Shown here piece after piece: positions 1 to 64,000 of a DNA stretch of 64,000 nucleotides. The position numbers and the translations under genes are program-made. The stretch's first letter is position 1, and every line of letters starts with the position of its first letter. Where the stretch lies: contig JAKAKI010000073.1 in NCBI GenBank assembly GCA_021813505.1, positions 45,851 to 109,850 of the forward strand. Direction: 5' to 3'. The notes under the pieces were generated by a model. The model made no database searches. It was not told the origin of the DNA and saw nothing but the letters and a program-made list of their open reading frames with translations. This DNA is from a bacterium (GTDB lineage Bacteria > Zixibacteria > MSB-5A5 > WJJR01).

Positions 1-31
1 TGTTGTCTGCGCCGGCACAGCCTTTGGCGCT

Positions 32-3000
32 GTGATCCATGTCCCTTCCGATCAGCCTGCGATTCAGGCTGGTATAGACGCATCCTCCAGCGGTGACGTG
101 ATTCTTGTTGCCCCCGGCACATATTCCGAGAATATTGATTTTAAGGGCAAGACGATCGTGCTGATATCGGAGGCGGGCCCCGCATCGACAATTCTGCGGC
201 CGGCCGACAACTGGCTACCCACTGTCAGCATTCAGGGTTATGTGGGCGAAATGCCGGAGATATCGGGATTCACACTGACGGGATCACGCTCCCGTGTCAT
301 TGTGATCGGATCGTCCGCCAGCCCCACAATCTCCCGCAATGTCTTCGTCGACAACCCCAACGTGATGGATGTTGCCATCTATTCGGACGGAGCAAATCCC
401 CTGATTTTATTCAATCTGTTTGTTCGCAGTGCAAATATCAGTGCCGTCGGGATCTACAACGGAAGCGCAACGATTGTCAACAATACGTTCGACGGCAACC
501 GTCGCGGCTTCTTTACGATATCGGGCGCGGGGGTGGCGCGGAATAACATCGTCACCAATTCGCTCGAATACGGGGTGTACGGCAACTTCACCGAATTCGA
601 CTACAACGACATTTGGAACAACCACCCCGATTACGAAGGTGGCGCCATTTCTGGCCCCCACGATATTTCGCAGAACCCTGCCTTCCAGGCACCGTCATCT
701 CTGGACTACACTCTTCAACCCGGTTCACCGTGTATCGACGCGGGTGATCCGTCACCCCAGTTCAATGATCCGGACGGATCGCGCAGCGACATGGGATACG
801 CGTCGCTCGGCGGGTTGCCGCGTGCCGCCATTCCCCACCTGGTGCAAGAGGACCCGTTGCACGTGTTGGGCCACACTCCAACATTCGAGTGGGTGTTCGT
901 GGATAACGCCAATCTTCAATCCGCCTACGAAATCGAGGTTGGCACGGACCTGTCATGGGATGTGGTGGAAATGTGGAGCACGGGTGTGGTCGTTTCCGCG
1001 GCCTCCTCCGTGGTGTATTCCGGCCTCCCGCTCGTAGACGGCGCCGGCTATTACTGGAGAATCCGACTCTCAAATGGCACGGCCTGGGGAGACTGGAAGA
1101 CTTCGTTCTTCCGAATGAATTCACCGCCCTCAGTTCCGGTTCCAAATCGACCGCTCGATGGCGCCAGCGCCAGAGTCAAGGCGCTACGGCTTTTCGTAAA
1201 CAACTCGACGGACGCCGAAGCTGATCCGCTCGTTTACGATTTCGAGATCTACAGCGACCCCGCCATGACGCTGCTGGTTGGAAGTCAAACGGGAGTCACG
1301 CAGACAGCATCGCCCACGTCCTCTGCCCCGTTCCCGCCGCTGCCGGATTTCCCTGAGTATTGGTGGAGAGCAAGGGTGTCCGACGGATTCCAGTATTCCG
1401 ATTGGACGGCGCCGCTCAGGTTTACGCCACGAACCGGCCCGATTCTGGTCCCTTCGGAGCAGCCCACGATCCAGTCGGGGCTCGACGTGGCGATGCAGAA
1501 TGACACCGTGCTCGTGGCACCAGGCACGTACAGGGAGTATCTGACTCTCAACCTGAGGGCCATCACGCTGATGTCGACAGGGGGCCCATCACTCACCACG
1601 ATCACCACCCAGAGCGGCCCCAATCTGTATCTGTCCAATATTCAAGGTGAGACTCCATTCTCTCTGAAGGGATTCACCATAGCCGGGAATGGCACCGGTG
1701 TGGCAGCCGAGAATTCAAGGTTCACCATCGAGGAATGCAACTTCGAGGGCCGGGGCTATTTGGTGCATTTCTCGGGTTATTCGTCGAACGGGACGATTCG
1801 CGGCTGCAGATTCATCAGTGCTCAGCCCGGCAGTGGTATCGGTATCCTCGTCGACAACCTGGCGACCCTGGTGCTGGCACGATGCCTGTTCGTCAAACTG
1901 AATTATGGGGTTTTGATGTCGTCCGGGGTTGCAACACTGACGAACAATACTTTTGATCAGAACCAGTGCGGAGTCCTCAGCCAATATGCGACCGTGACTG
2001 CCAGAAACAACATTATCGCGAACAGCGTGAACGCCGGTTTTGCATCCGGATCCATCTCATCCGACTACAATGACCTGTGGAACAATCATCCGAATTATGA
2101 GAGCGGCGCCGTTGCTGGCGCCCACGATATCGATCTGGATCCGCGATTTCGTGATCCCGCAGGATTGGACTATTCCCTGATGCCCATTTCACCCTGTATC
2201 AATGCCGGTGATCCGGACCCTCAGTATCTGGATCCCGACGGAACGCGCAACGATTTGGGTGCCTACCCTCTGCTTTACGGTTTGCCTACCAGTGCGTACC
2301 TGAATCTGGGGCCGGAGAACGCGAATCACGTGGTGAGCCATACGCCCTCATTCCACTGGTCATTTCTCGACTCGGTGGGATCGCAAGTGGGGTACGAGTT
2401 GGAAGTGGGCACGGACACGATTTGGAATGCGGCGGAATTGTGGGCGACTGGCCCGGTGATTGCGCCCGATTCGGTTGTGCCGTACAGTGGCGCACCGCTG
2501 ACTGATGGCTCCACATGCTACTGGCGGCTGCGTCTTTACAATGGAACGATTTGGGGGGGATGGCGCGAGGCGGGCTTTCACATGAATTCCATCCCTTCGG
2601 TTCCGCTGGCCGATTCGCCGACAGGCGGCGTGCGCACATGTCCAGCGAGATTGCGTCTGTACATCGATATCAGCACAGACGCGGAGGCCGATCGGCTGGG
2701 ATATGATTTCCAGATCTTCGGAGATGCGGCTTTGGCGAACAGGATCACGTCTCAATCCAATGTGCCGGAAGATGGTATACCCACAGGGTCGCAGGAGTTT
2801 GATCTGCCGGGACAACCTGCAGATTACTGGTGGCGGGCACGCGCGTACGACGGTTACGAGCACTCCGCCTGGACTGTGGCGGAACACTTTGTCATTCGGC
2901 CGGCACTGCTTCACGTGCCGGCGGACTGGCCCACACCAGCGGCCGCCATTGCGGCATCGTGTTCTGGCGATACCGTGCTTCTGGCACACGGCACCTACTC

Positions 3001-5029
3001 GGGTGGAATCGATCCTCTGGGCAAGGAGATCGTCATTGCTGGCGAACTCCCGCTGGGATCCACGATTGTCACCAACGTTCCCTACGCGCCGCCCATCACG
3101 ATCATGCGCGGCGAGGGCATTCGCATGATTGTCCGCGACCTGGCGATCTCCGGAGGTTGGGAGGCGGCGGGAATTCTGATTTCCGGGGCGTCACCCTCGA
3201 TCATCAATAACCTCATCACGACCAACTACGGTGGCGGCTTTGGCGGAGGAATACGAATTCAGGGCGGAGGCGGACCGGTGATCCGGGGGAATCGAATCAC
3301 AGGGAACTCCGCGCTGCAGGCGGGCGGCGGGATTTACGTCGGAACAGGAACCTCGGCGATCATCGATCAAAACGTGATCACCGGGAATCAAGCCGGCAAT
3401 GGGTCGGCGCTCGCGCAGGAAGGTGGAGGGAATCTGCTGGTGATCGGAAATACGATGTCAGCAAACTTCGCATCGGCCACACCAGGAGGCGCTGTCTTCA
3501 CTTCGCAACGGTCCGGCGGGGGCTCCAATTTCCGCTTCGAGCACAATACGATCGCCGGAAACACCTCATGGGCGGGACAAGGCGCTGGAATTGTCTGTGA
3601 CTACTCAAACGGCGGTGAGATTACCAACAACATCATCGCCTTCAACAATGGCGGGTACGGCGTTTATGCCTGCGGGAAAGCGGGCGCCTCACCTGTGGTT
3701 CAGTTCAATGATCTCTGGTGGAATGATTCCGGACCCTACGGATGTGTCACGCCCGACACCGGCAACATCTTTGCGGATCCCCGCTTCTGCGATACCTCGC
3801 TACAGGATTTTCAACTGGCGGCAAACTCGCCCTGCCTGGGGAGTGGCGCCGATAGCACGACCATCGGGGCACTCGGACAGGGTTGCGCTACCGCCTCTCC
3901 CCTCATGCCCGTCTGCAAGGACATTAGAGTTGATCCGCCGAGACCTCCCGAGCATGTGGTGAATAAGACGCCCCAGATTCAGTGGACCTACACCGATCCG
4001 GGCTCCCGGCCGCACCAATGCTCGGAAATTCAGGTGGGCACAGACAATGATTGGACTCTGGTGGAAATGTGGGCACCGCCGGTGATTTTGGGCCCCCAAA
4101 CGGCCATCATTTACAGCGGCCTCCCTCTTTCCGAGGGCCAATGGTACACCGTCCGCGTACGCGTGCGGAACGACACCCTGTGGAGCAATTGGGTTCAATC
4201 TGCGTTTCGCCTGAATTCCAAGCCCACAGCTCCCGCGCTCTATACCCCGGGGAACAATGTCGCCCTGGCAACGGCACGGCCCACGCTGACCATTCAGGCA
4301 TCCGCCGACGGGGACAATGACTCGCTGACGTACACATTCGTCGTGTACTCCGACAGCACCCTCAACACCCCGGTGGATTCGGTGGCGGGGACATCCTCAC
4401 TGATCTGGACGACCGACTCGCTGACCCGCGAGAACCAAAAGCACTGGTGGCGTGTGCGGGCGAACGATGGATTCGAATCGAGCGACTGGTCCCCGGTTCG
4501 GTCGTTCTGGGTCAACGCGATCAAAGAACCGCCGACGGCATTTAATCTGCGCACCCCGAACGATGGTGTCGCCCTCTACACGCCCCATCCGGCATTTGCG
4601 TGGGACCCGCCTGCCGATCCGGATCCGCGCACGGTGTATTCATACACGATCACGATTTCGCTCAATCCAACTTTCACGTTCACGCAGGATATGTCGACAT
4701 TCGCGACGTCGTTTACGTGGCCCGAATCGTTGTACATTCGCGCCACTTACTGGTGGAGGGTGAGCGCGGATGACCACAACGGCGACACGATTACGTCACC
4801 GGTTCGGCGATTGGTGCTCGCGTGGCCTGGCGATTTGACGGGTGACCGGCTGACAGATGTCTTTGACGTGATTATGTTGATTGGGTACGCGTTTGGCGGT
4901 GGCGATGCCCCCAGCCCATTGAATCTGGGGGACGTGAATGGAGACTGCGTGATCGACGTTCTGGATGTCATTGATCTGATCCGTTACGTTTTCGAGGACG
5001 GGCCTGAGCCAGTCGCGGGATGCCTGTGA
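32..5029 (+). CDS. Giant secreted tandem-repeat protein (1665 aa) with three ~480-aa units (right-handed beta-helix plus Fn3-like modules) and a C-terminal double dockerin-like module. It is possibly 5'-partial: the frame is open back to base 2 and a GTG start is used.
   Basis: Long ORF. The motif 'PxxQPTIQxGxDxAxxxDxVLVAPGTY' recurs at aa ~1, ~480 and ~960. 'NNI(I/V)xNS' and 'DYNDLWNNHP(D/N)YE' beta-helix rungs repeat. 'YWWRARV' Fn3-like cores repeat. The C-terminus has 'GDVNGDCVIDVLDVIDLIRYVFEDGPEP'. There is no in-frame stop between base 2 and base 32. Confidence 0.8.
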   Translation: MIHVPSDQPAIQAGIDASSSGDVILVAPGTYSENIDFKGKTIVLISEAGPASTILRPADNWLPTVSIQGYVGEMPEISGFTLTGSRSRVIVIGSSASPTISRNVFVDNPNVMDVAIYSDGANPLILFNLFVRSANISAVGIYNGSATIVNNTFDGNRRGFFTISGAGVARNNIVTNSLEYGVYGNFTEFDYNDIWNNHPDYEGGAISGPHDISQNPAFQAPSSLDYTLQPGSPCIDAGDPSPQFNDPDGSRSDMGYASLGGLPRAAIPHLVQEDPLHVLGHTPTFEWVFVDNANLQSAYEIEVGTDLSWDVVEMWSTGVVVSAASSVVYSGLPLVDGAGYYWRIRLSNGTAWGDWKTSFFRMNSPPSVPVPNRPLDGASARVKALRLFVNNSTDAEADPLVYDFEIYSDPAMTLLVGSQTGVTQTASPTSSAPFPPLPDFPEYWWRARVSDGFQYSDWTAPLRFTPRTGPILVPSEQPTIQSGLDVAMQNDTVLVAPGTYREYLTLNLRAITLMSTGGPSLTTITTQSGPNLYLSNIQGETPFSLKGFTIAGNGTGVAAENSRFTIEECNFEGRGYLVHFSGYSSNGTIRGCRFISAQPGSGIGILVDNLATLVLARCLFVKLNYGVLMSSGVATLTNNTFDQNQCGVLSQYATVTARNNIIANSVNAGFASGSISSDYNDLWNNHPNYESGAVAGAHDIDLDPRFRDPAGLDYSLMPISPCINAGDPDPQYLDPDGTRNDLGAYPLLYGLPTSAYLNLGPENANHVVSHTPSFHWSFLDSVGSQVGYELEVGTDTIWNAAELWATGPVIAPDSVVPYSGAPLTDGSTCYWRLRLYNGTIWGGWREAGFHMNSIPSVPLADSPTGGVRTCPARLRLYIDISTDAEADRLGYDFQIFGDAALANRITSQSNVPEDGIPTGSQEFDLPGQPADYWWRARAYDGYEHSAWTVAEHFVIRPALLHVPADWPTPAAAIAASCSGDTVLLAHGTYSGGIDPLGKEIVIAGELPLGSTIVTNVPYAPPITIMRGEGIRMIVRDLAISGGWEAAGILISGASPSIINNLITTNYGGGFGGGIRIQGGGGPVIRGNRITGNSALQAGGGIYVGTGTSAIIDQNVITGNQAGNGSALAQEGGGNLLVIGNTMSANFASATPGGAVFTSQRSGGGSNFRFEHNTIAGNTSWAGQGAGIVCDYSNGGEITNNIIAFNNGGYGVYACGKAGASPVVQFNDLWWNDSGPYGCVTPDTGNIFADPRFCDTSLQDFQLAANSPCLGSGADSTTIGALGQGCATASPLMPVCKDIRVDPPRPPEHVVNKTPQIQWTYTDPGSRPHQCSEIQVGTDNDWTLVEMWAPPVILGPQTAIIYSGLPLSEGQWYTVRVRVRNDTLWSNWVQSAFRLNSKPTAPALYTPGNNVALATARPTLTIQASADGDNDSLTYTFVVYSDSTLNTPVDSVAGTSSLIWTTDSLTRENQKHWWRVRANDGFESSDWSPVRSFWVNAIKEPPTAFNLRTPNDGVALYTPHPAFAWDPPADPDPRTVYSYTITISLNPTFTFTQDMSTFATSFTWPESLYIRATYWWRVSADDHNGDTITSPVRRLVLAWPGDLTGDRLTDVFDVIMLIGYAFGGGDAPSPLNLGDVNGDCVIDVLDVIDLIRYVFEDGPEPVAGCL

Positions 5030-5268
5030 GGCATGCGGCTGCTGGTGGGAAATCGCCTCGCGCTAGGGATCTGATCGCAGTAATCAAGCATGCTTTCAGT
5101 TATGGCCCGTCGGCGGCATCGCGCTGCCCGTAGACGCCGTTTGTGGACTTTCGCCTCCCCCCTCCCATGCCGGACGGCCGGCGGCCGCATCCAGATTCCA
5201 TTGTCTACAAGTCAACTCGCCTGCGTACCAGAGGTGTGACAGATTCCACCGATTGGGAGGGTAGACAC

Positions 5269-6009
5269 ATGGGAAGTTTCGCCACCGTCCGGCGTTTGAT
5301 CGCTCTGGCCCTGGTCGTGCCGCTTGCGCTCGTCAGTTGCCAAAAGAAGTCGGCCTCGAATTCGAACGGAAGCGCCGAATGGGATATCGACGCGAACGGA
5401 ATTCCGAAGTTTGTCCAAACGAACTACACCGACCTGGGCGCTATTGACCGGATCTCGCGCTTCCGTTCCGCGTATGGCCACGACTACACACATGACGACC
5501 ACTTGGAGCATTGCCGGAGCATGAAGCATTACTTCTGGCCCAAAGGTGGCGACCCTGGATGGTCACACAATCCTTCGTGGACGACAATCCCGATTCGGTC
5601 TCCGATCGCGGGAACAGTGACACGGCTGATGCCCGAGTTCGCCGGAACACAGATTTGGATCGGCTCGGACGCGTACCCGGCGTTCGAATTCCGCATTTTC
5701 CACGTGGGCATCTCCCCCGCGCTCCTCGAGGGGGACAAGGTTTCCGAGGGGCAGGTTCTGGGACATCATGGCGGAGACGAAACCATGATGGATATCGCGG
5801 TGCGGGTGGCGACGCCAAGTGGATGGCGGTTGATTTCGTACTTTGACGTCATGACTGACGGGCTATTTCAATCCTACGTCTCGCGTGGCGTCATCTCCCG
5901 CAGCCAGCTCATAATCACAAAGGCGGAGCGAGATGCTGATTCACTGACATGCTCCGGGGAACAGTTTATCACGACAGGCCAGTTGGAGAACTGGGTGCCG
6001 TTAAATTGA
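5269..6009 (+). CDS. Hypothetical lipoprotein (247 aa).
   Basis: ATG at 5269 is preceded by GGGAGG. The signal peptide plus lipobox reads 'LALVSCQ'. Coding periodicity is present. No recognisable catalytic motif. Confidence 0.6.
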   Translation: MGSFATVRRLIALALVVPLALVSCQKKSASNSNGSAEWDIDANGIPKFVQTNYTDLGAIDRISRFRSAYGHDYTHDDHLEHCRSMKHYFWPKGGDPGWSHNPSWTTIPIRSPIAGTVTRLMPEFAGTQIWIGSDAYPAFEFRIFHVGISPALLEGDKVSEGQVLGHHGGDETMMDIAVRVATPSGWRLISYFDVMTDGLFQSYVSRGVISRSQLIITKAERDADSLTCSGEQFITTGQLENWVPLN

Positions 6010-6042
6010 GCGCGGGCTCCATTAATGTGGCGCTCCTGCGCC

Positions 6043-6086
6043 TCGCGAAACACTGCAGATGCTACGCTCCCTGCGGTCGCTCAGCA
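6043..6086. repeat. Family F 40-bp intergenic repeat (copy 1). Copy 2 is at 50511-50553.
   Basis: 'cactgcagatgct[a/t]cgctccctgcggtcgctcagcatgaca' is 39/40 identical between the two loci. Confidence 0.65.
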
Positions 6087-6255
6087 TGACATCGTGGGGG
6101 CGTCGCTCTTCCGGTCGGTCATCGAGAGTCCGTGAATCCGCGTTCAAAGTCGCCCCTCCCCCTCTTGTGAATCCGCCGATTTCGGTTATCTTGCCGATAG
6201 GAAGATGTAGCCCCTGCCCCGGTGGTGCGGGACCGGGCTGGAAGGATGTACGGTT

Positions 6256-7437
6256 GTGAGAATCAGGATCCCCCGCTCGTTGCTGGCACTTTTGTGCTTG
6301 TCGATTGGGCTGCTGTTCGCGATTTCGACGGCCGCGTCATCGGTTCACGCACAGGGGAACATCTACGGAATTGTCCAAGGCACGAATCTGGTGAGTCCAC
6401 CAGCGACTGACCTTTGTTGGCTGGGGTTTCTTAATCACAGCGACCAGGAAATTCGGATTGAAACCAATACCGGCGCCGGCTACGACGGCACCAACTGGTT
6501 CGACGATTTTCAGAACTACACCAGCCACGCTGCCGGCATTCCGTACGATTACTATTTCGTCAACATCACCAATGGAGAGGCGCAACATCTCTCCAAAACG
6601 GTGCCGGCCAATTCTTTTCAACAGGAGAACATCCTCCTGGCGGTGGGGAGTTTCCCAGCGCGGCCGACCGGGCTGGTGGCGCGAGTGGCATCGACGCGAC
6701 GGATCATTCTCAGTTGGAACTCACAGCCGGGAATGACCTGCCATGTTTACCGGCGGGTCACGTCCAATGCCGGAGTGTTCCGGCGTATCGATGATCCGAT
6801 GGGATCTCTGGCCAATTTTGGGGTCACCGATTCGTTCTTCGTGGATAGCACATCGGATGGGATCAGCGATTACACGTATGTCCTCATCGCCCAGAATGCA
6901 TCGGGGAACTTCTCGGCGCACTCGGCAACGTCATCCGCACTCGCATCGGTGGCGAACACCCCGGCTGTTGCAGCAGTCATGCCGGATTCGGGTGCACCTG
7001 CCGGCGGGTATTTGGTCACGATCCGCGGGACGAATTTCGATATCGCCGGCGCGTCGGTGACGTTTCGCGGGATCGCGGCCACTAGCGTCACCGTGCAGTC
7101 ACCGTTCTCCCTGAGCTGCACTGTACCGGCAGGCTCACCGGGATTCGCGATCGTCGTCGTAACCAACACTTCGTCCGGAGTGGCCTCCTCACCACTGACG
7201 GCAGGTTTCCATTACGAGGGAAAGGCATTCACGCGGGGTGACGTGAATCTCGATGGGGCGATTGATGTCTTTGACAGTGCGTATTTGATCGAATTCATCT
7301 TCAGCGGCGGACCGGAGCCCATGCCGGTGGCCGAAGCCGGCAATGTCGATGGCGATCCGGATCACATCATCGACGTATTCGATCTTGTCTACCTGCTTGA
7401 GTACACGTTCAGTGGCGGGCCACCGCCCCCTCCATAG
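6256..7437 (+). CDS. Secreted Fn3/IPT-like domain protein with a C-terminal double dockerin-like module.
   Basis: N-terminal signal peptide. Ig-like/TIG-like segments ('PAVAAVMPDSGAPAGGYLVTIRGTNF'). C-terminal 'GDVNLDGAIDVFDSAYLIEFIFSGGPEP' and 'GNVDGDPDHIIDVFDLVYLLEYTFSGGPPPP'. Confidence 0.7.
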   Translation: MRIRIPRSLLALLCLSIGLLFAISTAASSVHAQGNIYGIVQGTNLVSPPATDLCWLGFLNHSDQEIRIETNTGAGYDGTNWFDDFQNYTSHAAGIPYDYYFVNITNGEAQHLSKTVPANSFQQENILLAVGSFPARPTGLVARVASTRRIILSWNSQPGMTCHVYRRVTSNAGVFRRIDDPMGSLANFGVTDSFFVDSTSDGISDYTYVLIAQNASGNFSAHSATSSALASVANTPAVAAVMPDSGAPAGGYLVTIRGTNFDIAGASVTFRGIAATSVTVQSPFSLSCTVPAGSPGFAIVVVTNTSSGVASSPLTAGFHYEGKAFTRGDVNLDGAIDVFDSAYLIEFIFSGGPEPMPVAEAGNVDGDPDHIIDVFDLVYLLEYTFSGGPPPPP

Positions 7438-7520
7438 TCCGCCAGAACGTTCCGGTCAGAACGCGATAGTGCAGGTCTCGCCGCACTGAGCACATCATTG
7501 CCGCAAACGGGCTTTTCGCA

Positions 7521-9236
7521 CTAACGAACCAGCAACATCTTGCGCGATAGGGTCTGGGCGCCTGAGGTCATGCGGGCGAAGTAGACTCCGGAAGCGAGCG
7601 GCTGACCCGACCTGTTGTCACCGTTCCACACAAGTTCATGCGTTCCGGAGTCTGCGCTACCGGAAAAGAGTGTGTTCACCATCCGACCGAGGATGTCGTA
7701 GACGGAAACGGTGACTCGCTCGCGTCCGTTGACAACGAACCGAATCACTGTTGACGGGTTGAACGGATTCGGCATGTTCGTCAGGTCGAGCGCGTATCGG
7801 ATGCTTCCCGGGGCAATGTCATCGAAGACGCCAGTGACGAGCGGAACCGTGAGATCGCACGACATCGACGCGGCAGACGCCGAGATATTGGTCACGGTGA
7901 CGTAACTCGGCGCACCGGAGTACGCGTTGGAACTGGGTGAGGTCGAGGCAGAGAAAGTCGCAGCGAGGGATGGTCCAGGGTAAGGATCGGCGGAGTCCCC
8001 CAGATTGATGTTCTTTTCCATCTGCCATAGATTGTCAGCTTGCTGCAGCGCCACCAGGTAATTTCCATTGGATGTATGGCCGGGGTACCACTCGGACATG
8101 TTCGACATGCGGCTTTCATCAATACGCCAGATGAGCAGCCCCGAGCCTGGAAGCGCGGCGTCGTAACCCAGCTTCTGCCGATTCTCCAGCAGAAAATACT
8201 CGCGTCCTCCCGTGCCCTCGATCGGCAACCGGTAAACAAAGCCCTGAGTCTCGTTGGCAGGGACAACCGCTCCTGCCACGCTGACCATGACATCGAGAGG
8301 CAGGATGATACCGAGCTGATACTTGCACCAGGCGTCGAGGTGGGCGGGTGAATTCCCCAGACGTCCGTTCCAGGCACCCGAGGCCATGAGCGACCACTTG
8401 CCCACGCCACGAGAGCTGCCGTCCAAGTCGTAGAGGTCGGGCAGACCCAACAGATGGCCGATCTCGTGGGCGAACACACCAATCGTTATGTCACCGGGAC
8501 GGTTCCAGAATTCCGGCTGGATCGTGTATGAACTGACATACACGCCGTCGCGCAGGCGGGGCATGATGCCCCACTTGTGTGACCAGATGTCATTGGTGGA
8601 GAAGGTGAATTCGGCCCCACGGCCCGTGTGCACGATGATGATTCCATCGACGAACTTGTCCCCGTCGTTGTCGTAGTCGGCGAAGTTGACGCACGAATCG
8701 ACTTTGTCCACCAGGTCCTCGCAGAGCTTTTGGGTATTGTGGGGATAGACGCCCATCCCGTAGTCCGCGTTGACATAGCTGGTGTAGCTGCTGTCGAGAT
8801 GGTGCCACCCGAGCGCGGAGGGCAAATTCACGGTGGTGATGGTGAGTGTGTGGTAGGTGATTTCATGGTAGAAGTCGCGCACCGAACCGGGATCATCGCT
8901 GAAGATCAGGGTATCGAACACGAGCGCCGGAACTGATGCCGGCTTGTCGGGGAAATCAACACAGATCGCCAGAATGTTGAAGTTGCCCACCCGTCGGATG
9001 CCGGCTGCCGGACCGCCATCGGGCTGATCGATGCCGCGTGCCGCAAACGATGCGCTCATTTGAGAGTAAAGACCGGCGCTGGCGCTAAGACCGGGTACGA
9101 TCGGATGCGAACTGTCGCCAGGGTAGGGCGGCATGGCATTGGCGTTGAAGAAGAGCCCCGACGCGCAGAGAATCAATATTCCCAGAAGACCGCCCGATCC
9201 AATGGGCAAGACACGCAAGCGATGCATTACGGGCAT
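7521..9236 (-). CDS. M6-family (immune inhibitor A-like) zinc metalloprotease with a T9SS-type C-terminal sorting domain.
   Basis: 'VFAHEIGHLLGLPDLYD' matches the HExxHxxGxxD zinc-binding motif of M6 peptidases. Signal peptide present. The C-terminus 'GVYFARMTSGAQTLSRKMLLVR' resembles a Por-secretion/FlgD-Ig tail. Confidence 0.75.
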   Translation of the reverse strand: MPVMHRLRVLPIGSGGLLGILILCASGLFFNANAMPPYPGDSSHPIVPGLSASAGLYSQMSASFAARGIDQPDGGPAAGIRRVGNFNILAICVDFPDKPASVPALVFDTLIFSDDPGSVRDFYHEITYHTLTITTVNLPSALGWHHLDSSYTSYVNADYGMGVYPHNTQKLCEDLVDKVDSCVNFADYDNDGDKFVDGIIIVHTGRGAEFTFSTNDIWSHKWGIMPRLRDGVYVSSYTIQPEFWNRPGDITIGVFAHEIGHLLGLPDLYDLDGSSRGVGKWSLMASGAWNGRLGNSPAHLDAWCKYQLGIILPLDVMVSVAGAVVPANETQGFVYRLPIEGTGGREYFLLENRQKLGYDAALPGSGLLIWRIDESRMSNMSEWYPGHTSNGNYLVALQQADNLWQMEKNINLGDSADPYPGPSLAATFSASTSPSSNAYSGAPSYVTVTNISASAASMSCDLTVPLVTGVFDDIAPGSIRYALDLTNMPNPFNPSTVIRFVVNGRERVTVSVYDILGRMVNTLFSGSADSGTHELVWNGDNRSGQPLASGVYFARMTSGAQTLSRKMLLVR

Positions 9237-9632
9237 CCTTTCCCGAAAGCCACTCCATTTTTGCGATGGGTGTCCCCCCCCCTCGCCTTACTCTCTTGTA
9301 ATCGGACGGAGGGTGTCCGGTTTCAAGCGATTATGTGATTTCTTTACTTTTCTTTTGAATCGCTCTAACGGCGATCCAAGTCGAACGGGTGTCCCAGCCA
9401 ATTCGGCAGGCGCCGACGGCAGCAGTACATCACATGAGGAGGTGTCGGGTGAGCCTCGCCCATCCGTATTCGCGGGAGCGACTCGGAGATTGACCCGCCA
9501 TACACCCGTAGCGGGCGGAAAATAATTCCAGCAGGACGCGCTGGAGCGGTATTATCTTCCCCGCCGTTGTTGAGAACTGCACCAGGGGTGGTGGCGGATT
9601 TACTTCATCAACTCAAAGCGAGGTTTACGGAC

Positions 9633-12600
9633 ATGAAGTTCAGCGTGCGAACTGTTCTGGCCGGGTCTGCTCTTGCCCTGCTTCTCGCGAACAACGGGCT
9701 CTGCCAGACAGCACCGGCAGCGCCAAAAGACAGTGCCAATCAGAAATGGGATGTCTCCAAACCGCAATTGCCGGCTGACACACTTGAGTTCGACGCGACC
9801 GAGGGAACCTGGATGGCGCTCGATGTCTCCCCCAATGGCCGGGAGATCGTGTTCGACCTGCTGGGCGACATTTACAAGATGCCGATTGAGGGTGGCAACG
9901 CTACGCTGCTGACCGGTGGACTCGCTTATGACGTCCAGCCACGGTTCAGCCCCGACGGCAAGTCGATTCTGTTCACCAGCGACCGGGGCGGGGGCGACAA
10001 CCTGTGGATGATGAATGCCGACGGCAGCAAGCCGGTCCAGATCACCAAGGAAGATTTCCGGCTATTGAACAACGGGGCGTGGCATCCCAGTGGGAAATAC
10101 GTCGTCGCCAAGAAACACTTCACCAGCGAGCGCAGCCTGGGGGCCGGCGAGATGTGGATGTTCAAAGTCCCTGAGGGCGGCGCGGGCGTGCAACTCACCA
10201 AGAAGAAGAATGATCAGCAGGATGCCAACGAGCCTGTCTTCTCGCCGGACGCTCATTATCTCTACTGGTCGGAGGACATGTCGGGCGGGGCGTTCTTCCA
10301 ATACAATAAGGACCCGAATGGGACCATCTTCATGATCCGCCGGCTCGATTTGCAGACCAACGAGATCCGCAATCTGATCGACGTCAACGGCGGCGCCTGC
10401 CGGCCGCAGGTCAGCCCGGATGGCAAAACGATTTCCTTCGTGCGCCGCGTGCGCGGCAAGTCGGTTCTGGCGCTGTTCGATCCTGCCAGTAATGAAGTCC
10501 GGCATCTGTGGAACGGCCTGGAGTTCGATCAGCAGGAAACCTGGACACTTTTTGGGGCGTACCCCGGCTACAGTTGGACGCCCGATGGCAAGAGCATCGT
10601 GATCTGGGCCAAAGGGAAGCTCTGGCGGGTTGATGTCAATTCCGGCACGCCGACCGAGATTCCGTTCAAAGCGCATGTCAAGCAGGCCGTGACCAAGGCG
10701 CTTCGATTCGCGCAGACTGTTGGGCAGCCGACATTCCCGGTCAAGGTGATGCGCTGGCCACAGATTACTCGCGACGGGCGTAGCGTGGTCTTGCAAGCGC
10801 TGGGATATCTGTATCGCCGTTCGCTGACTGATAGTTCTTACACACGGATCACGGCCCAGACCGACCACTATGAATTCGCACCGGCGCTGTCCTCCGACGG
10901 TAAAGAGATCGTGTATGTCACCTGGAACGACACCAGCGGCGGCACCATTCGGATTGTCGGAGCCGACGGCAGCAAGGACCGTGTCCTGGTGTCTGCTCCC
11001 GGCCATTATGTCTCGGCGCATTTCTCGAATGACGGCAAGTGGGTGGTGTACCATCGGGGAATCGGCGATGGCTATCGCGGCCACATCTGGGAAAACGATC
11101 CCGGAATCTACGTCATCTCCACCGACGGCAAAACCCCGTCACGGTTCCTCACCCGCGAGGGGAGCACACCGCGATTCTCGCAGGATGGCAAACGCATCTA
11201 CCTGATTTCCGGCGAAGGCGAAAAGGCCGCGCTGGTCAGCATCGATCTTCTGGGCTCGGATCGCCGGCTCCTGGCGACATCGCAACGCGCCGTCGATTTC
11301 TGCCTCTCCCCTGACGAAAACTTCCTGGCGTTCGAGGAGCTTTGGCAGTCATACGTGGTACCTTTCCCGCACATCAATGTTCCGCTAGAGGTCGCGCCGG
11401 AGATGATGAATCTGCCGGTGAAGAAGCTGTCGACCGACGGCGGTACATACCTCGGCTGGTCGGCCGACAGCAAGACGGTCACCTGGAGTCTGGGACCGGA
11501 TTTCTGGCGGGCGGACATTGAAGCGCTCTACACAAAAGACACAACGTTGGCCGCCGGTGCCAAGACGCCGGATTCGTCAAAGGCGTACAAGCCGGCACTG
11601 GCGCATTTGGGCTGGCAGGAGAAGGCCGATATCCCATCCACTGATCTGTATTTCGTGGGCGCCAGGATTCTTCCCATGAATGACCTGTCAGTGATCGCCG
11701 ATGGTGTCGTGCATGTCAAAGGCAACCGAATCGCCGAGGTCGGCGAACGCGGCAAGATTAATGTGCCGGCGGGTGCCATGGTTTATGACGTGACGGGCAA
11801 AACATTGATGCCGGGATTGATCGATATCCACGCGCACACCGGCTCGAGCAATCAGAGTGTGTATTCCCAGCAAATCTGGGCGTTTCTGGCCAACCTTGCA
11901 TTTGGCGTGACCACCACCCACGATCCCAGCAACAATTCCGAGATGATCTTCGCTGAATCGGAATTGGCGAAAGAGGGCAAACTTCTGGCGCCCCGTGTGT
12001 TCAGCACCGGCACGATTCTCTATGGCGCCGAGGGAAATTTCAAGACTGTGATTAACAAATACGAGGACGCGGTCAGCGCGATTAGACGGACAGCCGCCTG
12101 GGGCGCGTTCAGTGTCAAAAGCTACAATCAGCCACGGCGCGATCAGCGGCAGATGGTCAATAAGGCCGCCTACGAGCAGCGCATCGAGGTGGTGCCCGAG
12201 GGCGGCTCCACGATGAATCACATGATGACGCTGGTTTTGGACGGTATCACGACGCTCGAGCATCCCTTCCCGCAGGCGCAACTCTATGATCCGGAATTGC
12301 GCCTTCTCGGCAGGTTCGGTACCGGGTACACGCCGACTTTGATCGTCGGGTACGGTGGATTGTGGGGAGAGAACTACTGGTATCAGCATGAGAACGTTTG
12401 GGAGAATACCCGGCTCGGAAAATTCGTGCCACGTTACGTGATCGACCCACGCTCTATTCGGCGCACGATGGCGCCCGACTCCGAGTATCACCATTTCGCG
12501 CTCGCCAAGGTGGCCACCGAGATTCTCCACCGCGGAGGAAATGTCGAGCTGGGCGCGCATGGCCAGCTTCAGGGGCTCGGCGCGCACTGGGAGCTTTGGA

Positions 12601-12914
12601 TGCTGCAACAGGGCGGGATGACAAATCACGAAGCGCTTCGCTGCGCCACCTGGATGGGCGCCCGCTGCATCGGGCTCGACAAGGAGCTTGGCAGTATTCA
12701 GCCCGGCTTGCTGGCAGACATGATCGTCATCGATGGTGATCCGCTGACCGACATCAGACAGTCGGAGAATGTGCTTTACACAATGGTCAACGGACGGCTG
12801 TACGACGCCAGGACACTCGAGCAACTTGCGCCCGAGCGCAAGCCGCTGCCCAAAGGAGCCAATCTCGAGGGGGTCCAGGGGGCCGATGTCGGCCACACGT
12901 GTCCTGGGGAGTAG
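9633..12914 (+). CDS. TolB-like beta-propeller / amidohydrolase fusion protein (1093 aa).
   Basis: Signal peptide 'LAGSALALLLANNGLCQ'. PD40-like repeats ('RFSPDGKSILFTSDRGG', 'VSPDGKTISFVRR'). The C-terminal metal-dependent amidohydrolase signature is 'LMPGLIDIHAHTGSS' (HxH) and 'LADMIVIDGDPL'. Confidence 0.75.
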   Translation: MKFSVRTVLAGSALALLLANNGLCQTAPAAPKDSANQKWDVSKPQLPADTLEFDATEGTWMALDVSPNGREIVFDLLGDIYKMPIEGGNATLLTGGLAYDVQPRFSPDGKSILFTSDRGGGDNLWMMNADGSKPVQITKEDFRLLNNGAWHPSGKYVVAKKHFTSERSLGAGEMWMFKVPEGGAGVQLTKKKNDQQDANEPVFSPDAHYLYWSEDMSGGAFFQYNKDPNGTIFMIRRLDLQTNEIRNLIDVNGGACRPQVSPDGKTISFVRRVRGKSVLALFDPASNEVRHLWNGLEFDQQETWTLFGAYPGYSWTPDGKSIVIWAKGKLWRVDVNSGTPTEIPFKAHVKQAVTKALRFAQTVGQPTFPVKVMRWPQITRDGRSVVLQALGYLYRRSLTDSSYTRITAQTDHYEFAPALSSDGKEIVYVTWNDTSGGTIRIVGADGSKDRVLVSAPGHYVSAHFSNDGKWVVYHRGIGDGYRGHIWENDPGIYVISTDGKTPSRFLTREGSTPRFSQDGKRIYLISGEGEKAALVSIDLLGSDRRLLATSQRAVDFCLSPDENFLAFEELWQSYVVPFPHINVPLEVAPEMMNLPVKKLSTDGGTYLGWSADSKTVTWSLGPDFWRADIEALYTKDTTLAAGAKTPDSSKAYKPALAHLGWQEKADIPSTDLYFVGARILPMNDLSVIADGVVHVKGNRIAEVGERGKINVPAGAMVYDVTGKTLMPGLIDIHAHTGSSNQSVYSQQIWAFLANLAFGVTTTHDPSNNSEMIFAESELAKEGKLLAPRVFSTGTILYGAEGNFKTVINKYEDAVSAIRRTAAWGAFSVKSYNQPRRDQRQMVNKAAYEQRIEVVPEGGSTMNHMMTLVLDGITTLEHPFPQAQLYDPELRLLGRFGTGYTPTLIVGYGGLWGENYWYQHENVWENTRLGKFVPRYVIDPRSIRRTMAPDSEYHHFALAKVATEILHRGGNVELGAHGQLQGLGAHWELWMLQQGGMTNHEALRCATWMGARCIGLDKELGSIQPGLLADMIVIDGDPLTDIRQSENVLYTMVNGRLYDARTLEQLAPERKPLPKGANLEGVQGADVGHTCPGE

Positions 12915-12957
12915 GCGGTGCCGTGGGCGAGGCTTGTGGCGTTTTGCACGCGCGCAC

Positions 12958-13080
12958 GCCCTCACCCCCGGCCCCTCTCCCAGAGGGAGAGGGGAGAGAG
13001 ACTCCTCTTTATCACAATTCGTTCGCTTCACGGCAAGCAACTCCCTCTCCCTCTGGGAGAGGGCCGGGGTGAGGGAGCGA
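12958..13080. repeat. Long imperfect palindrome (~120 bp hairpin) directly 3' of the amidohydrolase gene. Likely a terminator or REP-like element.
   Basis: 'cctcacccccggcccctctcccagagggagagg' is mirrored by 'ccctctccctctgggagagggccggggtgaggg'. Confidence 0.6.
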
Positions 13081-13156
13081 GTCTCCACCGGCGCTACTAC
13101 TTGAGACGTATTATATTCGTGACGGATGTACTTCGAATCTGATTTGAGGAGGTGGT

Positions 13157-13639
13157 ATGATGAACGCCCGGCGTTCGGTCATTCTTCTGATCAGTGTGAT
13201 TTGCGTCATCTCGTGTTCGACAACCCGCCGTCCCGGACAGAGTGGTGCTGACTCGGGCGGCCAAAGCAGAACGCATCTGGTCGCGCATCCGCAGGATGTC
13301 GTCTGGTCGGTAGTGCAGGCGTACATGGCCGAACGAAAATGGCCGCTGGCTGAGACCAATCAGGACAAAGGTCTGATTCGCAGTGGCTCTTTCCAGCTCG
13401 ATGCCTCCCGTGATTACGCCCACTGCCGCAGCGGGCGACGCTCGACGGTGTCGCGGTACGAGGCCGAGCTCACGATGGAATTGCGCCGGGTTTCCGCCAA
13501 CGGCACGAACCTCACAGTCAGGAGCCGGATGACCGCCATTTCGGATAACGGCCGCAACTCGGACTGCTATTCCACCGGCGCGCTGGAGGATGAAATGGTA
13601 GCCGGGATTGACAGCCTGGTGGCGGTGTGGCGGAAGTGA
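13157..13639 (+). CDS. Hypothetical lipoprotein (160 aa).
   Basis: Signal peptide/lipobox 'LISVICVISCS'. RBS 'gaggaggtg' upstream. Confidence 0.55.
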   Translation: MMNARRSVILLISVICVISCSTTRRPGQSGADSGGQSRTHLVAHPQDVVWSVVQAYMAERKWPLAETNQDKGLIRSGSFQLDASRDYAHCRSGRRSTVSRYEAELTMELRRVSANGTNLTVRSRMTAISDNGRNSDCYSTGALEDEMVAGIDSLVAVWRK

Positions 13640-13830
13640 ATTCGGCGAATTCTTCGATTCCCACCGGTACGGACGCCCAACAGCCGACCAGCAAGCGGTT
13701 TCGCTCTCAAGCGGTTGTCAATACCTCACACCACCGGGAACAAAAAGCCCGTCGAAATCGTCCTACAGATACGCGACCTATTGCGTCCTCTTAAAGCTGG
13801 AGGGAAGGGTCGCCGGAAGGGGAGTGTCCT

Positions 13831-14790
13831 ATGAGCAATCGACGGCATGCAATGTGGGTTTCAATCATCCTGACCGGAGTGGGCGTGATTTGCGGACTGG
13901 CATTGGTTTCGATGGCAACGAAACCGAAGGAGAATTCTGTGGCTCTCAACAAGCTGACGCCGGAAGAAGAAGCGGTGATCATTCACAAGGGGACGGAACG
14001 GGCCTTTACCGGCAAGTACTATGATTTCAAAGAGAAGGGCACGTACACCTGCAAGCAGTGCGGGGCACCGTTGTATCGCTCCTCCGACAAGTTCGATTCC
14101 GAATGCGGCTGGCCGAGTTTTGACGACGAGATCCCGGGGGCGGTCAAGCGGACGGTCGATGCGGATGGCATGCGCACCGAAATCACCTGCGTGCGTTGCG
14201 GCGCCCATCTGGGACACGTGTTCGAGGGGGAGCATTTCACCGCGAAGAATGTGCGGCATTGCGTGAATTCGATTTCGCTCAATTTCGTTCCGGACAGCGC
14301 GATCGTCAAAACCGAGAAGGCTTATTTCGCCGGCGGTTGCTTCTGGGGCACCGAGTACTTGCTGGAGAAGGCTGAGGGCGTGGTTTCCGCCAAAGTCGGC
14401 TATATGGGCGGACATACAACCAAGCCGACGTACCGCGACGTCTGCGAAGGGAACACGGGACATGCGGAGACGGTCGCAATCGAATTCGATCCGTCCAAGA
14501 CGACCTATGAAAAGCTGGCGCGGCTGTTTTTCGAGATCCACGACCCGACGCAGGCAGATGGCCAGGGACCGGACATCGGCGACCAATACCGTTCGGAAAT
14601 CTTCTATACCGATGACAGCCAGAAGCAAGTGGCCGAGAAACTGATTGGGATTCTGAAGAGCAAGGGCTTGGACGTTTCAACGCAGTTGGCCAAGGCCGGT
14701 CCGTTCTGGGAGGCCGAGAAGTACCACCAGAATTACTACGACCAGAACGGCCATCGGCCGTATTGCCATTCGTATCAAAAGCGGTTTTGA
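13831..14790 (+). CDS. msrAB: Bifunctional peptide-methionine sulfoxide reductase MsrB-MsrA fusion with an N-terminal membrane anchor.
   Basis: MsrB motifs 'CGWPSF' and 'RCGAHLGHVFEGE' with CxxC pairs. MsrA motif 'GGCFWGTEY' and 'GHAETV'. N-terminal TM helix. Confidence 0.9.
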   Translation: MSNRRHAMWVSIILTGVGVICGLALVSMATKPKENSVALNKLTPEEEAVIIHKGTERAFTGKYYDFKEKGTYTCKQCGAPLYRSSDKFDSECGWPSFDDEIPGAVKRTVDADGMRTEITCVRCGAHLGHVFEGEHFTAKNVRHCVNSISLNFVPDSAIVKTEKAYFAGGCFWGTEYLLEKAEGVVSAKVGYMGGHTTKPTYRDVCEGNTGHAETVAIEFDPSKTTYEKLARLFFEIHDPTQADGQGPDIGDQYRSEIFYTDDSQKQVAEKLIGILKSKGLDVSTQLAKAGPFWEAEKYHQNYYDQNGHRPYCHSYQKRF

Positions 14791-14900
14791 CGGATCCAAC
14801 GAGTATCGGTAACAGGTCGAAGGCCGGGCGATTGTGTCCGGCCTTTGGCATACTCGCCTGAATAGGTGGGCAGAGCCAACTCCGTCGAACCGCCAGCCGG

Positions 14901-15245
14901 TCACGCGCCGCGATTGGGTACGATGCAAATGAACTGGAACTCACCGCCGGAATTGTTGCGGAACTGATGCATTGTATTTGGGGGAACGTACGCGTAATCG
15001 CCGGTCGCAAGATTGAATGTCTCTTCTCCGATCGTCAAAGTCCCCTTCCCAGCGATTACGTAGTTCACGTGTTCCCAATCGTGCTGGTGGTGTGGCGTGT
15101 GGCCCCCGGCTTCGATTCGAAACACGCGCAATGAGTGGTCGGGCCAGCCCTGCGCCGGGCCGACTATACTTGCCTTGGTGGTCTTCGTTACTCCGTCCGC
15201 CTGAACATTTTTGTAGGTAATGTCTTTGGATTTGATGACTGGCAT
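14901..15245 (-). CDS. Cupin-domain protein (114 aa).
   Basis: 'HHQHDWEHVNYVIAGKG...GDYAYVPPNTMHQFRN' is the cupin two-His motif pair. ATG at 15245 is preceded by AGGGAGGAA. The longer upstream extension was rejected. Confidence 0.7.
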   Translation of the reverse strand: MPVIKSKDITYKNVQADGVTKTTKASIVGPAQGWPDHSLRVFRIEAGGHTPHHQHDWEHVNYVIAGKGTLTIGEETFNLATGDYAYVPPNTMHQFRNNSGGEFQFICIVPNRGA

Positions 15246-15552
15246 GGCCGATTCCTCCCTTAAGACAACTCTAATATACGTCGGAATCGGGAAATGCGGC
15301 GTCACAAATGCCGGCATCCCCAAGGAGGCGCCGCTCGTCCCAACGGCTAATGTGGCGCGGCCGCCCTCGGCCGCGTGTTCTCCGGCGCGTCAAAATCAAG
15401 AGTCCGCGCTTCGCGCGGCCGCCGCCGAGGGCGGCCGCGCCACATCGCACCCATCACACAGCCGATACCAATCCCGAGTTCAGGGACTTGGAGCCTCTGA
15501 TTTGCGGATGCCTGTTGGACAAATTCCAGCAAGCGCATAGATTCTGGCTGAG

Positions 15553-16785
15553 GTGGCTATGAACAGAGAAAACACGACACGAGTAAAAGGTGATCTTGCG
15601 CGAAAACTCCTTCTGATCTCGATAACTTGCGCGTCATTGTGCGCCAGTGCGAGCGCGCAAATGCCTGCAGATTCGGCTGCTCCCTCTCCCCCGCCGCGCG
15701 CCCTCATCAATCTGACCGCGAATGATTGGGGAATCGTCATCGGGAACGCCCCACGCGTCCATGGGTTGCGATTCAACCTCAGCGACCGCGGAATCGAGCA
15801 GATCGATGGATTGAATGTCACCTTCTGGAAGCCGCGTGAGACGTCACGGGGCGTGATTAATGGGGTTGCGCTCGGTTTGCTCGCACCGGCCGCCCGGCAC
15901 ATCAACGGCATTTCGCTCGGTACGATCGCGACTGTCGGCGAGTCATCCTTGCGCGGCATCAGCGCCGCTGCGATCGCCACCGTCTCGGAAGGTGTGATCC
16001 AGGGTGTCAGCGCGGCGGGAATCGCGGTTATAGGCGAACAACGTGTCACCGGAATCACAGCGGCGGGTATAGCGGTTATTTCCAACGGGAAGCTCATTGG
16101 GGTCTCGGCCTCCGGATTGGCAACAATCGGTCGGACCGGCCTTTGGGGAGTGCATGCAGCGGGGCTTGCCACGGTATCGGAAGGTGATGCGTTCGGAGTC
16201 ACGGCCAGCGGACTGGCGACGGTTTGCGAGGGCGGCCTGCATGGCATCGGCGCCGCCGGGCTGGCGATTGTCACCGAGGGCGCAGTGGACGGCGTTGCCC
16301 TGGCAGGATTGACCACAGTTTGCGATGGCACGATGACGGGCATTGCGATCGCCGGCGGCGTGATTATCACTGAACAGACAATCCGCGGGCTCGCGGTTGG
16401 GGGAATTGCACTGCCGTCACGTGTTGACGATGAGTCCAAACGGTGGTCGCTGCCTGGGATCAAGGCTCGCGAAATCCGGGGACTGGCGGTTCATGGGATG
16501 AACATTCAGGTGAGCCGGCGGGCTTCCGGAATACTGGTTTCCGGCATCCACCTTTCCGGGGATGTCCTGGCCGGAATCGGCGCGGCCCCGGTGATCAGGG
16601 CGGGAGAACTGAAGGGGATCGGAGCCGGGCTGGTGAATCTTGGGGCGCGGCGCCAGACCGGGATCATGGTGGGCCTGCTCAATAGCACGCCAGAACTTCG
16701 GGGAATCCAAGTGGGTCTATTGAATCATGCTGGGAATAATCCGAAGGGCTTCCAGTGGCTGCCGGGGATCAATTTGCACTTTTAA
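15553..16785 (+). CDS. Secreted protein built from ~12 tandem 16-residue Gly/Ala-rich repeats (G[IV]xAAG[IL]A[TV][IV]xEGxxx), ending in Phe.
   Basis: Signal peptide 'ITCASLCASASAQ'. Strict 16-aa periodicity between aa ~130 and ~330. Degenerate 'GIxVGLLN' repeats follow. C-terminal 'INLHF'. Confidence 0.6.
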   Translation: MAMNRENTTRVKGDLARKLLLISITCASLCASASAQMPADSAAPSPPPRALINLTANDWGIVIGNAPRVHGLRFNLSDRGIEQIDGLNVTFWKPRETSRGVINGVALGLLAPAARHINGISLGTIATVGESSLRGISAAAIATVSEGVIQGVSAAGIAVIGEQRVTGITAAGIAVISNGKLIGVSASGLATIGRTGLWGVHAAGLATVSEGDAFGVTASGLATVCEGGLHGIGAAGLAIVTEGAVDGVALAGLTTVCDGTMTGIAIAGGVIITEQTIRGLAVGGIALPSRVDDESKRWSLPGIKAREIRGLAVHGMNIQVSRRASGILVSGIHLSGDVLAGIGAAPVIRAGELKGIGAGLVNLGARRQTGIMVGLLNSTPELRGIQVGLLNHAGNNPKGFQWLPGINLHF

Positions 16786-16916
16786 AGGCATTCGTTAGTC
16801 GAGCTCGCTATCCTCGTGACATTGAGCACGATAGGCCCTTCGGCGAAGACGGCAATAGGCCTGCCGGCGTGGGGAATTGCCGGGGAAAATCTGGCCTAAA
16901 TCGATGATGTTTGCAA

Positions 16917-16944
16917 TTGCGGAAACCTGTCAAAAGCGTATAAT
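16917..16944 (+). promoter_or_regulatory. Putative sigma70-like promoter (TTGCGG, 16-nt spacer, TATAAT) upstream of the DUF1573 gene.
   Basis: A perfect -10 TATAAT lies at 16939-16944 in an unusually AT-rich intergenic patch. RBS 'aaggaagtgg' precedes ATG 16989. Confidence 0.35.
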
Positions 16945-16988
16945 AGCCAAGTTGTGAAGTCGACATTGACCTCAACCAAGGAAGTGGA

Positions 16989-17819
16989 ATGCGATTAAAA
17001 GAATGGTCACTGGTGGCAGCCCTTCTCGCGGGTGTCAGCGCGCCAGCATTGGGCGCAGCGGACAGCACGAAGGCGGCTCCGCCAGCAGGTGCCACGGATA
17101 CCGCGAAGGCGGCACCTATCAGGAAAGCGAAGATTGACGTACCGCAGACAACATTCAACTTTGGGTACGTGCCGCAAAATTCAAGTATCTCGCACGTGTT
17201 CTGGGTCAAAAGTGTCGGTGAGGATACACTCCGAATCACCGACGTGAGGCCTGGGTGAGGATGCACAAAGGCTCCGCTTAAGAAAAAGGAGCTTGCTGTC
17301 GGAGACAGCACTGAAATCGAAATCATCTTCTCGACGGGACATTACAGTTCACGTGTCACGAAGAGCGCCAGCATTGCGTGCAATGCACAGGGGAATCCGC
17401 CGGGGTTGTCATTCCAGGCATGGCCGATTTTCAATCAGGACTCTCTGAAGTTGTTCAAGGTCGAACCGTTCCAGATCGCACTGGATTCGACCAAGCCCGC
17501 GGAGCAGAAGAAGGGCATTGAATTCCAGGTCAACATCAAGAATGTCTCTTCCGAGCCCATGGAGTTCAGCCTGGTATCGGTTCCGACCGAGTTTGTCAAA
17601 GTTGACATGCCGGGCGGACAGATCAAGCCGGGCAAGGAAAAGTCGATCAAGGTCAAGTTTGACAAGAATATCGCCAGTGAAACCTTCACCAAGTCTTTCA
17701 CGATTGAAGCCAACGACGCGGCGAAGACCCGGATTACCGTGCCGGTCACCAAGAACCAGCGCTGGCTCGCACCTGGGGAGCAGCCTCCGGCAACGGGTGC
17801 AAATATCAAGACGAAATAA
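16989..17819 (+). CDS. DUF1573-family secreted protein with a single in-frame TGA (17256-17258) at the position of the first Cys of the paralog's CGC motif. Candidate selenoprotein; alternatively a nonsense pseudogene.
   Basis: ORFs 16989..17258 and 17406..17819 are in the same frame (both mod 3 = 0), with only one stop between them. It aligns end-to-end with paralog 18112..18870: 'DVRPG-TGA-GCTKAPLKKK' versus 'DVRPG-C-GCTKAPLKKK'. A hairpin 'aggctcc...ggagctt' downstream of the TGA is absent from the paralog. Confidence 0.55.
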
Positions 17820-17902
17820 CCATTCGCGGTTCACATTGCTCTATTCGGGCGCATTGTTTCCTGACGGTGCGCCCGTTGCGTTTGGCCCCGTTTATGAAGG
17901 GC

Positions 17903-18020
17903 GTGTTGACGGGCAGACAAGAGTGTCTGCCCCACTCTTGGTCATGGAAGTTTGAGTCTCTCAGTGGCGCCCACTGCCGTCCGCGCGCTCATCTCCAGGT
18001 GCTGCGGTTTTTCACCGCAC
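17903..18020. repeat. MITE-like palindromic element, family B copy 1 (GTGTTGA... terminal inverted repeats).
   Basis: 'gtgttgacgggcagacaagagtgtctgccccactcttggtcatg...ctctcagtggcgc' is the reverse complement of copies at 43175-43312 and 49065-49170. Confidence 0.7.
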
Positions 18021-18111
18021 CCTTCAGCGACATTCAGAAGCCGGTCAAGGCCTGGTGGCCTGCGCTCGTGAGTTCGTATTCAAAAACCTTCATCGAAGGA
18101 GCAGGAAGGCA

Positions 18112-18870
18112 ATGACGTACAAGATCCTCATTCTCTCGGCTGCGTTCGCGTGCGGGATGGCAGCGTCGGCGGCCGGTGCCGACTCGACCAACGCGACCGG
18201 CCCGAAGCTGGAAGTTCCGGAGACGAACTTTGACTATGGGTACACGGTCCAAAACGCGAAGATCGCGCATGTGTACTGGCTGAAGAACAGCGGGACCGAC
18301 ACGCTTAAACTCAAGGATGTGCGCCCCGGATGCGGATGCACCAAAGCTCCCCTCAAGAAAAAATCGCTGGCGCCCGGCGACAGCACTGACGTCGAGGTCG
18401 TATTCTCGACCGGATCTTACAGTATGTTTGTCCGGAAACCGTCGACCATTCAGTTGGAATCCCCCGGTGACACGCCGCCGATGCTGGCCTTTACAGCGTA
18501 TCCGACGCCAAAACCGGACTCGCTGCGGCCACTGACCTTCACTCCCATGGGCGTGAATCTGGATTCGTCCAAGAAGACCTCCAACATGCAGGCGTGGAAT
18601 TTCAGAGTTCGTGTGAAGAATTGGTCCAACCATGACCTTCGAATCCACCAGGTGTCTCCAGCGCTTTCGCAGATCAATATTGAGGCGCCCAATGGCGCTA
18701 TTGCCGCCGGTTCAGAGGCCACAGTGCGCATCAGAATCGACGCGGAATTGGCTGATTCCACTTTTGCGAAGTCGGTGACATTCGAGGTGTCGGACTCGCT
18801 CCACACGCGATACACGTTGCCGATTGGGAATGAGCCGCCCGCGACGGGCCGCACCCCGGTTGCACATTAG
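18112..18870 (+). CDS. DUF1573-family secreted protein (paralog carrying an intact CGC motif).
   Basis: Signal peptide. 'NFDYGYTVQNAKIAHVYWLKNSGTDTLKLKDVRPGCGCTKAP' aligns with the upstream copy. RBS 'ggagcaggaagg'. Confidence 0.75.
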   Translation: MTYKILILSAAFACGMAASAAGADSTNATGPKLEVPETNFDYGYTVQNAKIAHVYWLKNSGTDTLKLKDVRPGCGCTKAPLKKKSLAPGDSTDVEVVFSTGSYSMFVRKPSTIQLESPGDTPPMLAFTAYPTPKPDSLRPLTFTPMGVNLDSSKKTSNMQAWNFRVRVKNWSNHDLRIHQVSPALSQINIEAPNGAIAAGSEATVRIRIDAELADSTFAKSVTFEVSDSLHTRYTLPIGNEPPATGRTPVAH

Positions 18871-19119
18871 TTGCGAGTACTCGCCCACAAACCGTCCACA
18901 ATTCGGCCACAGCGGCTATATGAGGGCCATCCCCCAACGCGGATAGCCCTCACAGGCCGTTCCGTCTGATCCGCATTCATTGATCCCTGCCTGGTGGACC
19001 AGACCAGTCTGACCGCTGACAAAACTGCATACCACCCGGTGAAATCCCGGCACGGACGGCAGGTGCGGGTTGTTCGCGCCACGGCCCTGTCGTAGATTGG
19101 CGGCGCAGAGGAGACTGTG

Positions 19120-20643
19120 ATGAGTATCGTCCTTGATGGTTCCGGATTGACAGTTGACAAGATCGTCAAAATTGCGCGGCACGGAGAGAAAGTGCAGCTT
19201 CATCCCGACGCGCTGGCGCGCATTAGGACTTGCCGCGCCATGCTGGAGGAAAAGATTCAGGCGCATGAAATCATGTACGGCGTCAATACCGGCATCGGTG
19301 AGTTCTCCGAAGTTGTCCTGAATGACGAGCAGGTCGAGAAATTCCAGCGGTACCTCATTTACAATCACGCGGCGGGTATCGGCGATCCCGCGCCCATCGA
19401 GCATGTGCGCGGCGCCATGGCGGGGCGGATCAATGTGCACGCCCATGGAAACTCCGGCTGCCGCCCTGAGATCACCCTGACTCTGCTGGAGATGCTCAAC
19501 CGTGGCGTCACGCCCGTCGTGTGCCAGAAAGGATCGGTGGGGGCCTCCGGTGATCTGGCGCCGATGTCGCAGATTGCGCTTTTGATGATGGGCGAGGGTG
19601 AAGCATTCTATCAGGGGAAGCGGCTGCCGGGAAAAGACGCTTTGAACAAGGCCGGGATCCCCATCCCGGGATTGCAGGCGCGTGACGGATTGGCGACGAT
19701 CAACGGTTCGAATCTGCTCACGGCGATCAGCGCGATTCACCTCTACGACATGAACCGCTGGTTCAAGCAGGCGGAGATCGCCTGCGCCATGAGTCTGGAA
19801 GCCCTGCTCGCCAATATGAAACCGTACAATGTGCTGTTGCATGAATTGCGCGGGTTCCCCGGGGCGGTGCGTAGCGCCAGGGCGATTATGCAATGCATCG
19901 ACGGCAGCGATTTGATCACCCGGAAGATCAAGACCAAAGTCCAGGATGCGTATTCCATGCGTTCATCTCCGCAGGTGATCGGCGCGGCGCATGATGCGAT
20001 TGCTTTTGCAAGGACGCAGGTTGAGATCGAACTCAACGGCGTCGGGGACAACCCGATCTTTGTGCCGGACAAGAAGCTCACCCTGACCGGCGCGAATTTC
20101 CAGGGGACGCCGGTATCGCTGCCGATGGACTTGGCCGGAACCGCGGTGACGATGGTGTGTGTTCTCTCGGAACGCCGCCTAAACCGGCTGACCAATCCTG
20201 CGTTGAGCGTTGGCCTTCCCCCCTTCCTGACCAAGGGCGCCGGAATGTTCTCGGGGATGATGCTCAGCCAATACACGGCGGACACGCTCATTGTCGAGCA
20301 ACGGATGCTCTCAGCCCCGGCCAGTGTCGGCTCCATTCCCGCGGCCGCGGATCAGGAGGATTTCGTCTCGATGGGCATGAACACGGCCTTGAAGAATGAT
20401 CAGATTCTCGAAAACGCCTACGGCGTATTGGGAATCGAATTCATGGCCGCCGCTCAGGCGCTCGACTTTCGCGAATTCACTCCCGGCCGTGGCGTCTCCA
20501 CCGCCCACTCGATTATCCGCAAGCACATCGCCCATCTCGACGAGGATCGCCCAATGTACCCCGATCACAACATCATGCGCGCAGTCGTCAAGAGTGGGGA
20601 GATCTTGGATGCTGTGGAGGGTGTTGTGGGAAGCTTGGGATAA
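19120..20643 (+). CDS. hutH: MIO-dependent aromatic amino-acid ammonia-lyase (histidine ammonia-lyase family).
   Basis: 'GSVGASGDLAPMS' contains the Ala-Ser-Gly triad that forms the MIO cofactor. About 500 aa with full-length HAL/PAL architecture. Confidence 0.85.
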   Translation: MSIVLDGSGLTVDKIVKIARHGEKVQLHPDALARIRTCRAMLEEKIQAHEIMYGVNTGIGEFSEVVLNDEQVEKFQRYLIYNHAAGIGDPAPIEHVRGAMAGRINVHAHGNSGCRPEITLTLLEMLNRGVTPVVCQKGSVGASGDLAPMSQIALLMMGEGEAFYQGKRLPGKDALNKAGIPIPGLQARDGLATINGSNLLTAISAIHLYDMNRWFKQAEIACAMSLEALLANMKPYNVLLHELRGFPGAVRSARAIMQCIDGSDLITRKIKTKVQDAYSMRSSPQVIGAAHDAIAFARTQVEIELNGVGDNPIFVPDKKLTLTGANFQGTPVSLPMDLAGTAVTMVCVLSERRLNRLTNPALSVGLPPFLTKGAGMFSGMMLSQYTADTLIVEQRMLSAPASVGSIPAAADQEDFVSMGMNTALKNDQILENAYGVLGIEFMAAAQALDFREFTPGRGVSTAHSIIRKHIAHLDEDRPMYPDHNIMRAVVKSGEILDAVEGVVGSLG

Positions 20644-20654
20644 CGATTGGACGA

Positions 20655-20708
20655 TTGCGATTACGAAATGGTGGGCTGAGCCCACCCTACCGGTAGGGTG
20701 GGCTTTGC
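20655..20708 (+). terminator. Tandem GC-rich hairpins (GTGGGCnnnGCCCAC type) after the ammonia-lyase gene.
   Basis: 'ggtgggctgagcccaccc' and 'gggtgggctttgcccacc'. Confidence 0.6.
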
Positions 20709-20760
20709 CCACCTTGGTTTGGTCAAACCGCGAACCTCACGAAACAGCCAGGAATTCTGA

Positions 20761-21903
20761 ATGCTTTACCGCAAGATGCCGGACGCCGATCCTGCCCTGT
20801 CGATTCTGGGCTTCGGATGTATGCGGCTGCCGGTGGACGGTGGCGGGCATATCGACGAGCCTGGAGCGACCGAGATGCTCCGCTGGGCAATCGACCACGG
20901 TGTCAACTACGTGGACACGGCTTATCCCTATCACAACGGCGAGAGCGAACCGTTTGTGGGCCGGGCATTGCAGGATGGTTATCGCAGCAGAGTCCAGTTG
21001 GCAACGAAACTGCCGAGCTGGCTGGTGACGACCCGCGCCGACATGGACAAATATCTCGATGAGCAATTGAAACGGCTTCAGACCGAGCAGATCGACTTCT
21101 ACCTCGTCCACTCCCTGAATCAGGCTTCTTGGGAGAATATGCAACGTCTGGGGATCGGCGAGTTCCTCGACAGTACTATCGCCGACGGACGGATTCGCTG
21201 CGCCGGATTCTCATTCCATGACCAGGCTGGTGTCTTCAAGAAGATCGTCGACGGATACGACTGGACCTTCTGCCAGATTCAGTACAACTTCATGGACGAG
21301 GATTACCAGGCCGGTACCGAGGGGCTCCGTTACGCGGCCGCACGCGGACTGGGGATCGTGATTATGGAACCATTGCGGGGCGGCGTGCTGACGCGTGAGG
21401 TCCCGGCCGTTCAGGACGTATGGAACCGTGCGGCGACGAAGCGCACACTCGCCGACTGGTCACTGCGTTGGATATGGAACCATCCCGAGGTCCATGTCGT
21501 GCTCTCCGGAATGGGCACGTTGGAGCAGGTTCGCGAGAATATCGCCTCCGCCGGCACTGCTACTCCGTCGTGTTTGTCCACGGAGGAACTGAATCTCTTT
21601 GACCTTGCCCGCGAAGAGTATCGCAAGCGAATCAAGGTGCCTTGCACCTCGTGCAATTACTGCATCCCCTGCCCATCCGGCGTGAAGATACCGACATGTT
21701 TCGAGATCTATAATCTGGCTCACATGTATGACGCGGCGGAACGCGCCAAGGGCTTGTATGAATTCATGCTGCGGGCAGGGACATCCAATGGCGCCGGGTT
21801 CGCCTCGCTGTGCGAGAAGTGTGGCGATTGCGAAGCGCTCTGCCCGCAGGGGATTCCGACACGAGAGCGGATCGGTGAGGTGGCGGCGTACTTTGGAAAA
21901 TAG
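20761..21903 (+). CDS. Aldo/keto reductase with a C-terminal 2x[4Fe-4S]-type Cys cluster domain.
   Basis: AKR TIM-barrel N-terminus. C-terminal 'CTSCNYCIPCPSG' and 'CEKCGDCEALCPQG' ferredoxin-like motifs. Confidence 0.8.
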   Translation: MLYRKMPDADPALSILGFGCMRLPVDGGGHIDEPGATEMLRWAIDHGVNYVDTAYPYHNGESEPFVGRALQDGYRSRVQLATKLPSWLVTTRADMDKYLDEQLKRLQTEQIDFYLVHSLNQASWENMQRLGIGEFLDSTIADGRIRCAGFSFHDQAGVFKKIVDGYDWTFCQIQYNFMDEDYQAGTEGLRYAAARGLGIVIMEPLRGGVLTREVPAVQDVWNRAATKRTLADWSLRWIWNHPEVHVVLSGMGTLEQVRENIASAGTATPSCLSTEELNLFDLAREEYRKRIKVPCTSCNYCIPCPSGVKIPTCFEIYNLAHMYDAAERAKGLYEFMLRAGTSNGAGFASLCEKCGDCEALCPQGIPTRERIGEVAAYFGK

Positions 21904-21925
21904 GAAGCAGGACAAAGGACCAAGG

Positions 21926-23875
21926 ATGGTAAGGGCATCGACCGTACTCGCAGTTGTATTCGCTTCGGTCCTGGCATTTGGGCCCTTGAAGGTCCTGGCG
22001 AAACCGGGTGACGTCACGCATGTCGTTTCGCATGCCAATCGCAAAGTCGTGACCGATCCCTCGAAGGGATTCAACGCCTACCGGAACTGGGCGGTATTCC
22101 CGTCCACGGCCACTCCCTATCGCAGAATCGTGCTGTCGGTGACTTATCGCTGCCCTGACAGTCTCCGATGCGGCGAGTGGGATTACATCGACGGCATCTT
22201 TTTGCGGCGCACCGGGGGGGGTGTTTCGCCGTCACGCGACATCGAACTGGCGCGCATGATCTCCCCTTACGGCAGCCGGTTCGGGCCGTCGTGGCACTTC
22301 ACCTGGCAGACGGATGTCACCGACTTCGGGTTCTTGCTGCACGATTCCGTTGAAATAGAATTCAATCACGGCGGGTACGAAAGCAACACCGACCGCGGCT
22401 GGCTGATCACGTTGGACTTTGCCCTGACTGAGGGACCTCCGGCGCTGCCGATATTGGGCATGGACACGCTCTGGAATGGTACGTTCCCGTACGGGGATAC
22501 ATCCAAACCCATCGAGCAACTGCTGCGCCCAATTCCGTTTACCGATCGATTCGAAGCCCAACGGGGGCGTTTGCGAATTGTCCAAACCGGACACGGGATG
22601 GACGACTCGGAGAATTGCGCGGAATTCTGCAGCAAGACGCGGCGCGTGCTGCTCGACGACTCAGTGCGTGAGGAACGTCAGATTTGGCGCCGCTGTGGGA
22701 CAAACCCGCTCTCCCCTCAAGCCGGCACCTGGCTCTATGACCGGGCGAACTGGTGCCCCGGCTCGATTGTCTTCCCTGACTTGGTCGATTTCGCGATCGA
22801 GCCCGGCTCGACGCACACGCTGGCCATCGCGATGCAACCGTACGCGAACACCAAGACGCCCACGGCCAACTACTGCATCCATTCTTACCTCTTCTATTGC
22901 GGCCAGCCTCGCGCCGCACACGATGTCTCGGTGCTGGACATCATCGCACCCAGTGCGAGAGAAGAATGGGGACGGTTAAACCCGATCTGTGGCGATCCCC
23001 TTATCCTCATCAGGAATAGCGGGAGTGAACCATTGACATCTGTCGAGGTACGTTACCAGATCGACGGCGGAGATCCGCAGCGGTATCACTGGAGAGGAAT
23101 TATTCCTTCGCAGCGGGACGCGGCCATCAGTCTGTTAGGCTCATGGGGGGCGATTGAAGGCCACACGTTCGAAGTCACGCTCAGTTCGCCTGACAGTGCC
23201 ATGGACGAATACCCGGCGGACAACTCAATGACGTCGATCATCGCTGCTACACCGGAGTATCCCACTCAATTCGTTCTGGCTTTCCGCACCAACAACGACT
23301 CAACCCAGAATGGCTACGAGCTGGTCGACGCCCAGGGGAATACCGTCTTGAAGCGTGACCCCAGATCGCTTCGGCCGCGAACGAATTGTCGGGACACGCT
23401 AACACTAGCACCCGGATGCTACCAGTTGATTTTCGCCGACACGGTCGGCGATGGACTCGATTTCTGGGCGAATCCCGATGGCGGCTATGGCTATGTGCGC
23501 CTGTTGGATATGCAAGATCATCTCATTCATTCCTTTAACTCCGACTTCGGCAGTGAAATCCGCCATTCGTTCCGCGTGGGACTCGATGTGCACCCCCCTG
23601 TTCCGATCGACACGTTACCGCTGGTGAACCCGTTCCCGGTTCGTAACAAGGGGATCTTTTCGGTGGAGCTCTTCCAGAACGAGCCGGGTGAAATCGCGCT
23701 AACGATCACGGATGAGAGCGGCAGGAAGACGGTATTTCGGCGGTCGTTCCCCGACATCAAGGAAGCGACAGTTCAGCTCGACATCAGCGACGTGCCGGAT
23801 GGGGTCTACTTCCTCACGGCAACGTCTGCCGGACACTCGGTGACACGGCGAATCCGCGTCAAGCACGGCGACTGA
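21926..23875 (+). CDS. Secreted hypothetical protein (649 aa) with a T9SS-type C-terminal sorting domain.
   Basis: ATG 21926 with RBS 'aaggaccaagg'. Signal peptide 'VLAVVFASVLAFGPLKVLA'. The C-terminal ~80 aa, 'GIFSVELFQNEPGEIALTITDESGRK...GVYFLTATSAGHSVTRRIRVKH', is Por_Secre_tail-like. The upstream extension overlapping the AKR gene was rejected. Confidence 0.65.
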   Translation: MVRASTVLAVVFASVLAFGPLKVLAKPGDVTHVVSHANRKVVTDPSKGFNAYRNWAVFPSTATPYRRIVLSVTYRCPDSLRCGEWDYIDGIFLRRTGGGVSPSRDIELARMISPYGSRFGPSWHFTWQTDVTDFGFLLHDSVEIEFNHGGYESNTDRGWLITLDFALTEGPPALPILGMDTLWNGTFPYGDTSKPIEQLLRPIPFTDRFEAQRGRLRIVQTGHGMDDSENCAEFCSKTRRVLLDDSVREERQIWRRCGTNPLSPQAGTWLYDRANWCPGSIVFPDLVDFAIEPGSTHTLAIAMQPYANTKTPTANYCIHSYLFYCGQPRAAHDVSVLDIIAPSAREEWGRLNPICGDPLILIRNSGSEPLTSVEVRYQIDGGDPQRYHWRGIIPSQRDAAISLLGSWGAIEGHTFEVTLSSPDSAMDEYPADNSMTSIIAATPEYPTQFVLAFRTNNDSTQNGYELVDAQGNTVLKRDPRSLRPRTNCRDTLTLAPGCYQLIFADTVGDGLDFWANPDGGYGYVRLLDMQDHLIHSFNSDFGSEIRHSFRVGLDVHPPVPIDTLPLVNPFPVRNKGIFSVELFQNEPGEIALTITDESGRKTVFRRSFPDIKEATVQLDISDVPDGVYFLTATSAGHSVTRRIRVKHGD

Positions 23876-23903
23876 GGTCGTTGGCGTTTCCCCCGGTATC
23901 GCC

Positions 23904-24671
23904 ATGAATCGATTCACAAAAGCCATCGTCCGCCTTCCGGGGCCATCGATGGTCAATGGGCTGACCTCGGCGAATCTGGGACGGCCTGATTACAAGCTGG
24001 CATTACGGCAGCACGAAGCCTACCGGGAGGCGCTTCGAGCCTGCGGACTCGAAGTCATCTGTCTCGATGCCGATGACGAACATCCTGATTCGACATTTGT
24101 CGAGGATGTGGCATTGCTAACTCCGCATTGCGCGGTCATCACGCGCCCCGGTGCACCATCGCGTTGGGGGGAGACGGCATCCATAGAGCCTGTGATTCGG
24201 GAGTTGTTTTCCGTGGTGGACCGTGTGGAGGCGCCGGGAACTGTCGATGGCGGCGACATTCTGATGACCGGCGATCACTACTTCATCGGCCTCTCGGAAC
24301 GTACCAATGCCGAGGGCGCCCGGCAGTTGATTCGAATCCTCGAGTCACATGGACTGTCCGGCTCCACCGTACCCCTCGCGGATGTCCTCCATCTCAAGTC
24401 AGCGGTCGCCTGCATCGATGATGACCTGCTTGTTGTCGGCGAGGCGTTGGCAGGACGGGCTGAATTCTCGAGTTTCAAATGCATATGTGTTGACCGCGAG
24501 GAGTCGTACGCCGCGAATTGCCTGTGGCTGAATGGGACTGTGCTGGTCGCCGATGGGTACCCGAAGACGAAGATGGCGATTGAGTCGCGCCGGAATCAAA
24601 CCATCATTCTTGATGTTTCGGAGTTCAGGAAGCTTGACGGTGGCTTGAGCTGTCTTTCGCTGCGCTTCTAG
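23904..24671 (+). CDS. Amidinotransferase-superfamily hydrolase (dimethylarginine dimethylaminohydrolase / CtlX-like).
   Basis: Pentein-fold length and the C-terminal nucleophile motif 'DGGLSCLSLRF'. Confidence 0.6.
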   Translation: MNRFTKAIVRLPGPSMVNGLTSANLGRPDYKLALRQHEAYREALRACGLEVICLDADDEHPDSTFVEDVALLTPHCAVITRPGAPSRWGETASIEPVIRELFSVVDRVEAPGTVDGGDILMTGDHYFIGLSERTNAEGARQLIRILESHGLSGSTVPLADVLHLKSAVACIDDDLLVVGEALAGRAEFSSFKCICVDREESYAANCLWLNGTVLVADGYPKTKMAIESRRNQTIILDVSEFRKLDGGLSCLSLRF

Positions 24672-24694
24672 CCGCCGGGAAACCAACCTCACTC

Positions 24695-25717
24695 ATGATC
24701 AACATCGACGGTTTATTGGGTGAGGGTGGCGGGCAGATTCTCCGCACGGCCCTCGCGCTGTCGTTGGTCACGGGACGGGAGTTCCAAATTCAGAGGATTC
24801 GGGCAGGACGGCGGAAGCCCGGCCTGCTGCATCAGCATCTGGCGGCGGTCAAAGCCGCCGTCCGGATCGGTGCGGCCGAAACACACGGTGCCGAACTCGG
24901 CTCACCCGAATTGTACTTCGCCCCTCAGGCAATCAATCCCGGCCAGTATCGATTCGACGTCGGCACCGCTGGAAGCTGCACGCTGGTCCTGCAAACGGTG
25001 CTCCCGGCCCTCCTCACCGCCAGCGGTGCTTCCGAGATTATTGTTGAAGGAGGGACCCACAATCCGGCGGCACCACCGTTTGATTTCCTCAACAGGTGCT
25101 TTCTCCCGATCTTGAATCGCATGGGTCCTATGGTCAATGCCCGGATGGAGCGTCCCGGATTCTATCCGGCTGGTGGCGGTAGAATCGTCGTTGCGATCGA
25201 GCCCTCCCCGGCGCTATCACGGATCGAATTGATGGATCGTGGCGCAATCAAGACTCAAAGCGCGCGGGCGATGGTCGCCCAACTGCCTCGTGAGATTGCC
25301 GAACGCGAACTGCGCACACTGGGCAGCCAACTGCGCTGGGGGGCGGAATCGCTTCACGCTGAGATCATCGAGAACTCGTTCGGGCCGGGAAACGCCATTG
25401 TCATCGAGATCGGAAGCGAACACATCACGGAGGTCATCACCGGATTTGGGCGGCGCGGGGTCCGCGGCGAGCAGGTCGCGAGTGAGACGGTAGAGGAGGT
25501 AACACGCTATCTGGCCGCCAATGTTCCAGTGGGCCGGCATCTGGCCGATCAACTCCTGATTCCCATGGCGTTGGCCGGTGGCGGGAAGTTCCGGACCCTC
25601 TCCCCCACTCAACACACACAGACCAATATCAGTGTCCTCAAGCAGTTTCTCGAGGTTGATGTTGACGTTTCGGAATCTGCCAGCGATGATTGGACGATTG
25701 GGGTCAGCACAACTTGA
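24695..25717 (+). CDS. rtcA: RNA 3'-terminal phosphate cyclase.
   Basis: N-terminal 'IDGLLGEGGGQILRTALALSLVTGR' is the RtcA signature. 340 aa. Confidence 0.85.
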   Translation: MINIDGLLGEGGGQILRTALALSLVTGREFQIQRIRAGRRKPGLLHQHLAAVKAAVRIGAAETHGAELGSPELYFAPQAINPGQYRFDVGTAGSCTLVLQTVLPALLTASGASEIIVEGGTHNPAAPPFDFLNRCFLPILNRMGPMVNARMERPGFYPAGGGRIVVAIEPSPALSRIELMDRGAIKTQSARAMVAQLPREIAERELRTLGSQLRWGAESLHAEIIENSFGPGNAIVIEIGSEHITEVITGFGRRGVRGEQVASETVEEVTRYLAANVPVGRHLADQLLIPMALAGGGKFRTLSPTQHTQTNISVLKQFLEVDVDVSESASDDWTIGVSTT

Positions 25718-25759
25718 TTGGACGAAGTGGACGAAGAGGACAAAGTGGACCAAGTGGAC

Positions 25760-26848
25760 ATGAAGCGTGGGACGAATCAACTGCTGGATGAGGTGGTCAT
25801 TCGCGGCGTGCGTTTGCGGAATCGCATTGCGGTTTCGCCAATGTGCCAGTACAGCGCTGCCGACGGGATGGCCAATGACTGGCACTTGGTGCATCTTGGC
25901 AGCCGCGCAGCCGGCGGGGCCGGCTTGGTGATTGTGGAGGCGACGGCGGTGACGCCGACCGGGCGAATCACGCCGGGCGATCTGGGGCTGTGGAGTGATG
26001 ACCAGATCGAGCCGTTGGCACGAATCGCGCGGTTCATTGAGAGCATGGGTGCCGTCCCGGGAATTCAGATTGCGCACGCCGGGCGCAAAGCGAGTTGCCG
26101 GCCCCCATGGGAAGGAGGGAACGCGATACGAAGCGCCACCGAAGGCGGCTGGCCGGTCGTGAGCGCCAGCGCGATCCCGTTTCACGCCGACGGATTGGTG
26201 CCGCAATCGCTCAGCGAGTCCGAAGTCCACGATGTGATCTCTGCCTTCGGGGAGGCTGCCAGGAGATCATCGCAGGCCGGTTACAACGTGATCGAACTGC
26301 ACGCCGCCCACGGATATCTCATCGATCAGTTCCTCTCCCCGCTGAGTAACAAGCGCACCGACTCGTACGGAGGAAGCCTGGCGAATCGGATGCGATTCCT
26401 GCTTGAGACCGTCCATGCGGTGCGTGCCGTGATTCCGAAAGAGACGGCCCTGTTCACCCGGATCTCGGCCACCGACTGGGTGGATGGCGGATGGACCATC
26501 GATGATTCCGTCGTGCTCGGAACGGCACTCCGTGAAGCGGGCGTGGATCTGATCGACACGTCGAGCGGGGGCGTGATTCCCAATGTGAAGATTCCTGCGG
26601 GATTGAACTATCAAGTCGGACTGGCCAGCGAGATCCGCAGCCGCGCCGGAATCATGACGGGTGCTGTTGGCGTGATTGTGGAGCCCGGACAGGCGAATGA
26701 GATCATATCGTCCGGCGCGGCCGATATTGTGCTGATCGGACGTGAGATGCTGCGGGAGCCGTATTGGCCTCTCAAGGCCCAGACAGCCCTTGGGCAGGAA
26801 CCCGCCTGGCCAAGGCAATACGGATACGCCGTCCGCCGCAAGAAGTAA
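25760..26848 (+). CDS. namA: NADH:flavin oxidoreductase, Old Yellow Enzyme family (YqjM/NamA-like).
   Basis: 'AVSPMCQYSA', 'HAAHGYL' and 'RTDSYGGSLANR' OYE motifs. Upstream in-frame 9-bp repeats could extend the N-terminus to 25718. Confidence 0.85.
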   Translation: MKRGTNQLLDEVVIRGVRLRNRIAVSPMCQYSAADGMANDWHLVHLGSRAAGGAGLVIVEATAVTPTGRITPGDLGLWSDDQIEPLARIARFIESMGAVPGIQIAHAGRKASCRPPWEGGNAIRSATEGGWPVVSASAIPFHADGLVPQSLSESEVHDVISAFGEAARRSSQAGYNVIELHAAHGYLIDQFLSPLSNKRTDSYGGSLANRMRFLLETVHAVRAVIPKETALFTRISATDWVDGGWTIDDSVVLGTALREAGVDLIDTSSGGVIPNVKIPAGLNYQVGLASEIRSRAGIMTGAVGVIVEPGQANEIISSGAADIVLIGREMLREPYWPLKAQTALGQEPAWPRQYGYAVRRKK

Positions 26849-26970
26849 CCGGCCGAAACAACCATTCAAGCACCTATGGCGGGCGTGTCATTCCGCTCGA
26901 CACGGTTCTGCCGATTCGCTATCTATGCCGGCAGCGAAGGACTCGAAAGTACCGGACGGAGGTGTTTGGT

Positions 26971-28494
26971 ATGGCCGGACATTCAGCAAGTGCCTTGCAA
27001 GCGGCGCGGCGTTGGCGCATGGCGACAAAGCCGATGATGAGTATTTGCCTCGTCATGGCTGTGACGTTGATCGGCGTGGCGGTTGCTCAGGCGGATTCGG
27101 GCCGACTGACGCGGCTGACACTCGAACCAATACAGAAGACAATCATCAAAGACGCCGGCTTGCCTCGAGAATCACTGGCCGCGCCTCAGGCAGAATGGGA
27201 TTTCGGACTCTTCTATGAACACGGGATATTGCAGCTCGTGTTAAATGATCCACCAAGCTCGAGTTGGAAGGTCACCTTCGACAGCCTGCCGGGGATGTTC
27301 GCACAGCCCGACTCGGGGTTCTTCGCCGCGCCCGGGGTCCAGTACTGCAACATCTATCTAGACCGGACCGGCCTGCCCTTCCGCACGTATCATGGCGCAA
27401 TCACGGTGACCTGGAGCATCCCGGCGACTGATTTGCTCCCCACGCGATTTCAGGTGGCCGACACGCTTGTCAATGGCGCATTCGCGCCTCCCAACGTCTC
27501 GCCTCTCACTGCGGGATGGGTTTACAATTTCGAGCATCGCGATACTGTTTCGTTGTGGTCAGCCGCGTATGGGACCGTCTACTTCGAGATCAGGGCTGAT
27601 GGCAGCACAGTGGTGGGTAGTGATCTGACAGGGACGGCGCCCTACCGAGGCGTCTTCATGTGGATTCCTTACAACACGGTAACCGTTCCCTCAACCGCAA
27701 ACACTCTTTGGACAATTTCGAGGCTGACGGTTGGATCAGCGCCCTACGGCGACGACAGTGCCCGCATCATCTACAACGTCGCCGGCACGCATTATCCGCC
27801 GCAATGTCTGCAGGCGCCGGATGTGAGAATTCGCTGTGATGATGCCGCGCAGAACCAATTTCAATATTCGGGAGCCGATCAGGTGAAGTGGCGCCAGATA
27901 CTCGGCCCCGGGACCACCGATTCACTGAACGGCCATTGGCAGTGGAATCCCGGCTGTTCTGATGCCGGTTCGCATCTCGTCTCCGCCGCCATGTCTACGT
28001 CCTACTTCCCGAATGCGGACACGTGCAGTTTCCAGGTGACGGTCCTCGACTCGGCCGGCTTTCGGTTCGCGCTCGGCGACGCCGATTGCAATGGCGTTGT
28101 CGACGTAATGGATATCGTTGCAATCATCGACTACGTCTTCAACAACCAGAGCATCTGCTACAGCCTTCTCGCGGACTGGGACTGCAATGGCCAGGCAGAC
28201 GTGTTCGATCTGGTCGCGATCATCGATTACGCGTTCAACGGCGGTCTGCGCTCAAACGCGACCGCGCTGGTCAGCGCACCAGCATCGGTGCCGGCGGGGG
28301 ACACGGCCTTCTTCGTTGCCCGAACCTGTCTCCCTGGGCGCGAGTCAGAGATCCAGTGGCTGGCGCCCGACGGGAGCCCTTCGTTTGGATCCGGGCCAGC
28401 GTTCAAGACTATGTTCGCCGCGCCCGGACTCCACATTTGCACCTTTGAATGTTGCGAAGGGGCACGGGACACCGTCATTGTCAATGTATTGTGA
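26971..28494 (+). CDS. Secreted hypothetical protein with an internal double dockerin-like module followed by a Cys-rich ~80-aa tail.
   Basis: ATG 26971 with RBS GGAGG. Signal peptide 'MSICLVMAVTLIGVAVAQA'. 'GDADCNGVVDVMDIVAIIDYVFNN' and 'DWDCNGQADVFDLVAIIDYAFNGG'. Confidence 0.65.
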   Translation: MAGHSASALQAARRWRMATKPMMSICLVMAVTLIGVAVAQADSGRLTRLTLEPIQKTIIKDAGLPRESLAAPQAEWDFGLFYEHGILQLVLNDPPSSSWKVTFDSLPGMFAQPDSGFFAAPGVQYCNIYLDRTGLPFRTYHGAITVTWSIPATDLLPTRFQVADTLVNGAFAPPNVSPLTAGWVYNFEHRDTVSLWSAAYGTVYFEIRADGSTVVGSDLTGTAPYRGVFMWIPYNTVTVPSTANTLWTISRLTVGSAPYGDDSARIIYNVAGTHYPPQCLQAPDVRIRCDDAAQNQFQYSGADQVKWRQILGPGTTDSLNGHWQWNPGCSDAGSHLVSAAMSTSYFPNADTCSFQVTVLDSAGFRFALGDADCNGVVDVMDIVAIIDYVFNNQSICYSLLADWDCNGQADVFDLVAIIDYAFNGGLRSNATALVSAPASVPAGDTAFFVARTCLPGRESEIQWLAPDGSPSFGSGPAFKTMFAAPGLHICTFECCEGARDTVIVNVL

Positions 28495-28658
28495 CCGTTG
28501 GCCCGTGTCCTGAAACTCCCGGCGGGAAATCACGTAGTGATTGGACGTATGATTCCCAGCATGTATCCTTGCACCTTCAGGGGTGGCGTCATGGACAGAG
28601 CTGCCTTCCGCACGGCGCGTGAAAACGGGCCGATCTTCACAGTGAACGGAGTCGCGGA

Positions 28659-29369
28659 TTGAACGTCTGGCTGAAAGCGAGTGGATTGTGCCGGCATTAT
28701 CGCCGCGGGCCACAGGAAGTACGCGCCGTCGATAACTTCGACCTCGAAATGCGCCGGGGGGAGTTTCTCGCGCTGGTCGGCTCGTCGGGTTCCGGGAAGT
28801 CCACCCTTCTCAATATGCTCGCCGGCCTCGACACACCGACCGCAGGGACAATCGAGATCGAAGGGACCGCCCTCAGTACCATGAATCGGCGCGAACTGGC
28901 GGCATACCGTGCCCATCGGGTTGGGATGGTCTTCCAGGCGTTCAATCTGATCCCGCATCAAACAGCATTGCGCAATGTCGAGATGGCGCTGTTTTTCAAT
29001 CGCACTCCTGTGAAGGACCGCCGCAGCCGGGCCATCGAGATTCTGGAGCGTCTCGGATTGTCCGGCCGGATCGACCACCGGCCCGGCGATTTGTCGGGCG
29101 GAGAACAGCAGCGCGTGGCGATTGCCCGCGCTCTGGTGAAGAAGCCGGACATCCTCTTCGCCGATGAGCCGACGGGAAATCTGGACCGGGAGAACGCGGC
29201 GCAGATTGCCACATTGATGTCCCAGCTCAACCGCGAAGGGCTCACTGTGGTCGTCGCCACACACGACCTGCACATGATGCAGGAACACGCCCACAGGATT
29301 GTTCGCATGGACTACGGACGGTTCGCCGGGGAAACGGTGCTGCCGGCCGGGATCGGAGCCGGCTCATGA
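28659..29369 (+). CDS. ABC transporter ATP-binding protein (MacB/LolD-type). TTG start.
   Basis: Walker A 'GSSGSGKST', signature 'LSGGEQQRVAIARAL', Walker B 'ILFADEPTGNLD'. Confidence 0.85.
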   Translation: MNVWLKASGLCRHYRRGPQEVRAVDNFDLEMRRGEFLALVGSSGSGKSTLLNMLAGLDTPTAGTIEIEGTALSTMNRRELAAYRAHRVGMVFQAFNLIPHQTALRNVEMALFFNRTPVKDRRSRAIEILERLGLSGRIDHRPGDLSGGEQQRVAIARALVKKPDILFADEPTGNLDRENAAQIATLMSQLNREGLTVVVATHDLHMMQEHAHRIVRMDYGRFAGETVLPAGIGAGS

Positions 29370-30832
29370 CATTCCGTGATCTGGTCGCCGGCTCAACAGG
29401 GAATCTGTGGCGCATGAAGCTGCGGTCGTTTCTCACAATTTCGGGCGTCGTGATCGCCATCGCCGCCTTTGTCTCGATGCTGTCCTTCGGCGCCGGCATG
29501 CAGAAGAACGTCACTGAGCAATACAACAGGCTCGGCCTGTTCTCCACTATGCAAGTGTACCCACCGGACAAGAGCAAACCAGCCGATTCAGTGGGCCGAC
29601 CGGCGATCCTTGACCGGGAGGCGCTTCGCAAACTGGCTGCTGTTCCCGGCGTGCAGCTTGCGTATCCATTCGACGCGTTTTCGGTCACGGTCACGGTCGG
29701 AGACACAACGCTTTCCTCCACGGCGCAGTCGCTCCCGGAGGCCGCGATTCAAACGAAGTTCTATTCGCAAACAGTCGCCGGAACACTCTTCACCGGTGAC
29801 TCGGCCAATCAGGCTCTGGTGACCGAAGATCTGATGACCGCATTGCACATCAAGAATCCAGATTCGCTGGTGGGGCAGCGCATCATCGTGTCCGCCAAAC
29901 TGTCCTCGCTGGATAGCGGTGTGGCTCACGTGTTTCGGGGCATGCCCGACCGGCTGCGCGAACGCTTTCAGCAAATTCGCCGTGACTCGCTGGAGTATGT
30001 GGAGTATTGGTCGCGGCTCGGGCGGCAGGAAGCCAATGCGGCGTTGTCGCGATTCATGGACGGGTTCCTGAACGCGCGGTCGGTGGTTTGCGATACGCTG
30101 ACCATCAGCGGCGTGCTTGAGGGCCGTCCGCATGGACGTGCATCGATCAAGCCGATTGTCATTCCCGCCGGACGGGCCGCGCGATTCCGCGCTGGGGGAT
30201 TCAGCGATGATCCCACCGAGCTTCTCGCCTCGTTGCGCAGCGGGACATTATTCGGAAGCACCGACGATGCGCGCGGCAAGGAATATCCCCACATAACGCT
30301 GAGCCTCGATCCCAATGTCGCCTACGAACCGATTCGCGATTCGGTCAAGGCGATGGGATTTCGGACCTTCAGCTACGCCGAGGAATTCAAGGAAATCCGG
30401 AAGTTCTTCTTCTACTTCAAGCTGGGATTGAGTGTGGTCGGCCTGATCGCGCTGGTTACGGCGTCGCTCGGGATTGTCAACACGATGGTGATGTCGATCA
30501 TCGAACGCACGCGCGAGATCGGGATCCTGAAATCGTTGGGTGCTGAGGAGCGGGACATTCGGGTGCTGTTCCTGGCCGAATCGGGGATGATCGGTTCGAT
30601 CGGTGCAGCGGCAGGAATCGTGTTCGGCTGGCTGATCACACGCGTTGCGGCCGTGATTGCCCGTGCGTTTATGGAAAAAGAGGGCATCCCGCGGTTCGAG
30701 CTGTTCGATCTTCCCCTCTGGCTGATCCTCACGGCGTTTCTTTTCGGTCTGCTCGTGAGTCTCGTTGCCGGACTCTATCCGGCGGCGCGGGCCGCTCGGG
30801 TGGACCCGGTGGAGGCACTGAGGAATGAGTGA
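29366..30832 (+). CDS. ABC transporter permease, FtsX/MacB-type, with a large periplasmic domain.
   Basis: ATGA overlap with the ATPase gene. An N-terminal TM is followed by a ~280-aa extracytoplasmic domain and three C-terminal TMs ('GILKSLGA' FtsX motif). Confidence 0.8.
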   Translation: MTFRDLVAGSTGNLWRMKLRSFLTISGVVIAIAAFVSMLSFGAGMQKNVTEQYNRLGLFSTMQVYPPDKSKPADSVGRPAILDREALRKLAAVPGVQLAYPFDAFSVTVTVGDTTLSSTAQSLPEAAIQTKFYSQTVAGTLFTGDSANQALVTEDLMTALHIKNPDSLVGQRIIVSAKLSSLDSGVAHVFRGMPDRLRERFQQIRRDSLEYVEYWSRLGRQEANAALSRFMDGFLNARSVVCDTLTISGVLEGRPHGRASIKPIVIPAGRAARFRAGGFSDDPTELLASLRSGTLFGSTDDARGKEYPHITLSLDPNVAYEPIRDSVKAMGFRTFSYAEEFKEIRKFFFYFKLGLSVVGLIALVTASLGIVNTMVMSIIERTREIGILKSLGAEERDIRVLFLAESGMIGSIGAAAGIVFGWLITRVAAVIARAFMEKEGIPRFELFDLPLWLILTAFLFGLLVSLVAGLYPAARAARVDPVEALRNE

Positions 30833-30858
30833 CATGAGCTCGAGTGTTTTGCCCATTC

Positions 30859-30930
30859 TGGGAGGGCGAAGCTCCTGCCGAGCCTCTTCCCCGCGCAGAA
30901 AAGAGGTTCGGCAGGAACCTCGCCCTCCCT
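30859..30930. repeat. Family A palindromic terminator-like element (GGGAGGGCGARGCTCCTGCCGAGCC ... GGCTCGGCrGGArCCTCGCCCTCCC).
   Basis: It lies immediately 3' of the permease stop. The same ends recur at 34111, 48857 and 53239. Confidence 0.7.
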
Positions 30931-31022
30931 GGGTGCGTCTTTCACAACGAAGGACGTTACCAGGGGTTTGCTGAAACTGTCAGTAAGTAGGAAGAAACAG
31001 TCTATGACTGGGAGGGATCGAA

Positions 31023-32978
31023 ATGAATGAAGTGGGAACTGTCAGTCTGCTGTATGTCGGGATTGCGATCGGCGGATTTGTCCTGGCGATCTTCTTGTTG
31101 TCAGGATTCAAATTCATCCCCGATGACCGTGTCGGAATTCCGACGCGCAAGATGTTCGGGAAGCAAATGCCACCGGGACGGGTCATCGCCCGGAGGAACG
31201 AGGTCGGGGTTCAGGCCCGGAAATTGATGCCGGGGCTCTATTGGTTCATTCCGATCATTTGGAAGGTCGAGCGCGTGCCGGTCACGGTGATCGGCGCCCA
31301 GCAGATCGGCGTGGTCGAAGCGATCGACGGTGAACCGATTCCCATGGGCAGGCTCCTCGGTGACGAAGTCGAATGCGACTCGTACCAGGATGCGGAGGCG
31401 TTTCTATTCGGCCGTGATCCGAACCGGCCCGCCCCCAGGGGGAAGAAAGGACCGCAGATTGGCATCCTGCGCCCTGGTGTGTATCGAATCAACACACGTG
31501 TTTTCCGAGTTCAAAACCGTCCGGCCACGCAGGTGACGGAGGAGCACATCGGTGTGATCGTGGCCGCCGATGGCCGGCCCCTGCCGCCGGGGTTCCTGAT
31601 CGCCCCCCGTCCGGAGGAACTCGAGGGATTACCGCCCGCATCCGGACAACCGCGCCGTTCGCACAACTTCTTCCAGGATGGGCAGGCATTTGTCGAAAAC
31701 GGCGGTTATCGCGGACCGCAGCTCGATTCACTTCAGCCCGGCCAGTACTACATCAACCCGCTTCTGTTCGAGGTGAGTGAATTTCCGATCGTGGAAATCC
31801 CGCCGGGGTACGTCGCCGTGCTTCGGTCCAACATCGGCCAGGAACTCGTCCGGGATAAGTCGCTCCCGCAGGGAATTGCACAATCACCCGATTTGCAGCA
31901 ACAGATTCACGAGCGCGAAGAAGTGGTGTTGAATGCGGAGAAGCTGGAGCGTGGTATCTGGCGCGAGCCGGTCGCACCGGGCAAGTACAATCTCAACCCG
32001 CTCGCGTTCTCGGCGTTTCTCGTGCCCACCAGCGCGGTGACCATCGACTGGGCCGCCGGGGCCGAGATTCGCACGGAGAAACATGAGCGTGGCCGCGGAC
32101 CCGCCGAGCCTCCCACCGAGGAAATGGAGAGCAAGAAGGCCACGGAGTTTTTCAAATTCAGCCAGCTCACCGTGACATCCAAGGATGGTTTCAAACTCGA
32201 AGTAGACGTTCGTTTGATCATCCGGATTCGCCCGCAGCATGCGGCGTTCATCATCGCGCGCTTCGGCTCGGTGGCCAACTTGATCGAGCAAATCGTACAC
32301 CCGCTGATCGATTCGTCATTCCGAAACAACGCCGGTGAGAAAAAGGCAATCGACTTCATTCAGCAGCGTACTGCGTTGCAGAAGGACGCTTTGGAGAAGG
32401 CCCGCGAGGAATTCGACAAGTACCACGTCGAGGCCCAGAATCTGCTGATCGCGTACATCTCCGTCGATCAATCCCTGCTGGATACGCAGACGTTGAAAGA
32501 AATCGCGATTCAGCAGCAGGAACAGTACCAGCAGCAGGCGAGGGCGCAGGAGGAGCGGATCGAAGTCGAAGAGAAGACCGCCCGCGCCAACAAGCAGAAG
32601 GACGTGATCGACGCCAAGCTTTCGATCGACATCAATACCGACATGGCGCAGGCAGCCATCGAAAAGGCCAAGGGCGACCGTGACGCCACCAAGATTCGCG
32701 CCGAGGGCGATGCCCAACGCGAGATTCAAGTGGGCCAGGGTATCGCGTCCGCGTACGAAGCGCAGGCGCGGGTGGTCGGTCCCGAGCGGCTCGCGCTGAT
32801 TCGCGTGATGGAGCAGGTCGCAGCGGGCAAAATCCGTATCACGCCGGACTTCCTCGTCACAAGCGGTAATGACCAGAACGGCGGGACACTTTGGAACGCG
32901 TGGCTGGCGACGATGATGGCGCAGCAGGGCAAAGCAATGACATCAGTCGGAGATAAGCCGGCAGCGCCGGGAACTTGA
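31023..32978 (+). CDS. Flotillin/SPFH (band-7) family membrane protein with a long coiled-coil C-terminal region.
   Basis: N-terminal TM, then an SPFH-like region, then a Glu/Ala/Gln-rich coiled coil ('QQQEQYQQQARAQEERIEVEEKTARANKQKD...') typical of YqiK/flotillin. Confidence 0.6.
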   Translation: MNEVGTVSLLYVGIAIGGFVLAIFLLSGFKFIPDDRVGIPTRKMFGKQMPPGRVIARRNEVGVQARKLMPGLYWFIPIIWKVERVPVTVIGAQQIGVVEAIDGEPIPMGRLLGDEVECDSYQDAEAFLFGRDPNRPAPRGKKGPQIGILRPGVYRINTRVFRVQNRPATQVTEEHIGVIVAADGRPLPPGFLIAPRPEELEGLPPASGQPRRSHNFFQDGQAFVENGGYRGPQLDSLQPGQYYINPLLFEVSEFPIVEIPPGYVAVLRSNIGQELVRDKSLPQGIAQSPDLQQQIHEREEVVLNAEKLERGIWREPVAPGKYNLNPLAFSAFLVPTSAVTIDWAAGAEIRTEKHERGRGPAEPPTEEMESKKATEFFKFSQLTVTSKDGFKLEVDVRLIIRIRPQHAAFIIARFGSVANLIEQIVHPLIDSSFRNNAGEKKAIDFIQQRTALQKDALEKAREEFDKYHVEAQNLLIAYISVDQSLLDTQTLKEIAIQQQEQYQQQARAQEERIEVEEKTARANKQKDVIDAKLSIDINTDMAQAAIEKAKGDRDATKIRAEGDAQREIQVGQGIASAYEAQARVVGPERLALIRVMEQVAAGKIRITPDFLVTSGNDQNGGTLWNAWLATMMAQQGKAMTSVGDKPAAPGT

Positions 32979-33191
32979 CGGATAAGATGGAGGGACAGTT
33001 ATCCAGGGGTGGGTCTCTTGACTCGCCCCTGTTTGCTATTGGGGCTTTTTGAAGATCGAGTGCGGCCTGATGGTATAGGAACTCCACCACGTGAGAGATT
33101 CCTCGCAACCCGCGTCCGATCCGCTCGTATCTTGCTCCAGGCACTCTGCGATGATGACCATGCGCCGCACAATCTCAGGAAGGGCACCTGA

Positions 33192-34085
33192 ATGAACCTC
33201 ACGATCGACCGGGTCAGCAAACATTACGAAGGTGATGTTTGGGGACTGCGCGAATTCTCGCTAGAGTTGAAGCCGGGTGTCCTTGGCCTGCTGGGCCCGA
33301 ATGGCGCCGGCAAATCGACGCTGATGCGGATTCTCGCCACAACCACCAAACCGACCAGCGGCACAGCCATCTGGAATGGAACCGACATTCGCAAGAATCC
33401 CGATGCCATTCGCGAGATCCTCGGATATCTGCCGCAGGACTTCGGAGTCTACCCCAATCTCAGCGCCGTCGAATTCCTGCAGTACATTGCCGCGATCAAG
33501 GGAATCGAGGCCGCGGCTGCCAAACGACGTATCGCCGAGCTTTTGGCGGTGGTCAATCTCGGGGAGGCACGCAAGCGTCCGTTGGGATCGTACTCCGGCG
33601 GCATGAAGCAACGGGTCGGGATTGCGCAGGCATTGCTCAATGATCCCGAGCTTTTGATCGTGGATGAGCCAACCGCCGGTCTCGATCCGGAAGAACGAGT
33701 CCGTTTCCGCAATCTGCTCTCCGAGCTGGCCGGCGAACGAATCGTCATTCTCTCCACCCACATCGTCAGCGACGTCGAAGCAGTGGCCACGACCATCGCC
33801 CTCATCGGCACGGGAAGGCTCCTGACGCATGCAACACCCGAAGACCTTCTGCGCAGCGTCACCGGCAAGGTTTGGGAGTGGGTCATCCCTTCGGCGGAAT
33901 TGTCCGGTGCGAAACACCAGTACCTGATCACCGGATCGGTGCGCCGAGAGGATGGCGTACACGTCCGTATCGTGGGTGAAGCCAAGCCCGGTGATGGCGC
34001 AGTTCATACGCCACCGACGCTGGAAGACGCATATCTATTTCATATTTCCGCTGACCGTCGGCAGCAGGGGAACGGAAAACCTTGA
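33192..34085 (+). CDS. ABC transporter ATP-binding protein (ABC-2 type).
   Basis: 'GPNGAGKSTLMRIL', 'YSGGMKQRVGIAQALL' and 'LLIVDEPTAGLD'. Confidence 0.85.
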   Translation: MNLTIDRVSKHYEGDVWGLREFSLELKPGVLGLLGPNGAGKSTLMRILATTTKPTSGTAIWNGTDIRKNPDAIREILGYLPQDFGVYPNLSAVEFLQYIAAIKGIEAAAAKRRIAELLAVVNLGEARKRPLGSYSGGMKQRVGIAQALLNDPELLIVDEPTAGLDPEERVRFRNLLSELAGERIVILSTHIVSDVEAVATTIALIGTGRLLTHATPEDLLRSVTGKVWEWVIPSAELSGAKHQYLITGSVRREDGVHVRIVGEAKPGDGAVHTPPTLEDAYLFHISADRRQQGNGKP

Positions 34086-34110
34086 AGTTGGTGGGGAGTT
34101 GCGATGACGT

Positions 34111-34190
34111 GGGAGGGCGAGGCTCCTGCCGAGCCTTGTTCCCGCGCTGAATCACGGCTCGGCAGTCCGCCGAGGCGGATCGCCCTCCCA
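34111..34190. repeat. Family A palindromic terminator-like element.
   Basis: 'gggagggcgaggctcctgccgagcc...cgccctccca' lies immediately 3' of the ABC ATPase stop. Confidence 0.7.
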
Positions 34191-34212
34191 CGCGCAATTC
34201 GGAATTCATAAT

Positions 34213-35841
34213 ATGACACTCTTTCGCGTCATCTATCAAATGGCCCGCGCTGACTTCCTCGAGCGAATACGCCGCTTCAGTTTCGTGGTGACGCTGGTCA
34301 TCACAGTCATCGCGGCCTACATCTTCGTGCCGGAAACCGGGGCGAATTACACAACTCTGGATCTCGGCGGCCATCGTGGTGTGTACAACTCCGCCTGGGT
34401 TGGGGCACAGGTCGCGATGCTCACCTGTGTCTTCCTGACGCTTTTCGGCTTCTACCTGGTGCGCAACTCGATCAACCGCGACCGGCAGACGCGGGTCGGG
34501 CAGATCATTGCCGCCACACCGGTGTCGAAGCCGGTTTACACGCTCGGGAAGTGGCTTTCGAATTTCGCCGTGCTGGCGGTCATCGGTGCCATCGTGATGG
34601 CTGGTGCGGTAGCGCTGCAATTGATTCGCGGCGAAGACACGATCATCAAGCCACTTTACTTTCTGGTTCCATTCACAACCCTGCTCCTGCCGGCCATCGG
34701 ACTGGTTTCTGCAATCGCCATCGTCTTTGAGTGCATCCCCTTTCTGAGTGGAGCGTTCGGCAACATCGTGTATTTTTTCATCTTTCCGAACATGATGGTA
34801 GGCGAGATGCTCGGCGGACCGAAGGTGCTGGGCGTTTCGTACTACATCGAAAGCATGCAAGCGGCCTGTCGGGCTGCCTTTCCCGATTATGAGAAGGTGA
34901 TAAACTTCGGGCTCAATTTCCACGGGGGCCGGACCGTCTTGCCTCAGTCGTTTGCCTGGGACGGGATACCGGCTTCGCTTGAGTATCTATCGGGCCGATT
35001 TCTGTGGCTGATGATTGCGATCGGCGTCGCCATGATCGCCTCAGTTCCATTCAACCGCTTTGCCACTGCTGGCCGCAAGTTCCGGACAGAAAGCACGCGC
35101 CCGCCACGCTTCGCAAGGCTCCGGCGCATCTTCGGCGCCGGCTCGGCTTGGATTGCCGGTGGCGCCGGCGCTGGGGCGGGGTCGTCCGTGACGGGAGCAC
35201 ATGTTCACCTCACGCCGCTCACCGGCAAACGCTCCCACGGGCGATTCGGCGGAATCCTCGTCGCGAATCTTCGCCTGGCCCTGCGCTCGATGCCGTGGTG
35301 GTGGTATTTGGGATCAATCGCTCTAATTGTCCTCGAAACTGCCGTTCCCATGGACGGTGTGCAGCAAATCGTCGTGCCGATCGCGCTTCTCTGGCCCGTC
35401 ATGATCTGGGCGCCATTGGGAAACCGTGAGCTTAGCCACGCCACTCAGCAGATCGTTTTCTCCGCCGCCCACCCGTTGCGCCGGCAACTGCTGGCCGCCT
35501 GGCTGACCGGAGTGGTTGTAGCGCTCGTGCTTGTCTGTGGAGCCGGTCCGCGCTGGTTGATCATTGGGGATCCCCATCGCGTCCTCGCACTGATTGTTGG
35601 CGCGGCATTCATACCCTCGTTGGCATTGGCACTCGGCGCGTGGAGCCGGACGACGCGGCTTTTCGAAGTGATCTACCTTTTTTGGTGGTACATTGGGCCA
35701 TTGAACGCTCTTCCCGCCCTGGATTTTGCCGGCAGTTCCAAGCTGGCCGGAGGCCTTGGGACCACTGTGGTGTACATGATTCTGACGACCGCCTTTCTCG
35801 CCCTGGGGTTCTTAGGGGCGCGACGTCAGTTGTCTTCCTGA
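34213..35841 (+). CDS. ABC-2 family permease (multi-pass membrane protein, 542 aa).
   Basis: It lies downstream of the ABC-2 ATPase. It has 10 or more predicted hydrophobic helices. Confidence 0.65.
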   Translation: MTLFRVIYQMARADFLERIRRFSFVVTLVITVIAAYIFVPETGANYTTLDLGGHRGVYNSAWVGAQVAMLTCVFLTLFGFYLVRNSINRDRQTRVGQIIAATPVSKPVYTLGKWLSNFAVLAVIGAIVMAGAVALQLIRGEDTIIKPLYFLVPFTTLLLPAIGLVSAIAIVFECIPFLSGAFGNIVYFFIFPNMMVGEMLGGPKVLGVSYYIESMQAACRAAFPDYEKVINFGLNFHGGRTVLPQSFAWDGIPASLEYLSGRFLWLMIAIGVAMIASVPFNRFATAGRKFRTESTRPPRFARLRRIFGAGSAWIAGGAGAGAGSSVTGAHVHLTPLTGKRSHGRFGGILVANLRLALRSMPWWWYLGSIALIVLETAVPMDGVQQIVVPIALLWPVMIWAPLGNRELSHATQQIVFSAAHPLRRQLLAAWLTGVVVALVLVCGAGPRWLIIGDPHRVLALIVGAAFIPSLALALGAWSRTTRLFEVIYLFWWYIGPLNALPALDFAGSSKLAGGLGTTVVYMILTTAFLALGFLGARRQLSS

Positions 35842-35849
35842 CTTGGTTG

Positions 35850-36818
35850 CTAGCGTGTTGTGGCGCGGAGGGTTTCGCTCCCTCCGGAGGTCACGGATTT
35901 GGAGTAGTGTCCCAGTTCGTCGAAATAGACCATGGCCATCTCCTGGGAGAGTTCCTCGATCGCCGCAGCGTCGAGATGAAAATACGCCGATGACGGCAGC
36001 AGGGTCAGATCATCATTGGTGTGTTCCAGAAAACCGTAGCCGAGATTGTTGGCCATCTCATGGGCGAGACACACCATGTGTGGCATCGCCATATCGGCCC
36101 GGCCTATTCCATGCCGTTCGCGGATGAAGAACGGCAGATCCGGGATATTGTAGCGGTGTACGATGCCGGCCACGCGTGGCGGGAATCCCCACTGATCGAG
36201 GATGATCGCTCCCAGGTCGGCATGCGTGAATCCCATATGTGAGGATTCCACGATCAGATGCCCCAGACCGGACTCCACCGCCTCCTTGAGAACCGGCTTG
36301 TAGATGTCCGGGTACTCCTGCAAAAGCACCAGCTTGGCGATATCGTGAAGGACTCCGCAGAGGAAGATTTCCTCTTCCACCTGGCGCGAGCCGACTCGCC
36401 GCGCCACGAGACGCGCGCCGATGCCCACGGCTAGTGAGTGGCGCCACAGCTCCTGTTCGAACTCGTGGTCCTCGTCACGCCGGAAGAGGCGGTAGGCGGA
36501 CGCGGAGACCGCCAGAGTCCGGATCGTGTAGAACCCCAGGACCATGACCGCTTCATTGAGGGAGCTGATGACCCCCTGGCGGCCATAGAAGGCGGAGTTT
36601 GATAGCTGGAGGATCTTGGCAACCAGTGCGGGATCGCTGGCTAGCACGCGCACCAGGCTGTTGATGTCGGTATTGAGATCGGACGTCATCCGCATCAGAC
36701 GCGGAATGATCGCCGTTTGCGGCAACGGGTATGCTCCCAGGCCGGCGACGACGCTTTCCAGCGTGAGCGGCCCCGTCTCGGTGGAGAGTGCCGGCCGCTT
36801 TTCACCAATCTGTGACAT
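35850..36818 (-). CDS. HDOD-domain signalling protein.
   Basis: 'LQLSNSAFYG' and 'GVLHDIAKLVLL' are HDOD signatures. ATG at 36818 is preceded by GGGGGAAG. The longer N-terminal extension was rejected. Confidence 0.65.
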   Translation of the reverse strand: MSQIGEKRPALSTETGPLTLESVVAGLGAYPLPQTAIIPRLMRMTSDLNTDINSLVRVLASDPALVAKILQLSNSAFYGRQGVISSLNEAVMVLGFYTIRTLAVSASAYRLFRRDEDHEFEQELWRHSLAVGIGARLVARRVGSRQVEEEIFLCGVLHDIAKLVLLQEYPDIYKPVLKEAVESGLGHLIVESSHMGFTHADLGAIILDQWGFPPRVAGIVHRYNIPDLPFFIRERHGIGRADMAMPHMVCLAHEMANNLGYGFLEHTNDDLTLLPSSAYFHLDAAAIEELSQEMAMVYFDELGHYSKSVTSGGSETLRATTR

Positions 36819-37249
36819 CCACTTCCCCCTGAAAGCTCTATCGGCATCCTGGACTGACCGGGGATGGCGTGAAAGCGGTTTTCGATTTTTCAATCTGGAA
36901 AATTCATGGATCGAGAGAACCTGGCGCGCAGGCAAACCTAGCCGCGGGATGGGATGCGTCCCCCTCTCGGCAACGATTTGTCATAAACTTAGCAGCGCCA
37001 ACGCACTCTGGTGCTGGGCAATGGGATTGCTAATCTCCGGGAGTGTTGTGGATTGCAGCACTCTGGCGTGATTCTGATGAGGTTTGGAGCGAAAACAAAG
37101 GGGTTGTAAGGGCCACCCAGGTCCATTAGATTGGCGCCTCTGTTGGTTTCAACCGCAGGGATCGATCAACCAGGGATTGGTTGGGTGACGGGCACCGGTG
37201 TGCCGCACCGCCTCCCTCCATCTGAAACACCCCAGGATCTGGAGTTGCC

Positions 37250-37879
37250 ATGTTCAAGCGTCTTCTGCCCCGAGAGACCGGATTCTTCGATTTCTTCGAG
37301 CAGCATATCAAGCTCTCGATTGCCGTGTGCCGGGAATTGGATGCCATTGCCTTGAATCCGGGCGAGTTGAACAATCGCTCGAATCGGATCAAGGAAATCG
37401 AGCACGAGGCGGATAACATCACCCACACCTGCATCGACGCCCTGCATCGGACATTCATCACGCCGATCGACCGTGGGGACATCTACCAGTTGATCCGGCG
37501 TCTCGATGATATCGTCGATTCAATCGATGCTACAGCATCACGTATGTCGCTTTACGACATGAATGCGATGCGGCCGGAGCTGAAACTGTTTACCGAAGTG
37601 CTGGTGAAGGCGACCGTTGAACTTGATCAGGCCGTTTGCGGACTACGCCACCTGAACCGGCAGGGACCACAGATCCAGAAAGCCTGCATCGCCGTATCGG
37701 ATGCCGAGAACGAAGCGGACCGAATTCTGCGCGCCGCTCTGGCGCGGTTGTTCCATGACAGTGTCGATCCGGTGCTTCTGATTCAGTGGAAGGAGATATT
37801 CGAGCGCCTGGAGAAGGCGGTCGACCGTTGTGAGGACGTCGCCAACATCGTCGAAGGCGTTGTGATCGAGGCTTCCTGA
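37250..37879 (+). CDS. DUF47 (PhoU-like) Pit accessory protein.
   Basis: ~209-aa helical protein immediately upstream of a PiT transporter, the conserved DUF47-PitA pair. Confidence 0.7.
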   Translation: MFKRLLPRETGFFDFFEQHIKLSIAVCRELDAIALNPGELNNRSNRIKEIEHEADNITHTCIDALHRTFITPIDRGDIYQLIRRLDDIVDSIDATASRMSLYDMNAMRPELKLFTEVLVKATVELDQAVCGLRHLNRQGPQIQKACIAVSDAENEADRILRAALARLFHDSVDPVLLIQWKEIFERLEKAVDRCEDVANIVEGVVIEAS

Positions 37880-37881
37880 CC

Positions 37882-38910
37882 ATGACGCCGATCATGATCG
37901 TCATCGTTGCGACGGTTGGCATCGCGCTGATCTTTGATGTCATCAATGGGTTCCACGACGCAGCGAATTCGATTGCCACGGTCGTGTCGACACGGGTGCT
38001 CACTCCCCGCGTGGCGGTCTGGTGGGCGGCGTTTTTCAATCTGGTGGCGATGTTCGTCTTTGCACCGCGGGTCGCCGACACAATCGCGAAAATCGTGAAG
38101 ATCGACGGCCATGACACGGTGTACGTCTATGTGGTGCTGGCGGGATTGATCGGCGCAATCATCTGGGATTTGATCACCTGGTGGCTGGGGCTGCCCACCA
38201 GTTCATCGCATGCACTTATCGGGGGAGTCGCCGGAGCGGGTCTGGCGTACAAAGGCCTGGACGTGATCCGCTGGGGCAATATCTGGAAGTCCGCCCAATT
38301 CATTCCGTTGGCGCCGCTCATCGGCCTTGTCATTGGCTTCGCGGTTGCAATCATGGTTTACTGGGCATTCCGGCGCTGGCGACCGAGCAGCGTTGACCGG
38401 CTCTTTCGCAAGGCGCAAATCCTTTCGGCCGCTTTGTATTCGCTCGGGCACGGCGGCAACGATGCCCAGAAGACCATGGGCATCATCATGGCGCTGTTGA
38501 TCGCAGGCGGCATTATGGCTCCGGGGACCACGCTTTCGCTCACCAATTGGAACACGATGTGGATCATCCTCTCGTGCCATCTGGCGATGGGAATCGGAAC
38601 CGCGTTCGGCGGCTGGCGGATCGTTAAGACGATGGGGATGAAGATCACGAAATTGAAGCCCGTCGGTGGATTTTGCGCTGAGTCCGCCGGTGCCGCCACC
38701 CTCTTTATGGCCACTAATTTGGGAATTCCAGTGTCCACGACACACACGATTACCGGCGCAATCGTCGGCGTCGGTGCGACCCGCCAATTATCCGGCATCA
38801 AATGGGGCGTCGCCGGACGAATCGTGTGGGCATGGATCTTCACGATTCCTGTTTCGGGACTGATTTCCGCAGGCTGCTTTTATCTCTGCAAACTCATCGT
38901 CGGATTCTGA
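37882..38910 (+). CDS. pitA: Inorganic phosphate transporter, PiT family.
   Basis: 'GFHDAANSIATVVST' and a second internal 'GHGGNDAQKTMGII' repeat give the duplicated PiT signature. Confidence 0.85.
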   Translation: MTPIMIVIVATVGIALIFDVINGFHDAANSIATVVSTRVLTPRVAVWWAAFFNLVAMFVFAPRVADTIAKIVKIDGHDTVYVYVVLAGLIGAIIWDLITWWLGLPTSSSHALIGGVAGAGLAYKGLDVIRWGNIWKSAQFIPLAPLIGLVIGFAVAIMVYWAFRRWRPSSVDRLFRKAQILSAALYSLGHGGNDAQKTMGIIMALLIAGGIMAPGTTLSLTNWNTMWIILSCHLAMGIGTAFGGWRIVKTMGMKITKLKPVGGFCAESAGAATLFMATNLGIPVSTTHTITGAIVGVGATRQLSGIKWGVAGRIVWAWIFTIPVSGLISAGCFYLCKLIVGF

Positions 38911-39156
38911 AGACGAACCTGACGCAGGAATGGGCGGGTGTGAATTCGCTTGCCTGTCTTTGGGGCCGGCTGTTGATTTCCGCCGGTTGGATGGTATTGC
39001 TCCGTACGCAGTTGCTGTGTAACCGAAGATTACAAGCGATGACAGCGGGATGGGTCCCGGCCGGGTTCGTGCAAGAATAGCCGCACAGAGCAGGCGCTGT
39101 CTCACAGGACAGCCCTGGGGATCTGTTGAAGGACGGCCCGAGATGGGCAAATAGCT

Positions 39157-41730
39157 ATGAACGAGAGCGTCAACATCAATCACGCTTGCTGGGCCGCCAT
39201 GCCCACCAGTTTCCGCCTGAGCGAGTGGCTCGGAAGGCGGGGCGGGAGTTGGTGGCAGCGGCTCCTGACACGTTGGGTGCACCGGCGCCGGACCAGTGAC
39301 GGTGCGGAGTGGTTCCCGGTTGTTGAGTATGATCCGTACCGACTGGAAGTTCAGATCGTTGCGCCCCGTGTTCCCCTGCGGTTCCTGTTCACCTTCAAAG
39401 GATCGGTGCCCGCGGATACCGTGAAGCTGGAAACCTGGGCGGACAAACAGTGGCAGAATGTGCCCATCGAGTACACCTGGTCGGCGGAGGGCAAGGACAC
39501 CACGCTGCAAATCCGATTGAACCGGCTGATCGTCACGCAGCGCGTCCGGATGGATTTTGGACCCCGGGAGAATGAATTCGATGCGTTTCTCGAAATCCTG
39601 GTGGCGGACTACCCCTACCGGGATAGGGACAGCGTCCATCGGGCACGCACCGAGATCGATGCCCACAACTACCCGGCGGCGGAACAAATACTGAGAGAAT
39701 ACCTCACGCACGTGCCCAATCACTACATCGCCTCAGACCTGCTGGCGAGGCTGTATCTCGATCAAAACGACTTGGTCAATGCGCAGCGCTGGTCGCTGTC
39801 CGCTCTTGTCGCCAGCGATGGCCGTCGCGGGCGAGACGTCCTGACAGCGACCCACACCGCCGGCGCATCAGACCTGCCGGCCGAGATCGCCCGGCTGCGT
39901 GAAGCGTCGAAGGACTGGGAGCTGGAGAAGCACTATGGCACCGTGTGCCTGCTTTACGAGCAGAATTACTGGCTGGGTTTCGAGCAACTCCATCTGGTAC
40001 GGCGGCGCAAGATCATCGACATCCGGCGCAAGGCGGCGGCCCGGCTGATGCACACAATCCGTTTCCGGTACACATCGCATAACGAAATACTCCAATTCGC
40101 CCGGCTCCGGGTGCTGGGATCCAACGGCACGATACAGGAGGTTCCCAGGGAGCAACTGGCCTTGATCGACAGCCCGGAGAATGACGCATCGATCTTCACG
40201 GAGGAATGGAAGGAAGCGGTGTACACTCTTCCCGAACTGGAGAGCGGCGAAGTGCTGGAGTTGGAATACCATATCCTCCATTCGAACCGATTTGTCACCG
40301 ATGGACGACCGGACTTCTTTATCAAAGCCGACTTGAATCTCGAGCACCCTGTGTGGGAAAGCACTGTGCAGATCAAGTGTCCGCACTCCTGGAACGTCCA
40401 GTGCATCCCCCTCAATGGCGCGCCGCCGCCAGTGCACACGAACAATGACAGTGAATGGCAGTCGTATCAGACGACCGTGCATGATCTGGCGTACGACGCG
40501 TTCGCCACTGAGTCGGAGGAGCGGGGTATGCGCAGCCCGCTCGTGTGCTGCGCCTGGGGCTGGAAAGACTGGGAGGAATTCGGACATGACCGGCGGGAAT
40601 TCTACATCAATCTGCCGGTTGACGAGGTTCCCGAGATTCTCAATACCGCGATGGCCAAGGGAGAAACGGCGCAGGAGCGGCTGTGCCTGGCGTTTGAATG
40701 GATTCGTGACCGGCTCAAGTATGCTTCCCTTCCCTCGGCGAAAAAACGCATCGGGAAGACCGGCACGGCCGAAAAGATTGTCGCGACCGGAGTCGGCGAT
40801 TGCGTGGACCGCGCCTATCTGTTGGGTCTCATTGCGCGGAGTCTCGGTTTGGAATTCGAGTATGTGCTCGCGGCAACCCGGGGCGCTCCCCTCGTGGCGG
40901 AGGTACCGGCGGAGCAATTCGACCACGTCTTCATTCGCGTGCGCAATGGCGATGGCTGGGTTTACCTCGATGGCACTAGCGCCCAGACTCCTTTCGGACA
41001 GCCGCCCTGGGAGCAGCAGGGTACGTTTGTGCTGGGTTTGGGACCACAGATCGGATTAATCGAGGTGCCGGTCGATGATCCGGCAGTGAACCGGCTTGAT
41101 CTTTCGGAATCACTCACCTGTGATGAGCAAGGCGGGATGGCCGGCACATTCGCGATCAGTGCCGCGGGAGTTCTCGGGCGTATTCTGGATCGGCGCTGGA
41201 AGGGCTCATCGATGTCTTATGAGGACCCGGACCGCGCCGCGAAGTTTGCGTTGGGTGAGAACTTCTCCGCCGCTACCCTGGCTGATTGGACCTTTCGGAC
41301 CGATCCTTTGGCGCGCGACTCGTTCGAGTTGGCCGGAAGCCATCGGCGAAACCCATTGGAGGAAATGGGTGGAAAGCGTTTTGGCGTTCTGGAGTGGCAC
41401 TTCCAGGCCGGCATCCCATTCTCGATCTGGAAGGAGCGAATCTGGAAAGACGTGGCGATTCTGCCCCTGACGCTAACGCTTGCATTGAATCTCGATATCC
41501 AACCGCCGCCGGGATGGCGCATCGAAGGGCGTTCCCAGATGACCCATTTCGACAATGAATTCGCCACGGTACTCGAGCATGAGCACTGGGATGGGCCAAA
41601 GCTCCGGATTACCCGCCAGTTGATCGTCAAGCGCCGCAAAGTCACCGGCGCTGAGGTGGAACGGATGCCGGAGTTTCTGCACGCCCTGGAGAGCGCGCAG
41701 AAACTCAGTGTGATGTTGTGCCGGGACTGA
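39157..41730 (+). CDS. Transglutaminase-like cysteine-peptidase domain protein with a DUF3857-like N-terminal region (857 aa).
   Basis: 'ATGVGDCVDRAYLLGLIARSLGL' (Cys), 'FDHVFIRVRNGDGW' (His) and 'VYLDGT' (Asp) give a papain-like TGase triad order. Confidence 0.6.
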   Translation: MNESVNINHACWAAMPTSFRLSEWLGRRGGSWWQRLLTRWVHRRRTSDGAEWFPVVEYDPYRLEVQIVAPRVPLRFLFTFKGSVPADTVKLETWADKQWQNVPIEYTWSAEGKDTTLQIRLNRLIVTQRVRMDFGPRENEFDAFLEILVADYPYRDRDSVHRARTEIDAHNYPAAEQILREYLTHVPNHYIASDLLARLYLDQNDLVNAQRWSLSALVASDGRRGRDVLTATHTAGASDLPAEIARLREASKDWELEKHYGTVCLLYEQNYWLGFEQLHLVRRRKIIDIRRKAAARLMHTIRFRYTSHNEILQFARLRVLGSNGTIQEVPREQLALIDSPENDASIFTEEWKEAVYTLPELESGEVLELEYHILHSNRFVTDGRPDFFIKADLNLEHPVWESTVQIKCPHSWNVQCIPLNGAPPPVHTNNDSEWQSYQTTVHDLAYDAFATESEERGMRSPLVCCAWGWKDWEEFGHDRREFYINLPVDEVPEILNTAMAKGETAQERLCLAFEWIRDRLKYASLPSAKKRIGKTGTAEKIVATGVGDCVDRAYLLGLIARSLGLEFEYVLAATRGAPLVAEVPAEQFDHVFIRVRNGDGWVYLDGTSAQTPFGQPPWEQQGTFVLGLGPQIGLIEVPVDDPAVNRLDLSESLTCDEQGGMAGTFAISAAGVLGRILDRRWKGSSMSYEDPDRAAKFALGENFSAATLADWTFRTDPLARDSFELAGSHRRNPLEEMGGKRFGVLEWHFQAGIPFSIWKERIWKDVAILPLTLTLALNLDIQPPPGWRIEGRSQMTHFDNEFATVLEHEHWDGPKLRITRQLIVKRRKVTGAEVERMPEFLHALESAQKLSVMLCRD

Positions 41731-41750
41731 GCAACTGGATCGCCCCAGCT

Positions 41751-42113
41751 TTACTTCATAATCGGTTGCAGCACCCCGAAGATGTTCCCGTCCGGATCCT
41801 TGAAGTAAGCATGCAGTCCGACACCCGGGATCTCGTCGGGGCCTTGAATCTTCTTCCCGCCGGCAGTTTCAATATTGGCCGCAGTTTCGTCTAGTGATTC
41901 GACCGCCATGGTGAGTGAGATTGCCTGGGGGAAGTGACGGTGCATGATGCCGCCGTTGATTCCCATCGTTCCGTCGGGACCGGTGTTGACCAGCCAGTAG
42001 GATTGCTGGCCTCCGGTCCACGTGTTGGTGGTCCAACCGAAGACTCTCTGGTAGAACGCGGCCACCGCCTCCGGGTGCTCGGCGAGGATTTCGAAATGAA
42101 CGGGTCGGGACAT
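41751..42113 (-). CDS. VOC/glyoxalase-family protein.
   Basis: 'VHFEILAEHPEAVAAFYQRVFGW' and 'FKDPDGNIFGV' are typical paired βαβββ VOC modules. Confidence 0.65.
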   Translation of the reverse strand: MSRPVHFEILAEHPEAVAAFYQRVFGWTTNTWTGGQQSYWLVNTGPDGTMGINGGIMHRHFPQAISLTMAVESLDETAANIETAGGKKIQGPDEIPGVGLHAYFKDPDGNIFGVLQPIMK

Positions 42114-42388
42114 AAGGGCTCCTTCGCGGATACGGGTGAATGACATGAGACCGGTCGTCTTGAATACTACGATTCGAAGGGGCTTGGGTTCAACGCAATG
42201 TGTTCACGGACGGGCAAAAGGTGGCTGGATGGCCAAGTGACTTCTGAAAGACATTTGAGGTCAGGCCCTCCGAGCACCCTCGTCGCTACGCTTTCATGTT
42301 GCGCGGTTTGCGGCAATCTCCGATGATGCCCCGGAGAATACGGCCTGAGCGGGGCAACGACGCGTCCGCGTGGCTGTACGGAGGCGCC

Positions 42389-42895
42389 ATGACCCTGCTC
42401 AATCTTCTCTTCGCTGCCATACTGCTCTTCTTTCTATTCCATGGTTTGCGCCGTGGATTCGTCCATGAGATCCTTGAGACTATTGGCATGATTCTCGCCG
42501 CGGTACTGGCCTATCGGCTGATGCCGGCTGCAACCAAGCTGATTGGAATCACCGAGGGCCCTCCTGGAGCCAAGCAGGCCATTGTTTGCCTCGTCCTGTT
42601 CATCTTGCTGATGATCGTGGTCGGGTTCATCGCGCGGGCCGCACGGAAAGCGGTCGAATCGGCCGGGCTGGGAACGATGGATCGCATCCTCGGCGGCGCG
42701 TTGTCTCTTTTCAAAGGCGGGATCATTATCGCCGGAATCTGCTGGGCGTTTCTCTGGGTGGGTGGCAAAGGCGAGGAAGCGGTCAAGAACTCGGTCATCG
42801 CCCGTGTTGATCTCAACGCCTACCAGTGGCTGAGCAATCTGTTGCCGGCTGACTGGGAAAAGCAGGTCAGGGATTTTGTGCGCGATAAGATTTGA
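42389..42895 (+). CDS. cvpA: CvpA-family membrane protein.
   Basis: ATG 42389 with RBS GGAGG. Four TM helices. 'LGTMDRILGGALSLFKGGIIIAGICWAF' pattern. Confidence 0.6.
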   Translation: MTLLNLLFAAILLFFLFHGLRRGFVHEILETIGMILAAVLAYRLMPAATKLIGITEGPPGAKQAIVCLVLFILLMIVVGFIARAARKAVESAGLGTMDRILGGALSLFKGGIIIAGICWAFLWVGGKGEEAVKNSVIARVDLNAYQWLSNLLPADWEKQVRDFVRDKI

Positions 42896-43174
42896 TGGTT
42901 TAAGATCACTGCGCGAACTCTCCGATTGTAGAGGCGGCCCTGTGTGGCCGCCCGTTTCATTGTACTCAACAACCGGGCGCCCACACAGGGGCGCCCCTAC
43001 GCGCGTCAGGCGTCAAGGAATCTGCTGTTGAAGTTGTCTGCGCGCAGAGCCAAACAGCGGATGCTTCGTCGCTTCGCTCCTCAGCATGACATCCGCCGGT
43101 CGTTCATTACAACCTCGCGTGTGATATAGCATCCGTGGCTGCGAGTTGCTGACGTGTGGCCGCGATCTCCGGGG

Positions 43175-43312
43175 CGTGTTGAAAATACCGTGCATCTGGA
43201 GACGAGAGCGCGGACAGGAGTGTCCGCGCCACAGGAGTGTCCGCGCCACTGAGAGACAAGATTTCCCGTGACCAAGAGTGGGGCAGACACTCTTGTCTGC
43301 CCAGTTTTTCAA
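43175..43312. repeat. MITE-like element, family B copy 2, with an internal 17-bp duplication.
   Basis: 'gtgttgaaaa...gacgagagcgcggacaggagtgtccgcgccaca ggagtgtccgcgccact...gagtggggcagacactcttgtctgccc...ttttcaaca'. Confidence 0.7.
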
Positions 43313-43420
43313 CAATCCCCAGAAATCGCGGCCACGCGTCGGTGATCGCCACGGGGTATTGAAGCCGGGCCCCACACAGGGGCGCCCCTACGCCGCTACC
43401 ATTTCTACAGGCTTAATTCT

Positions 43421-44407
43421 CTACGAGTTTTGAAGCTGCCTGAGTTCGTCGAGCACGCGCTGGTTGATTGCGTTCGCGTTGCCACCGGCGCGGTTGTTGG
43501 CCACCGTTACCGTCGGCAGGCTGGCTTTGGTGCCTTCGAGGATAATTGTCGCGGCATCGCGGTACATCTGCGGGAATTCGTCTTTGAGTTCGGCAAAGGG
43601 GTGATAGCGGGCGTACGTTTCTTCGTACGCGACCCGCAGTGGCGTCAACAGGCGCGTGATCGACCATGTGCCGGTGAAGCCGCCCGCCTGTTGCCACTGT
43701 GTCTTTAAGTCCGGCAGCCAGGTCCAATGGCTGAAGACATTGCCGATGCTCCATTCGTGCAAGAAGGCGAAATAGTCGGGCGTCTTGAGCCGGTCGGTCC
43801 GTTCCTCGATGTGATAGCGGCTGTCCGGCGGGATTTGTTCGAAGAACTTGCGAAGCCGCCCGATATTCTCCTCCGGCGGTGGACACGAATCCTTGCGCTG
43901 GTATCCCTTCTCGAAGACAAACCCCACGATGCGCTCTCCCAGCACGTCGATGGCGGGCCGGTAGAAGCGATCGGTGAACCGTTCCGCGTCGAGGTAGTCG
44001 CTATTGTCCACCATCGCGCGCTTGCCGCCCTCGCGGGTCCAGCGCCGTGTGGCCGTGATAGCCTCGGGCACCTTGAGCAGTACACGCGCATCAGCCGGAA
44101 GCCACTTGGCGTACTCGAGCAACGTGGCATAGTTGCGCGACGGTTTGCCATCCCCCTCGACCAGATACGCATAGAACGTGAAGTCCAACTCGATGGCGTT
44201 GTAATGCTGGAAGTACTCGACCACTGACCGGACCGGGAGTTTTTCCTCGGCGAGGCTCTCCCCTTTGATCGTCTTCTGCGTGCGCGTGATCTTGTATTCC
44301 TTGTCTTCGGAATAGATTTGGCCGAGCCACCCGGCGTAGCGGTCGCTCGCCGTCGCAAAGTGCACACCCTTGGCGATGTCGCGGAACTGATACCGATTAG
44401 ATGACAC
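43421..44407 (-). CDS. DUF72-family protein.
   Basis: 'ASDRYAGWLGQIY' and 'VEYFQHYNAIELDFTFY' match the DUF72 (UPF0759) N-terminal pattern. Confidence 0.5.
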   Translation of the reverse strand: MSSNRYQFRDIAKGVHFATASDRYAGWLGQIYSEDKEYKITRTQKTIKGESLAEEKLPVRSVVEYFQHYNAIELDFTFYAYLVEGDGKPSRNYATLLEYAKWLPADARVLLKVPEAITATRRWTREGGKRAMVDNSDYLDAERFTDRFYRPAIDVLGERIVGFVFEKGYQRKDSCPPPEENIGRLRKFFEQIPPDSRYHIEERTDRLKTPDYFAFLHEWSIGNVFSHWTWLPDLKTQWQQAGGFTGTWSITRLLTPLRVAYEETYARYHPFAELKDEFPQMYRDAATIILEGTKASLPTVTVANNRAGGNANAINQRVLDELRQLQNS

Positions 44408-44448
44408 GGAAGTGATTCTCCTGCCCCTGTGGGCGGTCGTAGTGATAC

Positions 44449-45702
44449 GTGGGCAGCATGGGAGTTATGGGAAGTATGCGAAGCACGCAAAATCCCGGTC
44501 AACGGCATATCGTACACACCGACTTTGATGGGTTTTGCGTGGCGGTGGAACGGGTGTGCAACCCGTACCTGCGGGCGCGCCCGGTGGCTTTGGGGGATGT
44601 CTCGCGGGCGCGGTCAGTGGTGGCGGCGGTATCGCCCGAGTCGCGCCGGGCGGGCGTGTATGTCGCAATGCCGGTTGACTTGGCTCGCAAGCGCTGCCCC
44701 GACCTCGTGGTGGTCGATGCCAATTTCACGCTCTATGGACGGGTGTCGCAACAGGTGCAGAAACACCTGCAACGGTATTCGCCGCATGTCGAGCATGCGT
44801 CGTGGGACACGACCTACCTCGACTTGACCGGCATGCAGGGGATATTCGGGGCTGCCGTCGATGCCGCGGCGCGCCTGCGCCGTGAACTGAAAGATTCACT
44901 CCGTCTCGATCTGGCGATGGGAGTCGCCGCCAACAAACTGGTCTCACATGTTGCCTCGCAAACCATCCGGCCCAGCGGCCTCTGCGAGGTCCCGCCGGGA
45001 GAGGAAGCGGCGTTCTTGGCACCGCTTCCGGTGGAACACCTGCCGGGTGTCGGGACAGTGACACACAAACGGCTGGCGGATTTCAATATTCAGACCATTG
45101 GGGAACTGGCGGACGCTGATCAGGGACTCCTCGTCCGGGCGTTTGGGGCGCGCGGCCAGACACTGCACGATTACGCGCTCGGCACGGATGACACGCCGGT
45201 GGGTGCGGTTCGCCCCATCGCGCAGCAGGAATCACTGTCGCGGACGGTGACGATGGCGCATGATACCAATGACCGGGGTGAGCTCACCGCTGCCCTGATG
45301 AATCTCATCGAGACCGTTGGTTCGCAGTTGCGAATCAGCGAGCGGCAGGCCCGCAGGATGACAGTGCATGCCATCTATGTCGACGGCGGGCGCGCCGAAC
45401 GGACGGTCCGGCTTACCGCCCCCACCAATCTGGATGGCACGCTCATGCCTCTCGCTGAAACACTGCTGGCGCAAACGCTCTCGCGGCGGCTCACGGTGCG
45501 GGAGATTGGCATCTCCCTTTCTGATTTGTGCGCGGCGAGTTCACAGTTGCAATTGTTCGCGCACGAGTCCGCCGACGGACGCGCGCGCGCCTTGATGGGC
45601 GCGGTGGACACAATTCGCAGCCGTTTCGGAGGCGCGATCATCAAGTCGGGACGGGCCTGGGCGCACTCGAAGGTGATGGAAGCGAACGCGGTGGCCGCAT
45701 GA
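44449..45702 (+). CDS. imuB: Y-family DNA polymerase (DinB/ImuB-like) of a mutagenesis cassette. The true start may be the internal Met at ~44476.
   Basis: 'HIVHTDFDGFCVAVERV' is the Y-family palm start with a DxD motif. It overlaps the dnaE2 start by ATGA. Confidence 0.7.
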   Translation: MGSMGVMGSMRSTQNPGQRHIVHTDFDGFCVAVERVCNPYLRARPVALGDVSRARSVVAAVSPESRRAGVYVAMPVDLARKRCPDLVVVDANFTLYGRVSQQVQKHLQRYSPHVEHASWDTTYLDLTGMQGIFGAAVDAAARLRRELKDSLRLDLAMGVAANKLVSHVASQTIRPSGLCEVPPGEEAAFLAPLPVEHLPGVGTVTHKRLADFNIQTIGELADADQGLLVRAFGARGQTLHDYALGTDDTPVGAVRPIAQQESLSRTVTMAHDTNDRGELTAALMNLIETVGSQLRISERQARRMTVHAIYVDGGRAERTVRLTAPTNLDGTLMPLAETLLAQTLSRRLTVREIGISLSDLCAASSQLQLFAHESADGRARALMGAVDTIRSRFGGAIIKSGRAWAHSKVMEANAVAA

Positions 45703-48700
45703 GTTTCGTCCATCTCCATACGCATTCGAACTACTCGTTCCTGCGCGGGGCCGATTCGCCCGAGGTGATGGCGGAACGGGCGGCAATGCTGACGATGCCG
45801 GCGCTGGCGCTGACCGATCGCAACGGGCTCTACGGCGCCGTGCCGTTTCAGAAGGCGTGCGTGCATCACGGCATCAGGCCCATCTTCGGGACTCAGTTGG
45901 TGACAGTGGATGCAACGTGCGTAGCACTGGCGAAAAACGAAACCGGGTATCGCAGCCTGTGCCGGGCGATCACGGCGTTGCATTTGCACGAAGGGCGCAG
46001 GCCATTCGATCTGCCGGGACACTTGGCCAATGACTCCGAGGGTGTGATCATCATCTCGGGCGATGCGGCACTGCTGGCGCACTTGAAGCAACGACGCGGC
46101 CCGGAGGATTTGTATATCGAAATCACACCCGGGCCTGGACAGTCGCGCGCGTGGGACATGCACCGCGAACTGGGCCTGCCGCTTCTAGCCACGAACAATG
46201 TCTGGTTCGCCACACCGGAGGATCATGACCGTCACCGGCTGCTCGCCGCGATTGGACTGAACGCCACCCTGTCCTCGATCCCGGCAGGCGAAGTCGCCAC
46301 CGCCGAGAACTGGCTGAAACCGGACGGCCAGATGCGGCATCTCTTCCGTCATCTGCCCGAGGCAATCGCGAATGCGGCGCGCGTGGCGGAGGAGTGCGAA
46401 TTCCACCTTGCCTTCGGCACACTGCGGCTGCCGCGCTTTCCGTTCACCGGCGGGCAGAGCGCGCTCGCGATGCTCCGCGCGAAGACCGAGGCGGGACTGG
46501 TGCGCCGCTATGGCGCCGTCACGCCAGCGGTGCGCCGTCAGGTCGAGCATGAACTGGCGATCATCGCCGAAATGGGATACGCTGACTATTTTCTCATCGT
46601 CGCCGACATTGTCGATGCGGCCAAGTCGATGGGGATACCCACCTGCGGGCGGGGGAGCGCCGCCAACAGCGTCGTGTCGTATGCGCTGGAACTCACTCAT
46701 GTCGAGCCACTGTCGCACAACCTGTACTTCGAACGGTTTCTCAATCGCGGACGCAGTGACTGTCCCGACGTCGATATCGATTTCTCATGGAAGGACCGTG
46801 ACCGGGTGATCGACTGGGCGTACCAGCGTTATGGACGCGACCGCACCGCGATGATCTCGACCCACGTGTCGTTCGCGGCGCGCGGGGCGGTGCGCGAGAT
46901 TGCCAAGGTCATGGGGGTGCCGCCGGCGGAGATTACCCGCATTACCAAGCGCCTGCCGGGAGGCTGGGAGACCGGCTCGATCGCGGTGGCGGCGCGCAAC
47001 GACCCGCGGTCGGCGGGGCTGCCATTTGATCAGGAGCCGTGGAAGACCGTGTTTGCCCAAGCCACACAACTCGGCGGATTCCCGAAACATCTGGGGATTC
47101 ACGCCGGCGGAATCGTGATCTCCCCCGGCCCGCTCACCGACTTTGTCCCGCTGCAACGCGCCGCCAAGGAGACCCAAGCGGGACATGTGATCGTGACCCA
47201 ATGGGACATGTACCCGATTGAGGACATCGGGCTGGTGAAGATCGATCTTCTGGGCAACCGGTCGCTGGCGGTCATCAACGATGCGATTGGCGCAGTGCAG
47301 TCCAACACCGGAACCGTCATCGACTACACCAGTTTCAATCCCATCGAGGACGACATGACCCGGCGCATGATCCGCAAGGGCGACACGATGGGGTGTTTCT
47401 ATGTCGAGAGCCCGTCAATGCGGAGTCTCTTGCGCAAACTCGACTGCGACACATTTGACGGGCTGGTCGCCGCGTCATCGATCATCCGCCCGGGGATTGC
47501 CTCGTCGGGGATGATGCAAGCGTATGTGGAACGGTTTCACCACACGCGCACGGCCGGCGCGCATGATGCGTCGTGGTATCTTCACCCGCGCATGCGCGAC
47601 GCACTGGAGGCAACCTACGGCGTCATGGCGTACCAAGAGGATGTGCTCAAAGTCGCTGAGATGATCGCCGGGATGAGTCCGGAGGACTCCGACGGGCTGC
47701 GCAAGGCGATGTCGAAGAAACGCGATTTCGTGGCCATTGAACGGTACCGGCGGCAGTTCATCGGTGGTGCGGTCACGCATGGGTGCACCTCACTGGTGGC
47801 CGAGGAGTTGTGGCGTCAGATCGAATCGTTCTCGGGATACTCGTTTTGCAAGGCACATTCGGCATCGTACGCGCTGGTCAGCTACCAGGCGGCGTATCTC
47901 CGCGCGCATCATCCGGCCGAGTTCATGGCGTCAGTGCTGTCGAATTACGGCGGCTACTACGCGACATTCGCCTATGTATCCGAAGCCAAGCGGATGGGCA
48001 TCACGGTCCTGCTCCCCTGCGTCAATCAGAGCGAGTGGCAGTTCACCGGTGATGCTGGCACGATTCGTATTGGCCTGTGCCAGTTACAGGGGTTTCAGGA
48101 ACACGATGGGCATCGGCTTATCGAGGAACGCCGTCGCAATGGGCCGTTTCTGCATCTGGCCGATTTCATAAGGCGGGTGCCGGTACCGGTGCCGGCCGTT
48201 GACACACTCATTCGTGCCGGGGCGTTCGACAGCATCAGTGGTGGCATGAACCGCCCGCAATTAATGCGCCAGCACGTCATGATGCAGTCAGGGCCACCGA
48301 GTGCGATGGGCCAGCACATGCCCGATCTTTTCAGTGCCTCACCCCCGCCGCATGTCGCCCCTGTCCGCGACTACGACTGGCACAAAACGCTGGCGTGTGA
48401 GGTGGAGGCGATTGGATTCGCCGTGTCGGCGCATCCCCTGGCCCTCTATAAAGACGCGCTGGCCAAGCTGCGTGTTCTCCGGGCGAGTAATCTGGAGAAT
48501 TACGTGGGCAAGACAGTCGCGCTCGTGGGGTGGCAGGTGACGCGGAAGCGTTTGCGGACCAAGCATGATGAGCCGATGGTGTTCATCACGTTTGAGGACA
48601 CGCATGCGCTGTACGAAACCGTGATGTTCCCGCGCGAGTACCGGCGGTTCGCTCCGCTCACCGTGGCGAGCGGGCCGTTTCTGGTGACTGGGCCAGTGAC

Positions 48701-48827
48701 TTCGGAGCACGGCGCCGTCACGGTCACAATCAAGGACCTGCGATTGCTCCGCGCTGATAACGGAGCGGCGCCCGCAAGACCGGTGCAATTCCGCGATCCG
48801 GGCGCGGAATGGATTCGGGCGGCGTAG
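45699..48827 (+). CDS. dnaE2: Error-prone DNA polymerase III alpha subunit DnaE2 (ImuC).
   Basis: PHP domain 'FVHLHTHSNYSFLRGA'. Pol III alpha core 'GRGSAANSVVSYALELT' and 'PDVDIDF'. 1042 aa and no tau/beta-binding tail, typical of DnaE2. Confidence 0.85.
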   Translation: MSFVHLHTHSNYSFLRGADSPEVMAERAAMLTMPALALTDRNGLYGAVPFQKACVHHGIRPIFGTQLVTVDATCVALAKNETGYRSLCRAITALHLHEGRRPFDLPGHLANDSEGVIIISGDAALLAHLKQRRGPEDLYIEITPGPGQSRAWDMHRELGLPLLATNNVWFATPEDHDRHRLLAAIGLNATLSSIPAGEVATAENWLKPDGQMRHLFRHLPEAIANAARVAEECEFHLAFGTLRLPRFPFTGGQSALAMLRAKTEAGLVRRYGAVTPAVRRQVEHELAIIAEMGYADYFLIVADIVDAAKSMGIPTCGRGSAANSVVSYALELTHVEPLSHNLYFERFLNRGRSDCPDVDIDFSWKDRDRVIDWAYQRYGRDRTAMISTHVSFAARGAVREIAKVMGVPPAEITRITKRLPGGWETGSIAVAARNDPRSAGLPFDQEPWKTVFAQATQLGGFPKHLGIHAGGIVISPGPLTDFVPLQRAAKETQAGHVIVTQWDMYPIEDIGLVKIDLLGNRSLAVINDAIGAVQSNTGTVIDYTSFNPIEDDMTRRMIRKGDTMGCFYVESPSMRSLLRKLDCDTFDGLVAASSIIRPGIASSGMMQAYVERFHHTRTAGAHDASWYLHPRMRDALEATYGVMAYQEDVLKVAEMIAGMSPEDSDGLRKAMSKKRDFVAIERYRRQFIGGAVTHGCTSLVAEELWRQIESFSGYSFCKAHSASYALVSYQAAYLRAHHPAEFMASVLSNYGGYYATFAYVSEAKRMGITVLLPCVNQSEWQFTGDAGTIRIGLCQLQGFQEHDGHRLIEERRRNGPFLHLADFIRRVPVPVPAVDTLIRAGAFDSISGGMNRPQLMRQHVMMQSGPPSAMGQHMPDLFSASPPPHVAPVRDYDWHKTLACEVEAIGFAVSAHPLALYKDALAKLRVLRASNLENYVGKTVALVGWQVTRKRLRTKHDEPMVFITFEDTHALYETVMFPREYRRFAPLTVASGPFLVTGPVTSEHGAVTVTIKDLRLLRADNGAAPARPVQFRDPGAEWIRAA

Positions 48828-48856
48828 AGGGGCGTATTGCATACGCCTATCGTGCG

Positions 48857-48948
48857 GGTGGGAGGACGAGGCTCCTGCCGAGCCTCGTTCCCGCGCGGAC
48901 AGTGAATTCGCGCGCGGCAGCGTGGGTCGGCGGGAGCCTCGCCCTCCC
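48857..48948. repeat. Family A palindromic terminator-like element.
   Basis: 'gggaggacgaggctcctgccgagcc...ggcgggagcctcgccctccc' lies 3' of dnaE2. Confidence 0.7.
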
Positions 48949-49064
48949 GAACCCATCCCTCCCGAGTCATAACCACGATAAACGGAAGTCATCCCCGCGA
49001 AAGCGGGGATCCAGTCGCAGGTGTGTCCCTGGATTCCCGCTTTCGGGTGTGTTGAACAGACCCA

Positions 49065-49170
49065 GCATCTACTGACGAGAGCGCGGACAAGAGTGCCCGC
49101 GCCACTAAGAGAAAGGAACCTTCATGACTATGAGTGGGGCAGACACTCTTGTCTGCCCGGGTCTTCAACA
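49065..49170. repeat. MITE-like element, family B copy 3.
   Basis: 'gtgttgaacag...gacgagagcgcggacaagagtgcccgcgccact...gagtggggcagacactcttgtctgccc...ttcaacac'. Confidence 0.7.
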
Positions 49171-49190
49171 CGCCTTTCGCGGGAATGACA

Positions 49191-50420
49191 TCATGAACGA
49201 AGCTCTGCCCTGGACAGATCACGGCCTCTTAAGGCAAACCAGATCGTGCCGATTGCGCCGAACGCAAATGCGATCACGAGGTTTGTGGCAGGGTTGATCT
49301 GCCACAGGAATGCACCCCCGAACGCCGCTACTGAGACGATCACATCACGGACGAGGTAATACAGGCCGAACATCCCGGCCTTGCGGTTCTCGGGGGCGAG
49401 ATCCATGATCAATGCCTTGCGGGTGGGTTCGCCGAATTCCTTGAGACCACGCAACACGAAAGCGCCGGCCAGTGCAGTGAAGGAATGGCAGAAATACAGG
49501 ACCGCGGGGAAGAACGTGAAAAAGACGAATGTGGCGAGTACGTACGGTTTCTTGTGGCTGCGGTCGGCCAGATAGGCAACCGGGATATAGACCAGCATCG
49601 CAGTGACCATTTCGATGGTGGTCAGAATACCGAACTCAAACGCCGTGACCGGTGTGGCGATCACCTTCATGCACCAGACCACCACGAATGCATAGGGAAT
49701 CTGCTCGCAGAACCGGATGAGAATATCCGACACCAGCAGATTGCGAAGGTCCGGGACCATCTCCTTCCAAAGCCGCAGGGGGTTCTTCTCGGCGGATGAA
49801 CGCCGATTGCTTCGCGTTTCTGAATCGTCATCGGCGATCAAGCGCTGTTGCATGATCACGGCGATCAAAGCCATGACCAATGCGGCCACAAACGCCAGTC
49901 GAACTCCATCCCGTTCTCCCCACAAGCCGATGAACGCTCCCCCCAGCAGAGGACCGAGGGACATCGGGATCCGGCGAACCAGGGAGTGCATCGAGACGCC
50001 CATTGTGCGCTTGTTCTGCGGAAGCAGACGGGCGACCAGTCCCATGGTCGCGGGCAGCGAGATCGCCGACCAGGTCAGAAAGAAGAAAGAGCCGAAGATT
50101 ACCGCGGGCCAGACAGGGATCAGAATGACAATGACGAAGCCCGCCATCGCCAGCAGGTTGAAGACAAGAAGTGAGCGTTTGGTCCCCAGCCGGTCAGCGA
50201 GATACCCGCCGGGGAATGAGTACAGCGCGCCGAGCAGATTCTGCAGCCCGTTGAGCAATCCGATGGCAATGTTGCCGCCACCAAGCGCCAGCAGGTAAAT
50301 CGGAAGGAAGCGCTCGGCCATCCTCTCCCCCATCCCCACGAGGATGACCATGCCCAAAAGGCCAAGCATGCTGCGGCGCAGGCCGAGGAACGAAGACCAG
50401 CGCTGGAGGAACCCGGTCAT
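49191..50420 (-). CDS. MFS transporter.
   Basis: 409 aa with 12 predicted TM helices. Motif A-like 'GGYLADRLGTKRSLL'. Confidence 0.75.
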   Translation of the reverse strand: MTGFLQRWSSFLGLRRSMLGLLGMVILVGMGERMAERFLPIYLLALGGGNIAIGLLNGLQNLLGALYSFPGGYLADRLGTKRSLLVFNLLAMAGFVIVILIPVWPAVIFGSFFFLTWSAISLPATMGLVARLLPQNKRTMGVSMHSLVRRIPMSLGPLLGGAFIGLWGERDGVRLAFVAALVMALIAVIMQQRLIADDDSETRSNRRSSAEKNPLRLWKEMVPDLRNLLVSDILIRFCEQIPYAFVVVWCMKVIATPVTAFEFGILTTIEMVTAMLVYIPVAYLADRSHKKPYVLATFVFFTFFPAVLYFCHSFTALAGAFVLRGLKEFGEPTRKALIMDLAPENRKAGMFGLYYLVRDVIVSVAAFGGAFLWQINPATNLVIAFAFGAIGTIWFALRGRDLSRAELRS

Positions 50421-50595
50421 GGTACACGATGAAAGGGTTGATCACCACGCGCAAGTACGAATTCAATTGTGTTCGCTGGTATCCAGCGGACGGCGACTCT
50501 TATCACCCTATCCACTGCAGATGCTTCGCTCCCTGCGGTCGCTCAGCATGACAGGATGCGGCAGTCGTGACTGGAGCAGCGGTCGAACGCGGAGA

Positions 50596-51981
50596 TTAGA
50601 AGCGGAGTTGGAAGCCGGCCATGGGGATGACACGGTTCGGAGACCCGGGATCGGCCGCCAGGGTGAAATTCGGCGACAGTGACCAGGTTGTCCGGGGATG
50701 ATCCGGCCAAGCCGATGCGACATCTTTCCCGGCGTCATAATCACGCGTCATGCGTGCGCCCATAAACAGGCCGCCCGCACCGCCCAGGCCGGCAATGGCC
50801 ATGACCGCTTTGCCGTCTTTGACTCTGAGGAGAATATCGAGCCCGAAGCCGGCCACCGTGCCGACCAGGCCCATGAGACTGATCAACCGCACGCGTCCGC
50901 GGCTCATGTGAACATTGCGTGCCGCAATGCCGGTTGTTACGACCAGCACATCGCTTCCGAGCAGAGCCGCGCGCAACAGGTTGTCATCCTCCAGCCCTGC
51001 GACGACGCCGACCGTGAGTCCGTACCAGGCCCCCCAGTTCATCGACGAGCCCATCAAGGAGCCGCGGCCTTCGGAGATATACACACTCTTGGTCCAGAGT
51101 GTGGCGCCGGTGATGCCGGCGAGTCCGCCAACCAACCCGGCCGCCGTCACACCACGTCCATCCCACCCGGAAAGTCCGCCCCAGCCGAGTCCCTGCCAGG
51201 TCCCGAGATGTCCGCCCAATGTGATCACCGACGCACGGCCGCGCCCCAATTCGGCATCCCTGGTCAGCCGGCTGGTCAGGAGCAATGCACCCGGGGCACC
51301 GGTCAACAGGCCGAGCGCGTACCACTCGGATTCCTGAGCATTGAGACAAACTGGGATCGCGATCCCGGCCCAGAGACCATAGTACCCCGAAAACACCATG
51401 ACATCGGTGCGACCACTTTGATCCAGAAGGCCGCCGGGAAGAAAGAGCGCCCGCCGTGTCTGGCTCAACCGCATGATATCAGCCTCAACCGTTGCCGCGT
51501 CATTGGCGGCCGGCGCGCCGGGAGACCCGGCTATCAGATCGCTGACGAGCGCCCGGCTGACATCGTAACGGCCGGCGGCGGCGAACTTGAGCGCCAATCG
51601 GTACTGCAATTCGGACTCGGACTGACTCGGCGGAAGCGGCATGACCGAACGGCGTTGTCCGGCTTCGACCAGCGCGACATGTGTGCGCGTGAGTTCCCAA
51701 GCGGTGGATGTGATCCGCCGGCTGCTGGACCTGGCTAAGCCGGAAGGCGTTTGATAAATGTACTCGAGGCGATACGCCGGTCCGGGTTTGGTCAGGAAAC
51801 GTGCGGAGACAAATCCCTTGATGTCGGGAAGAAGATGGTAGGCGTCTCTCTGGGCCACGTCGATCTCGGAGCCGAGCGAATCGCTGAGCGCTGCCGGCAC
51901 CCAGTCAGTCCCCTGCGCATGGACCGAGCCACCCGAGAGCGTGATGGCGGCAAACACGACCAACACCAATCTGCAGAACAT
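50596..51981 (-). CDS. Hypothetical Gly-rich exported or outer-membrane protein ending in Phe.
   Basis: Signal peptide 'LVLVVFAAITLSGGSVHA'. Glycine-zipper-rich segments. C-terminal 'AGFQLRF'. Confidence 0.45.
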   Translation of the reverse strand: MFCRLVLVVFAAITLSGGSVHAQGTDWVPAALSDSLGSEIDVAQRDAYHLLPDIKGFVSARFLTKPGPAYRLEYIYQTPSGLARSSSRRITSTAWELTRTHVALVEAGQRRSVMPLPPSQSESELQYRLALKFAAAGRYDVSRALVSDLIAGSPGAPAANDAATVEADIMRLSQTRRALFLPGGLLDQSGRTDVMVFSGYYGLWAGIAIPVCLNAQESEWYALGLLTGAPGALLLTSRLTRDAELGRGRASVITLGGHLGTWQGLGWGGLSGWDGRGVTAAGLVGGLAGITGATLWTKSVYISEGRGSLMGSSMNWGAWYGLTVGVVAGLEDDNLLRAALLGSDVLVVTTGIAARNVHMSRGRVRLISLMGLVGTVAGFGLDILLRVKDGKAVMAIAGLGGAGGLFMGARMTRDYDAGKDVASAWPDHPRTTWSLSPNFTLAADPGSPNRVIPMAGFQLRF

Positions 51982-52165
51982 GCGGAATGCCACGCCCCAC
52001 CTCCATGCGGCCAAGCGGCCACACTTGCAACTTAGCACCTTGCACGATGGAAGCAAAGTGGAAACGCGCATCGGCAATTAGTGGCTCGCGTGGGCTCGCG
52101 TCGTTACATTCCGAGTCACAACGGGAGGATGGGTTTAAGCAGAGCCGCCGTCCAGGGAGAGCCGA

Positions 52166-53188
52166 ATGTCAAAAATGAGGGCAGTACAGATCGAGAAGCC
52201 GGGGGGCGATTTCCAGCTCGTGGAACGCGCCATTCCGGAACCGATCGCGGGACAGGTCCGGGTCAAAGTCGAAGCATGTGGAATCTGCTACAGCGACCGG
52301 TATGTAAAAGATGGGCTGAACCCGCTCATCAAGTATCCACGGATTCCCGGGCATGAAGTCGTGGGGGTCATCGACAGAGTTGGAACCGGCGTGAGCGGCT
52401 GGAACATCGGCGAGCGCGTCGGTATCGGCTGGCACGGCGGGCATTGCTTCGAATGCCGGCCCTGCCGCCACGGCGATTTCATCAACTGCCAGAATACCAA
52501 GACGACGGCGATCAGTCACGATGGCGGGTATGCCGAGTACATGGTCTCCCCTTCCGATGCGCTCGCACGCGTCCCGACGCAGTTGAGTTCCGCGGAGGCC
52601 GCGCCGCTGATGTGTGCCGGGATCACGACCTACAACGCGCTGCGCAACAGCCGCGCCCGCGCCGGTGATCTGGTGGCAATTCAGGGGATCGGCGGACTGG
52701 GACATCTGGCGATTCAATTCGCCGCCAAAATGGGATTCCGAACGATTGCGATTTCACGAGGCAAGGACAAGGAGAAGTCGGCGCGGCAGCTCGGAGCGGA
52801 CGAGTTTATCGATGCCGCCTCGGACAACGTCAGCGACGCCCTGCAAAGCATGGGCGGTGCGCGTGTGATTATCGCCACTGCACCCAGCGCCGCCGGAGTC
52901 GGCACTCTACTGTCGGGCCTTGGGGTTAACGGGCAATTAGTACTTCTGGCAGGAACGGGGGAACCATTCACTGTGACACCAGCACAATTGGTGCGCGGCC
53001 GCAAGTCGATTCAGGGATGGGCCAGCGGTCATGCCGGCGACTGGGAAGACACACTGAACTTCTGCGCCTTGACCGGGATCAGACCGATCATCGAGACTGT
53101 TCCACTCAAGCAGGCTGCCAAGGCCTACCAGCGGATGATGAGCAATCAGGCGCGATTTCGCATGGTGCTGGAAATCAGTAAGTCGTAA
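52166..53188 (+). CDS. Zinc-dependent alcohol dehydrogenase (MDR family).
   Basis: 'GHEVVGVIDRVG', the structural-zinc Cys cluster 'CFECRPCRHGDFINC', and the Rossmann motif 'GIGGLGHLA'. Confidence 0.85.
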   Translation: MSKMRAVQIEKPGGDFQLVERAIPEPIAGQVRVKVEACGICYSDRYVKDGLNPLIKYPRIPGHEVVGVIDRVGTGVSGWNIGERVGIGWHGGHCFECRPCRHGDFINCQNTKTTAISHDGGYAEYMVSPSDALARVPTQLSSAEAAPLMCAGITTYNALRNSRARAGDLVAIQGIGGLGHLAIQFAAKMGFRTIAISRGKDKEKSARQLGADEFIDAASDNVSDALQSMGGARVIIATAPSAAGVGTLLSGLGVNGQLVLLAGTGEPFTVTPAQLVRGRKSIQGWASGHAGDWEDTLNFCALTGIRPIIETVPLKQAAKAYQRMMSNQARFRMVLEISKS

Positions 53189-53238
53189 GGATCGTTCGCA
53201 AGGCTTGACCGGAGCTATTCCTATCAGCAACTGCATCT

Positions 53239-53309
53239 GGGAGGGCGAGGCTCCTGCCGAGCCTTCTTCCCGGGCGGCAAAGAGGCTCGGCGGGAGCCTC
53301 GCCCTCCCA
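53239..53309. repeat. Family A palindromic terminator-like element.
   Basis: 'gggagggcgaggctcctgccgagcc...ggctcggcgggagcctcgccctccca' lies 3' of the ADH gene. Confidence 0.7.
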
Positions 53310-53409
53310 TAGCAAGAACGATCTCATCCAAGAGGGATGTACCAAAAGAACTGTCCCTCCTCCCCGATGCGGGAGGAGGGACACGATCATTTTGGAGATG
53401 GCGTTGTTA

Positions 53410-53895
53410 TCAAACGCAGTCGGGTGACTTCGACATGGCCTCTTCGCCACGCTTGGCCATTTCTGCCGGACTGAGATCTTCCTTGTGGGTCGCCAGTTCC
53501 CACAGGTGGCCCGACGGGTCCTTCACGAGACCGTAGCGATCACCCCAGAACATGTCCTGGACCGGCATGACCACTGTGGCGCCGGCTTTGACGGCACGGT
53601 CGAAGACTTCGTCCACATTCTCGACGTAGTGATAGATGCTCGTTCCGGTGCCCTCGTAGGCAAGCGGCGAGAAGCATTGCATCGGCGGAAACTCGTCATT
53701 GAGCATCAACTGCGAATCCCCGATAGTCAGCATCGCGTGCATGATCGTGGTTCCGCTCGGATCCGCGAATCGCGTGATCTCTTTGGCGCCGAACGCCTTC
53801 TTGTAGAATTCGATCATCTTGGCGGCATCGCGGACGTTGAGGTGAATCGTCATCGACCGCGCGCCTTCCGGAATCGGCTTAACCTGCTTTGCCAT
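53410..53895 (-). CDS. VOC/glyoxalase-family protein (PhnB-like).
   Basis: 'MTIHLNVRDAAKMIEFYKKAFGA' and 'HLWELATH' VOC pattern. The start was chosen at 'MAKQVKP'. Confidence 0.6.
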   Translation of the reverse strand: MAKQVKPIPEGARSMTIHLNVRDAAKMIEFYKKAFGAKEITRFADPSGTTIMHAMLTIGDSQLMLNDEFPPMQCFSPLAYEGTGTSIYHYVENVDEVFDRAVKAGATVVMPVQDMFWGDRYGLVKDPSGHLWELATHKEDLSPAEMAKRGEEAMSKSPDCV

Positions 53896-54164
53896 TGAAG
53901 CCTCCTGTGGTTGGGAATCAGTTTGATAAACACGAGTATTATACTCGCTTTTCGCGATTCCGGGTATCACTTTTCGCCGATGAGACGGTCAGCCCAGAGG
54001 GCTGACCCCCACATGTCTCGCACCGACACACTCGTGCGGGTCATCCCTCCGGGCTGACCATGTGCAGCCTCGCACGGGAAAGAGGATTTCTGGACATACG
54101 AAAAGGACTTGACGCCTCACCGGCTGGATGAAATCATGCAGATGCAGGGTGCCTTCTGGACAGG

Positions 54165-55052
54165 ATGATGGCCGTGTCACATACATTGCGCAACCCGTCG
54201 TACATAGTTCGCGTTGCGTGCTTGGTCTTCTGCGTCCATCTCACCCTCTGGTTCATCGGCTGTGCCGGGGCGCCCCCCCGCCCCGAGGAGGATCAGCTCG
54301 CCGCGCTTCAGGTGCGACGATACCCCGCTGCCATGAAGACCGTCTTCAGTGCCGCCGTGGACGCCGCCCAGGATCTTGAATTCACGGTCGACGCGGCCAA
54401 CACGGATGCCGGAGTGCTGACGGCTACAGCGCAGACGGACCGGGAACTGGCCAGGATCACGCGGGCCGATGACCACGGATTGCCCACCTGGGCGTGGGTT
54501 GCGTTGATCGCCACCGGCGTCATCATCATCGTCGCCGCCATTGTGATCCTCTCCTCAAATGATGACGACGACAAGTCCAGGTCGGGTGACGAGGGAACCA
54601 AAGAGAAGCGACGCGAAGGCGACAAAGAGGGCAGAGAACTTTCCACAAAGACCTCGCAGGGTGGCAAAGTGACTTTGCCTGGAGATGAGAGTGGCCGCAA
54701 AGATACAGTCCGTGTGAAATACAAAGAGAAACCGTCCGCCGAGCGCGAGCACCGGCACAGAGACAGAACGGGTGGCGGGCAATACTACTACGACGAACCC
54801 GATGCCGATTTCATCATCATCGGCGAGGACAGTCCCCACGCCAGGGAATGGCACCAGTACCGGCTGACTCTGCACTTTGATAATCCCGAGCCGGCCGAAA
54901 CCATCGTACGCCTGAGCGTCCAGGGAGTCCGCCTCGAAGGCCCGGAAGTCAAGGAAGCGGGGCCGGTGTACGATGCAGTATTCTACCAGCGATTCTTCGC
55001 CACACTCGAGAATTCGCTGCGGCAAATGCCGGCAGACAGCACGGCGAAGTGA
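54165..55052 (+). CDS. Hypothetical lipoprotein with a charged low-complexity linker.
   Basis: 'LTLWFIGCAG' lipobox. An internal TM. 'SSNDDDDKSRSGDEGTKEKRREGDKEGRE'. Confidence 0.5.
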   Translation: MMAVSHTLRNPSYIVRVACLVFCVHLTLWFIGCAGAPPRPEEDQLAALQVRRYPAAMKTVFSAAVDAAQDLEFTVDAANTDAGVLTATAQTDRELARITRADDHGLPTWAWVALIATGVIIIVAAIVILSSNDDDDKSRSGDEGTKEKRREGDKEGRELSTKTSQGGKVTLPGDESGRKDTVRVKYKEKPSAEREHRHRDRTGGGQYYYDEPDADFIIIGEDSPHAREWHQYRLTLHFDNPEPAETIVRLSVQGVRLEGPEVKEAGPVYDAVFYQRFFATLENSLRQMPADSTAK

Positions 55053-55144
55053 CGACGCCGTATTGACCACTTTGATTAACGGTTCCCTGAATTCGGGGTG
55101 GGAGAGCCCACCCTCAAGCGGACTGTTGAGAGACACAGTTCTCA

Positions 55145-55295
55145 AGCAAGGTGCCACGGACAAGCAGATTCTCCGGCTCTTTGGAGAATCTGCTTGTCCG
55201 TGTCTTCTTCTCACAAACAGAAGAAAGACACGGACAAGGAAGACCGAGCGGAAGAGCCGCTGGGTCTTCCTTGTCCGTGGCACCGAATAGTCAGG
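55145..55295. other. Nested multi-hairpin structured element between convergent genes. Possibly a bidirectional terminator or small structured RNA.
   Basis: 'cacggacaagcagattctcc|ggagaatctgcttgtccgtg', then 'tcttcttct..agaagaaga', then 'cacggacaaggaagacc|ggtcttccttgtccgtg'. The outer 'ggtgccacggacaag/cttgtccgtggcacc' pairs enclose the whole. Confidence 0.5.
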
Positions 55296-55391
55296 CTTTC
55301 GACATGATCAAGGCAGTTCTTCCACAATCCCACATGGGTGGGAATGATGTGCTTCTTCCACACACCCCGCCCAGCGGGGCGAACGCCGAAC

Positions 55392-57131
55392 TTACCTGGA
55401 CTTCAGATATTGTTTTGCATAGAACGCAGACGTCAGCCTCTGACCCGTGGCGCGCGTGATCATGTCGTTCCAGGGATAGAGACTCCCCGGGTGATAGACT
55501 TCGGCCATCAGGAAGATTCCGATCCGCTTGTCATTGGCAAAGGTCAGCGTGAAGGGATCATCGGCGCCGAGGACCTTGCGTCCAATCGCGTCGGCGAACT
55601 GCGACGCCAGCAGGTCGCCCATCAGGTAGCCGTGGTAGTAAACCGGCGAACTGGCGATGTGAATCTTGGAGGCCCAGTCGGGTGCATTCCTCCCCTCGGG
55701 GCGGGCCAGCAACTGGTACTTCTCGATCAGATTCCACCAGAGGGTGTTCAAATCCTGATCGGGATCGGCGTACAACGCGCGTTCGAAGTGCACCATCACC
55801 TGTGACCAGCGGCTGAAAACCAGGGTCTCGGCGCGTTTGGAGCGCAGGCACGCCGCCGCGACCTTCTTCAATTCGGTGGTATCGCCCTCAGCCACTTCGG
55901 CAATCCATTTCGGATTCGAGGCCAGCGCCCCGAAGAAATTCGCTACCGCCTCGTCGGTAAACGCCTGCGTCGACGTGCGCAGCAGCCACGGGAGATTGGG
56001 ATCATTGTATTGCGCGTACGTGGCATGTCCCAGCTCGTGCAGAATGGTATTCATCCAGTAGTAGTCAGGCCGGATGCTGCAGACAACTCGGGAATCGCCC
56101 TGCCGGTCGATGTCGGTACTGTAGGCGTGCTGGTACTTCCCCGGCTTTTCATACAGGTCGCTGCGCGCCAGAATTGAATCGACCGGCATGCCGATGTCGG
56201 CGAAGTACTTCTTCGCGATGGCGACCGGGTCCTTGCCGGCGTAGAACGAATTGAGATCGACGCCGTAGATCGATGGCGCCTCCTGGAAAAAGCGGTTCTG
56301 GTAATGCCAGGGGCGCAAGGCGGACTGGCTGATTCCCAGACGCGCCGCGAGTGCGGAGTCCATCTCGGATTTGAGCTCGGCGAATGTCCCGCGCGTCAGA
56401 CTGTCAAGTTCACCGAAGAGAGCCTCCAACTCGGCCGGGTCGATCTCACCCAGCTTGAGCTGCATCTCATAGAAATTCGCAAACCCAATGGAGTGAGCCG
56501 CCTGGTTGCGGAGCTTTGCCAGCTTGCGGAGGTCTGGCTCCACCAGCTTGCCGACCTCCTTGCTGGCTTTCCAGACTGCTTCAAGTTCCTTCGAATCGGC
56601 CGATGACCGCAGGATGCTGTCCACGCTGTTGTCGGGCAGGCTCCGGTCACCGACCTTCGTGCGAAACGTGTTGAATTTCTGTTCGATGGCCGATTCGAGC
56701 TCGGTGATCTGCGCCAGGAGGACCGTGTCGATCTGATACCCGAGATAGCTCAGATAGAGCACGTCGAGTTCGCGTCTGAGCACGGGGTCGGTAACCTGTC
56801 CGCTGTCGCGGAATTCCCTGATGCGTGCGAACGTGGCCGGATTGGAGTGGTATTTTCCGTACTCAAGTTGCAGTGCGCTCGATTTCGCGTAGTCCTCATC
56901 CTTACCGGAGATTGAGGCGTTGTACGACGCCAGATTGTTCTCGCGGCTGAGAGGAATGACCTTCGCCTCGTAATCCTTCATGAATGCCTTGAAATCATCC
57001 TGTGAGACACCGGCGGCACCGGCGACGGCGCTCAGGATCAATGCGAACAGGCCGGCGAGCGTGATTGACGATGGGATTCTCTTCATGTTGCCTCCATACC
57101 CAGATGGATCAGTCCACTGGGAAACCGCCAA
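55392..57131 (-). CDS. M2-family (angiotensin-converting-enzyme-like) zinc peptidyl-dipeptidase, secreted.
   Basis: Signal peptide. 'TILHELGHATYAQY', with a downstream Glu in 'FTDEAVANFFG', resembles the ACE HEMGH...EAIGD pattern. 579 aa. Confidence 0.5.
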   Translation of the reverse strand: MAVSQWTDPSGYGGNMKRIPSSITLAGLFALILSAVAGAAGVSQDDFKAFMKDYEAKVIPLSRENNLASYNASISGKDEDYAKSSALQLEYGKYHSNPATFARIREFRDSGQVTDPVLRRELDVLYLSYLGYQIDTVLLAQITELESAIEQKFNTFRTKVGDRSLPDNSVDSILRSSADSKELEAVWKASKEVGKLVEPDLRKLAKLRNQAAHSIGFANFYEMQLKLGEIDPAELEALFGELDSLTRGTFAELKSEMDSALAARLGISQSALRPWHYQNRFFQEAPSIYGVDLNSFYAGKDPVAIAKKYFADIGMPVDSILARSDLYEKPGKYQHAYSTDIDRQGDSRVVCSIRPDYYWMNTILHELGHATYAQYNDPNLPWLLRTSTQAFTDEAVANFFGALASNPKWIAEVAEGDTTELKKVAAACLRSKRAETLVFSRWSQVMVHFERALYADPDQDLNTLWWNLIEKYQLLARPEGRNAPDWASKIHIASSPVYYHGYLMGDLLASQFADAIGRKVLGADDPFTLTFANDKRIGIFLMAEVYHPGSLYPWNDMITRATGQRLTSAFYAKQYLKSR

Positions 57132-57262
57132 TGTACGCTATGAAGAGGGGGATGGCAATTGACAGGCGTTCGTAGTTGTGCGGCAAGCGCAACTTGATGT
57201 CACTCTCGCGAACGGGGGAATCCTGTGACGTAGTGGCGACTAGGTCCCCGCGTTCGCGGGGA

Positions 57263-57574
57263 TTACGTCCGGAGGGATGGGGATGAGATCAGGAGGGATG
57301 GACTCGGGAGGGCGCGGCCGTCTGCGACCAGGACACGAGCACTCCCCCCGCCGCGGGACGCCTGGCAGGCCAGCAGATCGCTTTTGCCGAGGCGACCGCT
57401 CAAGAACAGGCCAAGACAGCAGAAGGCAGAACCGGTCACCGGATCCTCATCGATCCCGGCTCCGGGTGCGAAGAATCTCGTGATGAAATCGTACTCCGCG
57501 GTCTCCGAACTGCTGGTGACAATGATCCCGCGCACACCCAGTGTCTTGAGCATGGTGAAGGGGCGCCCCTGCAT
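57263..57574 (-). pseudogene. N-terminally truncated PhzF-family (phenazine-biosynthesis-like isomerase) gene remnant.
   Basis: Only the C-terminal ~100 aa are present ('DFITRFFAPGAGIDEDPVTGSAFCCL'). The apparent ATG lies inside the palindromic motif at 57560-57592, 46 bp from the family C repeat. Confidence 0.55.
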
Positions 57575-57619
57575 AGGGCCGCCCCTACGCGTGGCTGCGT
57601 TATCAGGGTCGTATCCACA

Positions 57620-57731
57620 CTTGCGGACAAGGGGCTTTTAGCCCCTTGGCGTCTTGGCTGGCACACGACTATGGGGCTAGAAGCGTCTTGGCTGGCACAC
57701 GACTATGGGGCTAGAAGCCCCTTGTCCGCAA
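57620..57731. repeat. MITE-like element, family C copy 1 (TTGCGGACAAGGGGC / GCCCCTTGTCCGCAA terminal inverted repeats) with an internal 34-bp tandem duplication.
   Basis: 'cttgcggacaaggggcttttagcccctt...(gcgtcttggctggcacacgactatggggctagaa)x2...gccccttgtccgcaa'. Confidence 0.7.
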
Positions 57732-57746
57732 TCGGGCTGGCTCGCG

Positions 57747-58499
57747 TCACTCGAACAGGAAACTGGCGTTGACCGTCGAGGTAATTTCCTTTTCGATCGA
57801 AGTCTCGTCGCTCATCCCCATATCGGAGACATCCTGCGAGTTGAGGGGACGAATCTGAAACACACCCACGCGGGCCGCGGTGGGAGAGCCGATCTTGCGC
57901 CCGGTGATCTCCGCCAACTGAGTCGCGCGGAGTTTCGCGTTCTCGGTGGCCGATCTGATCATCTCGATCTTCAACGTATCCAGCTTCGTGAAGAGATAAC
58001 GCGGACGATTCGAGTAGAATTCGATACCGGATTCGACGAGCGTGGAGGCCTTGAGCGACAACGCGGTCACTCGATCCACGTCATCTAGTGATACCTTGAT
58101 CGACTGCCGCAGAGTGTAGCCCTGCAAAACCTGTTCGCGATTGAAGTTCTTATTGATTTGCACCGCGCCGACGTCGTACTGGCCCGGCTGAAACCCCTCC
58201 TGGCTCATGAAGGTCCCGGTCTTGGCCAAGTTGGCCTTGAGCTGGGCATAGGCATCTTCCAGTTTCGGCGCCGTGACCGAGATCGCGCCCTCCCACATCG
58301 CCCGGTTGGAGCGGATCGGCTTCGATGCAGAGCCGGTCACCGAGATTGTCTGCCCGTAACCCTTGACACGGACAAAGGCCTTGGTTCCGATGAGAGTGCA
58401 GATCACAAGCGCTACGCCGATGAACAGCGCGGCTGGAATCAGAGCGTTGTTGCTGCTGCGGGTGCTTGAATGTTCCGACATGGCCACCTCCTGTGCCAA
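57747..58499 (-). CDS. SIMPL/DUF541-family protein with an N-terminal membrane anchor.
   Basis: ~250 aa. N-terminal TM. The general pattern is that of YggE-like oxidative-stress proteins. Weak call. Confidence 0.4.
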   Translation of the reverse strand: MAQEVAMSEHSSTRSSNNALIPAALFIGVALVICTLIGTKAFVRVKGYGQTISVTGSASKPIRSNRAMWEGAISVTAPKLEDAYAQLKANLAKTGTFMSQEGFQPGQYDVGAVQINKNFNREQVLQGYTLRQSIKVSLDDVDRVTALSLKASTLVESGIEFYSNRPRYLFTKLDTLKIEMIRSATENAKLRATQLAEITGRKIGSPTAARVGVFQIRPLNSQDVSDMGMSDETSIEKEITSTVNASFLFE

Positions 58500-58708
58500 T
58501 TGATCCGATGGGAAGTTTCATGCTCTGCAAAGAGTCCGGTGTATGTTGCGGCAATGCCATAACCACGTACCGCACCGGTCCGGTGTGCACGCGCATCGCC
58601 ATGAATTCGTCAATCCGCCCAAGGCCGATTGGAAGTTCGATCATGCAGCGTATCTACTGCGGGGTTCGCGCTCATGCAATCACAAAGTCAACTCGTGTCG
58701 GGCCGCCA

Positions 58709-60475
58709 TCACGGACAGCCGGGGGGTGATCCCGGCGTGCACGGATTGCATGGATTGGGACCGCCGGAGAAAGCGGTCGCAATCAGATAGATGACGTCGA
58801 ACACATCAACCATCCCGTTGTTGTTGACATCGCCGCGCGTGGCCGGACACTGGGCATCCTGAATGTCCGAAGCGCCGCTGAACGCAATCCCAATGATTTC
58901 GATGACGTCGAAGACGTCGAGCAAGGCATCTCCTGTGGGGCGCGGGGCGATGTCACCCTGGCTGGGACAATTGCAGAAACTCGCGAACGCCGCCTGCAGA
59001 TTCGGCCTCGGTCCGATATTCCCCGCCGGCGGCATGACCTGGGGCGTGCCGGTTGCGATCAATGTGCTGCGTATAAAGCCGGGCGTGGGCAAAGGCGTGC
59101 CCAATGTCGCCTTCCAATACCCCATGCAACATGCGACCGCACCGGCGACGATCGGCGATGCGCTCGAGGTGCCGGAGAATGTATTCGTGTAGGTGAAGTT
59201 GGGACCATCGAAATTATACCACGAGCCGTAACCAGCGGTCATAACGTCCTCACCCCACCCCTGGAGATCGAACCTGGGCCCGTAGCTCGAAAACGAGATT
59301 CGCTGGAGATCTGTCTCGGGATATGTCCCGCCGGGATAGGCGCCTCCCGCGCCAACGATGATCGCTCCCGAGTTACCATACCACGACATCGCTCCCATAT
59401 TGACGCCGCCATTTCCGCCAGCCTCCACAACGTGAATACCGGAGGCCACGGCGTTGACGATCGCCGCATAGACGCCATTGAAACTCTGAGGGCTGTTGGA
59501 ATAATTCAACCACCACTCGATGGGAATGAAGTTACCGCTGCCAACCGTGTATTCCCATTGCTGCTCAAGAAGAATTACGTCACCGGGAGACAGATTGGCA
59601 ATCGCCACCGCCATGGCACCGGGGACATTCCAACTGGGCGCGGGCAGGCCATAGTACGTTCCGCACGTCTTCAGCGTGGCGGCATAGCAGATGCCGGTCG
59701 TGCCCCAGCCGTTGTTGTCGGAGACCAATTCACCAATAACGGCGGTACCGTGATCCTTTCCATAACCAGGATCGGCAATGTTGTTGTTGATCTGCGACAA
59801 CGGCGCCTGTGTGAGGTCGCCATGGCTGATTCCCCAGGCATACTCGAGGTCACAAACGGTAACGCCGGCACCATTTCCACCCGGCTGTGTCCAGGCATAG
59901 TCCGCACCAATGCCGGATGGCACAAAGCTCGCCACACGGAGATACCCCTGCCAGCCGGTAAAATCCGGGGGCGGATAGGGCGGCGGTGTGGGTTTGGGCA
60001 CGGGCCGTGCCAGCAGTACGCCAGGAAGGGCTTCGAGTTGGCCGCTGATCGCCCAGACATCACTCCCCTTGGGAATGCGGAGGCGGAGGATGTTGTTCAG
60101 ATTGTAAACAGGCTGTCCGGTGTTCGCCTCGCCACGGGCCTGGATCTCATCGAGGCGCACCTCGGGCACATGACTGATCGGCTGCCACTCGACCCAGGGA
60201 AGAGGCTGCAGCACTCCACCAACTCCTTCCAGACCTTGTTTTGATGCAAGGTCGACCGGCAGGCCGCCGCGCAGCCGGACGCGTGACTCCGGCAAGAACA
60301 TCACCTCGATGAGGTCATCCTCTGAAAGATACGGTGCAGCCGCCACCAAGTCCGGGAGCACCACCGCCGCAATTATGAAGCCAAAAAGCAGGATGCCAGA
60401 TTGCCGGATGCTCGAAGTCAGCATCCGTTTCCATGAACGGATTGGAGTGTTCATTTTCGCAACCTCCTGAGACAA
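58709..60475 (-). CDS. S8-family subtilisin-like serine peptidase with a C-terminal double dockerin-like module.
   Basis: His box 'DHGTAVIGE'. Ser box 'GTSSASPIVAG'. Signal peptide. C-terminal 'GDALLDVFDVIEIIGIAFSG' and 'RGDVNNNGMVDVFDVIYLIATAFSGGPNP'. Confidence 0.75.
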   Translation of the reverse strand: MSQEVAKMNTPIRSWKRMLTSSIRQSGILLFGFIIAAVVLPDLVAAAPYLSEDDLIEVMFLPESRVRLRGGLPVDLASKQGLEGVGGVLQPLPWVEWQPISHVPEVRLDEIQARGEANTGQPVYNLNNILRLRIPKGSDVWAISGQLEALPGVLLARPVPKPTPPPYPPPDFTGWQGYLRVASFVPSGIGADYAWTQPGGNGAGVTVCDLEYAWGISHGDLTQAPLSQINNNIADPGYGKDHGTAVIGELVSDNNGWGTTGICYAATLKTCGTYYGLPAPSWNVPGAMAVAIANLSPGDVILLEQQWEYTVGSGNFIPIEWWLNYSNSPQSFNGVYAAIVNAVASGIHVVEAGGNGGVNMGAMSWYGNSGAIIVGAGGAYPGGTYPETDLQRISFSSYGPRFDLQGWGEDVMTAGYGSWYNFDGPNFTYTNTFSGTSSASPIVAGAVACCMGYWKATLGTPLPTPGFIRSTLIATGTPQVMPPAGNIGPRPNLQAAFASFCNCPSQGDIAPRPTGDALLDVFDVIEIIGIAFSGASDIQDAQCPATRGDVNNNGMVDVFDVIYLIATAFSGGPNPCNPCTPGSPPGCP

Positions 60476-60649
60476 ATGCTACCTGTGCTGCCGATACGAT
60501 TGGGCAATCCGCCTCCTCTTTCCGTCGAGCAGGAGTGCTTCGTCTCGGCGGAACGATGCCGGTTCCACCTGCTCCCTTTGGACCTGTCTAAATACAAAGA
60601 TAACGCAGGATGGGAAGTTGACAAGTGGAAATTCTTCGAGTGCCACACT

Positions 60650-60895
60650 GCCTGGGGCCTGTTGAAGAACCTGTCCCCGAGATCGCAGCAGTTGTGTGAG
60701 GGGAAGGTTGCTTCGTCGCTCCCTCCGCTTTCGGTCCGCCGCGGCGGACTCCCCGCAACGACAACTGTGCCTTCGTATTGCCAACGACCAGTGTGATGTC
60801 GTTGCGAGGCGCGGCTCTTTGCGCCGAAGCAATCTCCCCCCTTACATGACTGCCGCCGCTTTTCGGAGGGCTTCTTCAACACGCCCCAAGCCGTG
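60650..60895. repeat. MITE-like element, family D copy 1 (~245 bp, highly structured). It shares GTGTTGAA/TTCAACAC ends with family B.
   Basis: ~85% identity to 63355-63590. Internal hairpin 'cgcaacgacaactgtg...cagtgtgatgtcgttgcg'. The ORFs inside it on both strands are artefacts. Confidence 0.7.
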
Positions 60896-60907
60896 ACGTG
60901 CCCAGAA

Positions 60908-61267
60908 TCAGCTTTTGATTTCGGTGATCCGCGCCTTGACCAGCCTGCGCACCAGCGCCACCGGCAACGGCTTCTCCGGCGGAAACCGGATTGTTCCCTT
61001 GCTGGTATCGTATGCCGCGAGAAGCGCCTTGTGCGCCGACACGACCGAGCCGCTCATCGGGAAGTACGAGCAATGCTTCGCGCTCGCGCTGAATCCGGCA
61101 ATCAGCTTCCCATCAAGCCGAAACGCCGGCATCCCGTAGCTGATGCACTCTTCTGCCTTGGGCGCGGCCGCTTTGATCGTCTGGCGCAGTTTCTCGAGGG
61201 CCGCACGCTTGTCGGGGGACAAGGTGGCGAGATAGGCGTCAGTCGACACAGGGGATGTGCGCGTCAT
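60908..61267 (-). CDS. DUF1801 (YdhG-like) domain protein.
   Basis: 'DAYLATLSPDKRAALEKLRQTIKAAAPKAEECISYGMPAF' matches the DUF1801 pattern. Confidence 0.55.
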   Translation of the reverse strand: MTRTSPVSTDAYLATLSPDKRAALEKLRQTIKAAAPKAEECISYGMPAFRLDGKLIAGFSASAKHCSYFPMSGSVVSAHKALLAAYDTSKGTIRFPPEKPLPVALVRRLVKARITEIKS

Positions 61268-62409
61268 GGATCCCGATCCAGGCTCAATCCCGAGTCACCC
61301 ATCATCCGCAGCATCTGCCGTTTGAATTCCTCGAGGGATGGCAGCGATTCCACCACCTGAACTGAAATATCAAGGGCGTTGGTGAGGGTGCTGAGCGCCA
61401 TCGCCGAGTCCGCGCCGGTGACCCGAATCTCCTGCGGCAGGAAGTTGGCGCTCTCGATTGCTCCCAGCACAACCCGTACCAGAAGGTCGCCCTTCACATC
61501 GGAGGGTTCACCGAGCACCGGTGGAAACGCGAATCCCGATCTGGCATCGGTGGCGATGGCGGCCCGCACGCAAGTCTTACGTTCGCTCTTGCCGCCAAAC
61601 ATCGCACCGCCGTAAAAGTGATCAACTTCCATGATCCCGACGATCCGATGGCTTTTGCTGAGAATGCGTGCGACCCGGTCCTTGTCATAGTTCGCCGGCG
61701 CCAGAGTGGCCAATGGCGACCACTGGGCTGCGGCAAGGCTGATCTCACACATCTGATCAGGGCGTTTCCCAGAGACGAGCGACACCAGGGGATAGGTGTC
61801 CTCTTTGCCCCAATACTCAATCGGAGGATGCGTTAGCATGTGATCGCAGAACTCCAGCACGGTCGCGAGACACAAAGCGAGCTGCCGGCCCTCCTCCTCG
61901 GTGATGTACCAGGGATGGTACCCCGGACGGCCGGCGCGAAACATCGGGCAAATCACGTCTTTGCGGAATGGATGTGAGAAGGCGCGGAGCAGACGGCGGT
62001 CGGGTGTGGTCAGCTCTCCACTGGGCACAAATTCGACGGACACGCCGCGCTGGGACGCTAAGAACTCGCCGGCCGTGATCGGCTGCCCGAGGGCGATTCT
62101 CTTGAACAATTGGTACCCTTCGCGTCCGATGTAGACCTGCAACGAATACACCTGCCCAAGAGCACCCATGACCGAGCAATAGCACATCTCGCCCGAGTCC
62201 GGTTCCTTGACCATTACGAGGTCCTGGTCTGCGAGCAGATCCCACGGGTGAAGCTCATAGAATTCCGCTCCCAGGTCATAGAGCCTTCGCCCAGTGGCTT
62301 TTGTCAGCGGGTTCTCTCCGGCCAGCTCTTTCTCGAAAAACAAGTCCGGGTTAGATGGACTCTTCCCGGATGGCGGTTTGTCTGACTTGCGCACGGTAGA
62401 GGCTCTCAT
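61264..62409 (-). CDS. Hypothetical protein (381 aa), translationally coupled to the DUF1801 gene.
   Basis: ATGA overlap with the downstream gene. Coding periodicity present. No motif recognised. Confidence 0.5.
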   Translation of the reverse strand: MRASTVRKSDKPPSGKSPSNPDLFFEKELAGENPLTKATGRRLYDLGAEFYELHPWDLLADQDLVMVKEPDSGEMCYCSVMGALGQVYSLQVYIGREGYQLFKRIALGQPITAGEFLASQRGVSVEFVPSGELTTPDRRLLRAFSHPFRKDVICPMFRAGRPGYHPWYITEEEGRQLALCLATVLEFCDHMLTHPPIEYWGKEDTYPLVSLVSGKRPDQMCEISLAAAQWSPLATLAPANYDKDRVARILSKSHRIVGIMEVDHFYGGAMFGGKSERKTCVRAAIATDARSGFAFPPVLGEPSDVKGDLLVRVVLGAIESANFLPQEIRVTGADSAMALSTLTNALDISVQVVESLPSLEEFKRQMLRMMGDSGLSLDRDP

Positions 62410-62487
62410 TCAGCGGCCTATGGACCGCCTGTCATTGGGGAAGCATGCGATATGTCGGGGACCGGAGTCAAGTGTGCGCCGCGAATC

Positions 62488-62563
62488 TTGCGGACAAGGG
62501 GCTTCCAGCCCCTTGCGGTCTCGCGCGACAAAGACCAAGGGGCTGGGAGCCCCTTGTCCGCAC
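62488..62563. repeat. MITE-like element, family C copy 2.
   Basis: 'cttgcggacaaggggcttccagccccttg...caaggggctgggagccccttgtccgca'. Confidence 0.7.
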
Positions 62564-62685
62564 ATTCGATTGCTCGGCGCCAAAGAAAAACCCCCGATCC
62601 TTGCGACTCGGGGGCAAATCAACACTTCGGTAGGCTGGTAGCATTCGCGCCAGACAATTTCCCGGCGGAACCCCAGTGGCCAGCG

Positions 62686-63087
62686 TCAGCCGGCCATTTT
62701 CTTCAGCATGTGATCGATAACTTCGCCGTGTTCATGTTGCGGGCTGAACAGTACGACCTCGGCGTCTTTGCCGACTTTGACTGAGTGGCCGGGCGGCCAG
62801 TAGAACAGGTCACCACCCATGATCGTCTCGTGACTCCCGTTGGCGTAGGTGACAGTCAGCTCACCCTGCAGCACATAACCCCAATGCGGAGCCTGGCACA
62901 TGTCGCCCTGCAGCCCTTGGAGCAACGGAGCGATATCCGTACCGGCGCCCAGCGAGAAGTACTCGCCGCCGATCATTCCGTAGCCGGCCGCACTGCCGAA
63001 ATCGGTCTTTTGCCGCGCGACGGCACCGGGCACGTTGATTTTCACCGGGATATCTTGTTTGGCAATTCTCACTTTGTATTCCTCCAT
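62686..63087 (-). CDS. Cupin-domain protein.
   Basis: 'YFSLGAGTDIAPLLQG' and 'HWGYVLQGELTVTYANGSHE' give a cupin beta-barrel pattern. Confidence 0.55.
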   Translation of the reverse strand: MEEYKVRIAKQDIPVKINVPGAVARQKTDFGSAAGYGMIGGEYFSLGAGTDIAPLLQGLQGDMCQAPHWGYVLQGELTVTYANGSHETIMGGDLFYWPPGHSVKVGKDAEVVLFSPQHEHGEVIDHMLKKMAG

Positions 63088-63317
63088 GGCGCCCCGACCA
63101 AATCGGGGTCGCGTGGCGTTAGAGTTGAAGAACGGTATCCGCTAAATCAACACGGATTTGGTCTTGGTTCTATGATCATTTCTTCACATACGGACGTAGG
63201 CCCCACGGCGATGGGGATTTGATTCGGAAAGCCTGGGTGCCCCTCGACCTACAACGGGGGAGCTGCGACATCGACGCGGGAGCAATCATCGCACAACCGA
63301 CTATCAGAATTCATCCC

Positions 63318-63621
63318 AGCCCCGGAGGGGCGGAAGATCGTAGCCCACGGCGCCCGGGCCTGTTGAAAAACTTGTCCTCGAGATCGCGGCAGTTGTGTAA
63401 GGAGCAGGTTGCTTCGTCGCTCCCTCCGCCTTCGGCGGAGCCGCTCCTCGCAACGACAACTGTGCCTTTGCGTTGCCAACAACCAGTGTGCTGTCGTTGC
63501 GAGGCGCGGCTCTTTGCGCCGAAGCAATCTCCCCCTTACACAACTCCCGCTGCTCTTCAGAGGACTTCTTCAACACGCCCGGGCGCCGTGGGCTACGATC
63601 TTCCGCCCCTCCGGGGCTGGG
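63318..63621. repeat. MITE-like element, family D copy 2, with an additional perfect 43-bp outer terminal inverted repeat.
   Basis: 'ccagccccggaggggcggaagatcgtagcccacggcgcccgggc' (63318-63360) is exactly mirrored at 63578-63621. The inner core is homologous to 60650-60895. Confidence 0.75.
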
Positions 63622-63797
63622 TTTCGATTCACGCCTGTGCCCCATGCCGAGCCGCAGGGCATCAGGCAACAATGCACATTCCGCACCGTATTCTCTTGAC
63701 GTGTTGGCAAACGCAGGCGAGAATCGGGTGGGGGTACTCTCAGTTGGCTGAGACGGTAACTGTATCGAGAATCGCAGGCCGATCAGAACGGCGGCGG

Positions 63798-64000
63798 ATG
63801 AAGGCGCAGCACAGGACCGGCAGGTGGCTCACACCGGCGGGTGCCGGCGTCACAGTGCTCTGCTTCTTTCTTCCGTGGATGAAGGTCAGTTGCTCCGGCA
63901 CTCGGAGTCTGAGCGGGTATGATCTGGCCAACCACGCCGGACTGCTTTGGGTGATCCTAATCGCCGCCGCGGTCACTCTGGTTGTAAGCACGATCCTGAT
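63798..64000 (+). CDS. Membrane protein, 3'-partial (runs off the window).
   Basis: ATG 63798, then a hydrophobic stretch 'VTVLCFFLPWMKVSC...LLWVILIAAAVTLVVSTIL'. No stop before the window end. Confidence 0.3.
   Translation, partial: MKAQHRTGRWLTPAGAGVTVLCFFLPWMKVSCSGTRSLSGYDLANHAGLLWVILIAAAVTLVVSTIL

What the first reader, a model, noticed from the sequence alone, without database searches (positions are those of the whole stretch)
17903..63621. Two MITE-like families (B and D) share GTGTTGAA/TTCAACAC terminal inverted repeats, suggesting one transposase mobilises both
Family B (~110-130 bp) has copies at 17903-18020, 43175-43312 and 49065-49170. Family D (~245-300 bp) has copies at 60650-60895 and 63318-63621. 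The internal sequences are unrelated, but both begin with '...gtgttgaa' and end with 'ttcaacac...'. D copy 2 additionally carries a perfect 43-bp outer inverted repeat ('ccagccccggaggggcggaagatcgtagcccacggcgcccgggc'), which looks like a nested or composite insertion. All copies are intergenic and strongly self-complementary. No transposase is present in the window, so the autonomous partner is elsewhere.
Basis: seen in the sequence. Interest (0 to 1): 0.6.

Follow-up and report, generated by a model that had tools for sequence, protein, structure and literature searches.

The report
IS5-type MITEs lodged in hairpin loops
The two repeat families are real miniature transposons whose ends match an IS5-family insertion sequence found in other microbes; they are an ordinary kind of mobile DNA, with the twist that they sit in the loops of other hairpin repeats and that one family carries such hairpins.

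Summary
The window comes from a Zixibacteria MAG. It carries three copies of family B (about 125-148 bp) and two of family D (about 225-232 bp), all intergenic. Their interiors are unrelated, but both families end in the inverted repeat GGGC(G/C)TGTTGAAAAAC, which is 16-17 nt rather than the 8 nt reported. D's left end reads CTGTTGAA, and B1's ends are decayed.

The MITE reading is supported.
- At least three more interior families in other Zixibacteria MAGs carry the same ends.
- Copies lie at non-orthologous sites.
- A syntenic relative lacks B2 and B3.
- Paralogous empty sites are rebuilt exactly by removing the element and one copy of a 5-bp target duplication.
- A 1.19-kb IS5-family element (DUF772 + DDE_Tnp_1) in a viral contig and dozens of metagenome contigs has identical ends, the same G/C variant at position 5, and 5-bp duplications.

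No autonomous copy was found in any Zixibacteria sequence held, so mobilisation by this transposase is inferred.

- B's interior is an inverted pair of a GTGG/GTAG-headed REP hairpin. Its exact 22-mer occurs across about nine phyla, sometimes beside RAYT genes.
- The elements sit preferentially in the loops of other REP-like hairpins. This explains D2's "outer" repeat.

Verdict: a new member of a known kind.

The parts
17899..18022 (-). Family B copy 1, a decayed MITE. Its ends are GGGCGTGTTGAC (5 nt deleted) and GGGTGCGGTGAAAAACC. It contains REP hairpin 2 at 17911-17932.
43172..43319 (+). Family B copy 2. Ends are GGGCGTGTTGAAAATA and GGGATTGTTGAAAAAC. REP hairpin 1 (GCGCGGACAGGAGTGTCCGCGC) lies at 43208-43229. 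A 17-bp internal tandem duplication spans about 43214-43247. REP hairpin 2 lies at 43281-43302.
43151..43171 (.). Left arm of the host palindrome around B2 (GACGTGTGGCCGCGATCTCCG). An uninterrupted version of this hairpin exists at L039:1991.
   Evidence: (I13)
43320..43340 (.). Right arm of the host palindrome around B2 (CAGAAATCGCGGCCACGCGTC).
   Evidence: (I13)
49046..49174 (+). Family B copy 3. It is flanked by the 5-bp direct repeat TTTCG (49041-45 and 49175-79), inside the loop of the hairpin GGATTCCCGC / GCGGGAATGAC (49031-40 and 49180-89). REP hairpin 2 lies at 49137-49158.
57199..57223 (-). Paralogous empty site for B3. The same composite repeat unit (57202-57329 matches 48925-49052) carries an uninterrupted hairpin, ggattcccccgttcgcgagagtgac.
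   Evidence: (I4, I8)
60655..60886 (+). Family D copy 1. Ends are GGGCCTGTTGAAGAAC and GGGCGTGTTGAAGAAG. The interior is a three-hairpin scaffold (TTGCTTCG..CGAAGCAA; CCGC..GCGG; CTCGCAACGAC..GTCGTTGCGAG).
63356..63580 (+). Family D copy 2, 87% identical to D1.
63315..63355 (.). Left arm of the palindrome that hosts D2. Each arm gives a sub-threshold match to Rfam Acido-Lenti-1 (29.7 bits against a gathering score of 37).
   Evidence: (I2)
63581..63621 (.). Right arm of the palindrome that hosts D2.
   Evidence: (I2)
55121..55331 (+). Probable sixth, degenerate element with related ends (GGACTGTTGAGAGAC and GGGATTGTGGAAGAAC). Its cargo is two long hairpins.

Best explanation
Families B and D are non-autonomous miniature transposons (MITEs) of one IS5-family lineage.

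Shown:
- Both families carry the 16-17-nt terminal inverted repeat GGGC(G/C)TGTTGAAAAAC.
- This repeat is identical to the ends of a 1.17-1.19-kb insertion sequence that encodes a single DUF772 + DDE_Tnp_1 transposase.
- Both the MITEs and the IS are flanked by 5-bp target duplications.
- Sites differ between genomes, and empty sites exist.

Inferred:
- A DDE transposase of this lineage binds the shared ends and cuts and pastes any DNA between them, making a staggered 5-bp cut at the target. It would be encoded elsewhere in the genome, already lost, or supplied by a transient element.
- This is why interiors as different as B, D and three further families in other Zixibacteria share one pair of ends.

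Cargo: B carries an inverted doublet of a GTGG-headed REP hairpin, that is, a REPIN-like unit of a separate tyrosine (RAYT/HUH) system. D carries a three-hairpin scaffold.

Target: in Zixibacteria the elements land preferentially in the loops of other REP-like hairpins. Each copy is therefore wrapped in an outer inverted repeat that differs from copy to copy. D2's 41-nt arms are the extreme case.

Age: the window's copies are old (70-87% identity, decayed ends in B1) and are probably no longer moving.
For: Shared ends
- Enrichment in the window: 16 matches against 1.6 expected.
- The same ends occur on B, D, F1, F2 and G interiors in MAGs JACRMA01, JAVHPP01 and JAGVEK01.

Autonomous relative
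- L093:4313-5504 has perfect 16-nt ends, the duplication AAAAT, and interrupts a phage gene.
- Pfam finds DUF772 and DDE_Tnp_1 above their cut-offs.
- JGI names homologues 'IS5 family transposase', and 1873 homologues lie mostly on 1-2-kb contigs.
- 80 metagenome loci carry the end variants GGGCGTG and GGGCCTG. Six have a perfect 5-bp duplication, plus L137 with a 1-nt shift, out of 41 loci where both ends were located.
- The same IS end is joined to different flanks in L120 and L121.
- The ends drift as the transposase diverges: GGGAGTGTTGCAAGA at 52% identity (L117) and GGSCCNGTCGGRAAAG in a more distant clade. The exact match therefore ties the MITEs to the L093 clade.

Duplications on the MITEs
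- 4 of 18 are perfect and 4 of 18 have one mismatch, against 1.3% and 10.5% for mismatched pairings.

Empty sites rebuilt exactly
- L030:2072 gives GTGGCCGCGATCTCTGATCGCG, which equals L039:1991.
- L062 gives CCACTGACTTCAGTCAGTGG, which equals L039:348 and L039:970.
- B3 gives GGATTCCCGCTTTCGCGGGAATGAC, the canonical hairpin, and has a paralogous empty unit at 57199-57223.

Independent insertions
- The loop orientation is opposite in L062 (TTCA) and L040 (TGAA).

Absence in relatives
- The relative L071 has genes about 77% identical at the nucleotide level and conserved gene order, but lacks B2 and B3.
- Flanks in other MAGs are unrelated.

Palindromic flanks
- 9 of 18 have an exact inverted repeat of at least 7 nt, against 14% (at 6 nt or more) for mismatched pairings.
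Against: - No transposase of this lineage was found in the window, in 8.4 kb beyond its right end, or in about 110 kb of loci from other Zixibacteria MAGs.
- The IS-bearing contigs have 31-54% GC and carry no GGCAGACA-type REPs, so they come from other organisms.
- Ten of 18 MITEs, including B1, B2, D1 and D2, show no clean duplication. In B2 and D2 the flanks are inverted rather than direct.
- The first G of the end makes 4-bp and 5-bp duplications hard to tell apart in several copies.
- IS copies in other hosts do not sit in palindromes. Loop targeting may therefore reflect tolerance or a local transposase variant rather than the lineage as a whole.
- 5 bp is not the duplication length I recall for the named IS5 subgroups.
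Confidence: 0.8

Rival explanations
1. B (and by extension D) are REPINs: REP doublets copied by a RAYT tyrosine (HUH) transposase through single-stranded DNA. On this view the shared ends are just the outer part of the long REPIN hairpin.
For: - B's interior is two inverted copies of a GTGG-headed 8-bp-stem hairpin.
- The exact 22-mer lies next to Y1_Tnp genes in L051, L031 and L041.
- REP doublets with similar spacers but without the shared ends occur in Acidobacteria and Ignavibacteria loci.
- One host hairpin family (GTGCCACTGAC..) flanks a RAYT gene in L039.
Against: - D, F1, F2 and G carry the same ends but no GGCAGACA hairpin.
- The ends are identical to those of a DDE insertion sequence.
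- 5-bp target duplications are present. From established knowledge of IS200/IS605, Y1 transposases do not make them.
- No RAYT is in the window.
Confidence: 0.1
2. The elements are conserved structured RNAs or regulatory hairpins (terminators, attenuators) kept by selection, not mobile DNA.
For: - The folds are very stable.
- B2 and B3 lie between converging genes, where terminators are expected.
- The arms around D2 give a sub-threshold Rfam hit to Acido-Lenti-1.
Against: - No Rfam family reaches its gathering score.
- B2 and B3 are absent from the orthologous sites of a syntenic relative.
- Copies occur in both orientations and in tandem, convergent and divergent gene contexts.
- Target duplications and empty sites exist.
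- The ends match those of an IS.
Confidence: 0.04
3. The shared ends are themselves a short palindromic repeat (GGGCGTGTTGAAAAACC..GGTTTTTCAACACGCCC). Its loop is a hot spot into which REP doublets and other hairpins insert. B and D are then filled shells rather than units that move as a whole.
For: - Every cargo seen is itself a palindromic repeat family that also occurs alone. One example is GGGAGGGCGAGGCTCCTGCCGAGCC, found in the window at 30857, 34108, 48857 and 53236 and inside the shell at L048:4711.
- Di Nocera et al. 2013 describe REP dimers of Halothiobacillus neapolitanus as inserted within a very similar 41-bp palindrome.
Against: - No empty shell was seen in the window or the loci.
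- B copies with nearly identical interiors sit at many unrelated sites, each with its own duplication. The filled unit therefore moved as a whole.
- This idea explains the origin of the cargo rather than replacing the MITE mechanism.
Confidence: 0.06

Closest known systems
IS5-family insertion sequences and the MITEs derived from them
   Same: - Short terminal inverted repeats that begin with GG.
- A single DDE transposase (DUF772 + DDE_Tnp_1).
- An element of about 1.2 kb, with short non-coding derivatives that keep only the ends.
- The end core TTGTTGAA also occurs in the IS903 inverted repeat GGCTTTGTTGAATAAATC. I recalled that repeat from memory and found it next to aph(3')-Ia in plasmids.
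   Different: - The transposase falls below NCBIfam's curated cut-offs for every named IS5/IS1182 model.
- The nearest plasmid-borne relative is 52% identical, and similarity to IS903 is marginal.
- The target duplication is 5 bp. The named IS5 subgroups as I recall them make 2-4, 8 or 9 bp (from memory, not tested).
REP / REPIN-RAYT systems (Bertels & Rainey 2011, PMC3116915; Di Nocera et al. 2013, PMC3733652, family GTAG-20 with a GTGG head in Opitutus terrae)
   Same: - B's two internal hairpins are GTGG/GTAG-tagged palindromes in inverted orientation.
- The same 22-mer flanks Y1_Tnp genes in other phyla.
   Different: - The moving unit here is bounded by IS5-type ends and makes target duplications.
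- D has the ends without these REPs.
- The exact REP 22-mer is shared across about nine phyla. REPIN-RAYT systems are described as mostly vertically inherited (abstract of bioRxiv 10.1101/2022.05.22.493013).
Insertion sequences that target REP hairpins (Tobes & Pareja 2006, cited in PMC3733652; ISPpu9, PMC8450116; IS1397 and ISKpn1, from memory)
   Same: Insertion into the central part of extragenic palindromes with a short duplication.
   Different: - Here the insertions are MITEs of an IS5-family lineage. As I recall, the known cases are IS3- or IS110-family elements.
- IS copies of this lineage in other hosts show no palindromic target.
REP dimers of Halothiobacillus neapolitanus inside the palindrome GGGaaGCTT-GAAAaACC..GGTaTTTCgAAGC-gCCC (Di Nocera et al. 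2013, section 7)
   Same: A REP doublet enclosed by an inverted repeat of nearly the same sequence pattern (GGGnnGnTTGAAAAACC).
   Different: It was described as REP insertion into a target palindrome. No transposase, target duplication or other cargo was reported. I could not examine that genome.

Membership tests
MITE (non-autonomous DDE transposon) | Short, with no coding capacity | tested here: met
   Elements are 84-232 bp, intergenic, and made of hairpins.
MITE (non-autonomous DDE transposon) | Terminal inverted repeats shared within and between families | tested here: met
   16-17-nt ends give 16 matches against 1.6 expected in the window and occur on five interior families.
MITE (non-autonomous DDE transposon) | Target-site duplication | tested here: met
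   8 of 18 have at most 1 mismatch in 5 bp, against 12% for mismatched pairings. It is clean for B3 only among the window's five copies.
MITE (non-autonomous DDE transposon) | Many copies at non-orthologous sites, with empty sites | tested here: met
MITE (non-autonomous DDE transposon) | Ends match those of an autonomous element | tested here: met
   L093 and about 40 metagenome IS copies have the same ends and 5-bp duplications.
MITE (non-autonomous DDE transposon) | Autonomous partner in the same genome or lineage | tested here: not met
   None was found in the window, in the 8.4 kb beyond it, or in the held Zixibacteria loci. Whole genomes could not be searched.
IS5 family (for the partner IS) | DDE_Tnp_1 catalytic domain with the N-terminal DUF772 domain | tested here: met
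   Pfam gives 43.4 and 61.4 bits, both above the cut-offs.
IS5 family (for the partner IS) | Membership of a named IS5/IS1182 subgroup | tested here: not met
   All NCBIfam IS5 and IS1182 models score below their curated cut-offs.
REPIN-RAYT | GTAG-like head plus a short palindrome, paired in inverted orientation | tested here: met
   This holds for B's interior only.
REPIN-RAYT | A cognate RAYT gene flanked by the same REP in the same genome | tested here: not met
   No Y1_Tnp is in the window. The association is seen in other phyla.
REPIN-RAYT | Insertion without a target duplication | tested here: not met
   B copies carry 5-bp duplications.
Known structured RNA (Rfam) | A match at the family's gathering score | tested here: not met
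   There are 0 matches at gathering threshold and only sub-threshold hits otherwise.

The most novel reading that the evidence does not exclude
An IS5-family DDE transposase lineage in Zixibacteria recognises extruded hairpins and inserts specifically into the loops of REP elements. Its MITEs in turn carry REPIN doublets as cargo. Two unrelated mobile systems, DDE cut-and-paste and HUH/RAYT single-strand copying, are thus nested in each other and may spread each other. This would include carrying an almost invariant REP hairpin between phyla.
Probability: 0.2. Interest if true: 0.55.

Novelty: new member of a known kind. Interest (0 to 1): 0.35.

Why it matters
- It gives a concrete, testable pairing of a MITE set with an uncharacterised but very abundant IS5-family clade (same ends, 5-bp duplication).
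- It explains why Zixibacteria intergenic regions, and MAG contig breaks, are full of nested palindromes.
- It offers an alternative, MITE-based reading of the published REP dimers inside palindromes.
- For genome annotation, these stretches should be masked as mobile DNA and not called as small ORFs or RNAs.
- If loop targeting is a property of the transposase, it would be a useful case of structure-directed DDE integration.

Tried and rejected
- The exact pattern GTGTTGAA(N60-90)TTCAACAC finds nothing in the window, because the ends are imperfect.
- Rfam at gathering score returns nothing. At a permissive E-value the miRNA-like hits on palindromes are chance matches.
- Searches for the Zixibacteria-resident IS all came up empty:
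  - tblastn of the L093 transposase against everything held;
  - the 8.4 kb beyond the window's right end;
  - a library-wide phmmer search, followed by a homologue search with a high-GC relative. That clade has different ends, GGSCCNGTCGGRAAAG;
  - the metagenome scan, which returned only contigs of 31-54% GC without Zixibacteria-type REPs.
- D2's outer arm has no other copy in the held sequence.
- A literature search for the 22-mer and for the end sequence found only unrelated primers.
- Two look-ups by exact protein failed because the ORF start differs from the called gene.
- I first read the duplication as 4 bp (TTCA, TTTC). I revised it to 5 bp after seeing the IS copies.

Full report
**Source of the window**

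The window has 59% G+C. The same sequence occurs in NCBI assembly GCA_021843385.1 and in several ENA and Logan contigs. A cluster mate of its MFS transporter, more than 90% identical, is named 'candidate division Zixibacteria bacterium'. I therefore treat the window as part of a Zixibacteria MAG.

**Checking the observation**

All five copies are present. A self-comparison gives these coordinates:
- B1: 17899-18022, inverted relative to the others.
- B2: 43172-43319.
- B3: 49046-49174.
- D1: 60655-60886.
- D2: 63356-63580.

B copies are 70-85% identical and D copies 87%. B and D interiors are unrelated.

The consensus is GGGC(G/C)TGTTGAAAAAC.
- With up to three mismatches it matches 16 times in the window, against 1.6 expected, and no shuffle reaches 16. 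Nine of the ten element ends are among the matches.
- D's left end reads CTGTTGAA.
- B1's ends are decayed.
- B2 carries a 17-bp internal tandem duplication.

D2's outer inverted repeat is perfect for 45 nt, of which 4 nt belong to the element's own end. The DNA folds are far more stable than shuffles.

All copies are intergenic. No transposase is encoded in the window.

**Anatomy of family B**

Read in the plus orientation, B consists of:
- the left end;
- about 20 nt of spacer;
- hairpin 1, GCGCGGACAGGAGTGTCCGCGC followed by CAC;
- a spacer of about 35 nt;
- GTG followed by hairpin 2, GGGCAGACACTCTTGTCTGCCC;
- the right end.

Hairpin 1 is close to the reverse complement of hairpin 2, so the interior is an inverted doublet.

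I scanned one genome per species for the exact 22-mer of hairpin 2. It turned up in 64 loci from MAGs labelled:
- Acidobacteriota
- Verrucomicrobiota
- Planctomycetota
- Zixibacteria
- Ignavibacteria
- Kiritimatiellota
- Armatimonadota
- Methylomirabilota
- Burkholderiales

It is usually present several times per genome and is almost always preceded by GTGG or GTAG. In three loci it directly abuts a gene that passes Pfam's Y1_Tnp threshold: L051, L031 and L041.

This is the signature of a REP element with its RAYT. Di Nocera et al. (PMC3733652) describe GTAG-tagged REP families in these phyla, including a GTGG-headed family in Opitutus terrae. B's cargo is therefore a REPIN-like unit.

One caution applies. 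These loci were retrieved by the 22-mer, so its invariance in alignment A1 is by construction. The conservation of the ends is not.

**The ends are a separate module**

In the Zixibacteria loci the same ends bound other interiors:
- a D copy at L029:5705-5929;
- two families that share D's three-hairpin scaffold, F1 at L030:2072-2286 and F2 at L030:2416-2622;
- a family whose cargo is the palindrome GGGAGGGCGAGGCTCCTGCCGAGCC.., at L048:4711-4881. This palindrome also occurs on its own four times in the window (family D1);
- a shortened B at L029:5493-5576.

REP doublets in Acidobacteria and Ignavibacteria lack these ends.

**Target duplications and empty sites**

Every element is wrapped in a further inverted repeat that differs between copies. 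These outer repeats are independent hairpin families that also occur uninterrupted:
- GTGCCACTGAC-TTCA-GTCAGTGG, at L039:348 and L039:970, where the two copies flank a RAYT gene;
- GTGGCCGCGATCTCTGATCGCG, at L039:1991;
- GGATYCCCGC-TTTC-GCGGGRATGAC, at many sites including window 49012 and the paralogous unit at 57199-57223.

Removing the element and one copy of a 5-bp direct repeat rebuilds these hairpins exactly. This works for L062, for L030:2072 (with one mutated base in the repeat) and for window B3 (TTTCG).

Across 18 elements:

| Mismatches in the 5-bp repeat | Observed | Mismatched left/right pairings |
|---|---|---|
| 0 | 4 of 18 | 1.3% |
| 1 | 4 of 18 | 10.5% |

Nine of 18 have an exact flanking inverted repeat of at least 7 nt, against 14% (at 6 nt or more) for mismatched pairings.

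The loop orientation is opposite in L062 and L040. The same hairpin family was therefore hit independently.

B1, B2, D1 and D2 show no clean duplication. In B2 and D2 the flanks are inverted, not direct.

**Presence and absence**

The relative L071 has genes about 77% identical at the nucleotide level and the same gene order (465-aa gene, MFS, DnaE2, ImuB, DUF72).
- It has only 136 bp between MFS and DnaE2, filled with other hairpins and no B3.
- It has no B2 downstream of DUF72.

B sites in the other Zixibacteria MAGs share no flanking genes with the window.

Assemblies also break or switch at the elements:
- NCBI contig JAKBXG010000084.1 starts at D2.
- A Logan unitig jumps into another B copy inside B3.

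**The autonomous relative**

A scan of viral contigs for the 16-mer end found L093:4313-5504. This is a 1192-bp element with perfect ends and the duplication AAAAT. It interrupts a phage gene and holds one 319-aa ORF.
- Pfam assigns the ORF DUF772 and DDE_Tnp_1.
- NCBIfam's IS1182 and IS5 models score below their cut-offs.
- The protein database holds 1873 homologues, mostly on 1-2-kb contigs, and JGI names them 'IS5 family transposase'.

A metagenome scan returned 80 loci at 51-84% identity.
- Where both ends were located (38 of the 80), the elements are mostly 1.13-1.20 kb, with the more distant relatives up to 1.38 kb.
- The ends read GGGCGTGTTGAAAAA and, often on the other side, GGGCCTGTTGAAAAA. 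This is the same G/C variant that distinguishes D's left end.
- Including L093, six have perfect 5-bp duplications, and one more does with a 1-nt shift. Many others lack one, plausibly because short-read assemblies join flanks of different copies.
- L120 and L121 join the same IS end to different flanks.

The ends change as the transposase diverges:
- GGGAGTGTTGCAAGA at 52% identity (L117);
- GGSCCNGTCGGRAAAG in a more distant, high-GC clade (L118 and L119).

The 16/16 match therefore ties the Zixibacteria MITEs to the L093 clade specifically.

**What was not found**

No member of this clade was found in any Zixibacteria sequence I could reach. The IS-bearing contigs are of lower GC and lack the REP hairpins. 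IS copies with clean duplications do not sit in palindromes.

**Conclusion**

B and D are MITEs of one IS5-family lineage.
- Shown: shared ends, 5-bp duplications, empty sites, non-orthologous distribution, and an IS with identical ends.
- Inferred: mobilisation in trans by such a transposase in this lineage, and a preference for hairpin loops as an intrinsic property.
- Not resolved: how REP doublets and other palindromes became the cargo. A similar arrangement was reported without explanation for Halothiobacillus neapolitanus, where REP dimers lie inside GGGaaGCTT-GAAAaACC..GGTaTTTCgAAGC-gCCC.

The finding is a sound and well-observed instance of a known kind of element. The added interest is the nesting with REP/RAYT systems.

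Noticed in passing
window 17911-17932, 43281-43302, 49137-49158; loci L007-L070: The exact 22-mer GGGCAGACACTCTTGTCTGCCC, headed by GTGG or GTAG, occurs in 64 loci of MAGs from about nine phyla, usually several times per genome. In L051, L031 and L041 it abuts Y1_Tnp (RAYT-like) genes. Identity across phyla is unexpected for REPs, which are described as vertically inherited. Mis-binning of some MAG contigs cannot be excluded.
   Followed up: partly
L031 2403-4769: A RAYT-like gene with its flanking REP hairpins lies inside one uninterrupted 788-aa reading frame. The N- and C-terminal parts of that frame look like one host enzyme, so this may be an in-frame insertion of a whole REP-RAYT unit into a gene.
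   Followed up: no
window 30857-30929, 34108-34192, 48857-48948, 53236-53309: A palindromic repeat family, GGGAGGGCGAGGCTCCTGCCGAGCC..GGCTCGGCAGGAGCCTCGCCCTCCC, has four copies in the window. The same palindrome is the cargo of a shared-end element in L048:4711-4881 and also occurs in L071.
   Followed up: partly
window 48925-49052 and 57202-57329: A composite unit of about 130 bp, made of several different hairpin repeats, is present twice in inverted orientation, like a mosaic (BIME-like) cluster. One copy received B3.
   Followed up: partly
window 57620-57731 and 62482-62568: Another palindromic family, TTGCGGACAAGGGGCTTnnAGCCCCTTG. The first site includes a perfect 34-bp tandem duplication at 57649-57716.
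   Followed up: no
window 42971-43002, 43362-43393, 57559-57590: GTAG-headed hairpins of a different sequence (GCGTAGGGGCGCCCCTGTGTGGGCGCCC), probably another REP class. Two of them bracket B2.
   Followed up: no
window 55121-55331: A probable sixth, degenerate element with related ends. Its cargo is two long hairpins (GGTGCCACGGACAAG..).
   Followed up: partly
window 63318-63358 and 63578-63618: Each arm of the palindrome around D2 gives a sub-threshold match to the Rfam motif Acido-Lenti-1 (29.7 bits, gathering score 37).
   Followed up: partly
window 12957-13079, 15350-15445, 20670-20713, 39791-39852, 53987-54059: Further isolated long palindromes lie in intergenic DNA. The genome is unusually rich in them.
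   Followed up: no
L090 5613-5763: A 151-bp MITE with the same perfect ends but yet another interior, in a low-GC viral contig. The lineage has therefore spawned MITEs in other hosts too.
   Followed up: partly
L071 3340-4090: In the closest syntenic relative, a RAYT gene is flanked by a different hairpin (GTCAGCCCAAGGGCTGAC-like). REP-RAYT systems therefore differ between related genomes.
   Followed up: no
window 17128-17447 and 18203-18525: B1 lies between two tandem DUF1573 paralogues that are about 65% identical at the DNA level.
   Followed up: no
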